Translations under genes and position numbers: made by a program | Shown here: positions 1 through 64,000 of the stretch, in pieces | Layout of the letters: the number at the start of each line of letters is the position of its first letter | Numbering within the stretch: the first letter of the stretch is position 1 | From: a virus | Direction: 5' to 3' (one strand) | IMG/VR virus record: IMGVR_UViG_3300030737_000007 | Location: 27,895-91,894 of that record | Length of the DNA: 64,000 nucleotides | The notes under the pieces: model-generated | Seen by the model: the letters and a program-made list of their open reading frames with translations, nothing else | What the model was told of the DNA's origin: nothing | Databases searched by the model: none

Positions 1-361
1 TACCCGTGGGGGTAGGACCGACCGTCTTGACCAAGGTATTCACAGCCAGAAGTTCCTGCTGCGCCTTGGAGACGATGTTGCCAACGAGGGTGGCCGCCGG
101 GCCATTACCGTCGATCGTGAATACCGTTTCGAGCGAGATGCCGACGATGTTTACGCCGACGCTCAGAACGTTATAGAAGGCGGGCTCTTTGCCCCACCAG
201 GATTCCAAGACTTTCTCTACCTTGGAGATGTCGCTTTCAAGTGCGGTGATAAAGCTCATTGAGGTGTCCTTGGGTGTAACTGTGGGTGCTGCTACCTGGG
301 GAAGAGGCTGAGATACGGGAGTAACTGAAACGGTAGGTTTGGACCTGGAGAACCAGCCCAT
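1..361 (-). CDS. hypothetical protein (partial, runs off window start)
   Basis: Manual translation MGWFSRSKPTVSVTPVSQPLPQVAAPTVTPKDTSMSFITALESDISKVEKVLESWWGKE...; ATG overlaps the TAA of the upstream gene at 361. Confidence 0.65.
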   Translation of the reverse strand, partial: MGWFSRSKPTVSVTPVSQPLPQVAAPTVTPKDTSMSFITALESDISKVEKVLESWWGKEPAFYNVLSVGVNIVGISLETVFTIDGNGPAATLVGNIVSKAQQELLAVNTLVKTVGPTPTG

Positions 362-675
362 TACATTCCTGCCGGTGCGCCGCCAGCAGCCGGGGGAGGA
401 GCGGCAGCTTGCGCGGCGGCTGGATCCGGGGCGGCGGGAGCAGGAGGCTGGTCACCCATCGAATCGCTCATGTGCTGATTAAGGCTTTGCATGTCGGGGA
501 TCACGTGTTCTTCCGGCTCTTGCATCTGGCCGTCTGCGTCCGGCTTGTGGTGGTGGGTTGCTACAAACCCGCCCGAATGCCCGCGGCGTACGTGGATCGA
601 ATGGGGCTTGCCGCCAGACTTTGACTTGTGGCCGCCGCTGAGGGCTGACTTCGCTCGTGAGTGTTCTTTTGCCAT
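361..675 (-). CDS. His-rich / Pro-Ala-rich small protein
   Basis: 104-aa ORF, translationally coupled to the next gene, phage-like low-complexity composition. Confidence 0.7.
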   Translation of the reverse strand: MAKEHSRAKSALSGGHKSKSGGKPHSIHVRRGHSGGFVATHHHKPDADGQMQEPEEHVIPDMQSLNQHMSDSMGDQPPAPAAPDPAAAQAAAPPPAAGGAPAGM

Positions 676-679
676 AATG

Positions 680-775
680 TTATTTCCTGACCACTAGTTT
701 TTTGGACCCCGAAACCGGGACCTTGACTTTAACTTTTACCTTGACGACGACGCCTTTTTTCTTCTGATCAGGCAT
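680..775 (-). CDS. 31-aa Lys/Val-rich basic peptide
   Basis: MPDQKKKGVVVKVKVKVKVPVSGSKKLVVRK*; ATG overlaps the stop of 775..1110 and the ORF fills the gap exactly. Confidence 0.55.
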   Translation of the reverse strand: MPDQKKKGVVVKVKVKVKVPVSGSKKLVVRK

Positions 776-1110
776 TAGACCGTCCACCAGAGGAACAAGC
801 GCGTTCCCGTCGCAGTAAGTCCAGTAACGGCGAAGTCCCGCCAGGTCAGGTAGTCACCTGAATCCGGGTTGTCTACGTATAGGATGGTGTTCGCCGCGGA
901 CGAACCGGGCACAACCATCGGGGGGAACAGCGTAGAGCTATCAGACGGAGCCGTGATCGTAACGGTGCCCGCGGTCGAAGCCCCACCGGGCCCGACGGCC
1001 AGCGTCAGCTTTTGGACACGGATGCCTTGGAGTCGTTCACCTGACGTAGTACGATACGAAGTAATATCCGTATCAATAATTAGGGGTAAACTGTTGAGAG
1101 AATTGGCCAT
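775..1110 (-). CDS. hypothetical protein, possibly virion-associated
   Basis: 111-aa Thr/Gly/Ala-rich beta-type ORF in a tightly packed operon. Confidence 0.7.
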   Translation of the reverse strand: MANSLNSLPLIIDTDITSYRTTSGERLQGIRVQKLTLAVGPGGASTAGTVTITAPSDSSTLFPPMVVPGSSAANTILYVDNPDSGDYLTWRDFAVTGLTATGTRLFLWWTV

Positions 1111-1338
1111 TTAGTTCTCCGGAAAGTATTTGCCGAGCACTCCGGACAACCGGTTGGCTACAGCCTTGTAATGAATTTTGATTCTCGGGTCGTCCGTAAT
1201 CCGCTCGACCTCCCTGCAATCCTCTGCGTACTCCTCCAGTTCAAACCGGATAGCTTCGAGGGTCAGGTACTGGCCGATCGCCAGGATAATCAGGAACGCG
1301 AGCCCAACGCCGAACACGGCAACTAGCAGGAATTCCAT
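1111..1338 (-). CDS. small membrane protein
   Basis: N-terminal hydrophobic helix (FLLVAVFGVGLAFLIILAIG); GAGGAG RBS upstream. Confidence 0.7.
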   Translation of the reverse strand: MEFLLVAVFGVGLAFLIILAIGQYLTLEAIRFELEEYAEDCREVERITDDPRIKIHYKAVANRLSGVLGKYFPEN

Positions 1339-1389
1339 TGGGACTCCTCGGGGGTGTTTCCACCCCCTAAGGTTCTGATTCTAAATGGA

Positions 1390-2025
1390 TTAGAGCCGGT
1401 TAATGACGAATTCCGTGACCACGATCGAGGTCGTAGCAGCGGAAGCGATCGTGAACGAGGGGATGAAGTTCAGATCCGTCAGCCCAACCGCCGTAGCGTT
1501 CGCCGTGGTGCCCGCTGCCACCGAGGCTCCGTTGAGGTAGGCCGTGGAGGTCGTGTAGGCGAGGATCTTCGTAACCGAATCCCAAACGAACTGCGCCTTC
1601 AGCCAGTAGTTGATCGATTGCGAGGCCGTCAGACCAGCGGTACCGGTACCCGTAACAAGCAGGGTGCAGCCAGTGCCGAGCGTGCCGAGAGTATAGCCAC
1701 CCGCTGTGCCCGCGCCAGAGCCCGCCGAAAACGAGGAGTTCTTAGCGTTATACAGGCTAACCTGGAAATTGGTGGTGGCCGTCGAGGTTACCTTGAGGGC
1801 GAGCGAGACTTCGAACGGGTGTCCGTCGAACACGCTGCCCGCGATGTCGGCGGGAATGCCAACGAAAAGACCCGTGGGCAAAGAGCTGGTGGACAACGGG
1901 AACTCGGGGGAAGGGAGCCCCGGATAAACTCCGGAAGCGGAAGGAGCGAGGAGCGGGGTATTGGAAGTGACCGCAACCGTCTGCGGGAAATTCTGGATAC
2001 CGAACGAGGAGTCTTGACGTGCCAT
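1390..2025 (-). CDS. hypothetical virion structural protein
   Basis: Start re-placed to MARQDSS behind AAGGAAA; Ser/Thr/Ala/Gly-rich. Confidence 0.65.
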   Translation of the reverse strand: MARQDSSFGIQNFPQTVAVTSNTPLLAPSASGVYPGLPSPEFPLSTSSLPTGLFVGIPADIAGSVFDGHPFEVSLALKVTSTATTNFQVSLYNAKNSSFSAGSGAGTAGGYTLGTLGTGCTLLVTGTGTAGLTASQSINYWLKAQFVWDSVTKILAYTTSTAYLNGASVAAGTTANATAVGLTDLNFIPSFTIASAATTSIVVTEFVINRL

Positions 2026-2093
2026 GATTTGTTGTTTCCTTTGAGGGGTGAGTTGTGTTGCGTCAGGGGCGTAAACCGACCCCACAAATACTG

Positions 2094-2438
2094 CTACCAC
2101 AGACCGTTGAACGCGCCTTTAGCAGCTAAATCTTTCATCCGGTTCTGAAAAAGACGACCGTGTTCCCGACCTGTCTTGACCTTATCCCATTGTTCGACGT
2201 GGACAAGTTCGTGGATTACAGTCATGATCGTGACGGACCGGTATCGACGAAGAGCCCAGTCTAGTTCTATCAGGAACTTGCGTTTTCCTTTTGGGACAGT
2301 TCCCAGAACCGATCGGGTCCGCGCCATTATGTGCGAACTCGGAAATCCTTTTCGAACCCACTTGATCTTCACGTTCTTAAGCCTGCCGCGGAAATACCGA
2401 CTGTTGGCTAGGTGATAAATCTGTTCGAGCTGCGTCAC
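2094..2438 (-). CDS. SprT-like zinc metalloprotease
   Basis: N..YF.G.L, IHELVH (HExxH) and HGRLF..RM motifs; GTGA overlap with the upstream gene. Confidence 0.8.
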   Translation of the reverse strand: MTQLEQIYHLANSRYFRGRLKNVKIKWVRKGFPSSHIMARTRSVLGTVPKGKRKFLIELDWALRRYRSVTIMTVIHELVHVEQWDKVKTGREHGRLFQNRMKDLAAKGAFNGLW

Positions 2439-2767
2439 CAAAGATCCTTGAGCGCCCCCAGGTTGGCGAGCCGTTTCATTTCGTCCTGGAATATCTTTCC
2501 ATGCCCACACCGTACCCGGGCCGGAGCGTTCCGGAGTTTACAGTGCGCCATCTCGTGAACCAAAAGCAAGAGAGAGTAGTTGTCCAGTTTCAGACGTTTG
2601 ATCAGAGGGTGAATATGGATTCGGTAGGTTCCGTCTTCGTACGAGATAAACTCCGCGGCGTGCCCAGACGAAACATCAGCGTACCCTACGAATATATCGG
2701 GCAACGAGTTTCCGAAGTACTTTCGGTTGAAAACCCTGTATTGCTGCTTAAGCTCCCGGTTGGTCAC
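2435..2767 (-). CDS. SprT-like zinc metalloprotease
   Basis: FNRKYFGNSLP, VHEMAH, HGKIFQDEM motifs. Confidence 0.85.
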   Translation of the reverse strand: MTNRELKQQYRVFNRKYFGNSLPDIFVGYADVSSGHAAEFISYEDGTYRIHIHPLIKRLKLDNYSLLLLVHEMAHCKLRNAPARVRCGHGKIFQDEMKRLANLGALKDLW

Positions 2768-3215
2768 TGTTCCAAAGCCCCACCTCGAATTGTCTTCGTC
2801 TAGTAAGGCCGTCCAGAACTACCAACTCCCCGTTGACCCGGGCTTTATTGTACTCCAGGATCTTGAGGGGAACTTCTACATACCCGCCTTGGTTGAGTCC
2901 AGTTTCGGAAATAACGTGCTGGAGGGTACCGGCACCCAGGTTGAAGGTAAAGCTGGAGAGTGCGTCGAACTTATTCTGCGTCAGCGGCACTCGGACAAAC
3001 TCGTTGATGTACCGCTCGGATACGTGGACAAGGTCTGCTGCGAAGAGCGAGAGAGCCTGCTGGATCGTAATCGGCTTTTCCGTACCGTTTAGCGGACCGA
3101 GGTGAAGGAGATGACCCACCCCCACCGTTGCGTTTCCGGAAGCGTCGTTGTATGGAACCAGTTTGCAGCTCTCGAAGGAGAAGATACGGGCCGCGGTCTG
3201 GGAGGAGGTTGTCAT
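2748..3215 (-). CDS. phage lysozyme / endolysin (GH24)
   Basis: FES.KLVPYNDASGNATVGVGH catalytic E-x8-D-x5-T pattern; QNKFDALSSFTFNLG; GLTRRRQFE. Confidence 0.92.
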   Translation of the reverse strand: MTTSSQTAARIFSFESCKLVPYNDASGNATVGVGHLLHLGPLNGTEKPITIQQALSLFAADLVHVSERYINEFVRVPLTQNKFDALSSFTFNLGAGTLQHVISETGLNQGGYVEVPLKILEYNKARVNGELVVLDGLTRRRQFEVGLWNSDQPGA

Positions 3216-3700
3216 GGGTGGTACGACTGGGGTCCGTTTACAATTTGGAAACCGGAAATAAAATGACTTTGGTAATTTAAATAAATTACTTTAGTATTTA
3301 TGAAAGGAAAAGACCCTCGGGGTGACCAGGTCACGTAGCGGTACCGGCGGCGGCCAAGGGGGTAAGGCCCGCCCCAGCCGAAACTGATTTTAGGGTCCCC
3401 TACTCTAGCCAGCCAGCGACTCGATCTAACTCACTCAGTCTAAACGAGTTAGCACGCTGTAACATGACTGGCTTTCGACTCTGATACACTGTTGCGAGTC
3501 GGGCATCTAGTGTATTCAGCGACTCACCAAAGGGAAATTGACACAATCGCGTCACAATACCGCGTCAAGTGATTGATTCTAAAGGCTGTTGACTAATCGT
3601 AGGATTAGTCTCGATGTCGTGTTGTCCATTATTCGGATATTTTCGCGGTAAAAACACACTGAAAAGTTCCACGTAACCTATTCGTCGGGCGTGTTCAGCA
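3216..3700. other. non-coding region, possible packaging/terminus or late-promoter region
   Basis: About 480 bp with no ORF; AT-rich block 3250-3310, G-rich block 3340-3400, several inverted repeats, IHF-consensus match AATCAATCACTTG on the minus strand near 3566-3578. Confidence 0.35.
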
Positions 3701-3701
3701 A

Positions 3702-3914
3702 TTAGGCGTGTTCGCGGTACGTGAACGGCTGGAGCAGCGTGTCGCCAGTGTAGAACGGAGAGAACGGGAACATCTCCGCTAGTTTATGCCTTGCTTCGCT
3801 TACACACGAGTCGCATACTTCTATTGTCTTTCCCCGTTCGATCTCTACCAGCTTATAGGCTATGTCATGCTTAGGGCATTGGGCGAGCATTGTATCCTTT
3901 GGGCGCGAGTCCAT
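3702..3914 (-). CDS. small Cys-containing hypothetical protein
   Basis: CPKH...CDSC; its ATG is supplied by a motif-A copy. Confidence 0.55.
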   Translation of the reverse strand: MDSRPKDTMLAQCPKHDIAYKLVEIERGKTIEVCDSCVSEARHKLAEMFPFSPFYTGDTLLQPFTYREHA

Positions 3915-4082
3915 TATCCGGACAAGGTTTCAGTAATCAGGTCGGTTTCAGCATTCGGTGAACCAAGGCAGACGGGTGAAACTAACTCCCATCGCTCAAC
4001 TTGAATGCTCTATCTCTACCCTTGGACTGTCTTACACTCTCTACAGTCTTATTACATCCGTTGCGGGCAAGCTGTTTCGTAC

Positions 4083-4256
4083 TTAGCAGGCTGGTCCGTA
4101 TTCTCGGAACGTTGGGCGCGCCTCAATCTTTAGTCGAAACGCCAGCGATTCACTAGGCATGTACTCTGTGACGTTGTTCGCTTGCATCCAGCGCGCGAGC
4201 TCATCTAGGCTGTTGCAGTCTTGTGCGCGTTCAGGCAGTTTGCGCGCGTCTAGCAC
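4083..4256 (-). CDS. hypothetical protein
   Basis: GTG start overlapping the end of the upstream ORF. Confidence 0.45.
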   Translation of the reverse strand: MLDARKLPERAQDCNSLDELARWMQANNVTEYMPSESLAFRLKIEARPTFREYGPAC

Positions 4257-4405
4257 GATAACCCTATGTCCAGACCGTCGCCGCATCTGTCCAGCCTATA
4301 GCGAATCTCTTTGATCCATTCCGCATACCATTGCTCTATCGCGCGGTCAAGTTTGCATCTCTTGAGCGTTGCGCCGTGCCGGTATTTGTCCCTGTTGCGC
4401 GCCAT
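4250..4405 (-). CDS. hypothetical 51-aa protein
   Basis: Manual translation MARNRDKYRHGATLKRCKLDRAIEQWYAEWIKEIRYRLDRCGDGLDIGLSC*. Confidence 0.45.
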   Translation of the reverse strand: MARNRDKYRHGATLKRCKLDRAIEQWYAEWIKEIRYRLDRCGDGLDIGLSC

Positions 4406-4451
4406 AGTTGTCCGGATAATGGAAAATCGTGCTACGTGTCGCTTGTTTACC

Positions 4452-4643
4452 CTATGCCCTTGTACCTAACACGCTGTTTGGGAGTGTTGCGCGCGGTTTA
4501 CGCTTCGCCCTGGGGCGCGGCTTTATCTTGCGTATCTGCGTGAGTTGCGCGCTCGCCGTTAGCTTTTGATCCATGCTCGCATTGGGGTCCTCACAGATGC
4601 GGATCAAGACTTGCTCTAATCTTTGGGCGATAGTCTTTGGCAT
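4452..4643 (-). CDS. small basic hypothetical protein
   Basis: 63-aa ORF with helical N-terminus and Lys/Arg-rich tail. Confidence 0.5.
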   Translation of the reverse strand: MPKTIAQRLEQVLIRICEDPNASMDQKLTASAQLTQIRKIKPRPRAKRKPRATLPNSVLGTRA

Positions 4644-4932
4644 GGGTTAGCGGTTGGGCTTGGCGTGCGGTTTTCCATTATCTGGAAAGTGGTTCTAAGC
4701 GGTTCCCTAAGTCAAGTATATAATCATTACTATACTTGCTTTAGAACCATCAACATAAGGTTTGGGGCAGAGTGTTTCCCAGTGGTTAGGGCGCTAGCGC
4801 TTTGAGCGTTGAAAGCCATAGAGGATAGGCGCGCATTCTGCCCCGTCCGTAAACCGTAAAAAGGTCTACATAGTTATTAGACGTTCAAATGAGACGAAAA
4901 TCACAACCCATCCGAAAAATAATTGAAAATAA

Positions 4933-5346
4933 TTACTTTTGGGCTTGACGTTTGGCCTGATACTCGTCTAACATGTACCGCCTATCCGCTGGCATTTCCC
5001 ACCTGTTGAGGACGATAAACCCGAACTTGCCCATTCGATTGAGCGGCGGCTTATGCGTATGAATGAGATACGCCTCTGTCCACATCCTGGTTAGATCGTT
5101 CGGGATCTCGATACACGACACATGCGTCACTCCGTTGTCTATAAATTCCTGCATTCGGTTGTGGTACAGCAGCCTGTGTCGCGGCTGGACCGATGTTCCA
5201 ACATATAGCAGCCGGTTTGCCGCCCAAACTGTGTATACAGCGGGCCGTTTCGGAGCGGTACGGGCCGCCGCAAACCATTCATTCTCTTTGGGCGTGCCTG
5301 TCTTATATGGATAATTGGGTGGGAGCTGAAAATCGTCTGAATACAT
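4933..5346 (-). CDS. GIY-YIG nuclease family protein
   Basis: AVY...LLYVG.S...RHRL..H and E.YLI...KPPLN motifs. Confidence 0.8.
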   Translation of the reverse strand: MYSDDFQLPPNYPYKTGTPKENEWFAAARTAPKRPAVYTVWAANRLLYVGTSVQPRHRLLYHNRMQEFIDNGVTHVSCIEIPNDLTRMWTEAYLIHTHKPPLNRMGKFGFIVLNRWEMPADRRYMLDEYQAKRQAQK

Positions 5347-5386
5347 GCTCCCATTATATCACATGCAATTTATTTCAGAAAAACAC

Positions 5387-5415
5387 TTGACAATTTATTC
5401 GGTGGGGAATAATGT
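5387..5415 (+). promoter_or_regulatory. sigma70-type early promoter
   Basis: TTGACA-17 nt-TAATGT upstream of the first plus-strand gene. Confidence 0.55.
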
Positions 5416-5452
5416 GAGTTTGTTGGTTCAAAGCAAACGGAGGAAACACCCC

Positions 5453-5617
5453 ATGAAAGACGCACAACAGGCTTTCGAGGAAGCGATCGCAGCCGGTAGA
5501 CTGTCACTCAACCCAGCCGCCACCAACTATGTCGGGCATTACATGTACATGGGCCCGAACGCAGCCGGAACACTCGACACGTTCAAACATCGTCTTACCC
5601 GGCAGTACATCGCCTAA
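5453..5617 (+). CDS. hypothetical early protein
   Basis: GGAGG RBS; MKDAQQAFEEAIAAGRLS...YMYMG. Confidence 0.75.
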   Translation: MKDAQQAFEEAIAAGRLSLNPAATNYVGHYMYMGPNAAGTLDTFKHRLTRQYIA

Positions 5618-5649
5618 CCGAAACGTCTTTACAACCTGGGAGGTAGAAA

Positions 5650-5823
5650 GTGCAAACCCTAAAGAAACTAACACTTACACACGTATTGCTCGCCGTCATT
5701 GCTGTGATGCTCGGCCTAACCTATCACCGGCTGTTTCTCATGGATCAAGACATAGAGAACAACGTAGAGTTTTCACAACAGATTGCAACAGCGTTCGGCG
5801 CGCTTCCGAGCTCGGCGCGCTAG
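5650..5823 (+). CDS. small membrane protein
   Basis: GGAGG RBS then GTG; MQTLKKLTLTHVLLAVIAVMLGLTYHRL... with one transmembrane helix. Confidence 0.65.
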   Translation: MQTLKKLTLTHVLLAVIAVMLGLTYHRLFLMDQDIENNVEFSQQIATAFGALPSSAR

Positions 5824-5892
5824 TTCTCAGTTTGAGAATTCCAGATAATGGACATAACCGCGCGGCGCGTATCGTCGCAGAATGAGGAACTT

Positions 5893-6075
5893 ATGGAAGA
5901 TCCAAGGGACGAAATTTACCGCGAAATGGCTCGGGAAGAGTACGGCTCCGACGAATGCGAGATAGATGATAACGCAGTGGTCAGCTACGGCGAGGATGGG
6001 GCGTTCGTCGCGGCTTGGGTTTGGGTTCGCTACCCCGAGAAAAGCGAAACAGAGGACGAAGACGAAGCCGCCTGA
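5893..6075 (+). CDS. small acidic hypothetical protein
   Basis: GAGG RBS; ...GAFVAAWVWV...; stop codon lies inside the hammerhead core. Confidence 0.75.
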   Translation: MEDPRDEIYREMAREEYGSDECEIDDNAVVSYGEDGAFVAAWVWVRYPEKSETEDEDEAA

Positions 6076-6122
6076 TGAGCCGGTGAGATCCCGGCGAAAC
6101 GCTCGAACCTGGGCGTAGCGGT
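6067..6122 (+). ncRNA. type I hammerhead ribozyme
   Basis: Stem I GCCGC(6067-71)/GCGGT(6118-22); core CTGATGA 6072-78; stem II GCCGG/CCGGC; GAAA 6096-99; stem III CGCTC/GGGCG; GUA cleavage triplet 6115-17. Confidence 0.88.
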
Positions 6123-6129
6123 ACGCAAC

Positions 6130-6158
6130 TTGACAACCTAACCCCTAGCCTGTAGTAT
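6130..6158 (+). promoter_or_regulatory. sigma70-type promoter
   Basis: TTGACA-17 nt-TAGTAT. Confidence 0.75.
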
Positions 6159-6183
6159 GGTCTAAATCTGAAAGTGAGGCGCG

Positions 6184-6282
6184 ATGCCTAAGCTAACCCC
6201 AACTGAGCGCGGATACATGAAGACGGAGTTTATCGAGTTCGTTTGTCTTATGGCGCTCTTGATATTCATTCTTTGGATCTGA
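6184..6282 (+). CDS. 32-aa hydrophobic membrane peptide
   Basis: GAGG RBS; MPKLTPTERGYMKTEFIEFVCLMALLIFILWI*. Confidence 0.6.
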   Translation: MPKLTPTERGYMKTEFIEFVCLMALLIFILWI

Positions 6283-6308
6283 ACCGAGACCCGGCGGTAT
6301 CCGGGTTA

Positions 6309-6375
6309 GCTCCCCTACAACCTGGCCGCCAAGTGGCGGGGAGCGGGCAACGGGTTTATCCCGGCTAATAGGTTG
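6309..6375 (+). ncRNA. HDV-like (nested double pseudoknot) ribozyme 1
   Basis: P1 GCTCCCC/GGGGAGC; P2 CAACCTG/TAGGTTG; P3 GCC/GGC with 7-nt L3 GCCAAGT; P1.1 CC/GG; P4 CGGG/CCCG; J4/2 GCTAA with putative catalytic C6365. Confidence 0.85.
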
Positions 6376-6391
6376 AGAAAGAGAGGGTTAC

Positions 6392-6649
6392 ATGAGAAAA
6401 TATCCTGAACACGAAAAACAAGCGAAGGTGCTCGACCAGAGTCAAACAATTGGCTCGTTCCTAGATAACGGCGGTCTGGGTGATGGTGTAGTTTTAGCCA
6501 AATGGGACGAACGTCCGGGGAGGGATAATCTGTACCCCATCCACATGGATATCAACAAAATACTCGCCGCTTATTTTGAGATCGACCTCAACAAGATCGA
6601 AAAGGAAAAGCAGCAGATGCTGAAAGATCTCCGAACGGCTGCCGCATGA
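6392..6649 (+). CDS. hypothetical protein
   Basis: 85-aa ORF with RBS directly after the ribozyme. Confidence 0.75.
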   Translation: MRKYPEHEKQAKVLDQSQTIGSFLDNGGLGDGVVLAKWDERPGRDNLYPIHMDINKILAAYFEIDLNKIEKEKQQMLKDLRTAAA

Positions 6650-6822
6650 AACGCCATGATCTAATGCGCTACACCTACGGCGATATCTCTTACCTGGTAA
6701 TAGTCCAGCGGGCAACGCTCGACGAGTTCGGGACTGTACTAGTCAAGCGGGATGACGACGGGCACTATTTCTTCGCCACGCCCGAACGGTTGGAGGCTGT
6801 AATTGCTGATCCCAGCGTTTAG
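6646..6822 (+). CDS. hypothetical protein
   Basis: ATGA overlap; MKRHDLMRYTYGDISYLVIVQRATLDEFGTVLVKRDDDGHYFFATPERLEAVIADPSV*. Confidence 0.6.
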   Translation: MKRHDLMRYTYGDISYLVIVQRATLDEFGTVLVKRDDDGHYFFATPERLEAVIADPSV

Positions 6823-6999
6823 CCGCTCCCCCAGCCGTTTACCACCAAAGGCCGCGACCAGGTTTAGGGCCGCGATTCTACCCGCTGGACGCAAAACAGT
6901 AAGCCGCACGGCGCGAACGGATTGGACCTGTGTAGCCTGTATGAAGGGTAAACACGGGTGCGTAAGTCGCAAATGTAACTGTGTCCGGTGTAATCTAGC

Positions 7000-7042
7000 T
7001 TGACGGGCACGAAACCGCAGCGTAGTATTCCATTATTTGGAA
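7000..7042 (+). promoter_or_regulatory. sigma70-type promoter with a motif-A variant over the start site
   Basis: TTGACG-17 nt-TAGTAT followed by TTCCATTATTTGGAA (7028-7042). Confidence 0.7.
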
Positions 7043-7054
7043 AGAGAGGGCCAA

Positions 7055-7273
7055 ATGACTAAGAAGGACGCCGTAGCAACAGCAGTCAAGCGAGTAGACG
7101 AGACTGGGTTTACCTTCCTCGTTTTGCGCCGAGGATATGGCTATCGAGCGCAAATCTCTTCCTACCCAGTTGCGCGAGGCTGGAAGATCGCCGAACAGAT
7201 TGGTGTCGGCAACGTACAGAACTTCCGCGATGACCTACAGGAATTCAACCCGATTTGTGATGTCGTTTCTTAG
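7055..7273 (+). CDS. hypothetical protein
   Basis: GAGAGGG RBS, ATG at 7055. Confidence 0.7.
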   Translation: MTKKDAVATAVKRVDETGFTFLVLRRGYGYRAQISSYPVARGWKIAEQIGVGNVQNFRDDLQEFNPICDVVS

Positions 7274-7282
7274 GAGGAACCG

Positions 7283-7471
7283 ATGCCGAGATACAAAGTA
7301 GCTTTAGAAGTCGAGATCGAAGCCGAAAGCGCAGAGGCCGCGTTTGCTTACGTCCGGTCTTACGCCACGATCACAGACGAGTACGCGGCCCAACACGGTA
7401 CGCAATCGCAGTTTGAGTTCTATGTGTTGCCGCCAGAAGAGCTGGCCGAGGGAGAATTGGTAATTCAGTAA
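7283..7471 (+). CDS. hypothetical protein
   Basis: GGAGG RBS; EVEIEAESAEAA pattern common in phage small proteins. Confidence 0.7.
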   Translation: MPRYKVALEVEIEAESAEAAFAYVRSYATITDEYAAQHGTQSQFEFYVLPPEELAEGELVIQ

Positions 7472-7496
7472 CACGCCCGCCCGAGCGTATCGGGTA

Positions 7497-7546
7497 GTCC
7501 GCCACAAACCAGCCTCCACGCGGCGCGGACGGGTAAAGCTAATGGG
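7497..7546 (+). ncRNA. minimal HDV-like ribozyme 2 (P4-less)
   Basis: P1 GTCCGC/GCGGAC; P3 GCC/GGC with L3 TCCACGC (HDV has UCCUCGC); P1.1 CC/GG; J4/2 GCTAA; P2 only CCA/TGG (short). Confidence 0.7.
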
Positions 7547-7555
7547 CGAAAGGGA

Positions 7556-7798
7556 GTGTTTATGCAATGCAAGATATGCAACACCAGGACGGAAGCGCCT
7601 TACGCTGTAGCGACGAGAGTCAACAGCAAGGAGCTTTCCATCAAAAGGTATAACCGCACGGCGCAGCCGGTCAAAGGCTCGGTGTTACTATGTGGCGTGC
7701 GTTGCTCGGGCTCGGCGCTTGAACGGTTCCTACAGTCGGGCTCTCTTGAAATGCCAAACCAGCAAGGGAGGATTCCAGATAATGGACGAACAATTTGA
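7556..7798 (+). CDS. hypothetical Zn-finger-like protein
   Basis: CKIC...LCGVRC. Confidence 0.6.
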   Translation: MFMQCKICNTRTEAPYAVATRVNSKELSIKRYNRTAQPVKGSVLLCGVRCSGSALERFLQSGSLEMPNQQGRIPDNGRTI

Positions 7799-7976
7799 CC
7801 CCGAGAAAGTAGATCGCTGGGAGCCCCAATGGGACTATGACTTCGCGGGCATGGGAATAGACCCCGATGGCGGTTTCGTAGCCGTAGAAGATTACGACAA
7901 ACTCCTACAAGTCCACATCCAGACTCTAATCGACTTCAACGCCTGCACCCTAAAGCTCGCCGCAATGAAAGGATGA
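7782..7976 (+). CDS. hypothetical protein
   Basis: GGAGG RBS; ATG inside motif A. Confidence 0.65.
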   Translation: MDEQFDPEKVDRWEPQWDYDFAGMGIDPDGGFVAVEDYDKLLQVHIQTLIDFNACTLKLAAMKG

Positions 7977-7977
7977 C

Positions 7978-8211
7978 ATGACCGACCTAGCCGAACGCAG
8001 CACACGCAACCGCTTCGGGACCTCCGAGGTACTGTTCACCAAGGGCAAGAACCGGAAGATAATTGTCGAGGCCCGCCCGCGGTGTGCTATCATAAAGTTC
8101 TCAGGGTTACACGCAGAGTATGAGGTTCCGTGGAGCGCGATCGCGAGCCTGGCAGTAAAGGCAGACGTGGCGGCTAAGCGGGCGGCGAAGAAAGCGAAGG
8201 TGGCGGCGTGA
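7978..8211 (+). CDS. hypothetical basic protein
   Basis: ORF track; coupled to neighbours. Confidence 0.65.
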   Translation: MTDLAERSTRNRFGTSEVLFTKGKNRKIIVEARPRCAIIKFSGLHAEYEVPWSAIASLAVKADVAAKRAAKKAKVAA

Positions 8212-8396
8212 TTGAAGTAACAACCAGCAAACAGTGGGCTTGGTGCAAAACCTGTGACGGCCTGATTGTGCGGGAGTCAGCAGATCGCATTTGGAGCCAC
8301 GCCCGATCAAACAACCATTGCCACAATTTGGTCGTAGAGCCTTTCATTTCAGCCACTGAGATAGAAATGGCTTCCTTGCTCCGAAATTCCAGATAA
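8208..8396 (+). CDS. hypothetical Zn-finger-like protein
   Basis: CKTC...H.....H; stop codon inside motif A. Confidence 0.6.
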   Translation: MIEVTTSKQWAWCKTCDGLIVRESADRIWSHARSNNHCHNLVVEPFISATEIEMASLLRNSR

Positions 8397-8402
8397 TGGA
8401 AA

Positions 8403-8597
8403 TCAACCCGCCGCAACAGCAGACTGAACCACAACACTAGGAAATATCACCAAGTTGGACTTCGGGGTCGCCTCTAACAAGGCGGCCCCTGTTGTTGCTA
8501 CCCAGTCCTCGATGGCTTGCTCTATAATGGTTTCGACCGACAGTCCGGTCCGCACGGCGTAATCCTCGACAAGTTCTAGGTAGGTCATAGTGAGCAA
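8403..8597 (-). CDS. small putative ribbon-helix-helix-like regulator
   Basis: YAVRTGLSVETIIEQAIEDW resembles CopG/RHH helices; divergent from 8744. Confidence 0.45.
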   Translation of the reverse strand: MLTMTYLELVEDYAVRTGLSVETIIEQAIEDWVATTGAALLEATPKSNLVIFPSVVVQSAVAAG

Positions 8598-8743
8598 TAT
8601 AGCTCATGCCCATCCGACATAGCAAGCATAAATCTGTGGAAATCAAATAATTCTGTAAAATTGTTTCCATTTCCGTACAACTGTGCCGCTATGCGGTGTA
8701 TCATACAGACATCCGCCCTACTAGGGCATACAGGAGATTTACA

Positions 8744-9418
8744 ATGGCGAAGCAAGCAATCCACACACCAGACCTCGCCGAGCTGCAATCGTTAGAGGGC
8801 TGGGCCCAACTAGATCCAGATGAGCGAGAGACAATCGTAACCAAGGCTGAGGACTTGGCCCGAGCACTTCACCAGGAGGGCCAATCCAAACTCAGCATCG
8901 GCTCCCACTTGGTGGTGATCCGTGGTATACTCCACCCTAAGAAGATGTGGACTGGGTTCCTCCGGAAGAGTTTCCACATGAGCGTGGCTACGGCGTTCCG
9001 GTATATCGCCGAGCATGAGACAGTTTCGAAGGCGCTGCCCGCCAACGTGATGAGCATTGCCATGAGCCGCGGGTATAAGATCAAGCCCCAGGCGATCGCG
9101 AAGAACCCACCGCCCAAGACGACGGATACGAAAGAGATTGTCCATTATCTGGACAAACTGGTCCGTATCCCAAAGTCGAAGGTGATCGTGGTCGAGGCGC
9201 TGGACACCGACCTGATGCTGAAGGAATGCCTGAACTTCTGCAAGACTCGGTTCGCGCGCGTGCCAAGTGGCCGCGCGAAGACTAACTTCACCCGGGCGCT
9301 GCTGGGTATGCTGCTCACCACTTTTGGAATGTCAGACCAGACGCTTGCTCCCGTAGCCGTCCCCGCTTTCTTTGCGGCAAAGCGGGGACGCCCGCTTGGG
9401 TCGCGTAAGGCTGCCTGA
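8744..9418 (+). CDS. DUF3102-like DNA-binding protein with C-terminal AT-hook-like motif
   Basis: IGSHL...W..FL...F.MS..TA.RY pattern; KRGRP near the C-terminus; AGGAG RBS. Confidence 0.6.
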   Translation: MAKQAIHTPDLAELQSLEGWAQLDPDERETIVTKAEDLARALHQEGQSKLSIGSHLVVIRGILHPKKMWTGFLRKSFHMSVATAFRYIAEHETVSKALPANVMSIAMSRGYKIKPQAIAKNPPPKTTDTKEIVHYLDKLVRIPKSKVIVVEALDTDLMLKECLNFCKTRFARVPSGRAKTNFTRALLGMLLTTFGMSDQTLAPVAVPAFFAAKRGRPLGSRKAA

Positions 9419-9422
9419 CTGA

Positions 9423-9450
9423 GGGGGCTGGGGTTCGCCTCAGCCCTTTC
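9423..9450 (+). terminator. intrinsic terminator
   Basis: GGGCTGGGG-TTCG-CCTCAGCCC hairpin then TTT. Confidence 0.65.
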
Positions 9451-9477
9451 TCAATTTGAGAATTGTGGAAATAAGAG

Positions 9478-9505
9478 TTGACTTTTTGCGGGGCGGTGGT
9501 ATTCT
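9478..9505 (+). promoter_or_regulatory. sigma70-type promoter
   Basis: TTGACT-16 nt-TATTCT with TGG extension; motif B just upstream. Confidence 0.55.
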
Positions 9506-9512
9506 ATGAGGC

Positions 9513-9734
9513 ATGGGAGCCTTTGATCTCTACGGACAGTACTACGAGAATGCCCGCGACGCTCACAACGCCGAAGATGCGCAGTGCGCAGCGATTGACG
9601 CTCAGGTTGCGGCGGAACGGGTGAACCAGTCAGAGTCGTATCTCTACAGTTTGTTGGAAGGCCAGCACTGGGAGATTGTACAACTGACTGAGCGTGTTGC
9701 CGCCTTAGAAGCGAAACTATCGGAGACCAAATGA
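9513..9734 (+). CDS. hypothetical protein
   Basis: ORF track; coiled-coil C-terminus. Confidence 0.65.
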   Translation: MGAFDLYGQYYENARDAHNAEDAQCAAIDAQVAAERVNQSESYLYSLLEGQHWEIVQLTERVAALEAKLSETK

Positions 9735-9922
9735 GCCTATACAGCCAAGCACGGGCCTGTGGCGTCAACCCCGACGCGGATGCGGATCCAGAGGATTATG
9801 ATCGGTACGCACATCACTATGTCTGCAACGCTTGCGCCGCAACCGAAGACTTTGCCCAGTATCGCGCCAACTATGTCTGCCCGTGGTGCGGCGAGGGAGT
9901 AATGGAGCTAGACACGCTATGA
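9731..9922 (+). CDS. Zn-ribbon hypothetical protein
   Basis: CNAC...CPWC. Confidence 0.65.
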   Translation: MSLYSQARACGVNPDADADPEDYDRYAHHYVCNACAATEDFAQYRANYVCPWCGEGVMELDTL

Positions 9923-10101
9923 CGCCCCGACAGAAAACCATGAATGAGATTTGCGACATTCTCCACGAGCAGGTCAAGGCCGACGGCATGGGTATGGACC
10001 GAGAGAGGTTCATAAAACAGCACCGACGCTTGAACCACAAGTGGTTACTGGTTGCGCTAGAGAACTTGAAGAACCCGATCAAAGATGAGGTTTCCGGATA
10101 A
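9919..10101 (+). CDS. hypothetical protein
   Basis: ATGA overlap upstream; TAATG overlap with the integrase inside motif A. Confidence 0.6.
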   Translation: MTPRQKTMNEICDILHEQVKADGMGMDRERFIKQHRRLNHKWLLVALENLKNPIKDEVSG

Positions 10102-11237
10102 TGGAAAACGTCCTCAAGCGCGGCAACCAGTACCACTACTCAGCCACAGTCGGCAACGGCAGAAGGCTCCGGGCCTCGCTCGGCACGTCATGTCCGAAGT
10201 CGGCCAAGCGCCTAGCCCACCGTATCGGTCTAGCCATAGCCTCGGGGCCGGACAGTGAGTTGTGGCCTACCTTACGCCTCACCCTGCCCACCCAGAGTTA
10301 CCGCACCATAGCCACGGGTATGAGCGTAACCGCGCCGCCCGACTTGGCAGAGTTCGAATCCCTGTTCAAAGAGAAGCTGGACCGGCGGGAGAAGTTGGGC
10401 GAGATCACGGCCTCGACTCACAGTCTGTACGAGGCCGCCGCCGACAGCTTTTTCAACTGGCTAATCGGCCAGAAGATCGGCCAGATCTCAGAGGTAACCC
10501 CCTCACTGGTAGAAAAGTACCAGGTCTGGCGCAAGGAAAGAGTGTCCGAGCGGCCCCAGTCTAAAAACGGGCGCTCCCTGCTGACGGACAACACGGTGCT
10601 GGCCGCTATCTTCGAACTCGCCCAGGAGGAAAGGCTGATCCAGAAGTCTCCGTTCAAAGGCCGATTCAGAGCGTACGGTGCGCCCAAGGGTGCTGAGCCG
10701 TTTACACCGGAGGAGATGGCAAAGCTGGAGGCTGCGACCACAGACGGCGATCGCCTCGCATTCAAGATCTTCAAGTGGACAGGTATGCGTGGGTCAGATG
10801 TTGCTGATCTTACTTGGGCGGCGCTTGACCACATCGGCAGGACACTGCGTTGGGAGACCCGGAAGCGCGGCGTTTGGGTTACCATCCCGATATCCGAAGC
10901 TCTTGCTGATCAGTTGGGTGCGCGTTGGTACAACTCAACTGTAGTAGTGGAGGACAAGGTGCTTTCTGGCATGACGCGCCCGAAGCTATACCGCATGATC
11001 AAAGAACTTGGCATCCGGGCTGGCGTGCCCAACTGTCATCCCCACAGATTTCGTGACACTTTAGCCGTGACATTACTTGAGCGAGGTGCTACAATTTACG
11101 ACGTAGCCAAAATGCTGGGCGACTCCGTTACGACCGTAGAGAAACACTATGCACCGTTTACCGGTCGATTGCAGGAACGGGTCCGCGGGATTTTAGATTC
11201 CAGCCGGGAGTTTATGGAATTCCGGACCACGGGATAG
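10101..11237 (+). CDS. int: tyrosine recombinase / integrase
   Basis: TGMRGSD (R), TRK (K), HPHRFRDT (HxxR), LGD in place of LGH, KHY (Y). Confidence 0.92.
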   Translation: MENVLKRGNQYHYSATVGNGRRLRASLGTSCPKSAKRLAHRIGLAIASGPDSELWPTLRLTLPTQSYRTIATGMSVTAPPDLAEFESLFKEKLDRREKLGEITASTHSLYEAAADSFFNWLIGQKIGQISEVTPSLVEKYQVWRKERVSERPQSKNGRSLLTDNTVLAAIFELAQEERLIQKSPFKGRFRAYGAPKGAEPFTPEEMAKLEAATTDGDRLAFKIFKWTGMRGSDVADLTWAALDHIGRTLRWETRKRGVWVTIPISEALADQLGARWYNSTVVVEDKVLSGMTRPKLYRMIKELGIRAGVPNCHPHRFRDTLAVTLLERGATIYDVAKMLGDSVTTVEKHYAPFTGRLQERVRGILDSSREFMEFRTTG

Positions 11238-11316
11238 TCGTACCTGCAATTTCTGTTGGAGCGCATCGACCGCCTCACCAGTAGCAAGCCCTGAGTAGCC
11301 CTTGGAGGAGAGAGAG

Positions 11317-11514
11317 ATGGCAAAGCAATACGTAGTTTCAGAGGAAGAGTTCATGTCTCTCATTGAGAGCCTAGAACTCCACGCCCTGCGTAAGAACAAC
11401 TTCATCCGCGACGACATGGGCAAGCCGCCAACGTTTGAAGAGATTCATCGCACGTATCACTACGTGGTTGTTCGATGGGTTCAGGCTATGGGCTTCGGCG
11501 GAGTCAGAAGGTAG
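11317..11514 (+). CDS. cassette mini-gene 1
   Basis: MAKQYVVSEEEF...; repeat-associated RBS. Confidence 0.7.
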   Translation: MAKQYVVSEEEFMSLIESLELHALRKNNFIRDDMGKPPTFEEIHRTYHYVVVRWVQAMGFGGVRR

Positions 11515-11556
11515 CAGGCTCTGAGTAGCCCCTTAGAAGAGAGGAAAGAGAGAGAG

Positions 11557-11757
11557 ATGAAAGATAAGCGACCGTTCGCGCCGAAGAGATTGTGGATTCT
11601 GATGCACAGAGTATGTGGTGGCACCCAATGGGCGGCGTCGATGGACTATGCATTTCCTTGGACCACGAAAGCAGCAGCGATGAGGAAGATCAAGTCGCTC
11701 GGAGAAAAGGGAAAGAACTACAGGGCGTTCAGATTCGATTGCTCCACTACTGAGTAG
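11557..11757 (+). CDS. cassette mini-gene 2
   Basis: Stop TAG is part of the repeat. Confidence 0.7.
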   Translation: MKDKRPFAPKRLWILMHRVCGGTQWAASMDYAFPWTTKAAAMRKIKSLGEKGKNYRAFRFDCSTTE

Positions 11758-11780
11758 CCCCAGAAGAGAGGAAGAGAGAT

Positions 11781-11987
11781 ATGGCGTTCAAGGTTTTTCA
11801 CAGGCGCAAAAGCGCGAGCCGGGCCGCTTTCACCATCCGCCAAATCATAAAGAATGTGGAGATTTGGCATCGCATGGAAGCCGGAAGATGTGTAGGAGAT
11901 TTTGTGCCAAAGACCGACTATGACAAGTTGTTGGAAACATGCCGCAGTTTACTGGAAGTCAACGAAGCTTTACGCGACGCTGAGTAG
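11781..11987 (+). CDS. cassette mini-gene 3
   Basis: Stop TAG is part of the repeat. Confidence 0.7.
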   Translation: MAFKVFHRRKSASRAAFTIRQIIKNVEIWHRMEAGRCVGDFVPKTDYDKLLETCRSLLEVNEALRDAE

Positions 11988-12017
11988 CCCTTACCCCAGC
12001 ACCAGAAGGAGAGAGAG

Positions 12018-12200
12018 ATGAAATATCCGAAGCGCAAAGTCCTGTCGATGAGATTCTATCGCGTCCGATGCAAGCTTGGTTACGGCTCAGTGATGATGCA
12101 GTTGGAGTGTGGTCACGCGCAGGGCAGGAAGCAGAGCGAGGCCAAGAATGTCGTCGCAGGAGTATCCACCGTCACATGCAAGCAATGTGACCCCCTGTAG
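12018..12200 (+). CDS. cassette mini-gene 4 (Cys/His-containing)
   Basis: LECGH...CKQC. Confidence 0.7.
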   Translation: MKYPKRKVLSMRFYRVRCKLGYGSVMMQLECGHAQGRKQSEAKNVVAGVSTVTCKQCDPL

Positions 12201-12239
12201 CAAAGAACTGATGCGCTGCTGCGAAACGAGGAGATACCG

Positions 12240-12377
12240 ATGAGTCAGGAAGAAGGGATGAAACTGGCGTTCTGCTGCCGCTGTGGAATGCCGATGCTGC
12301 GCTCCGGTGACGAACCACTACACCACGTTAGGCTTCTACACGGACTTTTGTGTTGGCTGAACTATTCAAGAGACTGA
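12240..12377 (+). CDS. cassette mini-gene 5
   Basis: Manual translation MSQEEGMKLAFCCRCGMPMLRSGDEPLHHVRLLHGLLCWLNYSRD*; stop inside the second repeat family. Confidence 0.6.
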   Translation: MSQEEGMKLAFCCRCGMPMLRSGDEPLHHVRLLHGLLCWLNYSRD

Positions 12378-12407
12378 TGCGCTGCTGCGCTGAAATGAGG
12401 AAATGAA

Positions 12408-12605
12408 ATGAGCGAAGCGAGAGAGCCAATGATTGGAACTGGCCCATGTTATGCGCCTCGGCAGTGCTGCTTTTGCGGAGCCGTCCACGAGAAGGGTGCC
12501 GTGATGGGCTATGCGGGAGAGATTCAATGCGGAGTCTGCGGCAAGGGTGGCAACGGAGAACCTGACGAGCCGGGGATGTTTTACAAGCGCGTAGGGATGG
12601 CCTAA
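12408..12605 (+). CDS. cassette mini-gene 6 (Zn-ribbon-like)
   Basis: CCFCG...CGVCG. Confidence 0.65.
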   Translation: MSEAREPMIGTGPCYAPRQCCFCGAVHEKGAVMGYAGEIQCGVCGKGGNGEPDEPGMFYKRVGMA

Positions 12606-12779
12606 ATGAGCAACCTTAGCGAAATGGATGAACCCTGCAAGTGCGGCCATCCTCGACATGTCCACGTAATTCGCATGATAAACACCAAGTGTGACTTTGG
12701 CTGCGCACACGGCTTATGGAGCGACAAGGAATGTCCATGCGTGAAGTTCGTTTCCGTCGCACCACCTGAAGCAAAGTAG
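12606..12779 (+). CDS. cassette mini-gene 7 (Cys/His-rich)
   Basis: Manual translation MSNLSEMDEPCKCGHPRHVH...ECPCVKF...*. Confidence 0.65.
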   Translation: MSNLSEMDEPCKCGHPRHVHVIRMINTKCDFGCAHGLWSDKECPCVKFVSVAPPEAK

Positions 12780-12804
12780 TCCCACCACACCATAAGGAGC
12801 CACC

Positions 12805-12999
12805 ATGACACCGAAACAGCGCAAGATTTGGAGTGATCGGATGATTCAGAAAGAAATTCGAATGCTCAACTTCTACCGAGCTCCTCTCGCGAATAATGAT
12901 CCTCCTGATGGATCATTTCTCATGGGCGCATTCTTGCAGGGATGGGATTCTGCGATGCGGGCCTCGCGGAAAAACCCCAAATCAAAGCCAACGAAGTAG
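12805..12999 (+). CDS. cassette mini-gene 8
   Basis: Flanked by CCACACCATAAGGAGC repeats. Confidence 0.65.
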   Translation: MTPKQRKIWSDRMIQKEIRMLNFYRAPLANNDPPDGSFLMGAFLQGWDSAMRASRKNPKSKPTK

Positions 13000-13019
13000 C
13001 CACACCATAAGGAGCAGAG

Positions 13020-13742
13020 ATGGACGACAGAGATTTTGCAGACATGGAAACCGAGGACTTCGAGCGCGAACAGGACGATTTACGCGCCAAGCTCCCAGCA
13101 GATGCTAGCCTCTCAGAGCCGCAGGAGATTCTTGGAGAGTGCGATTACAGACTCGAAGGGCCGCACAAGAAAACTCCCGAGTGTAAGAACTGGAAGGCAG
13201 CCCCAACAGCAGCAGGGAGCGAGGAGCCGACGTCTCAGCCACGGTGCAGGAATTGCGGCCAGTTCAAAGCCATGCACGAAGGATGGAGATGGTGCGTTGG
13301 CGATCCGTGGGAGGATCATAAGAAATTCTTCATCCCCGGCGACGAACCCGAGGCCACGCAGGACTCTCCGAATAAGCCCCTAGACACACAAGAACTGCCG
13401 CCGCTGGGAATGACAATCATCACCCGAGAAGATGTAAGGCGAGCGCTGGGAATCCGTGAGCGCCAGTTACGCGAAGCCCGGGCTCGGCTCTCCCAGCTTG
13501 AGAAAGAGAACCAGTGGATCAGCGTGGAGCAGGAGTTGCCTACCGAGCGCGAGCAGGTAATGATCTCCACCGCTATCGCAGGAATAATGCTGTCCTCATG
13601 GTTTTGCTGGTTTCCAGAGAAGGGTGACCCGCCTTTATGGCACAACGTTCTTCGGGAATTTGGAGAAGTTACCCACTGGCGTCCTCTTCCATCCCCTCCC
13701 AGGGAGGCACTAAGCTCCGGGTCCGAAAGGAATTCCAGATAA
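13020..13742 (+). CDS. mosaic protein with C-terminal DUF551 domain
   Basis: QWISVEQELP...VTHWRPLPSPP. Confidence 0.75.
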   Translation: MDDRDFADMETEDFEREQDDLRAKLPADASLSEPQEILGECDYRLEGPHKKTPECKNWKAAPTAAGSEEPTSQPRCRNCGQFKAMHEGWRWCVGDPWEDHKKFFIPGDEPEATQDSPNKPLDTQELPPLGMTIITREDVRRALGIRERQLREARARLSQLEKENQWISVEQELPTEREQVMISTAIAGIMLSSWFCWFPEKGDPPLWHNVLREFGEVTHWRPLPSPPREALSSGSERNSR

Positions 13743-13918
13743 TGGAAACCCATGACCTGATAAACGAAGTAGTCAACCAGGCGAACATGATCGATAAAGG
13801 TATGACCAAGATGCGGGCCAAATACTCTTTCTCAGGCACGCCGCCGGAAGGACTGAACGAAAAGTTCGCCGCGGACGCAAAAGAGTTTATGCAGTGGCAC
13901 AAAATTGGTATAAGATAA
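13742..13918 (+). CDS. hypothetical protein
   Basis: TAATG overlap inside motif A; METHDLINEVV... Confidence 0.6.
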   Translation: METHDLINEVVNQANMIDKGMTKMRAKYSFSGTPPEGLNEKFAADAKEFMQWHKIGIR

Positions 13919-13931
13919 GAAAGAGGACAAA

Positions 13932-14138
13932 ATGAGATTGGGCGCAGAACCGAGCATAACTGTAAACGGTGTAGTTCTATCACAGGCCGAAGCCATGACG
14001 TTGCGGGTGGCGCTAGGTTCATTCGTTATTTCCCTCCTCTCGGAGGGATTGGGTGAAGATGAAACTGGTCTCGCCATTTCACAGGGATACAAACGTTGCG
14101 CCGATAGCATTCATAAACTTATGTGGAGGAAACCATGA
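13932..14138 (+). CDS. hypothetical protein
   Basis: GAGG RBS; EP.ITVNG..LS.A.AMTLRVAL. Confidence 0.7.
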   Translation: MRLGAEPSITVNGVVLSQAEAMTLRVALGSFVISLLSEGLGEDETGLAISQGYKRCADSIHKLMWRKP

Positions 14139-14365
14139 ACCGTCAAGAATTCGACAACGCACTTTACATCAAACCCAGTGGCCGCGAAGACCGCGAGGCC
14201 CGAGAAAAGTCTAACACCCGCCGGTTCTGGTTTCTGTGCGTTCCGGGCGGTGCGCTGGCCGCGTTTATCGTGGCGCTGGTATCCGGCTCGGGCGGGGTAT
14301 TCTTCTGGGCCTGGCTGGTGTTTACCTTTCTGATTTACGGGCTTAGTATTCCGGAGGGGAAATGA
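14135..14365 (+). CDS. small two-TM membrane protein
   Basis: Two hydrophobic segments; GGAGG RBS. Confidence 0.65.
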   Translation: MNRQEFDNALYIKPSGREDREAREKSNTRRFWFLCVPGGALAAFIVALVSGSGGVFFWAWLVFTFLIYGLSIPEGK

Positions 14366-14976
14366 ATTCTCAAGTTGAGAAACCAGTGGTGATGTTCGAT
14401 AGCCCCGAAGCTGCCACGTATCGGACGGACATAAAGGGTTGGGTCTCGCGGGGCGGCTTGTTCTATGGGGACAACCCAGGATCGGAGCGTGGCGCGCGCT
14501 GGAGCGGCTGTACACACCAGACTTGCGAATGCGGGGCCGTTCACGAAAAGAGCCGCAGCATTTGCTGGGCCTGCGTTTCCAAACAGAGGGACGAGAAGTA
14601 CAACGCCCTTCCTATGGTGGAGTGGGATGAAGCCACACCTATCTGCACGTTCGACGACGACAAGTTCTTCTTTGACGAGTCCTCCCTGCTGGACTGGATG
14701 GGTGAACTCAAGTGGGAGGCGGAGCAACGGGGCGAAGGGCTACCGTGCGTTCAGCTTGTGCTCTGTACACCTCACCGGCTCGGGTATATCGACGAGGACC
14801 AGTGGGCCGACGACTTAGCTGAGGACGGAGAACTCCCCGCCGAGGTACAGGAAAAGCTGGACGAATTAAACGAGGCCATCAAGCGCGCGCCGGTGGTATC
14901 GTGGTGGGCTGGGGCGACCCGGATCGACGTGGAGAAGCTGTGGGAGCAGGTCGCGGCTGAGGAAGTTTCCGGATAA
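14362..14976 (+). CDS. conserved phage hypothetical protein
   Basis: GWVSR.G.FYG...ER.AR.SGCTH..C.CG pattern seen in many temperate phages. Confidence 0.75.
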   Translation: MNSQVEKPVVMFDSPEAATYRTDIKGWVSRGGLFYGDNPGSERGARWSGCTHQTCECGAVHEKSRSICWACVSKQRDEKYNALPMVEWDEATPICTFDDDKFFFDESSLLDWMGELKWEAEQRGEGLPCVQLVLCTPHRLGYIDEDQWADDLAEDGELPAEVQEKLDELNEAIKRAPVVSWWAGATRIDVEKLWEQVAAEEVSG

Positions 14977-17111
14977 TGGAAACGGACTTTTACCTCGACT
15001 GGGAAGTAAAATCTGTTGTGGCCCTAGATGTTCACGGGCTCGACAGGTACGCTAAGGATCCTTCGACGGCGATCCTGATGGGGGCGTACGCCGAGGGAGA
15101 TCACGCACCCAAACTCTGGCAGCCTCACCTCGAACCCAAGATGCCCGCCGAGCTGCGTGAGGCGCTTGAAGACCCGATGGTCGCTATCCACGCATGGCAC
15201 AGCGCCTTTGAAAGGGTGATTTCCAAGAATGTGCTGAAGATCGACAAGCCCATCCCTGAGTGGAGATGTTCGATGTCCGCAGCGCGTTATTTGAGCTTGC
15301 CGGGAAGCCTGGACGACGCAGGCAAGATTCTGGGTCTGCGTGAAGACCAAGCCAAGATGAAGATCGGCGACAAGTTGATTCGGAAGTTTTGTATCCCGGA
15401 AGACCTTGGCGGAGAAACTACACTTTTCGGAATGAGCGAGCCCACTTTCCGATCCTGGGCGACGGACCCCGCCGAATGGGAATTATTTTGCGATTACTGC
15501 AAGCAGGATGTAGTTGCGGAGCGCGCCATCCTCAAAAAGATCCGCAAGTTCCCGTTGCCCGACTTCGAATGGGACACGTATTATCTCAACGAAATGGTCA
15601 ATGCTACTGGGTGGCCAGTGGACATGCGTCTCGTGACCGGGGCGCGTGAGATTGTCGTGCGGGAATTAGAACGCCTCGGTACCCGACTGCACGAACTCAC
15701 AAAATTAGACAATTCTAACTCCGTGGAACAGTTACTACCCTGGTTAAGGGATCGTGGGTACAACTTCTCGTCGCTGAATAAAACCCTCGTCGCGCGCGCG
15801 CTCGAAGACACCCAACTGTCCGAGGACGCCCGAGAGGTTCTGATCCTGCGCGGCCAGACTTCCAAGTCATCGGTACGGAAGTACACCAACATCGCGGACA
15901 TGGTGAGCTTGGACGGGCGGCTGCGGCACCAGTACACTTACTACGGCGCGGCGAGAACTGGGCGGAATGCTGCGCACGGTGTTAACGTCGGAAATCTCCC
16001 AAAACCAGTCAAGTCAGTCGAAAAGCACCTGGAGCGAGCGATCGAACTGGTGCGCGCCGGAGACTACGAGGGAGTCAAGCGAGAGTTTGACAAGCCTCTG
16101 GACGTGATTACCTCGACCGTCCGTGCGTCCTTTCGAGCGGAGGACGGGAGTAAGTTTATCGTTTCGGATCTCACGTCAATCGAGAACGTAGCGATCATGT
16201 TCCTGTCTCGGTGCGTCTCGGGGCTAAAGGTGTTTGAGGAGAAGCGTGATCCCTACCTGGACTTCGCCGTCCACTTCTTCAAACAGAGTTACGCCGACCT
16301 CTACGCCGAGTACAAGGCGGGGGACAAGTCGAAGCGTACGCTGTGTAAACCAGCCTCCCTCGGATCTGGCTTTGGCTTGGGCGCGGGCGAAGAGTTCCTA
16401 GACGCAGACGGTAACAAACAGTGGAGCGGTCTCCTGAAATATGCCCGAGACATGGGAGTAATCATGACCCAGGAAGAGGCCACCAAAGCCATCGCTGTGT
16501 TCCGGAAAGTTTATCCCGAGGTGCCGCAGATCTGGAAGGACCTAGAGCGCGCCGCCGTCCGGGCCATACGAAACCCCGGATCATTGGTAGGCGTGGGCGT
16601 GCCTCAGTCGGACAAAGATCGTGAGTGGTATCTATCTAGAGGGCGCGCCGTAGACTTAGAGCCGTTCCTATCCTTCCGGTGCCACGGTAAGAAGATACTG
16701 GAATTGATCCTGCCATCTGGGCGATCGCTGCATTACATTGACCCTCGCGTCGAAGAGGAACCAGCGGTTTGGGAAGGCAGATCGTACACCCGCCAGAAAA
16801 TCATGTACTACGGCAAGCAACAGAACACGTCCGCTTGGGGTTTGGTTCCCACATTCGGCGGCAAGTTGCTGGAAAACAGTGCCCAGAGCTGGGCCCGAGA
16901 CATCCTCATGGAGGGCATGAAGAACGCTGCTGCGATGGGATTCGAAGTTGTCGGATCGACGTATGACGAGATCATCGCGCTGGTGCCTAATGATTCCCCC
17001 CTTGGGGTGGACCAGTTATGCGAGTGCATGACGCGGAAACCCTCGTGGATGCCCGATGGCATACCTCTTGGCGCGGCTGGTTTTGAGACACAAGAATACC
17101 GAAAAGATTAG
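14976..17111 (+). CDS. polA: family A DNA polymerase with 3'-5' exonuclease domain
   Basis: Exo DWE; YYGAARTGR; motif A SDLTSIE; motif B RTLCKPASLGSGFG; motif C YDEI. Confidence 0.9.
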   Translation: METDFYLDWEVKSVVALDVHGLDRYAKDPSTAILMGAYAEGDHAPKLWQPHLEPKMPAELREALEDPMVAIHAWHSAFERVISKNVLKIDKPIPEWRCSMSAARYLSLPGSLDDAGKILGLREDQAKMKIGDKLIRKFCIPEDLGGETTLFGMSEPTFRSWATDPAEWELFCDYCKQDVVAERAILKKIRKFPLPDFEWDTYYLNEMVNATGWPVDMRLVTGAREIVVRELERLGTRLHELTKLDNSNSVEQLLPWLRDRGYNFSSLNKTLVARALEDTQLSEDAREVLILRGQTSKSSVRKYTNIADMVSLDGRLRHQYTYYGAARTGRNAAHGVNVGNLPKPVKSVEKHLERAIELVRAGDYEGVKREFDKPLDVITSTVRASFRAEDGSKFIVSDLTSIENVAIMFLSRCVSGLKVFEEKRDPYLDFAVHFFKQSYADLYAEYKAGDKSKRTLCKPASLGSGFGLGAGEEFLDADGNKQWSGLLKYARDMGVIMTQEEATKAIAVFRKVYPEVPQIWKDLERAAVRAIRNPGSLVGVGVPQSDKDREWYLSRGRAVDLEPFLSFRCHGKKILELILPSGRSLHYIDPRVEEEPAVWEGRSYTRQKIMYYGKQQNTSAWGLVPTFGGKLLENSAQSWARDILMEGMKNAAAMGFEVVGSTYDEIIALVPNDSPLGVDQLCECMTRKPSWMPDGIPLGAAGFETQEYRKD

Positions 17112-17142
17112 TTGACATTTACGTCCCCGCGTGTGCTATATT
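17112..17142 (+). promoter_or_regulatory. promoter for the Sm-like / RS-repeat pair
   Basis: TTGACA at 17112 and extended -10 TGcTATATT at 17134-17142 (long spacing). Confidence 0.5.
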
Positions 17143-17228
17143 CAATTCAACACAAACGTACTGGAGACAGGGACTCAGCGCTTGACCGTCATCTCCCTGT
17201 ATTTTTCCGGACCCAAAGGAGAAACACC

Positions 17229-17495
17229 ATGAAGCAAATTGTGAGCGTAGTAGAAGTAGACGGCGAGGGCCTAGAAGCCCTCCTTAACCAAGATGTCCTG
17301 CTGTTCGGACTCAACTATATCTATGCCGGGAAATTAGTCGGCGTGAACACAACTTTTGTCAAACTAGAAAACGCGAAGATCGTGTACGAGACCGGTTCGT
17401 TTACTGATAAGGGATACAAAGACGCACAGCCGCTGCCCGGCGCTTCGTGGTATGTCCAGACCTCCGCCATTGAGTCTTTCGGCCTCGGAAAGTAG
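17229..17495 (+). CDS. putative Sm/Lsm-like fold protein
   Basis: LEALLNQDVLL...YIYAGKLVGVNTTFVKLENAKIV resembles the Sm1 pattern (helix, G.L.G.D....L.d); AAGGAG RBS. Confidence 0.55.
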   Translation: MKQIVSVVEVDGEGLEALLNQDVLLFGLNYIYAGKLVGVNTTFVKLENAKIVYETGSFTDKGYKDAQPLPGASWYVQTSAIESFGLGK

Positions 17496-17501
17496 GCGGC
17501 T

Positions 17502-17729
17502 ATGGCCCGTTCAAGCAAACAAAAATACCGCTCTTTATGGTCGCGGTCGGGGTCGCGGTCGGGGTCGGGGTCGTGGTCGGGGTCGTGGTCGGGGTCGGGG
17601 TCGTGGTCGGGGTCGTGGTCGGGGTCGCGGTCGCGGTCGCGGTCGGGGTCGCGGTCGGGGTCGTGGTCGCGGTCGCGGTCGCGGTCGTGGTCGTGGTCGC
17701 GGTCGGGGTCGGGGTCGTGGTCGCTATAA
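17502..17729 (+). CDS. (R/G/W)S dipeptide-repeat protein
   Basis: MARSSKQKYRSL followed by 31 XS dipeptides; ATG 6 nt after the Sm-like stop. Confidence 0.65.
   Translation: MARSSKQKYRSLWSRSGSRSGSGSWSGSWSGSGSWSGSWSGSRSRSRSGSRSGSWSRSRSRSWSWSRSGSGSWSL
17538..17723 (+). repeat. hexamer tandem repeat (C/G/T)GGTCG x31
   Basis: 186 bp, perfect period of 6, only position 1 varies. Confidence 0.97.
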
Positions 17730-17747
17730 CTTAACTCTAACTGCCCG

Positions 17748-17769
17748 CCGGGAGCAATATCCCGGTTTT
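17748..17769 (+). terminator. intrinsic terminator
   Basis: CCGGGA-GCAATA-TCCCGG-TTTT; T-tract overlaps a motif-A copy. Confidence 0.6.
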
Positions 17770-18454
17770 CCAGATAATGGAAAGAGGTCGCACATGACGA
17801 TCGAAGAAGCCACAGAAGAACTCCTTGACTTGGTGTACGACCCGCCGATCTTCCACTCCGATCCGTACGTCCAACGAAAATCAGTATAGACTTCTATAGC
17901 GGACATCCTGGAAGGGTACGAGCCTGCTTTGCCGCCGGTTTGCCCCGAGTGTTCGCACAAGGACAGAGAGCATGACCGACTCGTAGATGAGAATACTGAT
18001 ATGGCGGGCGACATAGAGGATTTGGAACGCAAACTCGGGAGACTTCTAGAACAAAACGAGACCTTGCAAGACCGCAACATCTGTCTGAGCGCGCGATTGC
18101 GGGAGCTAGAAGGCGAATGACTTACTGGGGCCGAGTAACCGTTGCCGTGCTGTTCTTCTTTGCCGGAGTTGCCTTCCTCGGTGTGGGCAGTGTTAGTTTT
18201 TGGTGTTTTGCTGGGGCCGCAGTCGCTGTATTCTGGCCCAGAGGGAAGTATGACTGAACTTGAAGAGATGCGGGCCCGAGTGATAAAACTTGAGGCCCGG
18301 GTAGCAAGGCTCAAAAAGCGGCTGCTCAAGAAGAAGAAATACGAAGCGGGGTATTTGCAGGCTACGTCGGCTACCCCACAGTTGAGAGATTTGATTGACC
18401 AGAAAGATCGGGCCGTGCTCGAAGATTGATTCCAGATAATGGAAAAGGAGAGGT

Positions 18455-18652
18455 ATGGACAAGTCTCGCAGTTCTGTAAGCGTGTTTATCGGGTGGATGG
18501 CGGCTATTATAATGGACGGGGTTGCCCCCAAAGCCAGTATTTGGGTGATTATCGGGTTTAGTTTTGCCGCCTACTCGGCAGCGGCGGTCATTGAGCACTT
18601 CCGTCACGAAAAGGAACTGAACAAACTTCGCTGGCCCAAGGCGCTAGACTAA
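18455..18652 (+). CDS. small membrane protein
   Basis: Two hydrophobic segments; AAGGAGAGG RBS right after motif A. Confidence 0.6.
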   Translation: MDKSRSSVSVFIGWMAAIIMDGVAPKASIWVIIGFSFAAYSAAAVIEHFRHEKELNKLRWPKALD

Positions 18653-18837
18653 TGGCTAACATCCTACAAGCAACCGAGTGGCTGAAGCAGCACAAGCGCG
18701 TCCGGCGCGCCAGCATGGGCGAGAAGGGTCACTTCGGTCTTACGCCGTCCGGGTTCGTCGTGTTCTCCGAGCCGGACTTCACCGCCACACTGCATATCAA
18801 TGACCTGCTGGCGGAAGATTGGGAAGTAGATGAGTAG
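18652..18837 (+). CDS. DUF2829-like small protein
   Basis: LK..KRVRR...DLLAEDWEV. Confidence 0.6.
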   Translation: MANILQATEWLKQHKRVRRASMGEKGHFGLTPSGFVVFSEPDFTATLHINDLLAEDWEVDE

Positions 18838-19777
18838 CTTAGCTGAAATCCTCCGCCCGCAAAAACTCGACGACCTGCTGGGAAACTCTGGGATCAAAAA
18901 AGTTGTACAATCCTGGATCGACACGGACAACTTCCCTCGGTGTCAGCTCTACACCGGCCCGGTCGGCACGGGGAAGAGTTCTCTTGCGGCGATCGTGGCG
19001 CGCGCTTGCCAAGGGAAGGGTGACTTCGAAGGCGCGGACATCCGTTCTATCAACGCCGGGGCCGTCGGGAAGGTAGACGACATGCGGGAACTAGCCGCCG
19101 AGTCCGCCAGCCGCCCGTTCCTTGGCCGCTATAGAGTGTTCATTCTAGAAGAGTTTCAGAGGTGTACGGACGCCGCACAGGACGCGATCCTTGTGCCTAT
19201 GGAGAATAACCCTTGGACAGTGTGGCTCCTTACAAGTTCTGAACCCGCCAAGATCTTGGCTTCGATCAAGTCCAGGTGTTCGGCGGCTACGTTCGAGCTG
19301 AAGCCCCTGAACCGAGGAGAGATTGCAGACTTAGTGTTGCGCGCCGCCCCCTCGGTTGCCTCTGGGACAGGCGTAGGCGTCGGAGATTTCCTCAGCAGCA
19401 AGGGCATCACATCTCCCCGGGAAATTCTGGGTGTTCTCGATCAGCACCTGTCCGGACTGCCCCTCGAAGAGTGTATACACGGATCCGAGCACGAGCCCCT
19501 CTACTCCGCCGTAGCCTCAGCCGTGCTGTCCGGAAACTGGACAAAGACCGCCGGGCTGCTGGCCCAGATCCCTACCGCAGACTACCGAGGTATGGTGGCT
19601 ATGGTATCGGCGTACCTGGCGGGGGCACTGCTGAAGGAGCCGGTTGGAGCGCGCGCAGACGGATTGGCGGCCTGCCTGGTCGGGCTCGGGTCGAACCAGT
19701 TTGCGGATGGCGTAGCGTACGCGGCGGCTAAGGGTCTACTTTACAAATGTGCAAAGATTTTAGGAGGCGGCAAATGA
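18830..19777 (+). CDS. DnaX/clamp-loader-like AAA+ ATPase
   Basis: LRPQ.LDDLLG, GPVGTGKSS Walker A, FILEE Walker B variant, SIKSRC arginine finger. Confidence 0.85.
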   Translation: MSSLAEILRPQKLDDLLGNSGIKKVVQSWIDTDNFPRCQLYTGPVGTGKSSLAAIVARACQGKGDFEGADIRSINAGAVGKVDDMRELAAESASRPFLGRYRVFILEEFQRCTDAAQDAILVPMENNPWTVWLLTSSEPAKILASIKSRCSAATFELKPLNRGEIADLVLRAAPSVASGTGVGVGDFLSSKGITSPREILGVLDQHLSGLPLEECIHGSEHEPLYSAVASAVLSGNWTKTAGLLAQIPTADYRGMVAMVSAYLAGALLKEPVGARADGLAACLVGLGSNQFADGVAYAAAKGLLYKCAKILGGGK

Positions 19778-20115
19778 GCAGTGAACTCACAAACCTGTTG
19801 CAAGAAACTTTAGAAACCCTGCGAGATAACGGCAAGACCTCCTCCGACGTGATTTGGGTCGGCAGTGGAGACGGCACAAAAGCCATTACCTGGGACCTGT
19901 TTGCCGAATTCGCCAACGTCGGATATGACTCAGGGTGCGGTGGTCATGAGATAAATGGCGGCTTGGTCGTGGTCGGAGACGACTGGTGGCTTGAACGCGG
20001 TGAGTACGACGGTTCGGAGTGGTGGGATTTCAAAGAGCGTCCCCGCCTCCAAGAAAATCCCCTCCCGTTTAACAACGTTCTGCTGCGGGGCTATCAGGAT
20101 GCTTGGACAATTTAG
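19774..20115 (+). CDS. conserved phage hypothetical protein
   Basis: YDSG.G......WLERGEYDGSEWW. Confidence 0.75.
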   Translation: MSSELTNLLQETLETLRDNGKTSSDVIWVGSGDGTKAITWDLFAEFANVGYDSGCGGHEINGGLVVVGDDWWLERGEYDGSEWWDFKERPRLQENPLPFNNVLLRGYQDAWTI

Positions 20116-20117
20116 CT

Positions 20118-20164
20118 TTCCATTAGCTGGAATTTGTGGTAAAATTGAATTCTCAAATTGAGAA
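20118..20164 (+). promoter_or_regulatory. extended -10 promoter bracketed by motif A and motif B
   Basis: TGgTAAAAT 20137-20145; motif A variant 20118-20132; motif B 20150-20164. Confidence 0.6.
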
Positions 20165-20173
20165 AGAGGACGT

Positions 20174-20488
20174 ATGACTACAGAGGAGCTTTCTGAATTC
20201 TACGATGAACACAAAGACGAATTTCTCCACTTCGAGCGCGTCGAAGACAAGATAACCAACCGCCCGGATCTTCACGCTTTTCTCCGGCTTGATAAACTAT
20301 TACCCAACGCAGACCCCGTGGGGCGAGGTGCGGACGATATTGTTAGCGGAGCCGACCATGACGTTATTTACATCGGAATAGATGTCGAGGAACTCTTGGC
20401 CGTAGCCACTGATGACCAACTTATCGAACTTTACCGCTGCGGAATCTTCTACAGCGAAGACAACGATGCCCTCATTTCATTCGTCTAA
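20174..20488 (+). CDS. hypothetical acidic protein
   Basis: GAGG RBS; RPDLHAFL.LD.L. Confidence 0.75.
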   Translation: MTTEELSEFYDEHKDEFLHFERVEDKITNRPDLHAFLRLDKLLPNADPVGRGADDIVSGADHDVIYIGIDVEELLAVATDDQLIELYRCGIFYSEDNDALISFV

Positions 20489-20497
20489 AGGAGTAAC

Positions 20498-21679
20498 ATG
20501 GAATTTACTGACCAAGAACTAGCTGCAATACGTGCCGAGCAATGTAAGGGTGCGTCCGACAACCAATTTACGCTGTTCATCAGCGAGTGCAAGAGTCGTG
20601 CGCTACGTCCGGGTAGCCATATCCTATTTCAGCTCAGGAAGGCGAAGGAATACGATCCTGTCACCGGCGCGTACATCTCCTTCATGAAACCTTTCTACAT
20701 CACCACGATCAGCGCGCTGTTGCTGATTGCTGAACGGACAGGTAAGTATGATGGGGCCTCCGCACCCGAGTACATCTACCTCGACGACGCCGGGGAGCCG
20801 ACGGTCCTCTCCGAAATCCCCCTGCCCGACAAAGAGAAGAAGTCTTTGCCCCGGGAGCCGTGGGCTGTTCGGGTCAAGGTGCGCCGTAAGGACTTCTCCG
20901 AGCCCATCTCCAGCATTGTCCGGTTCGAATCGGTCGCCGGTACTCGCCGGGTTGAAGGCGGGGGCGTAGCGCTCACCGAGATGTGGCAGAAGAGGGGGCC
21001 CGAGCAAAACGCCAAGTGCTCCCTGGCCGCGGCGATACGCATTTGTTTCCCGGAAGAGGCTGGTCAACTGTTCATTGCAGAGGAATTGAAGAACGAACCA
21101 GAAGATGCACCAACACCATCTCAAGCCCTTACCCCCGCACCCTCCGCCCCGATCGTCCCCAAGGTAGACCAAACGCCCGCAACCTCAACCGATGCCCCGC
21201 GACCCGGCGAAGAGAAGCCGATCCCAACACTAGTGGAGCTGATCCTGGATAAGCCCGCCGCCCCCGAACCCGAGAGGAAGAAACCAGGCCGCCCGAAGAA
21301 AGAGCCGGTTCCAGATAACGGAAACCCCGGTGAGCTTGGGATCACAGACGAGGACATCGCCCTCGCAGGCCCCTCGACCACCGAGACTCCCGAAGAGCGT
21401 GCGGCGGCCCTAGCAGACGCCCACGCATTTGTAGAAGAGGTATCGGTCGTAGCAACTGACCCGTTACCAACCAAAGAGCAGAAGGATGCCTTCGTAGCCC
21501 ATGTCCGAGAAATAGTAGCGGCGGGGGTTGACAACAAGCTGTTGGGAGCGTATATTTGCGGCAGAGTAAATAAGCAAAAGTCCAGTGAGCTAACCGTAGG
21601 CGAATGGAAGTCAGCGTTTGAGATTCTGAACTCCGCCAAAGCGGCTGGGACGCTCAAGGAAGTGGTGAAGCCGGTATGA
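20498..21679 (+). CDS. RecT/Bet-like single-strand annealing protein
   Basis: F.LFI..C....L.P, IAERTGKYDG, MW.K.......KC....AIR..FP. Confidence 0.8.
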   Translation: MEFTDQELAAIRAEQCKGASDNQFTLFISECKSRALRPGSHILFQLRKAKEYDPVTGAYISFMKPFYITTISALLLIAERTGKYDGASAPEYIYLDDAGEPTVLSEIPLPDKEKKSLPREPWAVRVKVRRKDFSEPISSIVRFESVAGTRRVEGGGVALTEMWQKRGPEQNAKCSLAAAIRICFPEEAGQLFIAEELKNEPEDAPTPSQALTPAPSAPIVPKVDQTPATSTDAPRPGEEKPIPTLVELILDKPAAPEPERKKPGRPKKEPVPDNGNPGELGITDEDIALAGPSTTETPEERAAALADAHAFVEEVSVVATDPLPTKEQKDAFVAHVREIVAAGVDNKLLGAYICGRVNKQKSSELTVGEWKSAFEILNSAKAAGTLKEVVKPV

Positions 21680-22311
21680 TTGACCACCGCGAGGCGTACT
21701 ACGAACTTACCCGCAGTATGAATTCATCAAGGTGTAGTCACCCTGCTATCGCCATACAGGTTTGCCAGACCTACGTTGATTGGCAATCCCGCAGCTACGG
21801 TTATTTTGTTACCTGTGACGCCTGCCACCAAACTGGTAAAACTTGTAGCGATCCGGATTCCGCGAAATACAGCTTCTATCAGGACGAGTTTATCCGTACC
21901 CTCGGTTCCGTCTTCAAAAACCCCGAGAAGTTAGTAAAAACCGAACCCGAAGTAGACTACGTAGACATCTACCGTCAAGTCGGCGAGAACTACGTCCTTC
22001 AAACTCAGTACCTGACTTTCGAAGAAATTGCGAGGAAATACCCTATGGCAATTCTGCCCAACCCTACCCCCTACTGGATCATCGTGTCAGATGAGGGACA
22101 CGCCGCGATCCCCGCCAAGCACCTCACAAAAGAAGCCGCAGACGCCGAAGCTAAGCGCCTGACCGCCGCCAAACCTGGTGCTACGTTTACCGTGTTCGAG
22201 GCTAAGTACAGCCTGAAGACACCGAAGGCCGAGGCGGTGAAGACGACGTACGAACCGAAGGCGACACATTTCTACGATCCTTATCCGTGGGTGTATCCCA
22301 TCGGGCGGTAA
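21676..22311 (+). CDS. hypothetical protein with Lar-like Zn ribbon
   Basis: YFVTCDAC. Confidence 0.6.
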   Translation: MIDHREAYYELTRSMNSSRCSHPAIAIQVCQTYVDWQSRSYGYFVTCDACHQTGKTCSDPDSAKYSFYQDEFIRTLGSVFKNPEKLVKTEPEVDYVDIYRQVGENYVLQTQYLTFEEIARKYPMAILPNPTPYWIIVSDEGHAAIPAKHLTKEAADAEAKRLTAAKPGATFTVFEAKYSLKTPKAEAVKTTYEPKATHFYDPYPWVYPIGR

Positions 22312-22344
22312 CCGCTGTAAATTCCATTATCTGGAAAGGGAAAC

Positions 22345-22788
22345 ATGTCAAAAGGTTTTAGTTTTGTAGTGGTCGGTGGCGGCCTTGGTCGCGACCCCGA
22401 GATCCGCTCTACCCAAGGGGGCAAGAGAGTTGCCTCGTTCAGCGTCGCGGTAGAAGAAGGGTACGGGGAGCGCCAATCCACGGCTTGGTATGACTGTATC
22501 GCATGGGAACCCCTCGCCGACTTCGTAGAGAAGCACCTCAAGAAGGGCAAGCAGGTCATCGTGTCCGGCAGCCTCCAAACCAGGTCATGGGACGACAAGT
22601 CCACGGGGGCCAAGCGCACCAAGACCGAGATCGTAGCCAAGGACATCAAGTTCGGGGATGACGGTAAGTCGGGCGGCTCTGGCCAACCAGCTAGGGCAGC
22701 CGCAGCCCCACCTGCCCGCCGTGAAACGCCCCAACCAGAGCGTCGGGAAGCGGCTGATCCGTTCGGCGACGAGGAAGAAGCCTTTTAG
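22345..22788 (+). CDS. ssb: single-stranded DNA-binding protein
   Basis: LGRDPEIR, LKKGKQVIVSGSLQTRSW, acidic DEEEAF tail. Confidence 0.95.
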   Translation: MSKGFSFVVVGGGLGRDPEIRSTQGGKRVASFSVAVEEGYGERQSTAWYDCIAWEPLADFVEKHLKKGKQVIVSGSLQTRSWDDKSTGAKRTKTEIVAKDIKFGDDGKSGGSGQPARAAAAPPARRETPQPERREAADPFGDEEEAF

Positions 22789-22796
22789 GAGCTACC

Positions 22797-23033
22797 GTGA
22801 AGATTTCAGTCACCCAGCATCACATTGACTCAGGGGTTCGGGGAAGTTGTACCTCGGACCCTATTGCTTTGGCCCTCAAGGATCTAGGTTATGAGCGGCC
22901 CTGGATCGGCGTGCATTACATCCGGTTGGACAAGGTAGACGTACACATGCCGTCCGAGGTGTACGAGTTCTTGAAGAGATTCGACAATGGTTTACCGCCG
23001 CTCGATCCGTTCGAGTTTTCGCTGGAGTTCTGA
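22797..23033 (+). CDS. hypothetical protein
   Basis: MKISVTQHHID.G....C...PIALA. Confidence 0.7.
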   Translation: MKISVTQHHIDSGVRGSCTSDPIALALKDLGYERPWIGVHYIRLDKVDVHMPSEVYEFLKRFDNGLPPLDPFEFSLEF

Positions 23034-24055
23034 TGCCCGCTAAGAAGCAAGCCCCCAAGCCGATCGCTCTCAACGAAGAGCAGCAGGCCGTGGTGTACGC
23101 GCGCGCTGGATTCTATCAAATTCTTGCCGGGCCGGGAGCTGGTAAGAGCCAATGTGTGACAACCCGGTTCGTCCAGTTGCTAAACGAAGGAGTCTCTCCG
23201 GACGACATTGCCTCCATGTCCTTCACTAGTACAGCGGCCAAGAACCTCAAGGACAGGGTCGAGGCTCAAGTAGGGAAGCTAACCACCACACGTAAAGCAG
23301 GCGCTACCACCTTTCATGGGCTGGGACTTGCCTTCGCGGTAGAGGAGCGCGAACACTTTGGATACGAACTCGCCGAATTTCCGTTATGCCCTGAGCCTCT
23401 GGCAAATAAGCTATCCGCTATTGCCGGAAAACGATTCGAAGCTGATCCCCGCTCACTGCGCGCCTACATCAGCCTTAGAAAACGGGAACGGGTTCGTGCT
23501 TCTGCGGCTGTCTCTAGAGCTGAGGCTCGCCTCGACGCCCCGGAGCTGAAGAACGCACTTGCCTACCGTCAGTACGAGAAGTCTTTGAAAGAGAACGGGG
23601 TGCTCGATTTTGACTCCCTCATCCTAGAGATGGTCGAGATTCTGGAGAAGAAGCCCGAGGTCCGCAAGCGCTGGACACGCGGCTGGATTATGGTGGACGA
23701 GGCGCAGGACTGCGCGAAGATAGAATGGGATCTGATCAAGCTGATCTCGGGCAGGTCGGTTATGGCGGTTGGGGATATTTCGCAGGGTCTCTACGCGTTC
23801 AGAGGAAGTGATCCAGCGCTATTCGCCCACATGTCCGAGATGTTCCCGGGAACTAAAACGCTGTTCCTGGCCCGCAATTACAGAAGTTCACCACAGATCG
23901 TAGACTTCATCCGGCCTTACGCTACGTCGGCTGAACTGGCAGAGAAGTTCCATACGTCGAATCCTGCGGGCCCCCTGCCAGTTGTGAAGGGGTTCGCAAG
24001 TAGTGCTCAAGAAGTAGAATGGATAATCGCTCAGATAAAGGAAACAATAAAGTGA
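23033..24055 (+). CDS. UvrD/PcrA-like SF1 helicase, N-terminal part
   Basis: LNEEQ, AGPGAGKS, TFHG, VDEAQD, VGD..Q.LYAFRG, NYRS. Confidence 0.9.
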   Translation: MPAKKQAPKPIALNEEQQAVVYARAGFYQILAGPGAGKSQCVTTRFVQLLNEGVSPDDIASMSFTSTAAKNLKDRVEAQVGKLTTTRKAGATTFHGLGLAFAVEEREHFGYELAEFPLCPEPLANKLSAIAGKRFEADPRSLRAYISLRKRERVRASAAVSRAEARLDAPELKNALAYRQYEKSLKENGVLDFDSLILEMVEILEKKPEVRKRWTRGWIMVDEAQDCAKIEWDLIKLISGRSVMAVGDISQGLYAFRGSDPALFAHMSEMFPGTKTLFLARNYRSSPQIVDFIRPYATSAELAEKFHTSNPAGPLPVVKGFASSAQEVEWIIAQIKETIK

Positions 24056-24810
24056 GTAGGAGAGGACAGGCCCGAAATATCCCAATGTTGGGAAAGAAAT
24101 TTGGGAAGCTGACAGTTTTAGAGCGGGCAAATGGGCTGAGAAACGGGCGTTATTGGCGTTGTGAATGCGAGTGCGGGCATAGTAAGGTGGTGTTTGGTAA
24201 CGAACTGCGGCGAGGAAGTACTTGGCATTGTGGGTGCTCCAACAAAGCAGTTATCGACTTGGTGGGAAGAAGATACAACAGGTTGCTTGTCTTGGGGAGG
24301 GATCTTGAGAAAGAAAGGGAGAGCAAGAAGAGAAAGGTATGGTGGAAATGCGCTTGTGACTGTGGGAACCTTAAAACCATATGCAGTTCTGATTTGACTT
24401 GGAAGCACATTCAAAGTTGTGGATGTTTTCTAAGAGACACCCGGGGACAGTCCACCTTGAAGCACGGTTTGGCTAGAGTGGGCGCAAAAACATTAGAGTA
24501 CACAATGTGGGCGCACGCCAAGAAGCGAGCCAGAGATCGGAATATTCCTTTTGACATCAAGCCGGAAGACATTGTCATTCCCGATAAATGTCCTATATTC
24601 GGGACACCGCTGAGGTCCAGCAAAGGCAACGGAGGCAAGATGACTTCAAACAGTCCTTCTCTTGACAGAACCATTGGTGAGCTTGGCTATGTCAAAAGCA
24701 ATATTAGCGTTATCAGCCGAAGAGCTAACACTATAAAGAATGACGCCTCTTCAGAAGAACTAAGGGCTATCGCCAATTACATCGATAAGCAGACCAAAGA
24801 GGCCGCGTGA
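24052..24810 (+). CDS. putative homing endonuclease (two W.C.C.CG repeats plus HNH-like C-terminus)
   Basis: GKKFGKLTVL..WRCECECG twice; CPIFG...SLDR.....GY...NI.VIS..AN..K; lower GC. Confidence 0.8.
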   Translation: MSRRGQARNIPMLGKKFGKLTVLERANGLRNGRYWRCECECGHSKVVFGNELRRGSTWHCGCSNKAVIDLVGRRYNRLLVLGRDLEKERESKKRKVWWKCACDCGNLKTICSSDLTWKHIQSCGCFLRDTRGQSTLKHGLARVGAKTLEYTMWAHAKKRARDRNIPFDIKPEDIVIPDKCPIFGTPLRSSKGNGGKMTSNSPSLDRTIGELGYVKSNISVISRRANTIKNDASSEELRAIANYIDKQTKEAA

Positions 24811-25640
24811 CAGAAAAGCAAACAATTAGCATCCTAGCCAGAACCAATCGCGCGCTACTTCCTTTTGAGCAAGCGCTGTCGGCCGCCAACATACCCTTTT
24901 ATTACGTGAATAAGAGTGGATTTTTCAACCAGACGGAGATACAACTAACTCTTGCCTACCTCGGGGCCTCCCTCTTTCCCGCGAATTACCTCATCTCTGG
25001 TATGCTTCGGGGCGATCTGCACCCGACCAAATTTCTCCCGCGTACTCGAATCTCCGCGAAGCTAAAGGAGTTGAAAGCCGAAGATGAAGACGCCTCCTAC
25101 TGGGCAATCCTTACTAAGGAACCGCAGCGCCTGGTCGAGCCCCGCAATTTGGAAGCTGTCCGTAATTTCACGCAGTTTGTGCATAGCCTGTCCCGCTACC
25201 GCGACCTGTCTGCCGCCGACGCCCTTAAACAACTCTTCGGCGCTCTCCGGATAGGAGACCACTTCTCAGAGATGGAGTACGCAGACTCGGACCCACTGGA
25301 GAACCTGGCGGCTCTATCCAAGATGGCAAGCAAGTACGGTTCAATCAAAGAGTTTTTGGATTTCTGCCGGAGGGTCGCCGCAGCGTCTAAGAAAAAGACC
25401 GGCGTGGCCTTATCGACCTGTCATAGTTTCAAAGGAATGGAAGCCGATACGGTGTACCTCGTACAGTGCTCGGAGGGTATAATCCCGCACAGCAAAGCGA
25501 CTGATCTAGACGGGGAGCGTAATGTGTTTTTCGTAGGCTGCTCTAGACCTCGCCGCGAACTTGTGATAAGTTATTCAGGAACCCCCAGTGTGTTCCTTGC
25601 GCCGTTTATAAAGAAGGAGAAAGCTGATGTTCAAGCCTAG
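24807..25640 (+). CDS. UvrD/PcrA-like SF1 helicase, C-terminal part
   Basis: ILARTN, STCHSFKGME, ERNVFFVGCSR (motifs IVa, V, VI). Confidence 0.9.
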   Translation: MTEKQTISILARTNRALLPFEQALSAANIPFYYVNKSGFFNQTEIQLTLAYLGASLFPANYLISGMLRGDLHPTKFLPRTRISAKLKELKAEDEDASYWAILTKEPQRLVEPRNLEAVRNFTQFVHSLSRYRDLSAADALKQLFGALRIGDHFSEMEYADSDPLENLAALSKMASKYGSIKEFLDFCRRVAAASKKKTGVALSTCHSFKGMEADTVYLVQCSEGIIPHSKATDLDGERNVFFVGCSRPRRELVISYSGTPSVFLAPFIKKEKADVQA

Positions 25641-26124
25641 AGATGTGGTGCGGTACCGGTCCTCAGACACTTGGTGCCGACACGGGATCGCGGTAATCCA
25701 CGGAGGTCCAGAGTGGGGTTACGCTCAAGACACTTACTGGGGCGTTACCGACAACTACTCAGATTACGGGTGGATTCGCGAGCAAGACTTGGTAGAGTCG
25801 GTGCTTATCGGAAACCTGGATGAGTTCGAGCCGTCCCAGTACAAGGAGTGCCGGGACTTCCGCGAAGAAGATCAGTTCTACATTCCGATCGGCGGCGGTT
25901 CGGCTCAAATTTGGTACCGAAAAGGCGCGGAGCCGCAACCCGAACTCGTCTGGAAGAGACTGGTGTACGAAGTCGAGAAGGCCGAGAGCGCGATTCAGTC
26001 CGCTAATTGGAAACGGGAATGGGCCGTCAAAGAGTTGAATCAGCATATCGCCAAACACGGAATTCCAGATAATGGAATGGAGGACATCGGTGAGGCCCTA
26101 CTTCATCCGTCTGTTTCTGCCTAA
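25627..26124 (+). CDS. hypothetical protein
   Basis: AAGGAG RBS; ORF track. Confidence 0.7.
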   Translation: MFKPRDVVRYRSSDTWCRHGIAVIHGGPEWGYAQDTYWGVTDNYSDYGWIREQDLVESVLIGNLDEFEPSQYKECRDFREEDQFYIPIGGGSAQIWYRKGAEPQPELVWKRLVYEVEKAESAIQSANWKREWAVKELNQHIAKHGIPDNGMEDIGEALLHPSVSA

Positions 26125-26428
26125 CTTCGCTTTTGCGAACCCCGAAGACATCCACAAGTTCCCGCCCGACGCGCAGATTCGATTTGACCCTGAGCGCACG
26201 GGAAACGGAACTTCCCTTTTTGAGCACCCCACCGACAGCACGCATTACAACTACTACTGCATCTCGTGTTATGCCGCCGGTGGTTATAAAGATGCCTGTT
26301 TTAAGACTTCCGCCCGAGCAGCTAAGTACAAGCTAGACGGCCCCACTCTGGATCAGCAGCAAGAAATGAAAGAGCACGGCGAGCAACACTCCATCATCTA
26401 CCAATGGGCGAAAGGAATACTCAAATGA
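26072..26428 (+). CDS. hypothetical protein (start uncertain)
   Basis: ORF track; CISC; ATG inside motif A. Confidence 0.55.
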   Translation: MEWRTSVRPYFIRLFLPNFAFANPEDIHKFPPDAQIRFDPERTGNGTSLFEHPTDSTHYNYYCISCYAAGGYKDACFKTSARAAKYKLDGPTLDQQQEMKEHGEQHSIIYQWAKGILK

Positions 26429-26884
26429 AGGGTTATTGGGAACACAGAGCTAAACTACTGAAGCTGATGGGGCGTGAGCTGTCCGTGAACGAATTGGAGT
26501 TCGTGATCTGCATGTACTTCCTCGGTAAGAAGCCGAAGGCGGTCTACGACGTACTCAGAGAGTGGGAGGGTCGGTGAGCGACATCAAGTGGTACTCATAC
26601 GAATGGGAACGCCCGCAGCAGGATCTACCGGTAATCATGCGCCGTCGGAACTACGGAAGCGACGAAACTCTCTGGGAAATGATCATGATTTCGGAGGAAC
26701 TGCCTGATTGGTTCAACGTAAGCGGCCTCGAATGGCGGCCTACTGGAATCTTCACAGAGTTCGGCGGCACGATAACCCGAAATCACCAAGGATGGCAGCA
26801 AGCTAACTGTGTCGGCCTTGGGTCGAGCAGTTTTATGAGTGCCTTACTGGGGTCAGCGGCTTCCCAAGGAATAGGGGAGTGGCT

Positions 26885-28030
26885 GTGAGCTTCCTCTACA
26901 AGAACGCCTCCGGGCGCGAGATCCAGCACGGGTCAAATTCTTCCCTGTCCACATACCGGACATGCCGCCGTAAGTTCAAACTAAACCGAGTGGACGGCTG
27001 GAAACAGAAGGGCCACAAAGCCAGCCTTGAGTATGGCAAGGCTGTAGAAGACGCGATCATGTACTACCATGCCAACGGCCTCAAGAAGGGCGACTGCCTC
27101 GAAGAGTTCCAGCGGATATGGCTCAAGTGGGCCGACCAAGACCTTTCCTACACCGACCAAGAGGGTGACTTTTTCCAGCTTATGGGTATGGGTAAGGAGA
27201 TGGCGCGGCTGTACGAGGCCCGACTTCCGAGCCTACCGATCCGCAACCCCAAATTTCAGTTGCAGTACTTGAAGAAAGTCTTTGAGGGCACCGAGCTCGC
27301 CGACCTGGAGTTCATGGGGTACGTGGACATGCTGTCTACCCTCGAAGACGGCAGCCGCCTGATCATCGACATCAAAACGGCGAAGTCCGGCCTCGACCTA
27401 ACCCCGAACATGCTATCCATGGACCCCCAGCTCCGAGAGTACGCCTGGCTGTCCGGAATCCGGGATGTGGCGTTCCTGTGGTTCGTCAAGTCCAAAGCCG
27501 GGGTCAAGAAGGGCGACACCGTAAGCCTGCTGGACGAGGGTGGGGCCGAGATGACCGCCTTCAAATACCAGAAGGACGAAGAGACTCAAGAAGAGAAGGT
27601 GCTGCTCGGGCACCCGATCGCTGTCCAGATACTGGACGACCAACTATCCGAGATCAAGGGCAAAGGCTCTACCAAGTTACAAGAAGCCTTCGTCGAGAAT
27701 TGGGTGGAATTGGGTATAATCAGGTGGGTTCCGCGCGACCAGATTGTTAAAGTCCGGCTCCAGTTTGTCCGTGCTACAATACCCGCAGAGATTATCCCAG
27801 AAGTCGGCAACCGTGTCGGGCATTTGATGGTGCAGATGAGGCAGTCGGCCCTAGACAACGACTATCCGCAGGACGGCGGCGTGCGATTCCCGAACCAGAT
27901 CTGCACATGGTGTGAATTTCGGGGCTGCTGCCTGAAAGACCAAGGCTTGCGGGACGCCCTGCTTGTCCAGATCGCCCCCGCAGCAAACGAACCAGACTGG
28001 TTAGATGACTTAGAAGAGGAGGCAGCGTGA
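26885..28030 (+). CDS. PD-(D/E)XK Cas4/RecB-like exonuclease
   Basis: S.LSTY.TC.RKF, GYVD, IIDIKT, QL..Y, C.WCEF...C. Confidence 0.85.
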   Translation: MSFLYKNASGREIQHGSNSSLSTYRTCRRKFKLNRVDGWKQKGHKASLEYGKAVEDAIMYYHANGLKKGDCLEEFQRIWLKWADQDLSYTDQEGDFFQLMGMGKEMARLYEARLPSLPIRNPKFQLQYLKKVFEGTELADLEFMGYVDMLSTLEDGSRLIIDIKTAKSGLDLTPNMLSMDPQLREYAWLSGIRDVAFLWFVKSKAGVKKGDTVSLLDEGGAEMTAFKYQKDEETQEEKVLLGHPIAVQILDDQLSEIKGKGSTKLQEAFVENWVELGIIRWVPRDQIVKVRLQFVRATIPAEIIPEVGNRVGHLMVQMRQSALDNDYPQDGGVRFPNQICTWCEFRGCCLKDQGLRDALLVQIAPAANEPDWLDDLEEEAA

Positions 28031-28281
28031 AATCAGTTGATTACTTATACGACATTCTCAAGAAACATCCGGACGAAGGGTGGTATATCGGCAAGAAGCG
28101 GTACACCATCGGAACCTCAAGGATCGATGGAAAGTGGAAAGAGGCCGTATGCCTCTGCTGGCGCGATCGGGTTGGCGTGATTAGCGAATTCTACGACACC
28201 CCCGAGGAGGCTTGGGAAGTCTTTCTCGCAGCCAATTACCCGAAGGTCTTGGAGCAGTGGAAAGAGAAGGAGGCAGCGTGA
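28027..28281 (+). CDS. hypothetical protein
   Basis: GGAGG RBS, GTGA overlaps. Confidence 0.65.
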   Translation: MKSVDYLYDILKKHPDEGWYIGKKRYTIGTSRIDGKWKEAVCLCWRDRVGVISEFYDTPEEAWEVFLAANYPKVLEQWKEKEAA

Positions 28282-28709
28282 GTCTAACCCCAAAGAAACG
28301 AGCCGAGCTGTTCAATATGTTCAAGGGGAAGTGTGCTTACTGTGGCTGCGATCTCCCCGCAAAAGGATGGCACGCCGACCACATAGAGCCTATCATCCGA
28401 GGAGGCAAGTTTGTGCCGGTCGAAAATCACGGGTACACCTCCTACAAATACGTCCAGAACGGAAAGTGCGAGAGGCCCGAGAACAACCGAGACGATAACT
28501 ACTACCCCTCCTGCCGGTCATGCAATATCAACAAGAGCTCCTGCGGCTTAGAGCTGTGGCGTAAGTGCTTGGAGCGGGTGGTTGAGGGGATGCGGCGCGA
28601 CCACGCTTCTTTCAGACACGCCGAGAGGTTTGGGTTGGTCAAGGAAGCGGAGACCAAGGTAGTGTTCTATTTCGAGAAATTCCAGAAAGTGGAAAGTGAG
28701 GTAGCATGA
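28278..28709 (+). CDS. HNH endonuclease
   Basis: GKCAYCG...ADHIEP...N..PSCRSCN..K. Confidence 0.88.
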   Translation: MSLTPKKRAELFNMFKGKCAYCGCDLPAKGWHADHIEPIIRGGKFVPVENHGYTSYKYVQNGKCERPENNRDDNYYPSCRSCNINKSSCGLELWRKCLERVVEGMRRDHASFRHAERFGLVKEAETKVVFYFEKFQKVESEVA

Positions 28710-28896
28710 GTGAAGTATACGTATTAGTGAAGCAGGTTCCTGGTCGCCCGAACGGTGAGGTGACCTTGCATGGTGCAACAAGCGACGAGATAGTGTCTGA
28801 TACTTGGTCGGCGGCGGGTCCTGATAATGTGTCTTTTCTGGTCGATACCGATTACGCGCCCGGATTTGATCCCTGCCAGTGGGAAGAGGTGGAAGA

Positions 28897-29097
28897 GTGA
28901 GCACAATCCTGCGTAATGCAGTTCGGTGTAAGAAGTGTCTAGCCGTGCTAGAGTCTAAGCACCGGCATGACTTCGTCCAGTGCCCCTGCGGCGTATTCGT
29001 AGATGGCGGGCGCGACTACCTGCGCGGCGGCTGGCCCGGCGGCGAGTACGAAGACTGGGTCGAGGAGTTGCACGAGTTCGCCAATGACGAAGTTTAG
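28897..29097 (+). CDS. small Zn-binding protein
   Basis: CKKC...S.HRHDFV.C.CG..VDGG. Confidence 0.7.
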   Translation: MSTILRNAVRCKKCLAVLESKHRHDFVQCPCGVFVDGGRDYLRGGWPGGEYEDWVEELHEFANDEV

Positions 29098-29127
29098 CTT
29101 TCCATTATCTGGAATTTAGGGGTAGCC

Positions 29128-30255
29128 GTGCCGAAAAGAGTCGTGGATGGGGACGCTGTATGGCGCTCCAAGAAGCTGAAACTGATGCACCCGCAGTTCC
29201 GGGCCGAGTACGCCAACCTGGTCCCGCTCGCGGAGGCTAACGGAGTGTTTGAAGTGGACGCGGACAGGATCTGGTCGGATGTCTACTCATACAACCGCGA
29301 CGAAATCTCGGTCGAAACGGTCGAAGAAATCCTCGCTAACCTAGAAGAAGTCGGTCTCCTGCGTGTCTGGGAAGAGGATCGCAAGGTCTGGGGGTATTGG
29401 GAAGGTATCCACAAGTCTGGTCGGCTGCCAAAAGCCTCGGAACTGTCGAAATATAAGAACTTACCTCCGAACCCACCGCCGGAAAAGAGTATCAGCGGAG
29501 ACTCAGCGGAGACCTCGCTGACCCTCGGCCCTAGGTTTGGTATTGGTTTGGATAGGATTGGTAATGGTTTAGATGCGGAACCGCAAGACCAAAATGAAAC
29601 AATTTCTGAAGACGAGGACACGGACATGAAGCTCAAGAAAGAAATTCAGGTAGTGTGCATGAGGTACGGAGCCAACGCCGGGGGGTTCAACGAGACCTGG
29701 GAACAGATGTCCGCTTTGGAGCAGGCCCATTCTCGCGGAGCAGTTGTCCGCAGCTTTACCGAGTTCCTGGACGAGAACCAAGGGGATGACTTCCCCCGGG
29801 GGGCTGTTTCTGCGTACCTGAGGGGCGCTGCGAGGCGTTTGTCCTCTGGAACGTCCTCAGCATCGGTCGCGGCCAAGGACCCGCAGGTGAAGGCACTGGA
29901 GGCCGAATTGATCTACTTGTCCGACGATCGGGTAACCTTTCAGGCCGGGCACAAGATCGTTCTGGAGGAATTGCTTCGGGAACATAGCCCCGAGGAGGTT
30001 ATCTCAGCTTTCAAGACGTTCATTGAGAACAAAGACCTGAATGACCCTAAGGTGCTGAACTTCGCTGCCAAGAACTTCGTGGACGCTGCAAACGGTCTGA
30101 TACTCTCTGCGCGCCGCCGCAACCAAGAACGGGATCGCGACTCCGCCGCCCGAGAATCAGCTAAGCTCCGCCTCCAAGAAGAAGCAGAAGCCGAGCGGGC
30201 CGCCGCGGAAGTCGCCAAGCAGGCTGAGGAAGCGTTGTTCGATCCCCTCGCGTAA
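29128..30255 (+). CDS. putative replication initiation / replisome organiser protein
   Basis: MPKRVVDG..W.S.K, A...G.FE, L.EVGLL..W N-terminus typical of phage initiators; motif A directly upstream. Confidence 0.55.
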   Translation: MPKRVVDGDAVWRSKKLKLMHPQFRAEYANLVPLAEANGVFEVDADRIWSDVYSYNRDEISVETVEEILANLEEVGLLRVWEEDRKVWGYWEGIHKSGRLPKASELSKYKNLPPNPPPEKSISGDSAETSLTLGPRFGIGLDRIGNGLDAEPQDQNETISEDEDTDMKLKKEIQVVCMRYGANAGGFNETWEQMSALEQAHSRGAVVRSFTEFLDENQGDDFPRGAVSAYLRGAARRLSSGTSSASVAAKDPQVKALEAELIYLSDDRVTFQAGHKIVLEELLREHSPEEVISAFKTFIENKDLNDPKVLNFAAKNFVDAANGLILSARRRNQERDRDSAARESAKLRLQEEAEAERAAAEVAKQAEEALFDPLA

Positions 30256-30262
30256 CACCTAT

Positions 30263-30308
30263 TTGCGTGACACCTGAAAGTGTGGTACACTCCGTCCAGA
30301 TAATGGAA
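30263..30308 (+). promoter_or_regulatory. sigma70-type promoter with motif A over the start site
   Basis: TTGCGT-17 nt-TACACT (TGG-extended) then GTCCAGATAATGGAA 30294-30308. Confidence 0.65.
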
Positions 30309-30681
30309 AACCGAAAGGCCCCGATGAAAATTCAGTATGTTGAACCAATCCACGACCTGGCGACCCCGCGCAAGTGCTCGGTCTGCCTTGAACCTGCCAC
30401 TAGCTTCGGGTTTACCGCCAACCATCGTGGCGCGGTCAACCCTTCCTCGAAGACACCACTCTGCCCGGCCCACTCGGAACTCTAATGGAAAACACATGGG
30501 GTAAAACAGCCTACTTAGGCCCGCGGGTAGATCAGAAGGTCTGGATCTACTACAAGCGGGAAGTGCTAGAAGCCGTGTACCTCGGGCACGGAAATTACTA
30601 CCTTCAGTTTGCGCAGCGCGGCGTAGCGTTCGAGGGCCGCTGGATGCCCCGAGAGATACCAGCACCACCAGTGGAGTAGCC

Positions 30682-30996
30682 TTGACCATCACAGAGTTCA
30701 GAGACAAGCACCAGTCCACGATGGAAGAGAGTACCTGGATAGCCGGGTGCTATCTCGAAGAAGTAGAAGGACTTAGGTTCGGGATCGACTTCGTAACCGG
30801 GGATGCTCTGGAATTGGCCGCCTCCGCGCTGACCCGGACAATGACCAACAAATTCCGGGACGAGCAGGCGAACAAAGCTATTCTGGCTGACGTGCAATCC
30901 GAAATGCTGGCGCTATCCGCGCCGAAGCCGAACAGATTTGAAGATGATGACTGGGAAGAGCGCTGGCCGCACGGAGACGAGACTGACGATGTCTGA
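30682..30996 (+). CDS. hypothetical protein
   Basis: GGAG RBS, TTG start. Confidence 0.55.
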   Translation: MTITEFRDKHQSTMEESTWIAGCYLEEVEGLRFGIDFVTGDALELAASALTRTMTNKFRDEQANKAILADVQSEMLALSAPKPNRFEDDDWEERWPHGDETDDV

Positions 30997-32857
30997 TGAC
31001 CTTGATGCAATTAAGGGGAACCCCGCGGTAATTCGGGTGTACAACTCAATTCTCAAATTGAGATCTTTGGGCGGGGGAAAGTATCAGGGACTTTGCCCGC
31101 TACCAGGACATAGCGAGAAGTCCCCGTCCTTTACCGTTTACCCCGACATGCGCGCGCACTGCTTCGGATGCAACCAGGATTTCAACATATTTACGCTGTT
31201 GCAGGCCGTCGAGGGTATTGATTTCAAGCAGGCTCTGGAGAAGGTGAAGAAAGAGATTGGCGGGTGGGAAGAGGCCAAGGAGACTACCGAACGGGCTTTC
31301 AAGCCGATCGCCCCGACCAAAGTGTTTAAGACAATACCGCTCAGTAACTTTCAGAAGCTAGAGGAGGCTTTGGAGTATAGTGTTCCTGCTCGGGAATGGC
31401 TACTCAAGGAGCGTGGCCTAATCTACGAGGCAGTAAAGCGACTCCACGTTGGGTTTGTCCAGTCCATAGGCAATTTGGCTGGACAAGACGGGGCGGACAT
31501 CGCCGATAAGGGTTGGATCGCCTTTCCGTGTATCGAGGGTGACAAGGTAATCTCAATCAAATACCGTTCCATTATTCGGAAAAAGCCGGGTGGATTCGCA
31601 CGCCAGCCGGGAATGGCGACCGCTCTCTGGAACTCCGAGACGATCGATGTATTCGAACCTGTCTACCTGACGGAAGGCGAGTTCGACTCCGCCGCGCTAG
31701 AGGCTGCGGGATTCCATGCGGTCAGCGTCCCCTCTGCCGGGGTGAAACTAACCCCAGAGCAGAAGGACCAACTGATGAAGGCGGCGTACGTAGTGCTGTC
31801 CGGAGACAACGACCCCACTGGCTCGGGGTACATGAAGAAGCTTTGGGGTGAGCTGAATGAGCGGTGCTACCTACTAACATGGCCGGACGGCTGCAAGGAT
31901 GCGAACCAGGCGCTGAAGGAGAACTGCAAGGGTGACATAGATAAGTTCCGCGAAATGGTAGACAGTCTCACGTCTAAAGCGAAATCAACCCCGGTCCCAG
32001 ATGTCTACGCTATTCAGGAAATCATGAAGAATAGCGAGGATACCAGCCTTGCCGACCGGGCTGATCGCCTGCGGTTCCCGTGGTCCAACGTGGATAAGAT
32101 GACCATCCTGTTACCCGGGTCCGTGCTGGGGCTCACCTCGACGAACACGTCTATGGGTAAGACCCCCTTCGCGATCCAAGGAACTTTATTTGGGGCTAGG
32201 AAATATCAGGAAGTTGTGGTAAACTGGCAGTGCGAATTAAGTCCAGCGGAAATTTCAGTGATCGTAGCGGCACAGGTGCTCCACAAGAACCGTAATTTCC
32301 TGGGCAAAGAAGACTTGAAACAAGCAGCAGAGCAACTCGACGGAGTAGCCTACTACGTCGGTAATAACCCAGTCATCACGAACATCATGGAAGTGCTTGA
32401 TATCATGGAGGCCGCAATACGTCGCTTAGGGGCCACGGTCGCAGTGCTTGATAATCTGCATTTTTATACAACAGGCATCGACGACGAGAACCGAGTCCAG
32501 ACCGCGGCGATCAAGAGGATTAAGCAGATAGCAGGGACGTATGGCTGTAAATGGATTGTGGTCGGACAGCCTCGTAAGGCCTCTGCGCAGTCCAAAGGTA
32601 AAAAGACCCACATTACCGACGCCAAAGGTTCTGGGTCATTCGGCGATACATGCGACAGCTTCATGGCGATCCACCGTGAAGTCGCGAAGCGGGACGGCGA
32701 TGAAGAGTTGAGCGATATTTACGAGGACAAGGTATTAGTAGAAATGCTGAAGACGCGATCAAAGGGTACAGGTAAGTCCAGCGGGTTCTTGACCTTTTTT
32801 GGAGAGTTCGCAGAGTTTGTTCAGTTGGATACGCATCACGAGGAGGAACCGGAATAA
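30989..32857 (+). CDS. DNA primase-helicase (CHC2 zinc finger + TOPRIM + SF4 helicase)
   Basis: CPLPGHSEKSPSF..HCFGC; TEGEFD; DND; KDAN; MGKT; LDNLH; KGSG. Confidence 0.9.
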   Translation: MSDDLDAIKGNPAVIRVYNSILKLRSLGGGKYQGLCPLPGHSEKSPSFTVYPDMRAHCFGCNQDFNIFTLLQAVEGIDFKQALEKVKKEIGGWEEAKETTERAFKPIAPTKVFKTIPLSNFQKLEEALEYSVPAREWLLKERGLIYEAVKRLHVGFVQSIGNLAGQDGADIADKGWIAFPCIEGDKVISIKYRSIIRKKPGGFARQPGMATALWNSETIDVFEPVYLTEGEFDSAALEAAGFHAVSVPSAGVKLTPEQKDQLMKAAYVVLSGDNDPTGSGYMKKLWGELNERCYLLTWPDGCKDANQALKENCKGDIDKFREMVDSLTSKAKSTPVPDVYAIQEIMKNSEDTSLADRADRLRFPWSNVDKMTILLPGSVLGLTSTNTSMGKTPFAIQGTLFGARKYQEVVVNWQCELSPAEISVIVAAQVLHKNRNFLGKEDLKQAAEQLDGVAYYVGNNPVITNIMEVLDIMEAAIRRLGATVAVLDNLHFYTTGIDDENRVQTAAIKRIKQIAGTYGCKWIVVGQPRKASAQSKGKKTHITDAKGSGSFGDTCDSFMAIHREVAKRDGDEELSDIYEDKVLVEMLKTRSKGTGKSSGFLTFFGEFAEFVQLDTHHEEEPE

Positions 32858-33166
32858 TGGAAACTATCACTTACGCCCTAACCTGCAAAACAGAAGAAGA
32901 CACGCAACAAGTAGGTCTTCTTATCGACTACCTTTACGAGATGGACCGGCGCGCGGCGATTTTACTCGTCGAGAAATACGGGGTGAAGTCGTGAAAGTAG
33001 TCTTCCTCGCGGTCCCGTTCATTGTGTTTTTCTTCGCCGCTTTCTATTTCGCCAGCGTCCTCCCTTCGGCGTGGTGGTCCTTCCCTGCGTCCTTCCTCTG
33101 CGCGATATTTGACTTTTTCTTCTTCATCGCGGCGTTTGGCGAACTGATGTCCAGGATTACCAACCG

Positions 33167-34243
33167 ATGATCATCTCCTCCACAGACCTGAAGCGCGACC
33201 TCAAGAAACTCTCGGGCGTTCGCGCAGAGCAGTACGTCTTCGGCCCCCACGGAGTCTCCGCGCAGGACTCGGACGTGTGGGTCGTGGTCGCCTCCCCGCT
33301 ATCCGAACTCGGGAGTTTCAGTTTGCTCGGTAAGAAACTGACCCAGGTAGCGAACAGGATGTCCGGGCAAGTCGAGATCACCCGCACCGAGCAGTCTCTG
33401 GTCCTGAAGTCAGCCAAGGCGCGAATCGAGCTCGAAGTCAAAGACGCCCGCCCGCAGGCTTTCCCCAAGGCGAATGAGAACGGTCTCACCTTCACGGGTG
33501 ACGCCGCGGTCAAGTTCAAAAAGTCGCTGGCCCTGTCCGCCGCCTCAGTAGATTCCCAGAAGTCCAAGTGGTGCGGAGACGTGGTCCACTTCGAGAGCCT
33601 GGCAATGGGGATCGAGGACGAGTTCGCGCCCGGGTACCGACTGGTCGGAACCGACGAGAAGGTACTAACGGTAGTGTCCGAGCCGGGCGGGAGTTTCCCT
33701 CAGTTCTCGCACCTGCTCAGTCTGGCGGCCTGCGGGTTTGTCCAGATAATGGAAAACTCGATCACGTTCCGCGAAGCGGGCACATGCACCTTGATCCAGT
33801 CCCCCGGCCTTGACGTGTACGCCTCCAAACCCCTCAAGGTGTACCAGCCGATCGAGCGGATTTTAGCCGTCACGCCGGTCCTGAAATTCTATTTCAAACC
33901 CGAAGAGTGGTTGGCCGCATACCGGACAGTAGAGCCTCTGCTGGAAGAAGACGACGGCGCGCGCCCAGTGACTTTACATTTCTCGGACGGCGTGGTACAA
34001 TTCTCTACATCAGGAACAGGAACAAACGGTTTAGACGAGTCAGTTTATGAGCAAGTTGAACCCGACCCTCTATTTGATCCGCAAGAGATTACTTTGGTGG
34101 TGAACGCAGATCACTTGTCCGGGTTTTTGTCTAAGGTGACCGGCGAGGCTACACTAGCGTTCACGGCAATGAACAAGCCATTGAAGTACGAGTCGGGCGG
34201 GTTACAGACTCTGACGTTTCTTAGAAAGGGGAGTAAGAAATAA
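33167..34243 (+). CDS. DNA sliding clamp (beta/DnaN-like)
   Basis: About 360 aa; LVGTD..L (cf. vaTDghrL); NADHL..FL (cf. N..yl.d.l); DnaX-like gene in the same genome. Confidence 0.6.
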   Translation: MIISSTDLKRDLKKLSGVRAEQYVFGPHGVSAQDSDVWVVVASPLSELGSFSLLGKKLTQVANRMSGQVEITRTEQSLVLKSAKARIELEVKDARPQAFPKANENGLTFTGDAAVKFKKSLALSAASVDSQKSKWCGDVVHFESLAMGIEDEFAPGYRLVGTDEKVLTVVSEPGGSFPQFSHLLSLAACGFVQIMENSITFREAGTCTLIQSPGLDVYASKPLKVYQPIERILAVTPVLKFYFKPEEWLAAYRTVEPLLEEDDGARPVTLHFSDGVVQFSTSGTGTNGLDESVYEQVEPDPLFDPQEITLVVNADHLSGFLSKVTGEATLAFTAMNKPLKYESGGLQTLTFLRKGSKK

Positions 34244-35493
34244 TGCCGATTGCCGCGCACAGCGTTTCAGAAATTTTAGGGATCGGAAGCCTTCTAACTC
34301 TTGTCGGAGGAAGTTTATTCGCGTGGGCTAAAGGGCTACCAGTTCAGGTTACTAACTTCGTGTTGAACAAGTTTACGGTTGGGGTTACGATAAGAGATAC
34401 AGATCCCTTGTTTCCGAGCGTACTTTTGTTGTCGCAAAAGCAAGAAAATATGAAAAGTTGCCGTCGGCTATTGGTTGAGTCTGAGCAGTTAAATTCAGAC
34501 GCGTGGACTGCGGCTTCCCTTAGTTTGGCCAGAAATACCAAAGGAAGGATACTGTTTACAAGGGCACCCGGTAAACACGTTTTTCGCTACAAAGATCAAT
34601 GGGTATTCTTTACTAGAATCGTAGACGATAAGAAGACGGGGATCGGGCGCAATGTCGAGCAAATTTTCATGAGGACGATCGGAAGAAATAGGTCGTTGTT
34701 AGAGGCCTTGTTCGCAGAAGCTAAATCCGAAGTAGATAAAACTAGATCAAACAGTCTGAATATACGCGTCTCGAACGGGGAAGGTCAGTGGTCGTACATC
34801 GCTGGATGCGGAAAGAGATCTCTGGATTCTGTGGTTCTTAGGGGCGAATTTCTAGAGAAAATAAAGAGAGATATAGAGGTTTTTATCGCCAATGAAGATT
34901 TTTATCGGTCCACTGGGACTCCCTACCACCGTGGATATCTGCTAGAAGGACCTCCCGGTAGCGGCAAGTCTTCCTTAGTTCAGGCACTAGCTACTCACTT
35001 CGACAAGAGCCTGTTTGTCCTGTGCCTAAATGAAATACACAGTGATGCGAAGTTACGACAATTAGTGGGCGCTGTTCCTGAAGATAGTTTTCTGCTGATC
35101 GAAGATGTGGACGCTTCTGCTTCTACGGTTTCACGCAAAAAAGATGATAGTTCGGAAGACAACGAAGACAGGATATTCACCAGGGGGCCGTCGTTAGCTG
35201 GGTTCTTGAACGTTTTAGACGGAATTTTTGCCAAGAATAAGTTGCTCGTGTTTATGACGACGAACTACCCAGACCAACTCGACGCGGCCCTCGTCCGCCC
35301 AGGAAGAATTGACATGCGTATTCGGCTTGATAACGCCGTTCCAGAGCAGGCGGCGCGGTTGTATCAAAAATTCTTTCCGACTGCTTCCATCGGAGAAGCA
35401 AATGTTTTTGCAGAACAAACAGAAGGTAATAACGTTTCGATGGCGTCACTTCAAGAACAACTCATCAAAAAAGTTCTCGGAGGTGTAGTGTAG
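34243..35493 (+). CDS. BCS1-like AAA ATPase with N-terminal TM and BCS1_N-like domain
   Basis: PGKHVFRY, FY...G.PYHRGYLL.GPPGSGKSS, IEDVD, MTTN....LD.ALVRPGRID. Confidence 0.85.
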   Translation: MPIAAHSVSEILGIGSLLTLVGGSLFAWAKGLPVQVTNFVLNKFTVGVTIRDTDPLFPSVLLLSQKQENMKSCRRLLVESEQLNSDAWTAASLSLARNTKGRILFTRAPGKHVFRYKDQWVFFTRIVDDKKTGIGRNVEQIFMRTIGRNRSLLEALFAEAKSEVDKTRSNSLNIRVSNGEGQWSYIAGCGKRSLDSVVLRGEFLEKIKRDIEVFIANEDFYRSTGTPYHRGYLLEGPPGSGKSSLVQALATHFDKSLFVLCLNEIHSDAKLRQLVGAVPEDSFLLIEDVDASASTVSRKKDDSSEDNEDRIFTRGPSLAGFLNVLDGIFAKNKLLVFMTTNYPDQLDAALVRPGRIDMRIRLDNAVPEQAARLYQKFFPTASIGEANVFAEQTEGNNVSMASLQEQLIKKVLGGVV

Positions 35494-36131
35494 TGGCTAT
35501 ACGCGAAGAAATCGACGACCTCCTAGAGCAGATCAACTCCCACCAGATCCGGCTATCCCACAGCTACGCCCGGCTCGGGGGTATGCTCTCCGAGGTAGAG
35601 AAGTCCAAAGAGTGGGTGAACTGGGGCTTCGAGAGTTTCCCGCGCTACATGGCGTACGTGGGGGAGAAAATTGACCGGCGGAAGTCCCAGATGTACGCGG
35701 TGCTGTCCGTCGCAACCGACCTGCTGCCGTACCTGACCGAAGAGAAACTGGAAGCGATCGGGATCACCAAGGCACACGAGCTCCGGCGGTTTGTGAACAC
35801 CTCGGGGCTGCGACCAGACGTGTTGCTACACGGAGGCGATGTCCAGCTAATGGAATTCGCCGCGGACCCCAAGGTAACGGCGGCCCAGCTCAGGGTGGAA
35901 GTGAACAAACTACTCCACCAGGATGAAGACCCCCAAGGTCTCTGGTACGACCTCAAGGGCTGCTACTTCACGGTAGAAGAGAAGAAGACATGGGAGCGGG
36001 CGGTCGAGCTGGGCAAGCAGATGGCCGAGGTAGCAAGCAGTACCTCGGAACACGGACAACTCAAGGCTGCGCTGCTGCTGATGGCGCAGGAAGTAATTGG
36101 AAGCTGGGAACCGGAGATGATAAGCGCATGA
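35493..36131 (+). CDS. hypothetical DNA-binding protein
   Basis: LG..L.......W...GF.SF..Y pattern; IGITKA. Confidence 0.6.
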   Translation: MAIREEIDDLLEQINSHQIRLSHSYARLGGMLSEVEKSKEWVNWGFESFPRYMAYVGEKIDRRKSQMYAVLSVATDLLPYLTEEKLEAIGITKAHELRRFVNTSGLRPDVLLHGGDVQLMEFAADPKVTAAQLRVEVNKLLHQDEDPQGLWYDLKGCYFTVEEKKTWERAVELGKQMAEVASSTSEHGQLKAALLLMAQEVIGSWEPEMISA

Positions 36132-36319
36132 ACGGCTGGATCAGCGTAGAAGATCAATTACCAAAATTTTGCGAAGATGTCATCATCTCTAACGGTAAAA
36201 AGACGTTCGTCGCTCAGTTACACCACTTTGGTAGCCATCAACCTGAGTTCAGTCTGGACGGAATGTACCCGTGTTCGGGATTCACCCACTGGCAACCGCT
36301 TCCCGAGCCGCACAAATGA
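36128..36319 (+). CDS. DUF551 protein
   Basis: WISVEDQLP...THWQPLPEP. Confidence 0.8.
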   Translation: MNGWISVEDQLPKFCEDVIISNGKKTFVAQLHHFGSHQPEFSLDGMYPCSGFTHWQPLPEPHK

Positions 36320-36711
36320 GTTACGGGTGGGCAGAATTTGACGAAGCAGCAGACGAAGCGGGATCCAAGATAGTCCGGGTAGAACTGGGCGCGAACGGCC
36401 TCCCGATCCGGATCTTCCGCAAAGACCACGAGTACCTTCAGTGTCCGGAACAGTGGCTGGGGATCATGACCAAGAAGGAAGCGGTCGGGAGTATTCGCCG
36501 CCAGGTGTTTGACCGCTGCGACGGGAAATGCGAGCAGTGCGAGCGGTATATTACGTGGGAGAGTTTTGAATTGCATGAGAAAGTTTTCAAGGGTAAAGGC
36601 GGCGAGGTCTCACTGGAGAACTCCGTCGCACTCTGTAATCACTGCCATCAGTCCGGCCCCAACGCAGCACACCGAGACAGACGCTGGCAATCGGCGAAGC
36701 TGAGGAACTAA
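36316..36711 (+). CDS. HNH endonuclease-like protein
   Basis: VFDRC.G.CEQC...ELHE.....GG.....N..ALCNHCH. Confidence 0.75.
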   Translation: MSYGWAEFDEAADEAGSKIVRVELGANGLPIRIFRKDHEYLQCPEQWLGIMTKKEAVGSIRRQVFDRCDGKCEQCERYITWESFELHEKVFKGKGGEVSLENSVALCNHCHQSGPNAAHRDRRWQSAKLRN

Positions 36712-37187
36712 TGAACCTGGAAGATTTCAAACCCACGATCGCCGGTATTCTGGTCAAGCTGAAGGTACCCTCGGCCCAGAAAGAAGACATGGCCCAAGAG
36801 TGCTACATAGAGCTCCTTGAAAAACAGGAACTGGTGGCCGCCGCAGACTTCCCATACAGCTACGCAGAGTCGCTGTGCAAGAACCGGATCTTCGACATCT
36901 GGCGCGCGCAGGAGCGGAAGATACCTACCGAGAGCCTGAGCGATCCCCGTGTTTTACACAAGGCCGCCAAGGTGCCGATTTACGAGCAGTTCGGGGTATC
37001 GGACGAGAGTATGCAGGAGGCGCTCAGCACCCTGTCCGAGGACGAGCGCGCCGTGGTGGACCGGCTATACGTCCAAGGGTACTCCAGGTTCGAGACGGCG
37101 GCGGTGCTGAACATTCATCTGAACACAGTAGACAATCGGGTCAAGTCAGCGGTAGTGAAATTGAAGATGTATTTCGGGGTTGCGTAA
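36711..37187 (+). CDS. ECF-like sigma-70 factor
   Basis: EDMAQE.YI.L region 2; LS.DER.V....Y.QG.S..ETA..L.I...TV region 4. Confidence 0.85.
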   Translation: MNLEDFKPTIAGILVKLKVPSAQKEDMAQECYIELLEKQELVAAADFPYSYAESLCKNRIFDIWRAQERKIPTESLSDPRVLHKAAKVPIYEQFGVSDESMQEALSTLSEDERAVVDRLYVQGYSRFETAAVLNIHLNTVDNRVKSAVVKLKMYFGVA

Positions 37188-37489
37188 TGGGCGTCCGCAC
37201 AACTCTCACAATTACCTGCGATTATTCTGAGTGCAAGGGTAGACAGACGGGCCCTTCGGTGATAGAATGGGTTCAAGAAGACATCAAAGCAGGCGCTCCG
37301 CTTCCTCCCGCCGCCGCTAGTATTGTGAGCATGGACTTGAACGGGACGAAGCTGGCGTTTTGCAAGTTGCTGTGCGCGGCCCGGTTCTTCGCGCCGCCCG
37401 GGTTTGAAGTGGTTCAGAAGAAGGTTATTGATTTTCCAGATAATGGAAATTTCCCAGGAGAGCCGGATGAAAGTGTCGCCTCAAGTTGA
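37187..37489 (+). CDS. hypothetical Zn-binding protein
   Basis: ITCD..EC...FCK..C. Confidence 0.6.
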   Translation: MGVRTTLTITCDYSECKGRQTGPSVIEWVQEDIKAGAPLPPAAASIVSMDLNGTKLAFCKLLCAARFFAPPGFEVVQKKVIDFPDNGNFPGEPDESVASS

Positions 37490-37630
37490 CAGGGTCGCCC
37501 GAGCAATCTGCAAGTCTGAAGGGTTCTCTTTCTGGCCGCTGGATATGATCGAGCCGGATAGCGGGGACCTCGCAATGGTCGAGCACTTTTACACGGCGGC
37601 GCAGGCTGCTATAGAAGCGATGGAGGTTGA

Positions 37631-37996
37631 GTGACCGCATCAGAATTTTCCCGGGGAGTAATGGCGCAAGCGGCGTGGCAGGCTGCGCAGAACGAAACCC
37701 ACCAGGTCATGCTGTCTGTCCTCATGGTGTTCAAGAATCGGGCCGAAGCGGGTTGGTTCGACGGCTCACTCTACCTAAACTGTGCGCAGTGGCTCATCGA
37801 GAACCCGCCAAAGGCTATGCCAGATGAGCGCGACCCTCAGTTCTTGAATCTGCTGTCCAAGCTGGACGGAGTAGTAGCCGGGCTGGTGCCGGACAAAGTG
37901 GCGGGGGCGTTGTGGTTCGCGCCCAAGTCAGAGTGTGAAGCGATCGCGGGCCGGATCGTAGCAACTGTCGGGCAAATGAACTTTATATCTCAGTAG
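37631..37996 (+). CDS. SleB/Hydrolase_2-like protein (divergent)
   Basis: AAQNE...M.SV..V..NR, D...GALWF, G...F. Confidence 0.5.
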   Translation: MTASEFSRGVMAQAAWQAAQNETHQVMLSVLMVFKNRAEAGWFDGSLYLNCAQWLIENPPKAMPDERDPQFLNLLSKLDGVVAGLVPDKVAGALWFAPKSECEAIAGRIVATVGQMNFISQ

Positions 37997-38004
37997 GAGG
38001 AAAC

Positions 38005-38269
38005 ATGGCAGCTAAGAAGAAGGCAGCACCAGTTGACCCGTTCCAAGAGTACGAGCAGCGACTGGGGAAACTGGAAGAGCAGCTACAGGATTTAGACGAG
38101 GGTGTGGCTCACAATTTCATGGCTCATGATGATCTGATTGACGGTCTTCGCGAAGACCTGGCCCGTAGAAGACAAAGCAATCGCCGAGGTAACTGCTCCT
38201 GCCTGGTTTACGATCTTGGGTTTTGTGGCTCTGGTTGTGGTGGGAGTCTACCTACTAACGCATCTTTAG
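38005..38269 (+). pseudogene. coiled-coil plus C-terminal TM protein with an apparent +1 frameshift
   Basis: Frame 0 gives ...REDLA; the +1 frame from 38165 gives VEDKAIAEVTAPAWFTILGFVALVVVGVYLLTHL*, ending just before the next gene's RBS. Confidence 0.55.
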
Positions 38270-38278
38270 GAGACCGCG

Positions 38279-38443
38279 GTGCCGATTTTCAGCTACGAGT
38301 GCAAGTCCTGCAATTCTCAATTTGAGAAACTTGTCCGGAAAATGGACAAGCCTGTTGAGTGCCCAAAGTGCGGCCAACCCGCAGAACAAGTATGGAGTAC
38401 TCCGTCTCCTATGGTATGGGGCCGGGGTGGAAGAGGGTTCTAA
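38279..38443 (+). CDS. FmdB-like zinc-ribbon protein
   Basis: MPIFSYECKSCNSQFEKLVRKMDKPVECPKCG...; AGGAG RBS. Confidence 0.8.
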   Translation: MPIFSYECKSCNSQFEKLVRKMDKPVECPKCGQPAEQVWSTPSPMVWGRGGRGF

Positions 38444-38741
38444 TGAGTGATAGAAGTTTCGGTAAATCATGCGCCACGAGCGACCAACAAGAAGACTTCC
38501 ACGCCTTCCACCGTCACAAGGATTTTCACGGATGCGAAATCCGGCTAGAAAAATCCGATGCGCACGGAGACGCGCTTCGTCATCTGGTAAAAGGGGCCGC
38601 TACTTGGCCGACGGTTAGGAGCTATCCAGACGGCCTCAAGGTCGGATGTACTTTCCTCACCAGTGCGGCGTTGGAGTTGATCTATAGGTGGCATGAAGAC
38701 TTTCTTGTTACAAACAACACCCGCACCCACCAGGGGTAGTT

Positions 38742-39176
38742 ATGCCCAAGCCTAAGACGAAAGCACAACTCGACCGCGCGGCTGACCTGCACCGGCAAAA
38801 GAAGTATGGGGTCGGTTTGGATTATTACGATAAGCAGCTCGACGCCCAGAGCGGCGGGTGCGCAGTGTGCGGAGTTCCTCCAGGCGCGAGACGGCTCCAC
38901 ATTGACCATGATCACGGCTGGACAAAGATCAGGGTCGAGTCGGTAAAGATTTCTGAGGCTTGGGCAGCGCGCGCTACCTACAACGGGACTTTATATCTAG
39001 GCGGCGGACGGACCAAGTCCCACGCGATCCGGGCCGTCAAGGCGCAACTTAAGAAGTCTAGTGTACGCGGGCTACTTTGCTATCAACACAACGTCGGGCT
39101 CCAGAAGTTTCAGGACAACCCTAAGTACTTACGTGCGGCGGCCCAGTACCTAGAGAACCACCAGGAGGCAGCATGA
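38742..39176 (+). CDS. endonuclease VII-like protein
   Basis: KYG...Y.....Q.G.CAVC...L.IDHDH...VRGLLC...N.GL..F.DN. Confidence 0.85.
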   Translation: MPKPKTKAQLDRAADLHRQKKYGVGLDYYDKQLDAQSGGCAVCGVPPGARRLHIDHDHGWTKIRVESVKISEAWAARATYNGTLYLGGGRTKSHAIRAVKAQLKKSSVRGLLCYQHNVGLQKFQDNPKYLRAAAQYLENHQEAA

Positions 39177-39469
39177 AAAATCTTTTCGAAGGTTACGGTT
39201 TAGGAATTATATTTGTTTTAGGCTTCGTGTTATTCATGTGGGGGTTCCGTCCTCTCGTTTTTCCACGAACTGAAAATTGGGACACGGTGCGCGGGGAAGA
39301 GACCCGATACTGGGTCGGCAATCAGGACTGCGGAGAGGTGGACGACGACACGATATTGGGATTTTGGGGAGGTTACTCTGATCCTCCAATCTGGGTCGGT
39401 CTGGGTGACTATTCTCATTATCAAACAAAAGAACAAGCAATGCGCGCCGTCGAAGCGAGTTGCAAATGA
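39173..39469 (+). CDS. membrane-anchored hypothetical protein
   Basis: N-terminal TM; lower GC. Confidence 0.65.
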   Translation: MKNLFEGYGLGIIFVLGFVLFMWGFRPLVFPRTENWDTVRGEETRYWVGNQDCGEVDDDTILGFWGGYSDPPIWVGLGDYSHYQTKEQAMRAVEASCK

Positions 39470-39954
39470 AAAAGTTTGTGTTCTTTCTAGTTTTTGTGCT
39501 TGGCGTTCTATCGGGGTTCTCAATTTACGTGTACCATTTTCACAACTTACGCGCACCAGTAGTGACTAGCAATAACGAAGTGCTATTGCCGCCTCCGACT
39601 TATTTGGACGTTCGGGGCGATCGCTGGCTAGTTTGGGAATCGAATCTATCATCCGCCTCTCCAGCGAGCGGTACCGGAAGCAGGGTTCAGGCAGATACAG
39701 ATTGCGAATGGAAAGAGATACGGTACGACGCGAAAGCCATTAACTCTCAAGATGAGTTTCGAGAGGTTTTGTGGCATGAGGTTCTGCACGCCGAGCACTG
39801 CGGTATAACAGCCGACAGCATTGAGGCTTCTAATTGGGGTCCAGATACGAAAGATATACGAGAACACGCCAGCGTATATGAGGTCGGCATGTTCCTACCT
39901 GGGTTTGTCCACGACAACCCTGACTTTATGAAATGGGCGGAGGACTGGAAATGA
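39466..39954 (+). CDS. membrane-anchored HExxH metallopeptidase-like protein
   Basis: N-terminal TM; LWHEVLHA. Confidence 0.65.
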   Translation: MKKFVFFLVFVLGVLSGFSIYVYHFHNLRAPVVTSNNEVLLPPPTYLDVRGDRWLVWESNLSSASPASGTGSRVQADTDCEWKEIRYDAKAINSQDEFREVLWHEVLHAEHCGITADSIEASNWGPDTKDIREHASVYEVGMFLPGFVHDNPDFMKWAEDWK

Positions 39955-40349
39955 GCCACACAACACGAGTAGAACGCCACGCAGCCGTAGACATCATTTC
40001 CTCCGCAGCCGGTGGAGCCTTGGTCGCCGCAGTCCTTCAGAAGTCCTGGCTCTGCGCGCTGGTAGCTGTAGTACTGGGTGCGGCAGTTTACATCTTTGAC
40101 CGGATGAGCATAGAGGAAGACGAGATTGAGTTTGACCCGGAGCCGGACATTCGGTTGATGAACCTGCCTCCGCTACAACCTTACGAGCGTATTCCGCCGC
40201 GCATCTACAAGCGGATCATGTTTGAGGCCGATCGCGACACCGAGGGAATCCAGTCCGACCAGCCGCTGCTGACCTACCACAACGGGCTGCAAGACGGCGT
40301 GATCACCTTCGCGCAGTGGCTAAAAGAAGAGATTGAGGTTTCCAGATAA
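39951..40349 (+). CDS. membrane hypothetical protein
   Basis: Two TM segments; stop inside motif A. Confidence 0.6.
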   Translation: MSHTTRVERHAAVDIISSAAGGALVAAVLQKSWLCALVAVVLGAAVYIFDRMSIEEDEIEFDPEPDIRLMNLPPLQPYERIPPRIYKRIMFEADRDTEGIQSDQPLLTYHNGLQDGVITFAQWLKEEIEVSR

Positions 40350-40642
40350 TGGACGCGATTAGACCAGTATTTTCGGGCCCCATCGGGGAGCCGACCGTAG
40401 ACTTGAACATGGGTGCAGGACAGGAACAATATAACACCCTGCCGGTAACTGCTATCCGCCGCAATGACGGGGGCGGTGACTACTTCGTATCTCTCAGCCG
40501 CTGGGTCCTTACACCGGAAGAGCGTCAAGTTATCGCGAGTGGTGGCGATATTATCCACCAAGTGATCCACGCGATAGGGGCCTACCCACCGATGAACCTA
40601 CAAGTAGTGGAATCAGATCAGAACCCCGCCGTCGCGCGATAG
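40349..40642 (+). CDS. hypothetical protein
   Basis: Q.QY..LP....W..TPEER..I..GG.I. Confidence 0.7.
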   Translation: MDAIRPVFSGPIGEPTVDLNMGAGQEQYNTLPVTAIRRNDGGGDYFVSLSRWVLTPEERQVIASGGDIIHQVIHAIGAYPPMNLQVVESDQNPAVAR

Positions 40643-40649
40643 GAGACCA

Positions 40650-41936
40650 ATGCCTAAAACAATTCAAGTGCCGCTGGAACTAAAGCTGGAGATACGCAAA
40701 CACCACGCTGCGTTCCCGGAAGTATCGGCCCGCAAGATCGCAAAGCTATTCGGGTTGCACCATAAGACGGTGAGCCGGATCCTGAAGGACGAGCCTCGGG
40801 GCGACTGGCCGCGGGGAATTGAGGTTCCGTATAACGCGCCAGAGCTGACGGAGAAGTCGGAACTCAACGACGACACTTGGACGATCTCGATGCCGAAGAC
40901 TCGGATCCAAACCTTGGAGGAGTTGCTTGAGCATTGCAAGGTAGACTTAGCCCTGTGGTCCGTGGATAGATTCGTTTGCAATAAATGGGAAATGGGAGCC
41001 AAGGACGAGACGGGAAAGATCGTAGTCGAACCCTTATTCCAAATCAAGGTCTTCCTCAAAAAGCGCAAGGAAGTAGAAGCCGCGCGAAACGAAATCGCAG
41101 AACTCAAGCTGTTGGCCGCCGAGCATCCGTGGCCGATCGAGAAATACAAGCCACACCCACCCACTGGTCTGCTCCTGGAACTTAATCTGCCGGATCTTCA
41201 TCTAGGCAAGCTCGCCTGGGCCGTGGAGACTGGCGGACCCAACTACGACGTGAAGATCGCGGAATCCACTTTCTGGAGAGCGTTCGAAACGCTTCTGAGC
41301 CGTGTGTCCGCGTTTCAGTTTGACGAGATTCTGTTCGTGCTCGGTAACGATGTGCTCCATAGCGACGACATCGAAGGACGTACCACCGCTGGTACACAGG
41401 TCAATCCGGACGCGCGCTACCACAAGACGTTCGCGACCGCCCGCACGATGTTCATCAAGGCTATTCAAAGACTGACGGAGATCGCACCAGTCAAAGTGGT
41501 ACCTTGCTATGGGAACCATGACAGGCTCAGCGCGTGGCATCTTGCAGATAGCATCGAGATGTTCTTCTCGAACGATGCCTCTGTGTCCGTGGACAACCGC
41601 CCGCGTTCCCGGAAGTATCACAACTTCGGGAAGGTCATGCTCTGTTTTACCCACGGCGACAAAGGGAAGAGAACAGACTACCCTTTGACGATGGCTACTG
41701 AGGAACCTGAGATGTTTGGCCGCACCCTCTTCCGCGAGTGCCACACCGGGCACACTCACATGACGAAACTAGACGAACAACACGGCGTCCGAGTTCGGGT
41801 ACTTCCGGCGTTGTGCCCCGCGGATGCCTGGCACAGCGAGAACGGGTACATCGGGAATAAGCGCAGCGCCGAAGCCTATGTCTGGGACAAGAACGAGGGT
41901 TTGATTTCAGTGGTTTATCACACGGAGAAGGATTAG
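40650..41936 (+). CDS. HTH + calcineurin-like metallophosphoesterase
   Basis: ARKIAKLFGLH.KTVSR HTH; DLH, GND, GNHD, THG, GHTH. Confidence 0.88.
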   Translation: MPKTIQVPLELKLEIRKHHAAFPEVSARKIAKLFGLHHKTVSRILKDEPRGDWPRGIEVPYNAPELTEKSELNDDTWTISMPKTRIQTLEELLEHCKVDLALWSVDRFVCNKWEMGAKDETGKIVVEPLFQIKVFLKKRKEVEAARNEIAELKLLAAEHPWPIEKYKPHPPTGLLLELNLPDLHLGKLAWAVETGGPNYDVKIAESTFWRAFETLLSRVSAFQFDEILFVLGNDVLHSDDIEGRTTAGTQVNPDARYHKTFATARTMFIKAIQRLTEIAPVKVVPCYGNHDRLSAWHLADSIEMFFSNDASVSVDNRPRSRKYHNFGKVMLCFTHGDKGKRTDYPLTMATEEPEMFGRTLFRECHTGHTHMTKLDEQHGVRVRVLPALCPADAWHSENGYIGNKRSAEAYVWDKNEGLISVVYHTEKD

Positions 41937-42152
41937 ATGGCAGCAAACGACAAGCAAATCTCCGGCAACCACTACAAGAACAAAGGTATTGAACCGTGGG
42001 ATTACGTAGCCGCAAACGGACTAGACTACTTCCAAGGAAACGCGATCAAATACATCACTAGGTTCCGGGAGAAGGGCGGCATCCGAGACTTGGAGAAGGC
42101 CATTCATTTTTTGGAGAAATTAATAGAACTAGAGAAGGAAAAAACACCATGA
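41937..42152 (+). CDS. DUF3310 protein
   Basis: HY...IEP.D......GNAIKY..R...KGG..DL.KA. Confidence 0.85.
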   Translation: MAANDKQISGNHYKNKGIEPWDYVAANGLDYFQGNAIKYITRFREKGGIRDLEKAIHFLEKLIELEKEKTP

Positions 42153-42379
42153 AAGACTTACTACTCCGCGCCAAACACGAAATCGTCGCTCTCCGCCGAA
42201 GCAACGAACTGCTGTCCGCCCAGATGGAAATCGTCCAAGTCTTTGCGGTCGCTTTGGGGATCAGGCCACAGAACCAAGGGGCTTGCGTAGATGTAGCATG
42301 GGAGTTACAGCGAGAGATCGACAAGCTGGAAGCCGCGCCTACCCACACCGGCAATACCCCGCACGAGTTCTACCCGTAA
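42149..42379 (+). CDS. hypothetical protein
   Basis: Last plus-strand gene before the convergence point. Confidence 0.65.
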   Translation: MKDLLLRAKHEIVALRRSNELLSAQMEIVQVFAVALGIRPQNQGACVDVAWELQREIDKLEAAPTHTGNTPHEFYP

Positions 42380-42399
42380 TTCCACTATCTGGACGCACG

Positions 42400-42436
42400 A
42401 AAAAGCCCCTCCTCCCTGTAACAGGGGAAGAGGGGC
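42400..42436 (-). terminator. intrinsic terminator at the convergence of the two transcription blocks
   Basis: AAAAA followed by GCCCCTCCTCCCTGT / ACAGGGGAAGAGGGGC hairpin. Confidence 0.75.
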
Positions 42437-42454
42437 GACGTGTTTCTGGGCTAG

Positions 42455-43255
42455 TTAGCGGACGTACTCTGAGGGGTTAGCGTACCCGAGCGCAGTACTT
42501 GGGGCCGAAGGTGCCGGTAGCGGCCTCGTGTCGATCGTGGGCTTCGAGATGAAGTCGAGAGCGCGCTGAAGCGGGTGTCCGTTGAAGATGGTGTGTTGCG
42601 CGAGCCAGCTATCGGTAGAAGCCGCCGGGTTGTGTTGGGCCGCCGGTACGCGCTGGAGCTCCTGGATTGGGCGCTCCAAGGTGGTCTTGGTCTTGTCCCA
42701 CTGGGCGAGTTCGGCCTGCGACATGTGCGGATGCAACTTGCTCTGGGCTGTGGTCAGGTCCTCCACAATGCGGGCCTGTTGCTCACGGTTCAACTTCCCT
42801 AGCTCGGTGTGGTTCTTTGCTAAGCCTTCTACCCCGCCGTAATCGTACTTTCCGGTGGGACCGGCAGGGTGCGGGGCGTTGTCAAGAGCATCCAAGTTCT
42901 GCTGAAAGTCGGAGTTACGAGAGAACTGGAAGTTATGAGTGGTCTCGTGGGCGGCGACGGAGGGAGTATAGAGATTGGGGGTTACGACTTGCACGTTGGA
43001 GGTAGGGTGGTTGGCCGCATCCACGAAGGCAAGTTCTACGAGACGAGGATCAGCCATACTACGATCCGGCGCAGACTGTACCGCGACGGGGCGGCCAACG
43101 GCGTCGCTTACCCAGTACGGCTCCCCGGCGTTCGTGGTCTGCTGGATGGTATAACCGGCGGGCGGCTTGGGTTGAAGCTGGTACCCCGCCGGAGGTGTGG
43201 GCGGCCCGTCCAAGGTGCCGCCAATAGGTTGGGTAGTTCCGACCGGATCAGCCAT
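42455..43255 (-). CDS. putative virion protein with zincin-like HExxH domain
   Basis: PPAGY repeats at the N-terminus; AAHETTH; downstream EQQA. Confidence 0.6.
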   Translation of the reverse strand: MADPVGTTQPIGGTLDGPPTPPAGYQLQPKPPAGYTIQQTTNAGEPYWVSDAVGRPVAVQSAPDRSMADPRLVELAFVDAANHPTSNVQVVTPNLYTPSVAAHETTHNFQFSRNSDFQQNLDALDNAPHPAGPTGKYDYGGVEGLAKNHTELGKLNREQQARIVEDLTTAQSKLHPHMSQAELAQWDKTKTTLERPIQELQRVPAAQHNPAASTDSWLAQHTIFNGHPLQRALDFISKPTIDTRPLPAPSAPSTALGYANPSEYVR

Positions 43256-46200
43256 TGAAGATCTCCCCGCTGTGGGCATCGAGCCACTGGGTACCGTCGT
43301 GCAGAAGTTCGTGGCCTGTTACGGGGTGGACAGCCCGCCACTGACCAACGCTTGCCTGCGGGCCGGGAGTTGGAGGGGCTTGTTCAGTAACGGTGGGTTC
43401 TCCGCCGGGGGTGGTCGGAGGATTTGGGTGCATATTTAGCAGCCGATTGAAGGTCGGATCCTGCTGCCTCTCGGATGGGGTCATATCCTTTTTGGCTTTG
43501 TTGAGATATTTGCTACGAACAGACATGGCTAGTTTCGCCATCGCCCCGCGCTCCGTGGAGTTCATCTGGTCCCATAGCTGGAGAAACTGCGGGGCCGGTA
43601 GCCGCGACGCCCGGGTGTACATGGAAGCCATCGTGGAGTCCATGCCTTTGGTCGCCTTCAGGTTGGTCTCGATCTTCTTGAGTTCGGACTCCTTGAGCTG
43701 GTCAGTCTGGTAAGTGAGGCGCATCAGGTCCGATAGCGGCATCTCGCCGGAGCGGACTTTGTCCTCGAAGTTCATTACCATCCGGTGGCGGGCCTGCTGG
43801 GAGGGGTCGATCGGGCCGTCTTCGGTGTGGCTGGCGGCGAGGTCGGCGGCCATCTTCTGGGCGGGCGAGGCGTAGGTCTGGGCGGTACCGCCGAGCGCCT
43901 TCACGATCTGGCCGGTATTACCGACCTGCGGGCCGGTTCCTGACACAGCCTGTCCGATACTCTGGAAGGGTATGGGGGACATGTTGCGGAAAACGTCGGC
44001 GTACAAGTCCTGCGGTTGCAGTTTGCGCCCCCAGTGGTCGCGGCCTGTGGTGAGCTCGGTCGCCAGGTTCACACCCGGGGATAGGCGGCCCTTGATAAAA
44101 CCGGTGGGGTCCGCGGCGGCGTGGAGCAAGTCGGTCGGCAGGGTACGGATTGAGTACACGATCTCTTTGCCGTCTTTGTTCTTGGTGACCAGTCCGAACG
44201 GGGCCTCGTTATGGAAGTTACCGGTGGACATGTAGTTTAGGACGCGGGAGATACCCCATACGCCCATCGCCATGCGCGCGACCTGGAAGCGACCGAGGCC
44301 GCCGTCATCCTTGTTGAATAGCCGGGCCGCCGAGCGCATTTCAGATTCCAACCAGTCCGGCGCGAGCAGCAGCAGCCGCCCCCAGTCCTGAGTGGTAGCC
44401 GACCGGCCCATGGCCTTCCAGTTGATCCCGCCGAAGGTGTCGTTGGTGTGAAGAGCCGCGGCCTTAGCGACGCGATCGACGCTCCAGTCCGGATGGGCGT
44501 TCTGGTAGTCGTGGAACATCTTCTCCATAGCATTCGCCTTGAGAGCGGGCATGAAACGCTTGAAGAGGAAGTTCTGGTACCAGTCCAGCGAGTTGGCGAT
44601 GGTCGGCCCGACCCCTGGGATTTTACGCACGAGGCCGCCGCCGGTGGACACGCCTTCGGAGTGTTCTTGAAGTGCTTTGTAATCAGTACCGGTGGTGAGG
44701 CCGTTCTCGACGCCTTTCCGGATAATGGAAGGGGAGGAGGGGTCGTTTGGATCCACCTTCTCGCCGTTCAGGATGTCGGGCGTCTCTAGCGTAAACGGGT
44801 TCATTCCCACCATGACACCGCGGAGAGCGAGCTGAGCCATGTGGAACGGACTCATTGAGAGCAGGATCTCTTTGGACTTGGTGCCGAGGGAGAGCGCGCC
44901 CTTCGAGATCGGGTGCGACGCGAGGGCGGACGGTTCTAGGCCGAGGCGGTTCTTCAAGTACTCGGCGAACTCGGGATGGACACGGATATCTGACCGCACG
45001 ACGACACTATTGCCGTTGGGGTCATTGGTGACGAAGTTCCACCCCTTCATGGCCGAGTTGTCCATGTTGATGTAGTCCTGCGGGTCCCAGGCGTACATCT
45101 TCTTCAGGTTGTCGTTGTAGTCCTTCAGTTCCGATATGTTCCGTTTGCCGCTCTGGATGTCCTTCAGGAACTCAATGGCTTTGCGGTTGAGGCTGTTGCC
45201 CTCCTCGTCGAACTTGATCGGGGAGCCGATGTTTCTTTCTTGCAGCTTGGCGATTGCGGCGTCGATACCCTCGGGCCGTATCTTGGGGGTGATATCGCGC
45301 AGGCTGCCATTTTCTAGGAACCGTTCGAGGTCGCCCGACTTGGTAAGTTGCTGAACGACGTTGTCAGCCACTTGAATCTTGCGGACGCGGTCGGGCTGGA
45401 TCATCGTGGTGGGGTCTTCGCCGTCGGGGCCGTGAACAACCTGCCCTGAGCCGGAGAGGACCACAGCGGGGCGTCCGTCACTTGCGCGGGTGAACTTGTC
45501 GCGCAGGGTGTCGATAAGCTGTTTGTTTGCCGCAGCCTTGATGAGGTCTGCGCGGCCTTTGGCTGTCATCTTGATCGGGTCGAGGTCGAGCTCTTTGGGA
45601 GACTTGAGGAGGGCGGTAAGGGTAGAGTCGTACACGCGCTGCCGGGCCATCGTCACGTTGGTCGCGAACTTACCCGCCTTGGTGGCGGCGGTGATGACCT
45701 TGCCTTCAGGATTTTCGTCCTTGTAGGCGCGGGTCATGTAGTTCTCGACATAGGTGTGCAGCAAATCATTAGCTAGCCCAAACTGGAAGTTCTTATCCTG
45801 CTCCCCAGCGAGATATTTTGACGTGGACAGTTCGCGATCGGAGAGTTGTTCTTTAGCTACTCGGCTAAGCGCGGTAAGTACTATGTCTTTATACTCGGGA
45901 GTCATCTTAGCGAATACGCCCGAGGAGATCTGCTCGGCCAGGTTGTCCGATAGGTCTACTTTTCCAGATGCCGGGATCCGGTCGTCTTTACCATCGGCCT
46001 CCGCTAAAGCGTTGTACCAAGTTGCTGCCTTATCTGTGTCTCCACCTAAATTCCGGTGCAGGTATGTAGTAGCTAGTTCAAGCCTACGCTTCGCTTCCGC
46101 CACATTTTTGGATACTTCGTCTTGGCCGCTACCTTTCATTGCGTAGGTGTTAATGTCGTGCCCCAGCATTACGCGCGCGGTTTGGTCAAGGTCGGTTGCT

Positions 46201-47396
46201 TGGGCCTCCCCGACAGCGTGCAGTGCCTCCCGCTCGTTGTTAGCTTTACCCATGAACTGCCACTGGTCGTTAGGCCGGAACTTGTTTGTTTCTAACAGCG
46301 GCTGGAACAGTTCCCCGGCAGAGTGCAGGGCGTGGGTTGTCCCCATGACCCCGAGTACCCCGCCCGCCAGCGCCTCGGTGCCGTATTCCCACGCATTGTC
46401 CGTGTCCCCGTTCTTGAGGGCGTCGAAGAACTGGGGCGAGATAGCTGCGGCCTGTTGGAGTTGCTGGTAGGTGAACCCAGCCTGCATCACCGTGTTGGCG
46501 GTCTTGGCAGCGCGCGCCGCGGCGGCTACCGGCATGTCGGGCACGGTGTTGCGGATGATTTTGAAGGCCCCGCGCTCGACGGCATCGCCGCCCAGTAGGT
46601 CGTGCTCGGTCAGGCCGTTGTCGTACAGGATGCTCTGGGCCTGTTTCCACTTATCCACATCAGCGCCCGAAGCGCGGACGGCGTCTTCCACAGGTGAGAA
46701 GTCGGCTTTGGCTTTCTGGATGGTCTCGCTGGCTTTGGTCAGGTCTTTGAGTTCCTTGTCAGAAAACCCAGCCTTCTGGAGGGCGGTCTGGACTTCGGGT
46801 TCCGCGAAACTGTCTTCCAGGTTTACGGGGCCGAGGGCCTCGCGCGCCTTAGTGACGAGAGCAGGATCATGCCCGGCAGCGGTCAGGGCCTGTTGGACGG
46901 CACCCTCGGCGGACGGCATCTCTTTGGCCACGTTGGTCGCGATCTCGGAGGCCTTGGACACGTCGGCGATTTCAGCAGCGGTAAGACCAGCTTCACGCAG
47001 GGTACTCGCGCCCGCAGACTCCAGCAACCCGCCCCCGCCGAAAGTAGCAGCGGTCAGGGCCAGACTGAGGGGGGAAGTTAGTCCGGACACAATGTGCTCG
47101 ACTCCGCGCTCGAACCCACCTGCGCCTGCTCGGGAGGTGGGGAGGCCGAAATCCTCTGTGAGCGGCGTATTTAATGCGTCCCAGGCCTTGGTATACCACG
47201 GTTCGTTCGGGTCTTTGAACATCGAGTGCGGCTGCGCGTTTCCATTATCTGGAATTGACGCGGGAGCAGGCGCAGCTCCGCCCGAAGGAGAAGCGTACTT
47301 ATCCCACGGGTCTGAGCTAGACGAAGGTGCTGTCGGGGTTTGGGAAGGAGCGGCCCCGCCAACTGGTGTAGCGTACTTATCCCACTGATCGGGCAT
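43248..47396 (-). CDS. large internal virion / DNA-ejection protein (1382 aa)
   Basis: WDKYA N-terminal repeats, Ala-rich helical composition, position at the end of a podovirus-like tail module. Confidence 0.7.
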   Translation of the reverse strand: MPDQWDKYATPVGGAAPSQTPTAPSSSSDPWDKYASPSGGAAPAPASIPDNGNAQPHSMFKDPNEPWYTKAWDALNTPLTEDFGLPTSRAGAGGFERGVEHIVSGLTSPLSLALTAATFGGGGLLESAGASTLREAGLTAAEIADVSKASEIATNVAKEMPSAEGAVQQALTAAGHDPALVTKAREALGPVNLEDSFAEPEVQTALQKAGFSDKELKDLTKASETIQKAKADFSPVEDAVRASGADVDKWKQAQSILYDNGLTEHDLLGGDAVERGAFKIIRNTVPDMPVAAAARAAKTANTVMQAGFTYQQLQQAAAISPQFFDALKNGDTDNAWEYGTEALAGGVLGVMGTTHALHSAGELFQPLLETNKFRPNDQWQFMGKANNEREALHAVGEAQATDLDQTARVMLGHDINTYAMKGSGQDEVSKNVAEAKRRLELATTYLHRNLGGDTDKAATWYNALAEADGKDDRIPASGKVDLSDNLAEQISSGVFAKMTPEYKDIVLTALSRVAKEQLSDRELSTSKYLAGEQDKNFQFGLANDLLHTYVENYMTRAYKDENPEGKVITAATKAGKFATNVTMARQRVYDSTLTALLKSPKELDLDPIKMTAKGRADLIKAAANKQLIDTLRDKFTRASDGRPAVVLSGSGQVVHGPDGEDPTTMIQPDRVRKIQVADNVVQQLTKSGDLERFLENGSLRDITPKIRPEGIDAAIAKLQERNIGSPIKFDEEGNSLNRKAIEFLKDIQSGKRNISELKDYNDNLKKMYAWDPQDYINMDNSAMKGWNFVTNDPNGNSVVVRSDIRVHPEFAEYLKNRLGLEPSALASHPISKGALSLGTKSKEILLSMSPFHMAQLALRGVMVGMNPFTLETPDILNGEKVDPNDPSSPSIIRKGVENGLTTGTDYKALQEHSEGVSTGGGLVRKIPGVGPTIANSLDWYQNFLFKRFMPALKANAMEKMFHDYQNAHPDWSVDRVAKAAALHTNDTFGGINWKAMGRSATTQDWGRLLLLAPDWLESEMRSAARLFNKDDGGLGRFQVARMAMGVWGISRVLNYMSTGNFHNEAPFGLVTKNKDGKEIVYSIRTLPTDLLHAAADPTGFIKGRLSPGVNLATELTTGRDHWGRKLQPQDLYADVFRNMSPIPFQSIGQAVSGTGPQVGNTGQIVKALGGTAQTYASPAQKMAADLAASHTEDGPIDPSQQARHRMVMNFEDKVRSGEMPLSDLMRLTYQTDQLKESELKKIETNLKATKGMDSTMASMYTRASRLPAPQFLQLWDQMNSTERGAMAKLAMSVRSKYLNKAKKDMTPSERQQDPTFNRLLNMHPNPPTTPGGEPTVTEQAPPTPGPQASVGQWRAVHPVTGHELLHDGTQWLDAHSGEIFNG

Positions 47397-47457
47397 AGTT
47401 CCTTTTGACGGCTAAAAACCCACGCCGGTAGTAAGATTTATGTGGTATACTTCTGAC

Positions 47458-47643
47458 ATGAGAGACTACGATTATACCACAGAACAGGACATTTCCGAAG
47501 TCTTGCAACGATCAGCCCGAAGAGGCTGTTCCCGGTGTGGTAATTCTGTCCTGAAAGTTGACGAAAAGATGTCAACGGTGTCCTGTGAAGAGTGTGGGTT
47601 TGGGTTGTTTGTTCACGTTAGCCCGTACAAGTCCCCTACATAA
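47458..47643 (+). CDS. small Zn-ribbon moron
   Basis: CSRCG...CEECG; own extended -10 TGGTATACT at 47443-47451; antisense to the late genes. Confidence 0.55.
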   Translation: MRDYDYTTEQDISEVLQRSARRGCSRCGNSVLKVDEKMSTVSCEECGFGLFVHVSPYKSPT

Positions 47644-49258
47644 CGGGCGGGGCGAAGGTAGGCGAGGGCGGGGCCACCGCAGCCGCAACCTTTTTAGCCC
47701 CCTGTATCAAAGTCCCGAAACCGGGATCTGCGGTACCAAGCGGCGTGTCGGGTTCAGCAGGTGCGGGTTTTGCTCCGAGTTTGGTAGCCTGCGGGTGGGC
47801 GACCAAGAACGCGGCGACTTGATCCGCCGGGATGTTGAACGCAACCCCTGGCCGAGTTGGATCGGTGAAGGGGACGGTTGATCCTGCTACCCCACCTCCT
47901 GCTACGTTCGGTCCGCCAAGGTTGGCGAGCTGGGTGAGCGTGTGGTAGTTAGACCATAACCCGGGGAGCTGATCTTTACCGTTCTTCGCAGTGTCGGTGT
48001 CAGTGCTCTCTGCTTCCTTAGCCGCCTCGGTGATAGCTGCACGTACCTCAGCGACAGCAGGTTGTGAGGCTCTTGCAAGAGCAATTCTATCTTGCGGAGC
48101 GAGCTTGCTGGGATCGTTGTGAAAGGCGGCGAGATGCGTCCAAGCTAGATTGGTGGATTTCTTCTGGCGCATCTCTTCTTGCTTCTCTTGTGAGTTCAGA
48201 TTCGAGTTCCGCGTAGACGCCCGATACTCGTCGATGAGAGACTTTGCCTCGTCGATCTTGGTCTGTTCCAGTTTTACTCCAAGGTCCTGCATGGTCCGTG
48301 CTACCTGCTGACCGTGCAAATTCTGAGCCTGTCGGTCGAGAGCGGTGAATTGATTGACCGTCATGGTTTTGCCCGGCTGAGCAACGGCTTCGTACTCCGG
48401 GTGGTAATCAAACAACCCGTCCTTTTTCCACTGATCTACCGTAGCTTTCGCCAGAGGCATGGGCTGCGTGGGGTCATATGCGGACAGGGTATACTCGTAA
48501 TGCGGCCGCCCATCCGAGCCGACGACGGTCTGGACTCCAGTATGACGCCAATCAAGAGTGGACGAACCGGGCCGGTTTTTGAAGATGTCGGGAAGCTGGG
48601 ACTCAGTGACGTTGTCGAAAACAGGTTTTAGTCCGGCTTGGTCGTAGGTCGCAACACGCGCCGCATCGGCCTTCGCTACCTTGTCATGCAAGTCGTAGCT
48701 CGTATCCTGAGTCAGCATGTTTGTCCGCAACGTCTCAGCATTGGCCTGAGCGATCTGCGCCTTCCGCACCTGGTTCTCAGTGTCGGCGGCGGTCGCTTCC
48801 TGTGAGGCCTTCTGCGCGGTCAGCTTGTTCTGCCACTGCTGCTGGGCGTTCTGTTGGGCGAGGGCCTGCTGTTGGGCAGCCTGTTTTGTGGCCGCTCCGG
48901 CTCCTGCTCCTGCGGCGGCCCACCCGCTACCGGCGTGGTCAGATTCCTGCGAGCCTGCTACGCTTCCAGCTAACGCTCCGGCCAGGATATTCCGAAAAAA
49001 CCCACCCGCGCCCGTCTTGGATTGCACAGGTACGGGTCCGTTCGGGCCCTGCTGATACGTGGTGGTCGTCCCGCCCATAGAGGACAGCAGTGACTTGAAC
49101 CCGTGACCGAGGAGGGCGGAGTGCGCGAGGTCAGCCTGCTGGGGGGTCGGAACCGGCTGAGCGGGAGGAGCCTGTGTTACCTGCGGCTGCTGGGGCGCGC
49201 CGAGGTCGGGCGGGGGCGCTTGAGGTAGTGGCTGCGGCTGGGGGGCGTTCGGGTCCAT
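47636..49258 (-). CDS. internal virion / ejection protein
   Basis: Gln/Ala-rich with a Gly-Ala hydrophobic segment. Confidence 0.65.
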   Translation of the reverse strand: MDPNAPQPQPLPQAPPPDLGAPQQPQVTQAPPAQPVPTPQQADLAHSALLGHGFKSLLSSMGGTTTTYQQGPNGPVPVQSKTGAGGFFRNILAGALAGSVAGSQESDHAGSGWAAAGAGAGAATKQAAQQQALAQQNAQQQWQNKLTAQKASQEATAADTENQVRKAQIAQANAETLRTNMLTQDTSYDLHDKVAKADAARVATYDQAGLKPVFDNVTESQLPDIFKNRPGSSTLDWRHTGVQTVVGSDGRPHYEYTLSAYDPTQPMPLAKATVDQWKKDGLFDYHPEYEAVAQPGKTMTVNQFTALDRQAQNLHGQQVARTMQDLGVKLEQTKIDEAKSLIDEYRASTRNSNLNSQEKQEEMRQKKSTNLAWTHLAAFHNDPSKLAPQDRIALARASQPAVAEVRAAITEAAKEAESTDTDTAKNGKDQLPGLWSNYHTLTQLANLGGPNVAGGGVAGSTVPFTDPTRPGVAFNIPADQVAAFLVAHPQATKLGAKPAPAEPDTPLGTADPGFGTLIQGAKKVAAAVAPPSPTFAPPVM

Positions 49259-49653
49259 TATTTACTCTTCTCCAAAAACCAGCTCAACGGAGTCTGGCGG
49301 CTGATCTCTTGGTTTTTCAATGCGCGCTTGAGGAACTTGATGACTTGGGTCTGCCCAAGGGTTTCGGTGACGCCGTAGACGCGGAGTAGGTTCTCCAGCT
49401 TGTCGTCGGCCTTGACTCCGGCCCGCGACGTACCTTTAATCTTGATTTCGGCGTCGAAGAGGCAAGCCCGCATTCCAGCCAGTGAAGACGAGAACACGCG
49501 GCGTCCTTGGTCGTCGATCTCGTTCTTACCGGGGCGCGAGAAGCTGGGGAGACCCAAAGGATTTCTGATTTGATAAAGTTCTGAATCAGGATTCGAAAGG
49601 CTACCTTTGAGGTGGGCGATCGCGTCTACGAGTGCTTCAATTCTGTCTATCAT
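49258..49653 (-). CDS. hypothetical virion-associated protein
   Basis: RNPLGL...G.RVF.S...G, weakly reminiscent of virion lysozyme-like domains. Confidence 0.55.
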   Translation of the reverse strand: MIDRIEALVDAIAHLKGSLSNPDSELYQIRNPLGLPSFSRPGKNEIDDQGRRVFSSSLAGMRACLFDAEIKIKGTSRAGVKADDKLENLLRVYGVTETLGQTQVIKFLKRALKNQEISRQTPLSWFLEKSK

Positions 49654-50492
49654 AAGAACATACCGCTTTCATCGGACGACGTGGTACTGAGGGGTCCGCC
49701 CGACCCGCCTATCCCTTCAAGAGCCGTACCGACGCCCGTTGCGCCGCCAAGCGCCGTACTCATTCCGCCCGTTAGCACTCCGAGACCCGCGCTGGCCGCC
49801 CCACCAAGGATGCCGCTGACCAAGTTCCACGGACTGGCTGCATTGTTCTCCTGGGTGATGGTGTTGATCTCGCTCCCTGCCGCACTGCCCGCGTTGTTCG
49901 CTGAACCTGCGGTACTGTTCGCGCTGGATCCGTATTGACCGGCGACTCCGCTGAGAGCACCGGTAGCGTTGTTGTAGTTGTTCAGACCCTGTTGGTACCC
50001 GGCCTGCTGAACACCTGTGAGTCCAGTTGCGGTTTGGTTCGCCGCCCCTGCCGCAAGAGCCGCTTGCTGCCCACTCGCCACGCCCGAGGGGAGAAGTGTG
50101 TTGCCCCCGCCCTGCGCGCCCTGCTGTTGTCCGAGCGCGCGAGATGCGTTGGCATACTGGGTAGCCGTATTGTTGATTACGCTGGAGTTGAGGTTATTGG
50201 TCTCCGCCGCATTAAAGCCGTACTGGTTTGGGCCCGCCGCCACCGTGGGGTTGAAGGTGTTCTGAAGCGTGTTCAGGATGTTGTTCTGGTTTGCGAACTG
50301 CTGGGAGTAGTCGCCCGAGAGCTGATTATAAAAATTAGTCTGCGAAGCCGCGAGACTGTTCTGAGCTGCGGAGGCACCTTTGCAGAGGTCCAATTTTCCA
50401 TTATCCGGAAAATCAAAACCCCGCTCGGACACGAGAATGTGCGCCTCGGCGGCCTCATCCCAAATGTAGACTAGCTCTGTGTGGATTCGCAT
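49650..50492 (-). CDS. pilot / ejection protein
   Basis: Asn/Gln/Ala/Gly-rich with a C-terminal Gly-rich hydrophobic stretch. Confidence 0.6.
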   Translation of the reverse strand: MRIHTELVYIWDEAAEAHILVSERGFDFPDNGKLDLCKGASAAQNSLAASQTNFYNQLSGDYSQQFANQNNILNTLQNTFNPTVAAGPNQYGFNAAETNNLNSSVINNTATQYANASRALGQQQGAQGGGNTLLPSGVASGQQAALAAGAANQTATGLTGVQQAGYQQGLNNYNNATGALSGVAGQYGSSANSTAGSANNAGSAAGSEINTITQENNAASPWNLVSGILGGAASAGLGVLTGGMSTALGGATGVGTALEGIGGSGGPLSTTSSDESGMFL

Positions 50493-50962
50493 GTATTTTC
50501 GCCTTGTCCTAGTTCCGGCCTAAAAAATTCTAGATATTGAACAGCGGAGAGTAACAACTCTGGAGTATGGTAAAAATGCCCAATTCCGCTATTGCACGCT
50601 TTGCAAAGAAGGCCTCTAATCTTATGCGTATCGTGACAATGGTCAACCGAAAGACTCACGACACGCCCGTTTTTCGTGACTGTTTCTGGTTTCTTGCAAA
50701 TCCAACAGACACCGTTTTGGGCGGCGAGCATCGCCTCGAATTGTTCTATTCTCATACCGTAGTAGCGGCGAAGACTTAGAGCTTTTCGCTTGCGTTCGTA
50801 GCCAATAGGATCTTTCCTTTTTCTTGCTTCTGAATTCTCCCGACCATAGTTCGGGTTAGCAGCGTGCCACCGAGCTGCATACTCTCGGGCAACCCTTTTG
50901 GCGTGCTCTTCGCGTGTTTCGCCTTCGAGTAAAGGGTAGATATATTCTCGACGCCTAGGCAT
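50471..50962 (-). CDS. endonuclease VII-like homing endonuclease
   Basis: YG.....F..ML..QNG.C.IC...LSVDHCH....IRGLLC..CN.GIG. Confidence 0.85.
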   Translation of the reverse strand: MPRRREYIYPLLEGETREEHAKRVAREYAARWHAANPNYGRENSEARKRKDPIGYERKRKALSLRRYYGMRIEQFEAMLAAQNGVCWICKKPETVTKNGRVVSLSVDHCHDTHKIRGLLCKACNSGIGHFYHTPELLLSAVQYLEFFRPELGQGENTCESTQS

Positions 50963-51374
50963 TCCCGTTCTCCAGATCTCGAACCCGAACTCTGTAGATT
51001 TTGTACGGTAGTTCTTCAAAGATTTGGTTGGTAGCGAACTTGTCGGTATCGGGATCGGAACTGAGATAGTAGATCTCTCCCGCTCCCTGAATGTGCCCTT
51101 GGGTGACAAACTGCTGAGTAAGCTCTTTCATAGCCCGAGCCTTTTCAATATCCGAAAGCCCAGGCCGGGGGGCTAAACTCTCCATCATGAGTGGACACTG
51201 CATCGGCATGTAGGCTATGGGGCCATACTCGTCGTAGACACACCAGGTGATGGTGGACGGGTAGGCGGCCACAGCGGGATCGAAATTACCCTTGGGGTTG
51301 GCCAGCGACCACTCTTTGAACTGATCAGCTTCCTCGGCCCTTGCCGGGCGAACATACAGGTGGTTCCTGCGCAT
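50955..51374 (-). CDS. GNAT-like protein of the tail/ejection module
   Basis: VRPA...E start, about 140 aa, position between nozzle and ejection genes. Confidence 0.4.
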   Translation of the reverse strand: MRRNHLYVRPARAEEADQFKEWSLANPKGNFDPAVAAYPSTITWCVYDEYGPIAYMPMQCPLMMESLAPRPGLSDIEKARAMKELTQQFVTQGHIQGAGEIYYLSSDPDTDKFATNQIFEELPYKIYRVRVRDLENGNA

Positions 51375-51667
51375 TACGGGAGCCTCGATGTGAGGACGGC
51401 CCGAAAGTCCTGTCTCATCTCTTTGAAGTCATCGCGTACGCCCGCGAGATTGGCGTTGACCTGCTCTAACTCAACCTGGAGGTGCGGGAGGTGGTTGGTC
51501 ATCATGGTGTTCAGGTTCTTCTCGGTCGAGATAATCGCCTCGGGATAGAGTAAGAACTTGCGCACGACCACATAGACGCGGTAGAGGAAGTAACATAAAG
51601 CGGAGATTGAGGCAAGTTCTGCCCAGTGTTCTGATGCCCAGTAAAGCGGGTTCCACGGTGTTTGCAT
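51374..51667 (-). CDS. TM + coiled-coil protein (holin-like?)
   Basis: One TM helix followed by a heptad pattern. Confidence 0.45.
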   Translation of the reverse strand: MQTPWNPLYWASEHWAELASISALCYFLYRVYVVVRKFLLYPEAIISTEKNLNTMMTNHLPHLQVELEQVNANLAGVRDDFKEMRQDFRAVLTSRLP

Positions 51668-51673
51668 ATTGGC

Positions 51674-51916
51674 CTATTTGAGAGGGGATGGGGGAGTGAA
51701 TCTGTATTGTGGAACGACGCCGCCGTTGTAGTACTGGCGGAGATTATCTGGTCCTGCATTGTTACTTGAAAAAGGCATCGGGCACCGCAGCGTGGTGCTC
51801 AGGATCGGGGCCGCGTTTCCAGATAATGGAGGAAACATGCGCTGTACCGGCGGCGTCAACGAGACCTCTTCCGGATTGGGTGAAACCGTTCTGGACGCTA
51901 TAGAAGGCATTTGCAA
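51674..51916 (-). CDS. Pro-rich hypothetical protein
   Basis: ORF track; contains motif A. Confidence 0.5.
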   Translation of the reverse strand: MQMPSIASRTVSPNPEEVSLTPPVQRMFPPLSGNAAPILSTTLRCPMPFSSNNAGPDNLRQYYNGGVVPQYRFTPPSPLK

Positions 51917-51939
51917 TTTCCTATAATTCGTGGTACAAT
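51911..51939 (+). promoter_or_regulatory. promoter of the methyltransferase moron
   Basis: TTGCAA-17 nt-TACAAT, TGG-extended; ATG 7 nt later (likely leaderless). Confidence 0.65.
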
Positions 51940-51946
51940 AAAATAA

Positions 51947-52546
51947 ATGAGAGTACTAGTTGCGTGTGAATTTTCAGGAAGGGTCCGCGAGGCTTTCCGT
52001 AGGCGCGGGCATGACGCTTGGAGTTGCGACTTAGAACCAGCAGAAGACGGTAGCCCGTTCCACCGCCAAGGAGATATTCTGGAGTGGTTCTACTGGTCAA
52101 GTTGGGACTTAATGATTGCACATCCTCCTTGCACCTACTTAAGCCGGGCCGGGGCACGTTGGTGGAAAAATCCAGAACGCCAGAAACTAGCCGACAACGC
52201 CTTTCGGTTCGTCCAAGTTCTTACATCGAACCCAATGATTCCGAAAGTCGCTATCGAGAACCCCATAGGACAGTTGAACCGGCGTTGGAGGTATCCCGAC
52301 CAGACTATTCACCCGTGGATGTTTGGAGAGCCATACACGAAAGCTACGTGTCTTTGGTTGAAAGGCTTACCTAAGCTGACCCCCGCCAATATAGTTCCAG
52401 AAGAACAACGGACTCCTTGGGTCGCTTGCAACAGATCAGCGCGAAAGAAAGCCGGTCTGCCGCGACTAGGTGTTGTAAGCGGCGGACGGGAAGCTAGCCG
52501 TACGTTTCAAGGAATTGCAGAGGCAATGGCTGAACAATGGTCGTAA
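51947..52546 (+). CDS. short DNA cytosine methyltransferase-like protein
   Basis: VLVACEFSG.VR, AHPPCT (PC), IENP, RS.TF.GIA.AMA.QW-type C-terminus. Confidence 0.8.
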   Translation: MRVLVACEFSGRVREAFRRRGHDAWSCDLEPAEDGSPFHRQGDILEWFYWSSWDLMIAHPPCTYLSRAGARWWKNPERQKLADNAFRFVQVLTSNPMIPKVAIENPIGQLNRRWRYPDQTIHPWMFGEPYTKATCLWLKGLPKLTPANIVPEEQRTPWVACNRSARKKAGLPRLGVVSGGREASRTFQGIAEAMAEQWS

Positions 52547-52560
52547 GTTGTTGATTCGGC

Positions 52561-55500
52561 TCACTTTTCCTGCTCAAACGCCCCGAATACGCTCAGCGCC
52601 AGCAGCTCATTCTGAACCGTGTCCGTCCCCCAGTTGACCTCAATCTGCATGTGGCGGCAGACGGCGGGGTCTTGGGTCTGGGATAGGTAGAACCGTTGGG
52701 CGTATGTGGTGGCGCTCGGCTCTAGCTGGGTTGGATCCGGGTGGAAGAACACGAGGGGTTCGAAGTAGCCGCCAAGGGTGGTATTGACGGTCAGGCCAGC
52801 TCCGGTGCCCGTGATGTTGGTGGTCGGGACCGCAGTTCCATTATCTGGAAAAGTCTGGCCGGACACTGTGATCTGGAGGGTCTCGGCCGCGCCACCCGCT
52901 CCGACAGACAGAACCCGCGCTACTCCGGGCTGCGCGCCAGGGACGGTGATCTGCACGAGGTTGCCGACCGCGTACCCAGTACCAGGAGTATTCGGTACTG
53001 CGGTCGCGAGGCCGGTGATATAGCTGATCTCGTCTAGCTGGACCGCCAAGGTTACGGGAGTTCCAACCGCCTGAGAGTCAGTGGTGATGCTCTCGATCAT
53101 GGCGAGTTGGCCCGGCTGCGCGAACACAATCGAACCGATTACAGCGTACGCGGGGTAAGCCACGCCGTTGTCTGAGTTCACCGAGAAGTCGCGTTTCAGG
53201 ATCGGGCCGCTGACTGCGGGTCCGACGAGGAGATCGCGGTTGCCGGGGGTTGTTTCGACTGACTGAACTGCTGAAAACCCGCCAGTGATCGCGGCTCGGG
53301 GGCACCAAGTGTTTCCAGTTTCTGGACTCGGAGTAGGTAGCATCCGCCACCACGAACCCACGTAGTCTGACACGTAGATTGCCTGCTCTCGGGAACCGTC
53401 TACGTGCCAAGTGACACGAGTGGTTAGAGACGTGAAAGTCTCCGTGCCCTGCGTCGGACCAAACTGGTCTCCGATCGGGAAGCCAATCTGCGATACGCCC
53501 GAACTCGGATCCAGAGTAACGAACTGGTTGTCCGAAGTGTACATGTAGATGATGCTGCCGTTGACCGCGAAGGCGTCATACGAAGAAAGCCCGATATTTT
53601 GGAGGAAGGGCGAAGAGAAGAGAGGGCTCGAACTGGTGTTAGTCCCCTGAATCACGTACACGTCCGAAGTCGTAAAGGTGGTCAGACCGCTGACGGTCGG
53701 GAACAGCCGAACTGCGGATGACGGGAAGGTAAAGACGTTGCTCGGATTCCACGCAGTGTTGCCATTGCCGACAGTGTCGCCGGGACCGTTCGAGAAGAAG
53801 ACCTGATTTCCCACATAACCGAAGATGCAACCCAGATGGAAGGTGAGTCCCGTGATGCCAACGGGCGGAGGATTGTTCTCGTCCGCGAGAGGAGCCTCAA
53901 TCTCAACGTCCAAAGAAGTGTCGGGCAAGTAGTCTGTGTACTGCCACGTCGAGGCCGCACCAACAGTCGGGTTCGGGACTGCATCGAGGAATAGGAACGT
54001 CCCGCCACCCTGAGTAGTTCTCCAAACCCAAATCTGGTCGATTTGCGGATCAGCGATTGTAGGTCCGAACAGAATGGCGCGATACTCACCCGGAGGCCCG
54101 AAGACCTGGGTGTTGAAGTTCTGGCTGACGGTAGGGGAGGCTGTAGACACGCTTTTGTCTACCGAGTGGTAGCTGTAGGCATACTGGACGGAGCCGGTGA
54201 ACACAATGTTGCCGATGCCCACGTTCATCCAGGTAATGTTTCCGTCGGTCGTCGTGCCGCCCTGAGTCGCGTTCCAAGCTGGAGTGGTCGCCCCCGAAGT
54301 TGAAGGGGACGTAGCCGAGATCATGACCTGCAAATTACCATTCGAATCTAGGATCGCTTTGTTGAATCCGAAGACGGTAGATGGAGACCACGATACGATC
54401 GGACCCGCGTTGGTCCAAGTGATCGTGTTATCCGAGGTGGGTCCCCCTGCGGTGGGAGTGCCGACTGTAGTAGTGGTGGTTGTGCCGCCGACCGTCGTGG
54501 ACACTGTGGTGTAGGTTACGGCGGGGATCTGGCCGTTCCATGCGGGGACAGAACTCCCCGACTGCCCGGCGGTGCTTACGAACTGGACATTGTTGTTGGT
54601 ATCCAGAATGGAGTAGTACAGCGCGTACGGAGTGTTAGGACGCCATGTCCGGTAATTTGGGTTCTGGGAGATCGTGGGCGCGACCGTCGGTGTAGCAAGA
54701 CCCCAGTTGTAAAGAGGGACGCCGAAGTTTCTCCATTGCACGTTGCCATCGTTGGTCACACCGCCAAGAGCAGGGTTGAATGCAGGAAGAGTCGCTCCGC
54801 TCTGGTTCTGGGTCGCGGTGTTCTGGGAAGTAGCAGTGCCGGTTTCACCCGAAGGACCGAAGGGAGTAGTGGCGGGGGCCAGCACAGCTACCTGATCGGC
54901 GTTCGCGCCGTAGACAGTAGGCGACTGGATGGCGAGCGTTGTACCGTTCAACCCAGTGAAGACGGTCATCCCGTTGAATGTGAGTGAGGTACCCACCGTC
55001 CAAGGAACAGTCTCGTTGAACGTGATCAAAGCGTAGTAAACACCGCTGATCGAAGAGATCAGGATGTTCGTTATATTCAGGGTGAACGCAGACTCCGCAA
55101 CTTGGAGGAAGCCGTTGGAGTCGAGAATATACGCGCCTTGGTTGAACACCGTATTCGGAGCCCAGACAAGCGAGGGCGTTAGCAGCTTCTTCTGATCCGG
55201 GCCGTCCGAGAAATACAACGCGTTGCCGACCGACTGGAAGCTGGTAAACCCAGCTCCTGCGCTCTTGGTGAAGAGTACGTCCTGTGTATCGGGGCCAGTG
55301 GCGTCGTATATAATCCCGCCGTCAGACAGTGTCATCGTACCCGTATCAGGGGTAGGGCCGCTGTTGACGTGACTGGAACCTACGTTGAAGACCGCAGATC
55401 CGGGAGTCGAGGACAGAACCGTAAAACTCAGACCGTTGAGGCTGGTGTTGACGGTCATCCCAGCAAAAGCGACCGAGGTGCCGACGGGTATAATGTATGA

Positions 55501-55944
55501 CCCCGCGTACATGAGGATAGCTTCTTGGAACCCGAGACCGGAGTTATACACCAGCTTAAGAGTCGAGATATTCAACACTTGCGAGGCCGCGGTGGAATCT
55601 GCGATGACCTGGATGTTCTCAGTGGACGAGGTCTGCGACTGGTTGAATGTCGAGGTGCGGTTCTCGTAGAAGCGGTCGATCGGTGGGAAGGTCTTCGAGT
55701 TGTAGACTGTGAGGCCCGGACGCCGGATGAGGGTCAGCTTGGAGCTCGTCTCGCAGTTCAGCCCGTCTACTAGAGCGTCGCCGCGCGAGCCGTAGAACTC
55801 TTCCTCGATATGCCCAGACGCCGCGTCCCTCAGCGGGCTACGGTTGGTCCAGATACCGTCATACGAAAGACGGTTGCTCCAGAGGATTCCGTAGCGTACG
55901 GGTTTGGACGGCTGCGCGCCTTTTGTTGCGAGGAGATTTCCCAT
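52561..55944 (-). CDS. tail nozzle / packaged-DNA stabilisation-like protein with inserted repeat domains
   Basis: 1127 aa beta-rich; RRPG near the N-terminus; repeated W.P.T....ILDSNG.LQ...TTDG.ITW modules. Confidence 0.6.
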   Translation of the reverse strand: MGNLLATKGAQPSKPVRYGILWSNRLSYDGIWTNRSPLRDAASGHIEEEFYGSRGDALVDGLNCETSSKLTLIRRPGLTVYNSKTFPPIDRFYENRTSTFNQSQTSSTENIQVIADSTAASQVLNISTLKLVYNSGLGFQEAILMYAGSYIIPVGTSVAFAGMTVNTSLNGLSFTVLSSTPGSAVFNVGSSHVNSGPTPDTGTMTLSDGGIIYDATGPDTQDVLFTKSAGAGFTSFQSVGNALYFSDGPDQKKLLTPSLVWAPNTVFNQGAYILDSNGFLQVAESAFTLNITNILISSISGVYYALITFNETVPWTVGTSLTFNGMTVFTGLNGTTLAIQSPTVYGANADQVAVLAPATTPFGPSGETGTATSQNTATQNQSGATLPAFNPALGGVTNDGNVQWRNFGVPLYNWGLATPTVAPTISQNPNYRTWRPNTPYALYYSILDTNNNVQFVSTAGQSGSSVPAWNGQIPAVTYTTVSTTVGGTTTTTTVGTPTAGGPTSDNTITWTNAGPIVSWSPSTVFGFNKAILDSNGNLQVMISATSPSTSGATTPAWNATQGGTTTDGNITWMNVGIGNIVFTGSVQYAYSYHSVDKSVSTASPTVSQNFNTQVFGPPGEYRAILFGPTIADPQIDQIWVWRTTQGGGTFLFLDAVPNPTVGAASTWQYTDYLPDTSLDVEIEAPLADENNPPPVGITGLTFHLGCIFGYVGNQVFFSNGPGDTVGNGNTAWNPSNVFTFPSSAVRLFPTVSGLTTFTTSDVYVIQGTNTSSSPLFSSPFLQNIGLSSYDAFAVNGSIIYMYTSDNQFVTLDPSSGVSQIGFPIGDQFGPTQGTETFTSLTTRVTWHVDGSREQAIYVSDYVGSWWRMLPTPSPETGNTWCPRAAITGGFSAVQSVETTPGNRDLLVGPAVSGPILKRDFSVNSDNGVAYPAYAVIGSIVFAQPGQLAMIESITTDSQAVGTPVTLAVQLDEISYITGLATAVPNTPGTGYAVGNLVQITVPGAQPGVARVLSVGAGGAAETLQITVSGQTFPDNGTAVPTTNITGTGAGLTVNTTLGGYFEPLVFFHPDPTQLEPSATTYAQRFYLSQTQDPAVCRHMQIEVNWGTDTVQNELLALSVFGAFEQEK

Positions 55945-55962
55945 TAGTTAGAGTTCCAGGTG

Positions 55963-55991
55963 TTGACGGGGCGAAGAAAAGGTGATAGGAT
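55963..55991 (+). promoter_or_regulatory. promoter of the endonuclease moron
   Basis: TTGACG-17 nt-TAGGAT, TG-extended. Confidence 0.65.
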
Positions 55992-56000
55992 TAAAGGACA

Positions 56001-56696
56001 ATGCCGAATCCGCACAATAAGCTCCCTCAAGAAGTAGGAGAAGAACTAGCACGGTTGTATGCCTCGGGTCTGGAGAGCAGAGTCGTGGCTGCTCAAACGG
56101 GATATTCTCATTACACAGTTATTAGCTGGGCCAGACGGCTGGGTGTTCCAATTCGACGTTCTCCGGGGAAGTACGTAGTAGAAATAAAAGTCTGCAAGAA
56201 ATGTGGAGTCGAAAAAGCAGCAAACGATTTTTATAAAAACCGGGAGAACTTAGACGGGTTGACCGGGTATTGTAAGGCCTGTGAAACCAAAAGACGGGAT
56301 GAAAAAGACCCCGACTGGCGTAAAAAGCTGCTCCAAGCGACCAAGAAATATCGGAAGGAAAATTTCCTAGGGTCGCGAGAAAAAGGGCTCAAACGTCGGT
56401 TCAAAATTACGCTAGAAGATTTCGACCGAATGCTCTCTGCGCAGAACAACGCGTGTCTGGGGTGCGGCGTGGCCAACCCTGAAAATAAAAGAAGGTTCTG
56501 GCACGTAGATCATGACCACGCTTGCTGTGACCAAAAAGATAGCACATGCGGAAAGTGTCTACGAGGAATACTTTGCCGCGGATGCAATATGGCTCTTGGC
56601 GGTGTAAAAGACAACGTAGAAACACTTAGAAATCTAGCCGTGTATCTTGAAAATAGTAAAATAAATCCTTTAGAATCAATACCACGGCCCCGGTGA
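56001..56696 (+). CDS. HTH + endonuclease VII-like homing endonuclease
   Basis: K.CKKC..EK....F......DGL..YCK.C; VDHDH.CC......CGKC.RG.LC..CN. Confidence 0.85.
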   Translation: MPNPHNKLPQEVGEELARLYASGLESRVVAAQTGYSHYTVISWARRLGVPIRRSPGKYVVEIKVCKKCGVEKAANDFYKNRENLDGLTGYCKACETKRRDEKDPDWRKKLLQATKKYRKENFLGSREKGLKRRFKITLEDFDRMLSAQNNACLGCGVANPENKRRFWHVDHDHACCDQKDSTCGKCLRGILCRGCNMALGGVKDNVETLRNLAVYLENSKINPLESIPRPR

Positions 56697-57761
56697 GTAC
56701 GGGTAGGCGGCTCCGATATCCATAGCGTTGGTCCACGGGTCGTACCCTCCCATTATGGATTGTCCAGGATATAATTGATTGTCTTCCTGTTGTCTATCTC
56801 CCGCTCGCACGGCTTTAAATAATTGTTCCTCCCACTCGCCGTAGGATTGTTGAGAATCCTTGCTTCCATTAAACATCTTAAGACTGGCCCTGAGTCCCGC
56901 TCGTACAAGATACATCATCTCGTTCGGAATCGGATCCATCGTCTGCTGCATCGTGCGGATTCTCGGCGGACGCTTTTGGTAGCGCGCTTGAATCAGCCAG
57001 CACAGACCATTCAAGGCCGGGACCGGACTCAGCCGCAACGCGTAGGCATCTGGGTCAGCCACGCACCATGTAACGGTTCCGTCGGCTACCAACGTTCCCG
57101 GTGTCGCGTTCGGAACAGCAGCAGGCTGGGTTGTCCCAGAAGTACCGTATGGCGAGTTTGACGGAAGCGTAATAACGTTTCCAACATATCCTGGAGACTC
57201 GATATTCAATCCAAGCTGAGTGCTGTCGATGAAAAGGATATTGCCGTTTACGTCAACGAACTGGTTGATCGGAACCCGCGGAGTTTGCGCAACGCCGTAA
57301 CCCGGGCCATAGACCGTATTCGCCTGCCACAACCCCATAAACGCGAGTGAGTTCTGGATGAAAGAGATGTTGAACGGCACACCCTGAAAACTAGTCTGCG
57401 CAAGATCGCGTACCGTTTCAAGCTGGAACACTGGCTTAGGCGCACCGTTATCATTCGACGTGGAGTTATTGATGTCAATCCGCCACGCGTCTTCAAGCCA
57501 ACCGATGTCCGTAATGTTCGAACAATAGTCCTGTTGCAAGCTGACGGTGATAAAGGCCGGGAAGTTTTTACGGTTCCACTTCCACGGCATGTTCTCTGCC
57601 AAAACGCGGGACATGACTTCGTTCGCCAGCGTGAGCATCGGCTCGGAGGAATAACCCGCCGCGCCGCCGAGGACGTTGTAGAACTCCGGATTGCTCTTTA
57701 GCTGGTTGGCAAGCTGCTGGACGGTTGTCGAGTAGGCTTGATCACCGGGGATAACAGGCAC
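56676..57761 (-). CDS. head-tail adaptor / tail tubular A-like protein
   Basis: AN.V.......PWKW pattern; position upstream of the nozzle gene. Confidence 0.5.
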   Translation of the reverse strand: MPVIPGDQAYSTTVQQLANQLKSNPEFYNVLGGAAGYSSEPMLTLANEVMSRVLAENMPWKWNRKNFPAFITVSLQQDYCSNITDIGWLEDAWRIDINNSTSNDNGAPKPVFQLETVRDLAQTSFQGVPFNISFIQNSLAFMGLWQANTVYGPGYGVAQTPRVPINQFVDVNGNILFIDSTQLGLNIESPGYVGNVITLPSNSPYGTSGTTQPAAVPNATPGTLVADGTVTWCVADPDAYALRLSPVPALNGLCWLIQARYQKRPPRIRTMQQTMDPIPNEMMYLVRAGLRASLKMFNGSKDSQQSYGEWEEQLFKAVRAGDRQQEDNQLYPGQSIMGGYDPWTNAMDIGAAYPYSPGPWY

Positions 57762-57840
57762 TTTAGTTCCTTTTCCAGATAATGGAATTTACAAATCACG
57801 AATCCAACCGAATAGCCAGTCCAGCAACTTCCCCCACCAA

Positions 57841-58221
57841 CTACTGGACGGTGACGGAGAAACCGGTGGGGGGCTGAGGAGAGAGGGTGCCCGTGGCGAT
57901 ATTGGACGCGGCGGAGGTTGCTCCGTTGAGAACAGTCACACCGTAGTAGGAGTACTGCCCTGCCGTAACCGTAGTGTCTACGTAAGGCCCGGCAGCGGGC
58001 AGACCCGAGACCAGCAACGTAAAGGACGACAACGCGGTGCAGGGTGTTCCGACGCAGCGGTAGATGCTGACCGGGCCGGGCGTGGTCGAAGTTACCCAGC
58101 TAACAGTGGCGGAATTGCCGGTCGTAGTCTGCGCGAAGGCTACTTTGAACGCAGGGTGGGTGTTCTGCTGGGCGACCAGCGGAAGAGCGAAGAAGGCAAG
58201 AAGTAAGGCGAGGGTTTTCAT
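57841..58221 (-). CDS. signal-peptide-bearing FN3-like protein
   Basis: MKTLALLLAFFALPLVAQ; VSW, IYR, YVDT.V..G.YSY.V, S..SN. Confidence 0.65.
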   Translation of the reverse strand: MKTLALLLAFFALPLVAQQNTHPAFKVAFAQTTTGNSATVSWVTSTTPGPVSIYRCVGTPCTALSSFTLLVSGLPAAGPYVDTTVTAGQYSYYGVTVLNGATSAASNIATGTLSPQPPTGFSVTVQ

Positions 58222-58229
58222 AAATCTCC

Positions 58230-60113
58230 TTAGAAACTTGTGCCGGGGGAGGCGGTGAATCCTATTGAAAATTGAACTCCGAGAAAGGTGGGCGGAGCAA
58301 CGCCTGGTTCAAGCGCACCGATTGCTGGCGGGTTAGGCCGCGTGACGCCTACAAAGTCCAGCGTAGAGGCGAGGCTGGAAGCTCCTGCACCGATTGCGGG
58401 TGACCCACTTTGCAGCTCAAGGTTCGTCCAGGGTCCCGGCGTCGTCACGCTCGCAAATTTGGGATTCGTTGGGATGGCCTGCGAGGTAAGCGAGGATGCT
58501 GGCGACGTGCTTCCCGGCGTTGAGGCGCTGTAGAAAATATTATTGCTTCCCGTGAGCGTCGGACCAGAGACTCCAGTGTTTGAGAGGTAAACATTCTGCG
58601 TCCCGGTGTTGGTATACGCTGGCTGGGCAATGATATTGTTGACAAGGTTCAGTGTTAACCCCGTCTGCGCGTTTTCATAGAAGGCCAGAATCGCACTCGC
58701 GTTGTTCACGTTATTCGCGTTCAAATCGGAAGAACAGTCCCATAGCGTGTTGTTGTAGATGTTCACCGTGCCGCTCCCCGCCGTTGTTGCTTCACCCGGG
58801 GAGGCAATGCAGGCATGGTTCCCGTCTGAATCGCTCGCCGCCTGAATGCCAACGTGGTGGACGATGTTGTTGTAGACGTTGATCGGACCTTGCGTTGGAT
58901 CTAGGGTGGCTAGATTGATTCCAGCGCCATTCGCTCCCTCGATGTCGTTGTCATGGATGCTGAAATTTCCATAGCCTAGCGAGTCGTCGGGGCCGTAATT
59001 GATCTGTATCCCGTTGTAGGTACAGACGCTGGCGATCTTGTTCCAGCCGATTTCTTGTGTGTTCCCGTAGACATAGATCGAATGGTACTGCTTGTTCGAC
59101 AGGCCGCCCGGTGCAGCGCAACCCGCACCAGTCACATAGTTTCCCAATACCTCGTCGTTCGTGCTGGAATCAGCTTCAAAGCCTCCGGATAGCGCTCCAC
59201 TTGATCCATAACAGTCTGGACACTGGATAACGTTGTTGACCGTGCGCATGTCTGGTCCTGCCGAGGTCTCGCCGAAGGATAGGGCACTCCCAGCAGCGGA
59301 TGAGGTCGAGGTTCCGGTGAGAGTCAGTCCTGCCACCACCATGTACTCGTCTGAGTAGTCGCGGATGCCGCCCGTCACGTAGCCGTCACCGCCAATAATT
59401 ACAGTAGCTCCGGGCCTCGCCATGACGGTAGTTGGAATGGCTGCCGTGAAGCCGCTGTCGAACGCAAGCGCGGAAAATAACTGGCCACCGAAGTAGGGGA
59501 AGTTCGCTCCGTTCAGGAAGACGAGGGTATCGCCCTGCGCGAGGCAGTTGTAATAGGGCTGCGGCGTTCGGGCATTTGTAGCTGGCCCCGTGTTGCCGCT
59601 TCCGCCGTTCAGTCCTATGCTTACCACGTTGGTCAGCGTCCACGGGCTTGTATAGGTGCCACTCCCACCCAGCCCATCGCCCGCCGTGCCGTTCTTGAAG
59701 TTTGCGCAGGTGAACGCTGTTCCTGTCGTCACGTTGTCGATGCCCGCGCCGATGTAGTAGATCGATCCTGAGCGAACCGTGAAGCTTAGATTAGAGCACG
59801 ATCCACCCGGCGCGGTGATCACGATGCTTCCACTCCCCGTTGTCCCACTGGGAACCTGAAAGCCGAGTTGTTGACGATTGCCCGTATTGTCCGCGCCGAG
59901 GTAAATCTTGTTGGTGACGGCGGTACCGTTGACCGTGATGGTTATTGCCGAAAGCGAAGATCCGAATCCCGTACCGAACACATCGACATACGTTCCGCCG
60001 CCGCCCTCACCGCCGCTTGCTGGACCCGATTGCACATCTTGGTACATGCAGACGGGCGCAGCGTGAGCAAGGGCAGGACAGAGCAGCGCGAGGATGATGA
60101 GTAGTGTTTTCAT
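58230..60113 (-). CDS. beta-helix (pectin-lyase-like) protein with IPT-like N-domain and signal-peptide-like start
   Basis: V.VFGTGFG (IPT-like); repeated I.NN / YNNT; L..GSPAI.AG...IGA.E tail. Confidence 0.7.
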   Translation of the reverse strand: MKTLLIILALLCPALAHAAPVCMYQDVQSGPASGGEGGGGTYVDVFGTGFGSSLSAITITVNGTAVTNKIYLGADNTGNRQQLGFQVPSGTTGSGSIVITAPGGSCSNLSFTVRSGSIYYIGAGIDNVTTGTAFTCANFKNGTAGDGLGGSGTYTSPWTLTNVVSIGLNGGSGNTGPATNARTPQPYYNCLAQGDTLVFLNGANFPYFGGQLFSALAFDSGFTAAIPTTVMARPGATVIIGGDGYVTGGIRDYSDEYMVVAGLTLTGTSTSSAAGSALSFGETSAGPDMRTVNNVIQCPDCYGSSGALSGGFEADSSTNDEVLGNYVTGAGCAAPGGLSNKQYHSIYVYGNTQEIGWNKIASVCTYNGIQINYGPDDSLGYGNFSIHDNDIEGANGAGINLATLDPTQGPINVYNNIVHHVGIQAASDSDGNHACIASPGEATTAGSGTVNIYNNTLWDCSSDLNANNVNNASAILAFYENAQTGLTLNLVNNIIAQPAYTNTGTQNVYLSNTGVSGPTLTGSNNIFYSASTPGSTSPASSLTSQAIPTNPKFASVTTPGPWTNLELQSGSPAIGAGASSLASTLDFVGVTRPNPPAIGALEPGVAPPTFLGVQFSIGFTASPGTSF

Positions 60114-62968
60114 TAGCTGCTCGCCGCCGAGAGCGAGGAAATCGTCATACCTGTTGTGGTCGCGCCGTTGAGCGAGAAGCCCAGCGATGTTCCCGAGGTA
60201 GATGGCGTTCCAGTCATGCTTCCGGTGACCGTACCCGTAGGACCGACCACCGTAATCGTCGTCCCAGAGAGCGTAATCGTGTAATTTCCCAAAATGTTCC
60301 CTGTTGGAGTGCTCGCTCCGATTGTCGTGAAGCTCCCGCCATTGCCGTTGAACACGGTAAAAAAGTTTTGCGTTCCAGCGGCTATGTTGATAGCGACATA
60401 ATTACCGGCGCTGCTATAACGAACAATGAATTGACAAGCAGAAGTAGTGCCTGTTCCAGTGCATTTCGTGAGATTGAAGCGAATGACCTCATTGGTAACG
60501 CCTGTATTGATTAGGTCAGTCTGGGCATTTGTGGTCGATGAAGAAACACCGCCACCTGTTTGATATTTATAGTCGGTTCCCGATGCGAGAACCCAAGTAC
60601 ACCCGCTTCCAGCCGTGCAGGTATTCGGAACTGTTCCCGCAAGGTTCGTTCCGCTTGCTGCCTCAGTGAAGTTGGTGTTCAGGTAGACCGACGTGGCCAC
60701 GTTGTAGTAGGCGGTTCCGGTCGTGAAGTAGCCGCTGCCTTGGCATGATCCATATACCGGACCAGTTGCCGATACTGTAACCCCAGTCGCTCCTGCTACA
60801 GCAGTTGTTCCCAGAGAGGCGAATGGAGACCCTCCAGAACAGGCGGTAGTGACGGTAGCTCCTGAAGCAATCTCTCCTGCGTTCGGAGTAAAAGTCGGCG
60901 TGGCTCCGAGCGGAGGCCAGCTTGCAGCGGGGAGGAAATTTCCGGCCCCTACATTGACGACTGCCGTGGTGATGTTAGATGGGTCTACGACATTCTGAAC
61001 CGTATTGTTGTTGCTATTGTTGTCGAGGCTTATCCCAGTCGTTCCATATCCGCCGATCGTGTTGCTCGTAATAGATGTGTACGTTACTGCTGCACCCGAA
61101 ATAAAGGTGGTTGTCGGCTGCCCTGAGACCGCGCTTAGAGCGTTGCCTGTAATCGTGGAATCGCTAACCGTGTTTAGTTGGATACCTGCCACTGGATACG
61201 TCAAAAGGTTGTTGCTGTTAATCGCCAGTCTTGAAGAATTTACGGCTTTGATTCCAATAGCCCCAGCCGATCCTAGTCCGTTCATGGCTAGATTAGACAC
61301 CGTAATTCCGGCAGAGTTTTCAATATCCAACCCAGTCGACGGGAAAAATACGGTGCTCAACCATCCTCCCTTTATCTCCACGTTGCTCTCTGCTGCGGTA
61401 GTAAGACCATTCAAATAAATACCTGTGTTGTAAAATGTATCAGTGATGCAATCAATGATGTGAATATCCCCTGCGGTATTCCCCCCCGGTGCTGTGTTGA
61501 AGATGTATATTCCGTAGGTCTGAAACTCCGTCTCGAACCCGCGTATCATGATGTCGTTCAGGTCTACGCCCTTGGCAATAAATCCGTAACTGGTGACACT
61601 AGAAAATCCGGGGGTTACGATCTGCGATGTGGAGTCGCGAAGACGAAATGACTCGGTGCCAAAGGCCCCATTCAGGTAGAACCCAGCAACCGCCGTCCCC
61701 GGATTGAATCCGTTCGCGCCCCATAGAGACCCGGAGTTTTGGACGTACCCAGTGCCGATTGAGGCAGCATTTTGAAAGTAGAAATTGCAGGCTGAGTCCT
61801 CGGACCAAACACGGTCAACGGAAAATCCACCGTCAAATTGAATCGACAATCCAGAAGGTCCCAGCGGACATCCGGTGCCTGATACTGAAGCAGCCACCGT
61901 CCGCATGAGGGTGAAGTTGCTGAAGTTATTGAATGAGATTGGGTTGGTGTAAACGCCCGTAGGGGAAATGGCTACGATGGTATCCGCAGTTGCAGACGTG
62001 TTGTAAATGGCGCTCGCAGGGACATTGGCAGCGTTCGCGTTGGCTATAGCCGTCGTGATCGCGCCGTTCGATGTACCTGAGAATCCAACACTCGATTGGG
62101 TGATGGTCGTGACGCCGGATACTTTGTACTTCAGCGCCTGCAACAAGCACTGATGAGGGCCTACTGCCGTCGCGCAAGCATTGAACGCCACGGTGTTGTC
62201 CGTTCCACCTGAACCGGAGCCTGAGTAGTCTCCCACCGCACCGAACCATTCCACCGGGGTAACTGGATTTTGCTTGCCAAGGTTTACAGACGCACCCGAA
62301 CCGAGAATGAATAACGCACCAACCGGGGCCTGGACGTTACCTGTGAGCGTCAGTACTTGGCCAGCCGACACTGTGATCGTTCCGCCGAGGCTGAAGATGT
62401 CTCCACTAATAGTTGCCGAGGTAGTTACGTTGTAATTGGTTCCAAAGCCCAAGAAGTTCGGAGAGGTTGCCGAGGCTGCGGTGGGAGCAGTGGTCGCTCC
62501 GTTGCCATACAGAAGTCCGTTGGGAAAGACGATAGTGTTCGGGCATGGCCCAACTACCCAAGTTGACCCGGCTCCGCCCAGCGCACATTGTCCGTTGACC
62601 GGTGCGAGAGATGTAGGCACTCCTGTTCCCGTCGTGTTAACTAACAGCCCCGTTCCCAACCCAGACAGCAGCGTGCCGTTGATTCCCTGTACTGTCGTAG
62701 CCCCGCCAGTTGACGTGCTCGTTGCGTCGCCGGTAAGGGCATTGAAACTCCCACCGCCACCAGAACCAATGAGCGTCCAAGTTCCACTCTGGCAGGTGTA
62801 AATCGTACCCAGTGTAGCTACCTGTTCGTCAGGAAGATTGACGGTGCAGGCTCCGCTCGGGGCCGCGGTAACCAGAAGTATAGTGGGGTATGCGGGTTGC
62901 TGCGCGCGCGCTGAAATCGCCGCTATGAACACCACCAGCCCGCAGATAATCTTTTTCATTGTTTTCAC
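60113..62968 (-). CDS. tailspike-like pectate-lyase-3 beta-helix protein
   Basis: EWFGAVGD......DNTVAF motif; parallel beta-helix repeats; signal-peptide-like N-terminus. Confidence 0.7.
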   Translation of the reverse strand: MKTMKKIICGLVVFIAAISARAQQPAYPTILLVTAAPSGACTVNLPDEQVATLGTIYTCQSGTWTLIGSGGGGSFNALTGDATSTSTGGATTVQGINGTLLSGLGTGLLVNTTGTGVPTSLAPVNGQCALGGAGSTWVVGPCPNTIVFPNGLLYGNGATTAPTAASATSPNFLGFGTNYNVTTSATISGDIFSLGGTITVSAGQVLTLTGNVQAPVGALFILGSGASVNLGKQNPVTPVEWFGAVGDYSGSGSGGTDNTVAFNACATAVGPHQCLLQALKYKVSGVTTITQSSVGFSGTSNGAITTAIANANAANVPASAIYNTSATADTIVAISPTGVYTNPISFNNFSNFTLMRTVAASVSGTGCPLGPSGLSIQFDGGFSVDRVWSEDSACNFYFQNAASIGTGYVQNSGSLWGANGFNPGTAVAGFYLNGAFGTESFRLRDSTSQIVTPGFSSVTSYGFIAKGVDLNDIMIRGFETEFQTYGIYIFNTAPGGNTAGDIHIIDCITDTFYNTGIYLNGLTTAAESNVEIKGGWLSTVFFPSTGLDIENSAGITVSNLAMNGLGSAGAIGIKAVNSSRLAINSNNLLTYPVAGIQLNTVSDSTITGNALSAVSGQPTTTFISGAAVTYTSITSNTIGGYGTTGISLDNNSNNNTVQNVVDPSNITTAVVNVGAGNFLPAASWPPLGATPTFTPNAGEIASGATVTTACSGGSPFASLGTTAVAGATGVTVSATGPVYGSCQGSGYFTTGTAYYNVATSVYLNTNFTEAASGTNLAGTVPNTCTAGSGCTWVLASGTDYKYQTGGGVSSSTTNAQTDLINTGVTNEVIRFNLTKCTGTGTTSACQFIVRYSSAGNYVAINIAAGTQNFFTVFNGNGGSFTTIGASTPTGNILGNYTITLSGTTITVVGPTGTVTGSMTGTPSTSGTSLGFSLNGATTTGMTISSLSAASS

Positions 62969-62969
62969 C

Positions 62970-64000
62970 TTAAGGTTGGCATGAATAATCGAAAGTAATA
63001 CTGCCTGTAGCTACCGATACGGCAACCGAGACGGACACACCTGTCGCGGTTGCAACGCTGTGGCTCAGGCCCAGAGAAGTCGCCCCGCCGTTTTGCGAAA
63101 CAGAGCAGGCGTAGGCGGTAGTCGTCGTCGGCCACACCAGCGTCAAAATCGTCCCAGCAGAAACAGTCGTCGCCGTCATGGTGTAGGTGCCGCGGAGATT
63201 GGTGCAGGCCGCCGTAGAACACGAGACCGCAGAAATTCCAGTTCCTGGAACAGTCGAACTAATAGGGCTGGAGACGGCTGTGGTAATAGTGCAACTCCCG
63301 CCGAGTACACAGGTCTGTCCATTGACTGTCGTAAACGGATTCGCCAGATTGGAGTTAGGCAACGCCCCGCTCACGCCGCCCGCCGTGCTGCTCGCCAAGT
63401 TTACGGTGGAGAAGTTCATCAGTGAAGTAAACTCCGACCCACCGTTGAGATCGACCTTGAACAAATGAGAGGAGTCAGCGCGGATCGTGTCCACGCCTAC
63501 TGCTGGTGTTACCGCAGTTCCCGCCTCGGCAAAGGCTCCGCAACCAGATAACCCGGCGCAAGCGGTCGGAGGAGATGATCCAACCCCCAAGCCCGTTGTT
63601 GCGGTCAGAGTTGTAAAGGAGCCAGGTCCCTGTGTTGTCTGGCCTGTGCTGGTCGGGTTGATCGCCCCCAAGGTCAAAGTGATCGCGGGCGTCGTAGTTG
63701 CTGTTGCTACAGATCCTGAAACGCCGTTGGCCGTGGTTACCGAAACGCTGGTTACCGTACCGGACAAGGGCGTTGACCATGTTGTCAGACCCGTGGGCCC
63801 GCCACTGGTAAGCACCTGACCTGCGGTTCCAAGACTTCCTCCTACCTCGTAGGCCAAAGCGTTGAAAGTCTCGGACCAATTGAGAGTTTCGTCGTAGAAT
63901 GGCGATCCGGTATGAGTGAAACTTAGATTACCAAAGCTATCATTCGTCTGAAAGATGCTCGTAGTCGTCTGCGAATGCAAGAGATACATCAGCGACCGAG
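62970..64000 (-). CDS. tail-fibre-like protein (5' partial)
   Basis: GTAGQVLTS.G.....W, GTVTSVSV, TTPAITL fibre-type repeats; frame open to the window end. Confidence 0.7.
   Translation of the reverse strand, partial: RSLMYLLHSQTTTSIFQTNDSFGNLSFTHTGSPFYDETLNWSETFNALAYEVGGSLGTAGQVLTSGGPTGLTTWSTPLSGTVTSVSVTTANGVSGSVATATTTPAITLTLGAINPTSTGQTTQGPGSFTTLTATTGLGVGSSPPTACAGLSGCGAFAEAGTAVTPAVGVDTIRADSSHLFKVDLNGGSEFTSLMNFSTVNLASSTAGGVSGALPNSNLANPFTTVNGQTCVLGGSCTITTAVSSPISSTVPGTGISAVSCSTAACTNLRGTYTMTATTVSAGTILTLVWPTTTTAYACSVSQNGGATSLGLSHSVATATGVSVSVAVSVATGSITFDYSCQP

Follow-up and report, generated by a model that had tools for sequence, protein, structure and literature searches.

A dispersed 15-bp near-palindrome in an uncultured phage and its relatives: probable sites for a phage-encoded DNA-binding protein

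The genome of an uncultured phage (record G000; 91,894 bp) carries many dispersed copies of a 15-bp near-palindrome, (T/G)TCC-RGAT-AATGGA(A/C), which is by a wide margin its most over-represented word and was absent from the literature searched. We analysed a window of 64,000 nucleotides, bases 27895-91894 of this record, together with the whole record and related genomes. The copies are, with somewhat better than even chances, sites bound by a homodimeric DNA-binding protein that the phage encodes. A genome-wide binding system had already been proposed in an earlier note on this DNA and is still the best reading; that description did not include the placement at gene junctions, the conservation across the phage family, the 69% bias in orientation, or the fact that TAA and ATG within the word act as real stop and start codons.

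The word, its copies and their placement

The word TCCRGATAATGGA is present in the window as 25 exact and nine one-mismatch copies, that is, 34 copies at no more than one mismatch where 0.05 are expected (100 dinucleotide shuffles, maximum 1); the earlier note had put the chance expectation of a given 13-mer far below one. Seventeen exact copies lie on the plus strand and eight on the minus strand, and the note had located every one of them (17/17 and 8/8), its coordinates being those of the 15-mer, which begins one base before the 13-bp core used throughout this text. Its six one-mismatch copies are also present, but it missed three others, at 27624, 31568 and 35842. The whole record contains 37 exact copies, of which 22 are plus and 15 are minus (50 at up to one mismatch), and none of the reversed control pattern.

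The arms of the motif can be drawn as 5-5-5 or 7-1-7, with one arm relaxed, and no conserved partner element was found upstream or downstream. The outer pair is mostly T..A in G000 and G..C in relatives. The combinations observed in G000 (T..A 25, G..A 9, T..C 3, G..C 2) stand beside about 24, 9, 4 and 1.5 expected from single-position frequencies; the two outer positions vary independently, which fits one reader touching two symmetric half-sites and not a base-pairing constraint.

Roughly 60% of the copies (57%-66%) are situated at gene junctions, which account for 21-36% of the total length (P between 1e-5 and 5e-10), so that the earlier picture of a word written into genes in several reading frames is true but incomplete. 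Over six genomes 69% of the sites point with transcription and 31% are inverted (213:96); orientation is thus not strict, as had been noted, unlike that of stoperators. The antisense sites match the word no less exactly than the others, and across genomes they keep both place and orientation. Translation begins at the motif's own ATG in 23 cases and at a start codon 10-11 nt past the motif in 18; it ends at the motif's own TAA in 19 cases and at a stop codon directly adjoining the motif in nine. Spacing is more even than random, with no clusters (CV 0.70-0.73 vs 0.96, P 0.006-0.02), and the sites do not coincide with synteny breaks (Fisher P 0.8-1.0).

The exact copy at 14968..14980 (+) stops one gene (14362-14976) with its TAA and starts the DNA polymerase gene (14976-17111) with its ATG, and in the related genome G003 the corresponding place is likewise occupied by a copy. 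A stop and a start are also supplied by 40341..40353 (+, exact), whose TAA ends 39933-40349 and whose ATG begins 40349-40642. At 13734..13746 (+, exact) the TAA terminates 13020-13742 and the ATG begins an ORF of 58 codons. Further exact plus-strand copies provide the start codons of 5848-6075 (5840..5852), the tyrosine integrase gene 10101-11237 (10093..10105) and 26072-26428 (26064..26076); at 7774..7786 (+, exact) an in-frame ATG after GGGAGG is the probable true start of a 64-codon gene ending at 7976. Small ORFs are opened by the ATG of the exact copies at 30295..30307 (+; 60 codons, with a copy at the matching place in G003), 37435..37447 (+; 63 codons) and 3910..3922 (-; 70 codons, 3702-3914 on the minus strand).

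Other copies lie close to starts. An exact copy at 18431..18443 (+) is found 12 nt upstream of the start at 18455, the ribosome-binding site coming next, and exact inverted copies occur 15 nt upstream of the start at 29128 (29101..29113, -) and in the gap of 33 nt preceding the SSB gene 22345-22788 (22323..22335, -). Of two inverted one-mismatch copies, that at 7029..7041 (-) adjoins the start of 7037-7273 on the upstream side and that at 20119..20131 (-) falls between 20115 and 20174. Intergenic copies are located at 17769..17781 (+, exact), 8388..8400 (+, exact, adjoining the end of 8403-8597 on the minus strand), 3625..3637 (-, one mismatch) and 38334..38346 (+, one mismatch). The non-coding stretch 3914-4933 holds the exact copies 4411..4423 (+) and 4674..4686 (-), and the gap that separates two convergent gene arms holds 42381..42393 (-, one mismatch). 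An exact, inverted copy (57774..57786, +) occupies the gap between 57761 and 57841, where both flanking genes are on the minus strand, and 51818..51830 (+, exact) lies in a stretch, 51667-52561, of uncertain coding status.

Conservation and re-spelling among relatives

The generalised pattern KTCC-N4-AATGGAM occurs in 9-70 copies in 17 of the 18 relatives with a terminase identity of at least 49%, and all controls gave 0; the remaining one, a 25-kb fragment (G028), has zero copies. The motif search in the full record and in relatives that the earlier note had suggested thus revealed, besides the 37 exact copies in G000, a family-wide feature. The dominant centre differs by genome (AGAT, AGAA, GAAT, GGAT/GGGT, GATT or ATAA). 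G013 carries perfect 7-1-7 palindromes; G019, a more distant relative, has a perfect 16-bp palindrome in 32 copies in 62 kb, and G020 has about 25 copies of a diverged 15-mer equal to the G000 word at 10 of 15 positions. No repeated motif was found in the distant relatives G018 and G005.

Comparison of six genomes shows intragenic sites of either orientation retained at orthologous places, in genes for RecT, PD-(D/E)XK nuclease, clamp, clamp loader, primase-helicase, terminase and a tape-measure-like protein. The position is kept in 6/6 genomes for the copy in the RecT-like gene (21310..21322, +, one mismatch) and for that in the sliding-clamp gene, where the ATG is in frame (33741..33753, +, exact); the place in the PD-(D/E)XK nuclease gene (27624..27636, +, one mismatch) is likewise kept in 6/6, each genome with its own centre. 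An inverted one-mismatch copy in the primase-helicase gene (31568..31580, -) shares place and orientation with G006 and G012, and a one-mismatch copy within the candidate reader gene discussed below (35842..35854, +) is kept in position in 5/6 genomes. The 1382-aa gene 43248-47396 (-) contains two exact copies, one inverted (44717..44729, +) and one co-oriented at about codon 47 (47241..47253, -), the latter kept in position in five genomes. The exact copies 50397..50409 (-) within 49650-50492 (-) and 52837..52849 (-) within the 1127-aa gene 52561-55944 (-) are co-oriented, and 9141..9153 (-, exact) within ORF 8696-9418 is inverted.

At the orthologous intragenic sites the residues follow the DNA, each genome's own centre being spelled out. 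The word thus persists whereas the amino acids it encodes vary with each local spelling, so that the target of selection is the DNA and not the protein, the word being read by a co-evolving factor; the earlier note had come to the same view of selection from one genome.

A candidate reader and the competing explanations

We envisage that the sites would be recognised genome-wide, as double-stranded DNA, by a sequence-specific phage homodimer whose specificity co-evolves with the spelling. Each site would consist of a strong half-site, AATGGA(C/A), and an inverted relaxed half-site; it is the reading by a dimer that we infer here. Sites are squeezed into minimal junctions in the order stop codon, motif, ribosome-binding site and start codon, the motif itself providing the stop or start at some of them, and where no junction is at hand the site is written into coding sequence. 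By analogy with KorB on plasmid RK2 or with the stoperator repressor, binding could conceivably silence or time operon transcription, or organise the phage chromosome; we offer this role tentatively. The strong conservation of the asymmetric centre and the steady 69% co-orientation with transcription are both left unexplained by a symmetric dimer.

Three binders had been suggested in the earlier note. Two of them, 8744-9418 and 8403-8597, gain no support, with an orthologue in just one of six genomes that carry the motif; the third, 35493-36131 (+), is reasonable, being conserved across the clade, predicted to form a homodimer and ParB/Noc/KorB-like in fold. It encodes a helical protein of 212 aa, of which residues 1-145 resemble the DNA-binding domains of that family in the AF2 model (pLDDT 85.6). 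A Foldseek search ranked KorB/ParB DNA-binding domains first (E 0.6-1.2, probability 0.72). VIA-align gave site-bound Noc as the best match (6y93_B, Z 9.1, rmsd 3.2, 114/116 residues aligned) and ParB/Noc/Spo0J domains in nine of the ten best rows; this is a moderate match, a Z of about 9 being within the chance range for helical proteins. The homodimer prediction scored 0.74 (best control 0.00), a mark reached by 20 of 30 proteins with structures solved as same-chain pairs and 1 of 23 with structures solved as single chains, counts that hold only roughly because our own alignment was the input. The runs agreed in at least 95% of contacts with a partner pLDDT of at least 83; ParB-family dimers have already been solved, so that this pass may reflect likeness to those. 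The putative recognition helix is conserved where the arms are shared and differs in G019, G020, G018 and G005; homologues (22-31% identity) are present also in the last two genomes, both without the repeated motif. No ParB N-terminal CTPase domain was found anywhere in these phages, this protein included, and clamp-like sliding or spreading is therefore not expected. On the strength of the model, this helix-turn-helix protein of the ParB/Noc/KorB type, without a CTPase domain, is a possible but doubtful reader of the motif.

The copies could instead serve a DNA transaction, as nicking sites, Chi-like words or sites of replication priming or loading, used by the HNH proteins, by the phage UvrD-type helicase with the PD-(D/E)XK nuclease, by host RecBCD/AddAB or by the replication machinery. 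The phage does encode a UvrD-like helicase, a PD-(D/E)XK nuclease, RecT, an exonuclease, a primase-helicase and HNH proteins; the sites are spread evenly over the genome and retained within long genes as if a maximal gap counted, and the asymmetric centre would set a strand. Known Chi words, however, are 5-8 nt long with a strong strand bias, and the phage nick sites known to us are on one strand only, unlike a 15-bp near-palindrome on both strands (22:15); such signals are moreover not expected to favour gene junctions, and the indifference to synteny breaks also counts against this use, which we regard as unlikely. At the RNA level, the motif might form an mRNA hairpin (5-bp stem, 5-nt loop) that has the start codon inside it or is itself situated directly 5′ of the ribosome-binding site, a hairpin through which a phage RNA-binding protein or endoribonuclease would repress translation or cut polycistronic transcripts into units. 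Predicted energies of -4.5 (G000 form) and -7.0 kcal/mol (G003 form), the sharp phasing to start codons (23 sites with the start inside, 18 ending 10-11 nt before it), the 69% co-orientation and the tolerance of either A or G across from an invariant T, which G-U wobble pairing would permit, are all in its favour; at least one Rfam-supported self-cleaving ribozyme lies at a gene boundary of the same operon, which places RNA punctuation within the phage's repertoire. We nonetheless hold this reading to be rather improbable: 31% of the sites are antisense to local genes, equally exact and kept in place and orientation, and many lie deep within genes; the stem has no compensatory changes over at least 10 genomes, the outer pair excepted, and in G000 the sides of that pair are independent, 9/43 copies being mismatched as G..A; and the genome-wide switch from G-C to T-A costs the hairpin 2.5 kcal/mol. 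The hairpin potential, together with a position typical of a translational operator, is a point against a DNA-binding dimer.

A frequent word of the host chromosome (an uptake sequence, or a site for a global regulator or nucleoid protein) might also have been copied or exploited by the phage. The density of about one motif per 2.5 kb resembles that of uptake sequences in Neisseria and Haemophilus, the lineage-specific spellings could reflect host "dialects", and the integrase makes the phage probably temperate. The commonest 17-mer form, however, matched at least 120 stretches from unrelated taxa with one copy each (one genome per species), and none among the matches listed had a second copy of the 13-bp core. 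Close phage relatives change the spelling yet keep the positions, a pattern easier to reconcile with a rapidly evolving factor from the phage than with a conserved one from the host. We regard a host origin as very unlikely, although a reader encoded by the host is conceivable. The least probable proposal, to which we give hardly any credence, is a promoter for the phage's ECF-type sigma factor (36711-37187) with GATAAT as a -10-like core, akin to the one-element middle or late promoters of T4 or phiEco32. The word matches TATAAT at 5/6 positions and lies directly upstream of many genes, and the sigma factor, clamp and clamp loader are present in every genome with the 15-bp word. Against this, 23 co-oriented junction sites carry the gene's start codon inside the word, so that a transcript begun downstream of the -10 element would lose it; 31% of sites are oriented against the genes and conserved sites occur deep within them; relatives have perfect palindromes; no conserved partner element exists on either side; and predicted sigma-70-type promoters overlap only 2-3 copies.

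Comparison with known systems

The dimer-bound sites proposed here are not of an undescribed kind, as the earlier note had it: related precedents exist in the dyad repeats (>30) of Cluster O mycobacteriophages and in stoperators, SPBRE and KorB operators. The start-associated sequences (SAS) of Cluster K mycobacteriophages, which are 13 bp long and keep a constant register with the translation start, resemble the motif in being short and phased to starts; to our knowledge SAS are always co-oriented, contain the ribosome-binding site and are never intragenic or inverted. Palindromic sites of 13-16 bp dispersed over a replicon, like those described here, are also typified by the KorB operators (OB) of plasmid RK2, NBS and parS, which are read by dimers via a ParB-type helix-turn-helix domain, KorB being a global repressor. 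The model of 35493-36131 resembles the DNA-binding domains of Noc, Spo0J, ParB and KorB, although only moderately, and these phages differ in having no ParB N-terminal CTPase domain. RK2 has 12 KorB sites in 60 kb; site density here is 5-10 times that of OB.

SPBRE, a 15-bp repeated element of the large temperate Bacillus prophage SPbeta, is bound by the master repressor MrpR, and its sites were first predicted in silico as targets of a repressor and later confirmed by ChAP-seq (PMC10516654). Unlike the motif here it has only about 10 sites, all at promoters, and MrpR is a tyrosine recombinase that has lost its activity, while in the G000 recombinase the catalytic Arg, His-x-x-Arg and Tyr are retained. 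Stoperators of Cluster A mycobacteriophages, which are bound by the L5 gp71-type immunity repressor (PMC9283540, PMC6550527), share more: tens of near-identical 13-15-bp sites across the genome of a temperate phage, most of them in short gaps between genes, with one spelling per genome that differs between related phages and an orientation biased toward transcription. They are, however, fully asymmetric, monomer-read and strictly oriented, losing function on inversion, in contrast to the dyad symmetry, the 31% inverted sites and the perfect palindromes in relatives seen here.

Cluster O mycobacteriophages (Corndog and relatives) carry a 17-bp dyad repeat in more than 30 dispersed copies per genome, with inverted arms and a short asymmetric centre that occurs in both orientations; many copies are intergenic or near 5′ ends, about one-third are in coding sequence, and they are untied to indels (PMC4351075). 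The repeat is a predicted target of a dimeric protein, its function there being unknown (PMC4351075). Dispersed dyad copies, both orientations and placement at junctions as well as in coding sequence are common to both systems. Cluster O is an unrelated phage group, the presumed hosts being unrelated as well, and it lacks an integrase whereas the G000 phage has one; the sequences differ, and so does the geometry (7-3-7 with perfect arms, against 5-5-5 or 7-1-7 with one relaxed arm). Noted only here are the 69% orientation bias, sites that serve as real stop or start codons, and the keeping of sites in position, re-spelled, across deeply diverged genomes.

Sequence, number and placement of the 15-bp word

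The core TCCRGATAATGGA occurs in the window as 25 exact and 9 one-mismatch copies, where 0.05 would be expected. All 31 positions listed in the earlier note, which was made from the sequence alone, proved correct, and three one-mismatch copies had been overlooked. The complete 91,894-bp record (G000) contains 37 exact copies (22 plus, 15 minus) and 50 with no more than one mismatch; the reversed control pattern is absent, and no other word comes near the motif in over-representation. With its flanks the consensus is the 15-mer (T/G)TCC-RGAT-AATGGA(A/C), in which 5-bp inverted arms enclose an asymmetric 5-bp centre, with a weak preference for A/T directly outside. The copies are not clustered, the closest two in G000 being 263 bp apart, and their spacing is more regular than random (CV 0.70-0.73 vs 0.96, P 0.006-0.02).

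The genes of this phage are arranged in two arms. The plus-strand arm (5345-42379) includes the replication genes (family-A DNA polymerase, clamp loader, sliding clamp, SSB and primase-helicase), those for recombination and nucleases (tyrosine integrase, RecT, PD-(D/E)XK nuclease, endonuclease VII and exonuclease), and genes for a UvrD-like helicase in two pieces, a BCS1-type AAA protein, HNH proteins and an ECF-type sigma factor. The rest of the genome, on the minus strand, carries the structural genes, including terminase and portal. The plus strand has a positive GC skew throughout the window, even in the arm with minus-strand genes, so that strand composition does not follow the direction of transcription. 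The sigma factor (36711-37187, +) is found alongside the phage's own clamp loader and sliding clamp (18830-19777 and 33167-34243), a set that recalls the clamp-activated late transcription of T4; all three are present in the five full-length 15-mer-bearing relatives compared (5/5) and missing from both motif-less genomes.

The N-terminal (23033-24055) and C-terminal (24807-25640) domains of the UvrD-like helicase, both on the plus strand, lie approximately 750 bp apart with an ORF of no family (24019-24810) between them; they are separate matches in the relatives too, and the split may represent an intron, an intein-less split or a mobile insertion. A homing endonuclease with GIY-YIG and NUMOD3 domains (G000 12677-13372, -), some 14.5 kb ahead of the window, adjoins the capsid-gene region, where non-coding DNA lies between two coding blocks that are conserved in the relative G003 (92% and 79% identity), an arrangement that would fit an interruption of the major capsid gene. 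GC-rich 9-11-mers in tandem-like arrangement, of the form CGACC(C/A/G)CGACC (GGTCGGGGTCG-type), occur 8-14 times per record in G000 and three relatives (G001, G002 and G004) and probably encode a repetitive protein segment, collagen-like or from a fibre.

Sites of the generalised pattern KTCC-N4-AATGGAM are concentrated at gene junctions. In G000, 28 of the 43 copies are found there, although junctions make up 21% of the sequence (P 5e-10), and in five relatives the share is similar (57-66%), with junctions accounting for 21-36% of the sequence across the genomes. The gene calls were home-made, codon-usage based and crude; since this inflates the junction fraction, the enrichment test is conservative. 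Summed over six genomes, which are related so that the counts are not independent, 213 sites run with local transcription and 96 against it, i.e., 69% are co-oriented (61-77% per genome).

We examined the register of the 122 co-oriented junction sites of these six genomes. The ATG of the motif is the start codon in 23 of them, and in a further arrangement (18 sites) the start codon lies 10-11 nt past the motif with the ribosome-binding site in between; the TAA serves as stop codon in 19, and a stop codon touches the first base of the motif in nine. Within the window the genes opened by the motif ATG are those for integrase and DNA polymerase and those at 5848, 26072 and 40349, and those closed by its TAA end at 13742, 14976 and 40349. 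Inverted copies occupy the same short gaps, 4-21 nt ahead of the next start, and the order of motif and ribosome-binding site varies. We take the motif for a 15-bp unit fitted into junctions of minimal length rather than for a translation signal. When these phages are annotated, the word is a marker of real gene boundaries and start codons.

A match to an HDV-like ribozyme (RF02682; 6309-6377, +), over the full model length and scoring 45 bits (gathering score 44), lies at a gene boundary directly upstream of the gene at 6392-6649, and is the only Rfam family to attain its gathering score in the window. Beside several intergenic motif copies (5820-5840, 20131-20160 and 38315-38334; G000 17600-17631) there is another repeated palindrome, of the form TTCTCAAATTGAGAA, as well as a word resembling TTGTACCACA that recurs; these may be what really acts as promoter or operator in the early region.

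Relatives, lineage-specific spelling and conservation of sites

In relatives recovered through the DNA polymerase (58-64% identity) the word is spelled GTCC-RGNT-AATGGAC, and it is absent from a relative at 32% identity. KTCC-N4-AATGGAM is present in 9-70 copies in 17 of the 18 records with a terminase at least 49% identical, the remaining one being a 25-kb fragment (G028) with none; all controls gave 0. The dominant centre differs genome by genome, and in one relative (G013) perfect 15-bp 7-1-7 palindromes are found among the copies. At 40% terminase identity, 32 copies are found of a 16-bp palindrome that is perfect, its T..A-type arms being closer together by one base (G019), and at 39% a 15-mer matching the G000 word at 10 of 15 positions is present in approximately 25 copies (G020). 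Two related genomes, G018 and G005, contain no motif above background.

No DNA-level match to G000 was found among cultured relatives; the nearest cultured phages, which infect Proteobacteria, have DNA polymerases 37% identical. Among the matches listed, an exact 14-mer scan of viral contigs and a 17-mer scan of species-representative genomes gave single chance matches only, the latter pointing to neither a host nor a prophage, and a literature search for the word returned unrelated primers only. A cyanobacterial host was considered and set aside, the HIP1 word (nine copies in G000, none in G003) giving no clear signal.

The genomes G000 and G003 are syntenic, yet only about 46 of 120 genes are common to both, the best of these having 65-77% DNA identity. 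Both records are approximately 92 kb and collinear, position x of G000 falling at approximately 31,900 - x in G003, with ends broken at different points; for this reason the genomes are probably circular or circularly permuted, and their completeness probably exceeds the estimate of 85-86%. Of the 31 G000 sites that could be mapped, 14 lie no more than 150 bp from a site in G003; 5.8 would be expected, and the highest count in 1000 trials was 14.

Some of the sites within genes are conserved to the codon. The same codon position is used in five or six of the six genomes in the genes for RecT, the PD-(D/E)XK nuclease, the sliding clamp, the 35493-36131 product and a tape-measure-like protein, each copy being spelled with the centre of its own genome, so that the encoded peptide shifts with the DNA (for example VQILD, VQVMD, IQKMD, VRIMD and VHKMD). 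Inverted intragenic sites are also kept, in the primase-helicase, clamp, clamp-loader and terminase genes, and in the motif-less G018 the site is missing from the orthologues of site-bearing genes. The suggestion that selection acts on the DNA and not on the protein is thus borne out in six genomes, where positions are kept and residues follow each genome's spelling. By this comparison the sites predate the split between genomes that share only around 50% protein identity, override protein sequence, and change in concert with a presumed, unseen reader.

Proposed nature of the reader and a candidate protein

Where the relatives have G..C as the outer pair of the motif, G000 mostly has T..A, so the two half-sites have changed together; within G000 the two sides vary independently (G..A in 9 of 43 copies), which indicates that a pairing constraint is absent. 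This protein-contact-like behaviour, the perfect palindromes in relatives and the conservation of both orientations are observations that point to a protein sensing base identity on double-stranded DNA with two-fold symmetry. The word is also able to fold as a small RNA hairpin, and a role at the RNA level, for which its register relative to start codons and its biased orientation would speak, is kept as a rival; because the same three features indicate a protein on double-stranded DNA, the hairpin seems incidental. As a promoter the word fails, since the start codon can lie within it (23 junction sites), 31% of sites are inverted and many are intragenic, and predicted sigma-70 promoters overlap only two or three copies. 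The sites are not associated with synteny breaks, as cassette or recombination boundaries would be, and that reading was rejected too. Chi is a short (5-8 nt) single-strand word with a strong strand bias, a description that does not suit a 15-bp word with 22 plus and 15 minus copies.

A tentative candidate for such a protein is the 212-aa product of 35493-36131 (+), one of the binders proposed in the earlier note. It is encoded in all genomes with the 15-mer, has a helix-turn-helix-like segment and no assigned family, and its gene contains a conserved motif copy. The predicted model (pLDDT 85.6) has KorB/ParB DNA-binding domains as its best Foldseek rows, with weak E-values (0.6). VIA-align places it on Noc bound to its site (6y93_B; 114/116 residues, rmsd 3.2) with a Z of 9.1, which for a helical protein is not conclusive, and ParB/Noc/Spo0J domains make up nine of the ten top rows. 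A homodimer is predicted with a score of 0.74 (best control 0.00), a value attained by 20 of 30 proteins solved as one-chain pairs and by one of 23 solved as single chains; the alignment used was one of our own making, so that these counts apply only approximately, and similarity to solved ParB-family dimers may raise the score. At least 95% of contacts agree among the runs, with pLDDT of at least 83. Homologues occur in both motif-less genomes too, which counts against a role as reader. We consider it possible but rather unlikely that this protein reads the motif.

Other candidates were rejected. A search for PF02195, the N-terminal CTPase domain of ParB, matched 11 of 14 control genomes and found nothing in G000, G003, G004, G001 or G005, and a CTPase-domain ParB was discarded on that ground. 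When the integrase (10101-11237) is aligned to the XerC-like 4a8e, the Arg, His-x-x-Arg and Tyr are kept and only the second His is changed, to Asp; it therefore looks catalytically competent, unlike a dead recombinase acting as an MrpR-type repressor. Pfam and PHROG scans of the early genes revealed no repressor family. Two further binders put forward previously, 8696-9418 and 8403-8597, did not hold up, each having an orthologue in only one of six genomes. A SprT-like zinc protease, encoded by two adjoining ORFs (2094-2767, -) and present in G000, G006 and G013, was dismissed as a motif partner, the gene being absent from the motif-bearing G003, G011 and 100%-complete G012. The genes whose presence tracks that of the motif (361-675, 775-1110, 1390-2100 and G000 21569-21910) matched no family; one of them encodes a 236-aa product with an all-beta model of low confidence (pLDDT 61.7). 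They are located in the structural module, and we take their products for virion proteins and not for readers.

Comparison with known systems

Genome-wide repeated words are known from a few cultured phage groups, and apart from the stoperators they have no known function. The closest precedent is a 17-bp dyad repeat described in mycobacteriophages of Cluster O, likewise of no known function (PMC4351075). In both systems one inverted repeat whose short centre is asymmetric is scattered in more than 30 copies, in either orientation and within genes as well as between them; the word described here is not the 17-bp sequence, and the phage is outside the Cluster O group. The same phenomenon is now seen in an uncultured clade, for which the comparative evidence is unusually clear.

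Stoperators lack symmetry, keep a strict orientation and are bound by a monomer (PMC9283540, PMC6550527). The present sites resemble them in being tens of near-identical short sequences, mostly in short intergenic spaces, with a genome-specific spelling, and differ in having dyad arms. The contrast with strict orientation drawn in the earlier note is upheld by the ratio of 213:96 co- to anti-oriented sites over six genomes and by the conservation of inverted copies. The all-co-oriented, upstream-of-start placement of T7-type, T4 late and phiEco32 gp36-type promoters is likewise not a property of this motif. SPBRE, the site of MrpR, is found about ten times and at promoters only (PMC10516654), and the recombinase here, unlike MrpR, retains its catalytic residues. 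The 15-bp imperfect palindrome is comparable to the 13-16 bp palindromic sites of ParB-parS, Noc-NBS and KorB-OB, and the fold predicted for the candidate reader may resemble that of KorB/Noc; the family is defined by a CTPase domain that is missing here.

In a large clade of environmental phages of approximately 60-110 kb, 40-70 sites form a lattice conserved in position; its reader might be a CTPase-less dimer with a DNA-binding domain of ParB/Noc type, a proposal that we offer tentatively and hold to be less likely than not. The sites are re-spelled in concert within each lineage and forced into essential genes, the cost being paid in amino-acid changes. The clade is suited to learning what such lattices do, as it supplies a definite candidate for the reader and, for the study of co-evolution, natural variants of specificity by the dozen. 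If the proposal is correct, this would be a new chromosome-wide system of phages, for silencing, organising or marking self DNA, with a logic unlike that of stoperators, with their monomeric reader and strict polarity, and unlike that of ParB clamps, which load and slide.

Follow-up and report, generated by a model that had tools for sequence, protein, structure and literature searches.

In viroid and satellite RNAs, the active form of the hammerhead ribozyme is metastable and stands against a more stable, inactive extended pairing, and this alternative fold serves the circular replicating RNA. In synthetic insulators of the RiboJ type, which are placed between a promoter and a gene, self-cleavage removes the upstream RNA and defines the 5' end of the message. 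The closest described relatives of the element reported here are the type I hammerheads of bacteria and phages (Rfam clan CL00010; PMC3088659; reviewed in de la Pena 2017, PMC6155905). Clustered hammerheads that flank prophage genes cleave both in vitro and in vivo, and Perreault et al. 2011 proposed that they process long transcripts into gene-length mRNAs (PMC3088659). In the prophage clusters of Agrobacterium tumefaciens (ardA), Azorhizobium caulinodans and Clostridium scindens, ribozymes on the same strand bracket small genes that have no fixed identity, and processing of a polycistronic message has been proposed for them as well (PMC3088659). The role of the thousands of genomic phage hammerheads is still an open question (PMC6765202, PMC6155905).

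The locus described here lies in a 92-kb IMG/VR virus record. Its final 64 kb are the stretch of DNA analysed (64,000 nucleotides, hereafter the window), and coordinates refer to this window. The phage sequence is present in 24 peat metagenome DNA runs and in no listed RNA run, and contigs from four of these runs show no differences over the covered parts of 5600-6700. The hammerhead in the window closely resembles the type I hammerheads of clan CL00010, with an identical core, three helices and an open stem I, and it likewise has a long, stable stem III and a location between phage genes. It has GUA as cleavage triplet where GUC is found in 66 of 75 relatives, and it falls below the threshold of the curated Rfam models while scoring 60 bits on a model built from phage sequences. 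Unlike the hammerheads of the prophage clusters, it has an HDV-like ribozyme (RF02682) as its partner, and a promoter-like site lies between the two. As with RiboJ, cleavage would remove the upstream context and leave a downstream message with a defined 5' end. Unlike RiboJ, the element is natural and is located upstream of the promoter-like site, so it would trim read-through transcripts only. The reading that we favor, with a probability of roughly 0.6, is that this is a genuine and probably active hammerhead that processes an early transcript at a gene boundary, and that the placement of a stop codon within its core is a common form of compaction.

A complete type I hammerhead

The sequence-only reading had recognized the conserved core nucleotides and the three stems of a type I hammerhead. 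All are indeed present, with stems of 5, 5 and 6 bp and a matching local minimum-free-energy fold. The parts of the element, read from the sequence, are as follows.

6067-6122, + strand: type I hammerhead ribozyme (sequence, fold, descriptor search and covariance model R1)
6067-6071 (GCCGC) with 6118-6122 (GCGGU), + strand: stem I, 5 bp
6072-6078, + strand: catalytic core CUGAUGA
6079-6083 (GCCGG) with 6091-6095 (CCGGC), + strand: stem II, 5 bp
6084-6090, + strand: loop II, UGAGAUC
6096-6099, + strand: core GAAA
6100-6105 with 6110-6115, + strand: stem III, 6 bp, with a 4-nt loop
6116 and 6117, + strand: U6116 and A6117, with the predicted cut between A6117 and G6118

Judged by the core criteria of Perreault et al. 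2011, the positions C3 U4 G5 A6 N7 G8 A9, G12 A13 A14 A15.1, U16.1 and H17 carry no substitution, the pairs that border the core are standard (G6079-C6095, C6071-G6118 and A6099-U6116), and the three helices are free of multiple mispairs. The hammerhead junction is the exact minimum-free-energy fold of the isolated segment 6060-6130. A descriptor search of the 92-kb phage genome returned a single type I hammerhead, the one at 6067-6122, and 300 Markov shuffles of that genome yielded no comparable motif even with the stem limits relaxed to 4/3/3 bp, which excludes a chance origin. The analysis thus confirms that 6067-6122 is a genuine, complete type I hammerhead. The element is real yet largely ordinary, and alone it adds little.

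Membership in a phage subfamily

Rfam made no hammerhead call in this region, either at its gathering threshold or at E-value thresholds, and its only hammerhead match was a partial one to RF00008 (type III) at 20.9 bits versus a gathering score of 48.5. Viral contigs scanned with a pattern of the core and this particular stem II gave 22 loci, 17 of type I and 5 of type III, and in all 22 of them the strands of stems I and III, which lie outside the search pattern, are complementary. Ten type I hammerheads of other viral contigs went into covariance model R1, from which the window copy was left out. The model scores 6066-6123 at 60 bits (E 6e-14), a full-length and ungapped match that is the only one in the genome and mid-range for the family.

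Across 96 sources, R1 found 75 copies. Because stem III varies in length, MAFFT failed to align the 3' halves, and a model-based alignment was used instead. In this alignment, which is itself fitted to the model, 97.4% of cells are paired, versus 63% in shuffles and 30-45% with slid partners. Compensatory changes occur at 15 of 17 pairs (73 distinct sequences), covariation support that applies at the family level only. The window copy also has the family-conserved unpaired A6066 before stem I, the family's loop II motif UGAGAUY and, after stem I, A6123, which is common to 46 of the 75 members. Together, A6066, loop II and A6123 may form a tertiary contact between stem I and loop II, which is needed for fast cleavage at cellular magnesium. 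By its sequence, the window copy fits as an ordinary member within a large subfamily of phage type I hammerheads.

A BLAST search with this region found nothing similar in the phage collection, and no orthologous copies of the 6067-6122 locus were found among relatives of the neighbouring genes. In viral and metagenome contigs, relatives of the upstream, downstream and 240-aa genes are 32-54% identical or absent, and not one of them is accompanied by a hammerhead or an HDV-like ribozyme. That homologues of the two flanking genes lack ribozymes in other phages and metagenomes indicates that the ribozymes are not tied to these genes.

Some contigs carry arrays with roughly one type I hammerhead after each small gene. 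Contig L032 has 10 in about 7 kb (5983-12634), contig L128 has 6 (888-5371), and contig L017 (1341-6896) has 6 in the survey of stop codons given below and 8 model matches.

A stop codon within the core

The upstream ORF ends GCC GCC TGA, and its stop at 6073-6075 forms U4, G5 and A6 of the core, as had been proposed from the sequence. A second in-frame TGA follows directly at 6076-6078. Given the known size of its footprint, a terminating ribosome would extend over stem I and the core as far as the 5' strand of stem II, in agreement with the earlier suggestion that such a ribosome would sit on stem I and the core.

The frequency of this layout was surveyed in other phages. A second, more general pattern scan of viral contigs gave at least 120 further stretches, and the listed matches of both scans, with the window left out, supplied 114 distinct type I hammerheads from 75 contigs whose upstream ORF is at least 50 aa long. 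Among these listed matches, the upstream stop is placed as follows.

Stop is the UGA of CUGAUGA: 29 of 114 (25%)
Stop 0-3 nt before stem I: 41 of 114
Stop overlapping stem I: 18 of 114
Stop beyond the core: 8 of 114
Stop 4-15 nt before stem I: 8 of 114
Stop more than 15 nt before stem I: 10 of 114

In addition to the hammerheads that use the core stop, a further 59 of 114 (52%) of the matches listed have a stop that is flush with stem I (within 3 nt) or overlaps it. Among the ORFs that enter the core in these matches, 29 stop at its UGA and 8 run on (binomial p 2.5e-8, with a chance rate of one in three for stopping at the core UGA). In phages, therefore, type I hammerheads directly abut the gene before them, and the built-in UGA-UGA is a frequent means to this end. 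A stop within the core is not a special arrangement, since about a quarter of phage type I hammerheads have it among the matches listed. The layout looks like a space-saving packing solution that makes use of the built-in UGA-UGA. The distance from the cut to the next start codon has a median of 28 nt among the matches listed and is 66 nt in the window.

No paper on a stop codon inside the CUGAUGA of natural hammerheads was found in the literature searched. The survey provides a testable rule: about three quarters of type I phage hammerheads (among the matches listed) abut or overlap the upstream stop, and about one quarter use the core UGA.

Flanking genes and promoter-like sequences

The genes and the promoter-like motif next to the hammerhead are listed below.

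5893-6075 (or from 5848), + strand: upstream early gene (ORF list; PHROG 6739, E 8e-9)
6130-6158, + strand: sigma-70-like promoter motif TTGACA-17-TAGTAT, 10 of 12 positions matched
6184-6282, + strand: putative gene for a 32-aa protein with a hydrophobic C-terminus, between the two ribozymes
6392-6649, + strand: downstream early gene, 85 aa (PHROG 21869, E 3e-5)

The upstream gene codes for 60 aa from the ATG at 5893, which has a GAGG ribosome-binding site, or for 75 aa from the ATG at 5848. Its protein shares a GAFVAAWVWV motif with five tblastn relatives in viral contigs; conservation stops short of the last 13 residues. To judge from these sequence data, the gene is real. The GAFVAAWVWV motif (5995-6024 in the window; contigs L002-L006) is a module found in phage proteins of 48 to 393 aa (PHROG 6739). 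The 32-aa ORF has no family match. Divergent from the early operon, on the minus strand at 4933-5346, is a 137-aa ORF that matches the PHROG endonuclease family phrog_16880 (E 1e-8).

Seven bases separate the end of stem I from the promoter-like site at 6130, as expected from the earlier observation of a promoter that starts 8 nt past stem I. With up to 2 mismatches allowed, TTGACA-N17-TAGTAT occurs 8 times in the window versus 2.07 expected, always on the + strand (3269, 5387, 6130, 7000, 14321, 37240, 41590 and 55963). These eight sites are candidate phage promoters for a sigma-70-type host polymerase. No terminator-like sites were found on the + strand in 5000-7500.

A neighbouring HDV-like ribozyme

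A second ribozyme lies 190 nt downstream of the hammerhead and 18 nt upstream of the start of the next gene. Its parts, read from the sequence except where noted, are as follows.

6288-6307, + strand: GC-rich hairpin ending one base before the HDV-like cut (fold of 6118-6308)
6309-6375, + strand: HDV-like self-cleaving ribozyme (Rfam RF02682, 45 bits versus a gathering score of 44)
6309-6315 with 6338-6344, + strand: P1
6318-6323 with 6370-6375, + strand: P2
6325-6327 with 6335-6337, + strand: P3
6329-6330 with 6345-6346, + strand: P1.1
6351-6354 with 6360-6363, + strand: P4
6365, + strand: catalytic C6365, with the GCUAA segment

The nested double pseudoknot is complete, with the catalytic C in J4/2, and the cut is predicted 5' of G6309. 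As in the prophage clusters of Perreault et al. 2011 (PMC3088659), the ribozymes share a strand at gene boundaries: both the hammerhead and the HDV-like ribozyme are on the + strand and between ORFs. Between the two predicted cuts is a 191-nt piece with both the promoter-like site and the 32-aa ORF.

A predicted fold that competes with the hammerhead

Folding predictions that take in the upstream coding sequence give a different structure. The segment that pairs with the hammerhead is the following.

5984-6016, + strand: possible 'anti-ribozyme' segment of 33 nt, codons for YGEDGAFVAAW, complementary to 6065-6078 and 6099-6119

This segment forms 29 predicted pairs with 6065-6078 and 6099-6119, with probabilities of 0.64-1.0, most of them above 0.9. 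The pairing occupies the stem I strand, GAUGA, stem III, the cleavage site and the start of stem I, and leaves stem II intact. In the long-context equilibrium folds, stems I and III are missing and the probability of stem I is about 0. Two inverted repeats, I1 and I2, were found in the region, and I1 has the same arms as the pairing of 5984-6016. The situation is reminiscent of viroid and satellite-RNA hammerheads in that the ribozyme would compete with a more stable pairing. It differs from that of viroids in that the competitor is an mRNA coding sequence, on which ribosomes could act.

At boundary settings with about 77, 117 and 170 nt of upstream context (short, middle and long), the competing fold is favored over the hammerhead, with an energy gap of -8.7, -13.6 and -9.8 kcal/mol; in the runs with synonymous recodings and natural segments, the longest setting gave -9.5 rather than -9.8 kcal/mol. 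Among the matches listed, this gap ranks 1 of 134-138 family members at every setting, and it is also the first among 21 members with GC-rich context. The fractions of null sequences that reach the gap at the short, middle and long settings are given below.

Dinucleotide shuffles: 0.047, 0.010 and 0.027
Synonymous recodings (phage codon usage): 0.03, 0 of 400 and 0.005
Natural segments of the same phage: 0.078, 0.008 and 0.03

Overall, p is about 0.008-0.08 across the nulls used, a modest result and one obtained once the pattern was already known. Some of the complementarity is inevitable, given that the Phe-Val codons of a conserved protein motif lie opposite the fixed GAUGA.

The family as a whole shows the opposite tendency. 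The natural 70 nt upstream of 138 type I hammerheads (the matches listed, L014-L155) compete less than dinucleotide shuffles do, with a mean gap of -1.45 versus -2.09 kcal/mol (Wilcoxon 7e-7), which suggests selection against misfolding. A family-wide lock by upstream sequence was rejected on these grounds. Nor was there a significant link between hammerheads with the stop in the core and stronger competing folds (p 0.11). The window copy is an exception to this avoidance of misfolding, which makes it a handy test case for translational control of a natural hammerhead.

Possible functions of the hammerhead

Under the favored reading, the hammerhead would be transcribed as the tail of a first early unit that starts from the promoter-like site near 5387 and continues through three small genes, and it would cut itself after A6117. 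The upstream gene would run through stem I and take the core UGA-UGA as its stop. Its message would retain the stop codon and carry the folded ribozyme at its 3' end, which would bear a 2',3'-cyclic phosphate and may be protected, and the downstream RNA would begin at G6118 with a 5'-hydroxyl. The cut would separate the first unit from the one that the promoter-like site at 6130 would drive. Along with cleavage by the HDV-like ribozyme at 6309, it would split read-through early transcripts into single-gene pieces, with a possible effect on gene expression. Because the long-context equilibrium fold is not the hammerhead, constitutive cleavage would depend on co-transcriptional folding or on ribosomes. 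The adjacent promoter-like site is real, but the family shows no enrichment of promoters directly behind the ribozyme (8 of the 141 matches listed, versus 4% of random windows). The proposal that the element acts as a terminator substitute or insulator is therefore at most a local one.

The competing fold could instead have a purpose. The codons at 5984-6016 (and 6028-6039) might lock the ribozyme off in untranslated RNA until reading ribosomes melt the lock, as they would be expected to do because the lock lies entirely within translated sequence. The last ribosome would terminate on the core UGA, its exit would let the ribozyme fold and cut, and only translated messages would be severed. The 29 pairs of high probability, the inverted repeats, the first rank of the gap and the few null sequences that reach it are consistent with such a lock, as is the position of the window copy as a clear outlier in a family that avoids this kind of competition. 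However, the statistics are modest and post hoc, and some complementarity is imposed by the Phe-Val codons. Moreover, the hammerhead does not return at equilibrium when individual 30-nt footprints are blocked (stem I probability at most 0.14), a stop in the core is not generally accompanied by stronger competitors, and equilibrium folds take no account of co-transcriptional kinetics. We consider a lock of this kind unlikely, although it deserves attention. The full arrangement, in which the 33-nt segment and the stop in the core together let the hammerhead fold and cut only after the gene is read, is a conjecture that we hold loosely and would not expect to be correct. If true, it would be a natural ribozyme switch with the translating ribosome as its ligand. 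Such locking by the coding sequence and unlocking by ribosomes is the sole hint of a possible coupling to translation in these predicted folds, and it is the reverse of the ribosome-on-core idea that came from the sequence-only reading.

The same folds would also be expected of an idle hammerhead, a recently acquired or decaying copy that is natively trapped for good in the competing structure. Stems I and III are missing from every long-context equilibrium fold, and no orthologous copies were found. A decaying copy should have core or stem defects, whereas here the core bases and the three stems are all intact, as are the loop and flanking bases specific to the family, and the score is mid-range for the family, so we regard this explanation as quite improbable. 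Both ribozyme classes leave 5'-OH and 2',3'-cyclic phosphate ends, and the geometry of the two predicted cuts raises the question of whether they serve to release the RNA 6118-6308 with its 32-aa ORF, whose ends a host RtcB-type ligase could circularize or otherwise join. The hairpin at 6288-6307 would close the 3' end of this piece. However, its fold is no more stable than shuffles (z 0.28), with only 4 pairs to bring the ends together, and transcripts started at the promoter-like site inside it would be without the hammerhead end. No gene for RtcB or an RNA ligase was found in the phage, which weakens the case further, and a search by Perreault et al. 2011 for circular or spliced RNAs from clustered hammerheads was negative (PMC3088659). 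A released or circular RNA is thus highly improbable as the purpose of the pair, and processing of the early transcript at the gene boundary is the reading that we retain.

Other structured RNAs of the phage

The phage is unusually rich in catalytic RNAs. At 7481-7546 of the window, a hairpin (7481-7495) is followed by a minimal HDV-like fold that lacks P4 and directly precedes an ORF with its start near 7562. As read from the sequence, this fold has a P1 of GUCCGC/GCGGAC, an L3 of UCCACGC, a GCUAA segment and a 3-bp P2; Rfam gave no call for it at E up to 1. In the part of the genome that precedes the window, the minus strand has three matches to group I introns, two above the Rfam threshold and a third, weaker one (27.1 bits), at 14204-14392 of L012 (equivalent to 204-392 of L013) and at 1113-1280 and 1408-1635 of L013. 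The minus strand of this part also carries two tRNA genes above the Rfam threshold, at 7926-7997 and 10219-10291 of L012.

Follow-up and report, generated by a model that had tools for sequence, protein, structure and literature searches.

HDV-like ribozymes are abundant in phages, where a role has been proposed only for those linked to tRNAs. Two described ribozyme groups are among the known systems closest to the locus reported here. Ribozymes of the drz-Fpra type (Rfam RF02682, HDV-F-prausnitzii) form a nested double pseudoknot with G at +1, the core strings GGGCAAC and GGCUAA, and a short P4, and are found upstream of bacterial glmM. An upstream hairpin abutting the cleavage site is outside the description of this family, and a paper related to the F. 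prausnitzii ribozyme makes no mention of a leader or hairpin. The theta ribozymes of gut Caudoviricetes are phage-borne and lie in sense orientation, with a single base between a helix and the cut (Kienbeck et al. 2024, PMC10879173). They are P4-less, the same paper defining minimal drzs as those without P4, and the tRNA-associated ones cut within 5 nt of the tRNA 3' end. Of the hits in that study, 42% did not adjoin a tRNA and were said to "likely serve unknown biological functions" (Kienbeck et al. 2024, PMC10879173). Most of these non-tRNA hits are in sense with their neighbors, and the word hairpin is absent from the paper.

The locus studied here lies in a 64,000-nt stretch of DNA (the window) at the end of an IMG/VR phage record of 91.9 kb. 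The sequencing runs listed as containing this stretch are peat metagenomes, and none of them is an RNA run. The ribozyme at 6309-6375 resembles the drz-Fpra type in its nested double pseudoknot, its +1 base, both core strings, and its short P4. However, it sits between two small peat-phage genes rather than upstream of glmM, and its L3 starts with G. It also has an abutting hairpin, which, although not part of the family description, was found before RF02682 copies in Clostridia genomes as well. Like the theta ribozymes, it is carried by a tailed phage on the same strand as the flanking ORFs, with a predicted cut one base after a helix. Unlike them, it comes from peat, has no tRNA within 5 nt of the cut, and contains a P4, which the theta definition in the paper's text excludes. 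Because of the P4 and the missing tRNA, it is not a strict theta ribozyme. A second copy in the window, at 7497, is P4-less. The ribozyme sequences were not found in the supplementary files examined from Kienbeck et al. (2024). The window ribozyme belongs to the large non-tRNA group of HDV-like ribozymes.

The ribozyme at 6309-6375 and its setting

The features of the locus are collected in Table 1. The ribozyme has the same orientation as a block of + strand genes that includes an integrase, RecT, and a primase-helicase, and the stretch 6288-6391 is in the early, replication-side operon of a tailed peat phage. Upstream is a 32-aa ORF for which no family match was found; from its TGA stop it is 5 nt to the hairpin and 26 nt to the predicted cut. 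The module as a whole fills the entire 109-nt spacer (6283-6391) between this stop and gene 6392. The first-pass annotation of the window, made from the letters alone, had the ribozyme remaining as the 5' UTR of gene 6392. This agrees with the layout, in which the end of the ribozyme is followed by a ribosome-binding site (RBS) and the ATG at 6392. If the promoter-like site at 6130-6158 is used, the transcript would start at ~6165, roughly 145 nt upstream of the cut.

Table 1. Features of the ribozyme locus and of the second module, in window coordinates
Feature	Position	Strand	Basis
Candidate type I hammerhead, predicted cut after A6117	6067..6122	+	own descriptor
Promoter-like site TTGACA-17-TAGTAT	6130..6158	+	consensus scan, 10/12 matches
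32-aa ORF, hydrophobic C-terminus	6184..6282	+	ORF list and translation
Hairpin, stem 6288-6294 with 6301-6307, loop CGGUAU 6295-6300	6288..6307	+	minimum-energy folds
Predicted scissile bond, A6308 (-1) / G6309 (+1)	6308..6309	+	position 1 of Rfam and custom models
HDV-like ribozyme	6309..6375	+	RF02682 45.0 bits; custom model R1 58.6 bits; family covariation
P1, 7 Watson-Crick pairs, G6309 at +1	6309-6315 with 6338-6344	+	
P2, 7 pairs (6 Watson-Crick and G6324-U6369)	6318-6324 with 6369-6375	+	
P3, 3 pairs, GCC/GGC	6325-6327 with 6335-6337	+	
L3	6328-6334	+	
P1.1	C6329-G6346 and C6330-G6345	+	
P4, 4 pairs, 5-nt loop	6351-6354 with 6360-6363	+	
J4/2, GCUAA	6364-6368	+	
Putative catalytic cytosine C6365 in J4/2	6365	+	aligned to the family's invariant C
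RBS of gene 6392, GAGAGGG	~6381..6387	+	sequence; begins 6 nt past the end of P2
Gene 6392, 85 aa	6392..6649	+	phrog_21869, E 3e-5
Second hairpin, 6 pairs, loop GCGUA, then A7496 and second cut site	7479..7495	+	fold
Second HDV-like ribozyme, P4-less ("minimal")	7497..7551	+	R1 35.6 bits, E 3.6e-7

The complete nested double pseudoknot that had been described from the letters was recovered, with every listed helix in its place. A covariance-model search supported the assignment. A full-length match to RF02682 at 6309-6377 scores 45.0 bits, against a gathering cut-off of 44 (E 4.5e-5, for 64 kb, both strands, and 4227 families). No other Rfam family reaches its cut-off anywhere in the window or the 91.9-kb record. 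The RF02682 model cannot score pseudoknots, so P2 and P1.1 are outside this score. The 7-pair P2 is therefore independent, additional evidence for the fold.

Two positions were compared with the rest of the family. The +1 pair is G6309-C and not the G-U wobble of the HDV type; among family members, 17 have G-C at this pair and 14 have G-U. L3 begins in the window with G6328, at a position that helps build a metal site in HDV; the base there is U in 36 of 40 family members and G in four, the window included. This U is conserved but does not serve to define the class. This substitution could reduce the activity of the ribozyme. The three other natural copies with G at this position (L081, L082, and L083) have intact helices.

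The family was collected by scanning viral contigs with a pattern in which the core strings were fixed and P1, P2, and P4 were free. This gave 69 loci, and all 72 matches (72/72) had a complementary 7-pair P1, most of them with a P2. A first loose descriptor had returned 155 hits in 92 kb and was uninformative. A custom covariance model, R1, was built from the matches of the viral-contig scan. In the window, it detects 6309-6377, which is a member of its training set, and 7497-7551, which is not. Elsewhere in the phage, R1 found nothing except a weak match of 10 bits (E 0.68) on the minus strand of contig L076 at 15167-15229, which is 15167-15229 of the phage record and upstream of the window. 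GGGCAAC and GGCUAAU are present there, P1 and P3 are poor, and the site is probably not a ribozyme. The metagenome scan described below found no closer relative of the window's own ribozyme.

Covariation was assessed in an alignment of 45 hits (40 distinct), to which P2 and P1.1 were added as pseudoknots. In this alignment, 92.2% of the cells are paired, and changes on both sides occur in 21 of the 24 pairs. The covariation score was 0.615, compared to 0.08-0.13 with slid partners, and none of 500 shuffles reached any of the observed measures. All seven P1 pairs covary, and the P3 and P1.1 pairs are 100% paired throughout the family. Every P2 column shows double changes, with 77-95% paired; since P2 is outside the alignment model, its covariation support is unbiased. 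By these sequence criteria, 6309-6375 is confirmed as a genuine and well-formed member of the known HDV-like class, with drz-Fpra as the closest model.

Contigs from four peat DNA runs covering 5900-7700 have zero letter differences within the hairpin or the ribozyme, so covariation cannot be read at the population level. Homologues of gene 6392 occur in five other viral contigs at 32-48% identity, and neither Rfam nor R1 detects an HDV-like ribozyme at these loci (L002-L006). This indicates that the gene does not need the ribozyme and that the ribozyme does not travel with the gene. A blastn search of window 5300-7500 against the phage collection gave no match, and the integrase as a query for relatives gave distant matches only.

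Hairpins upstream of HDV-like ribozymes

The hairpin in front of the cut has seven pairs, with the closing pair G6288-U6307 enclosing the core ACCCGG-CGGUAU-CCGGGU at 6289-6306. The first-pass annotation had placed this hairpin and then TA before the cut. The hairpin is present, but only A6308 is unpaired, as U6307 pairs with G6288. The claim that no tRNA stands ahead of the ribozyme also held, since ARAGORN found no tRNA in the window, including the 120 nt that precede the ribozyme. In the tRNA-linked family members (L017, L050, and L071), the cut falls after the tRNA discriminator base. These copies therefore also have a helix and one base before the cut, and "hairpin in place of a tRNA" is a fair description of the window's arrangement. 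The emphasis on a GTA loop did not survive comparison. The loops of relatives include UUCG, CUUG, UCAC, and UGCG, and similar loops are shared by both window copies and the L091 copy at 1717. Because loop sequences vary and are often UUCG or CUUG, a GTA loop has no special standing. The frequent use of extra-stable tetraloops such as these, with no conserved sequence, points to selection for stability over recognition.

To count abutting hairpins, we required at least 5 pairs, a dG of -9 kcal/mol or lower, and an end no more than 1 nt before the position; all tallies are our own counts from the listed folds. At 4,200 random positions in the same loci, 3.7% had such a hairpin. An abutting hairpin was present in 14/14 non-tRNA families of the viral scan, in about 27 of the 38 hits of the model-expanded set, and in all 10 well-formed hits in bacterial genomes (10/10), mostly Clostridia. 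In an independent metagenome scan, 18 of 35 families had one and 3 more had a weak one, and the hairpin was absent or weak in about 40% of the families. The association is thus strong but not universal: the share of non-tRNA members with such a hairpin ranges between samples from about half to all. That the hairpin accompanies the ribozyme by more than chance is borne out by frequencies far above the 3.7% background and by its retention in relatives despite different stem sequences.

The 18 metagenome families with a hairpin were also examined for their gene context. An RBS and start codon lie within 60 nt in 7/18, compared to 13% of random positions, and the stop of a long ORF lies within 45 nt upstream in 11/18, compared to 32% of random positions. 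The unpaired base at -1 is most often A (11/18).

Several variations on this arrangement were seen. In the Clostridia contigs L095, L096, and L101, an A-run precedes the hairpin, and on the opposite strand the two would read as an intrinsic terminator (a stem and then a T-run). One stem may serve both strands in these contigs. A subgroup of well-formed metagenome ribozymes (L114, L147, and L171), with P1 ACCCCAC, has a run of 7-8 T directly before the cut and no hairpin. Arrays of 2-7 HDV-like ribozymes, all in one orientation and within 0.3-4 kb, occur in other phages (L039 7759-11549, L041 4626-8412, L085 519-2483, and L083 1212-1565). Most ribozymes in these arrays have their own preceding hairpin, making these ribozyme-punctuated transcripts.

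Recurrence of the module in related phages

Contig L053/L088 is colinear with 10.1-19.8 kb of the window at 40-60% amino-acid identity (tblastx), and a shared 711-aa protein is 58% identical. A profile of this protein recovered four related phages. With the exception of L089, which is a short fragment, all of them have HDV-like ribozymes in the corresponding early region. The L088 ribozyme is a positional orthologue of the window's, with a compensatory change from C-G to U-A in P1; its P2, P4, and hairpin sequences differ.

In this phage group there are seven modules: 6309 and 7497 in the window, 3704 in L088, 1717, 2725, and 4977 in L091, and 1531 in L090. All seven have the same layout. The stop of a long upstream ORF lies 16-26 nt before the cut, the hairpin ends 1-3 nt before the cut, and the ribozyme is followed at 8-15 nt by an RBS and start codon. 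The proteins flanking the seven modules are mutually unrelated. Given this constant layout, the unrelated flanks, and the ribozyme-free homologues of gene 6392, the module behaves as a portable intercistronic cassette. Literature searches, which covered few subscription journals, found no paper describing a hairpin-cut-ribozyme cassette. While the ribozyme class is known, the recurrent cassette arrangement appears to be undescribed.

The second module of the window differs in detail from the first. The 7497 copy has a P1 of six pairs, a P3 and L3 equal to the family consensus, and a P2 of only about three pairs. Rfam gives no match at 7497-7551. Downstream of the ribozyme are GGGAG and then an ATG at 7562. 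Similar P4-less copies are found in the relatives, at L091 1717 and 4977.

A candidate hammerhead lies upstream of the first module. It has the core elements CUGAUGA, GAAA, and GUA with stems of 5, 5, and 6 pairs, and the TGA stop of the upstream ORF is contained in its core. This is the only match to our descriptor across the phage and three relatives. Against the Rfam model Hammerhead_3, which is of type III, it scores 20.9 bits, with a cut-off of 48.5. If this candidate cuts, its cut and the one at 6309 would bracket a 191-nt RNA.

The window also contains 29 sites of the 13-nt motif TCCRRAWAATGGA (e.g. 5840, 10093, and 14968), where 0.03 are expected, and 16 sites of the motif are present in 22 kb of the related phage L088, including 3748-3760. 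In L088, L057/L080, and L091-2725, the ribozyme's P4 stem-loop is made from one copy of the motif. The ATG within the motif is the gene start at 5848, 10101, and 14976 of the window, and at 13740-13742 the TAA within the motif is a stop codon that overlaps the motif's ATG. In the window region 7028-7295, one peat-run contig has 38 other letters in place of 7029-7294, which holds a 78-aa gene (7037-7273). The left breakpoint of this replacement is at a copy of the genome-wide 13-nt motif, and the replacement looks like a gene-cassette polymorphism.

Proposed function and comparison with known systems

We propose that 6288-6391 is probably a self-contained, protein-independent cutting cassette for a polycistronic message. 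The proposal draws on what we observe, namely the fold, the family membership, the covariation, the recurrent layout, and the positional conservation in relatives. From these we infer that cleavage would occur in vivo and would affect the stability of either product. A polycistronic RNA would be transcribed first, after which the hairpin and then the HDV-like double pseudoknot would fold, and C6365 would catalyze cleavage between A6308 and G6309. In HDV-like ribozymes, the upstream product carries a 2',3'-cyclic phosphate after cleavage and G+1 has a 5'-OH, and activity is lost when the catalytic C is changed to U (Kienbeck et al. 2024, PMC10879173). The upstream RNA with the 32-aa ORF would then end in the 7-pair hairpin and one base carrying the cyclic phosphate. 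Its length would be about 145 nt if made from the promoter-like site, or 191 nt with an additional cut by the candidate hammerhead. The downstream message would begin with a 5'-OH on G6309, buried in P1, and keep the 67-nt ribozyme as a constant 5' UTR. The hairpin would probably also protect the folded ribozyme against interference by upstream sequence or by ribosomes that terminate at 6282. Overall, adjacent cistrons would become independent of each other in stability and translation, with no need for a host or phage nuclease.

The first-pass annotation had assigned a role to each of the new ends. A stem with one base would leave no single-stranded toehold for 3' exonucleases or poly(A) polymerase. 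In bacterial RNA decay, such an end with a blocked 3' terminus should resist both 3' exonucleases and polyadenylation. Protection of the new 3' end by the hairpin is therefore plausible. A capping role for the pseudoknot at the new 5' end is unsupported, and the glmS ribozyme is a counter-example: it likewise stays at the 5' end with a 5'-OH, and its product is degraded (PMC6765202). We also considered whether cleavage unmasks the RBS, and rejected this because the energies of duplexes between the sequence upstream of the hairpin and the RBS were no better than those of shuffled controls in six of the seven modules.

Other explanations of the same arrangement were weighed against the cutting cassette. 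The hairpin may serve an active ribozyme rather than the released end, keeping upstream sequence away from P1 and P2 and acting as a spacer against terminating ribosomes, with 3' protection as a by-product. The hairpin is mostly 0-1 nt from the cut, which is tighter than protection from exonucleases alone would need, and the tRNA-linked relatives have an equal geometry. Since the upstream stops are only 16-26 nt from the cut, ribosomes terminating there would extend into the hairpin and not into P1. In addition, upstream structure reportedly aids folding of the genomic HDV ribozyme. However, the nested fold of 6265-6400 shows no strong upstream competitor for P1, about 40% of metagenome members do without the hairpin, and such a role is compatible with the cutting cassette. 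We consider this explanation possible but unlikely. A further explanation is that the hairpin is a reduced tRNA, that is, an acceptor-stem mimic with a discriminator-like base in a degenerate or repurposed theta-type module, whose upstream product is handled by tRNA-end enzymes (CCA-adding or cyclic-phosphate repair). The cut right after the discriminator base in L017, L050, and L071, one group behind a decayed tRNA-Leu (L013 compared to L050), the seven pairs of the window hairpin, and the preference for A at -1 are consistent with this origin. It is nonetheless very doubtful, as stems range from 5 to 12 pairs with plain tetraloops and no T-loop motif, an ORF ending 5 nt before the hairpin leaves no room for a tRNA, the window has zero tRNAs, and the related phages all have the hairpin form. 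A more general version holds that the helix-plus-one-base geometry is itself functional, with the hairpin mimicking an acceptor stem so that the cut mRNA end is recognized by tRNA-end enzymes (a cyclic phosphodiesterase or repair enzyme, or a CCA-adding enzyme). We regard this as improbable. If true, it would mean phage messages with tRNA-like, enzymatically maintained 3' ends, and a single function for thousands of "orphan" non-tRNA HDV-like ribozymes.

Cleavage could instead lower the expression of gene 6392 and the genes downstream, if the 5'-OH product is a substrate for a host 5' exonuclease and a low downstream-to-upstream ratio is thereby fixed. There is a precedent in glmS, where the ribozyme is retained at the 5' end and the cleaved mRNA is degraded by cellular RNases (PMC6765202). 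In the window, however, G6309 would stay paired in P1 within a compact double pseudoknot after cleavage, and the genes downstream in the same orientation are replication genes. The ribozyme also lies immediately before a good RBS in 7/7 modules, a layout that looks built for expression. This makes lowered expression a very improbable purpose. Lastly, an Rfam score 1 bit over the cut-off and the unusual G6328 would be expected of an inactive remnant or a chance match with no present function. Against this, the 7-pair P2 and P1.1 are present though unscored by the model, the positional orthologue carries compensatory changes, the three other copies with G in L3 have intact helices, and the ribozyme region is identical in the contigs of four peat runs. 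We find a remnant or chance match hardly credible.

As a cutting cassette, the locus has its closest functional analogue in the RNase III sites of phage T7. In the T7 early polycistronic mRNA, host RNase III cuts within double-stranded stems between cistrons, leaving a hairpin at the upstream 3' end and separately stable cistrons. In the window, the predicted cut would be catalyzed by RNA one base 3' of the stem and would leave a 2',3'-cyclic phosphate and a 5'-OH. The resemblance is functional only, because T7-type sites are long imperfect duplexes cut in the stem, while the window has a 7-pair stem with the predicted cut outside it. RiboJ is an engineered hammerhead-type insulator with a hairpin downstream, which standardizes the 5' UTR of a gene whatever lies upstream. 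It shares with the window cassette the combination of a ribozyme and a hairpin, but the window part is natural and HDV-type, and its hairpin is upstream. At about 90 nt, the cassette may be a compact natural part for insulating genes in synthetic operons.

As predicted for the window ribozyme, the bacterial glmS ribozyme cuts at its own 5' edge, leaves a 5'-OH, and stays as the 5' UTR of the downstream gene (PMC6765202). In contrast, glmS needs GlcN6P and its cleavage leads to mRNA decay, and no ligand is indicated for the window ribozyme. According to a 2019 review (PMC6765202), bacterial ribozymes have been suggested to process polycistronic transcripts, although such a role is not defined. 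The cassette passes between gene pairs that are unrelated, and related phages retain it as its helices change in sequence. Our hypothesis is that orphan HDV-like ribozymes may act as protein-independent punctuation, dividing a polycistronic message into units with defined, structured ends, and that the hairpin-ribozyme cassette would be the self-contained counterpart of RNase III sites.
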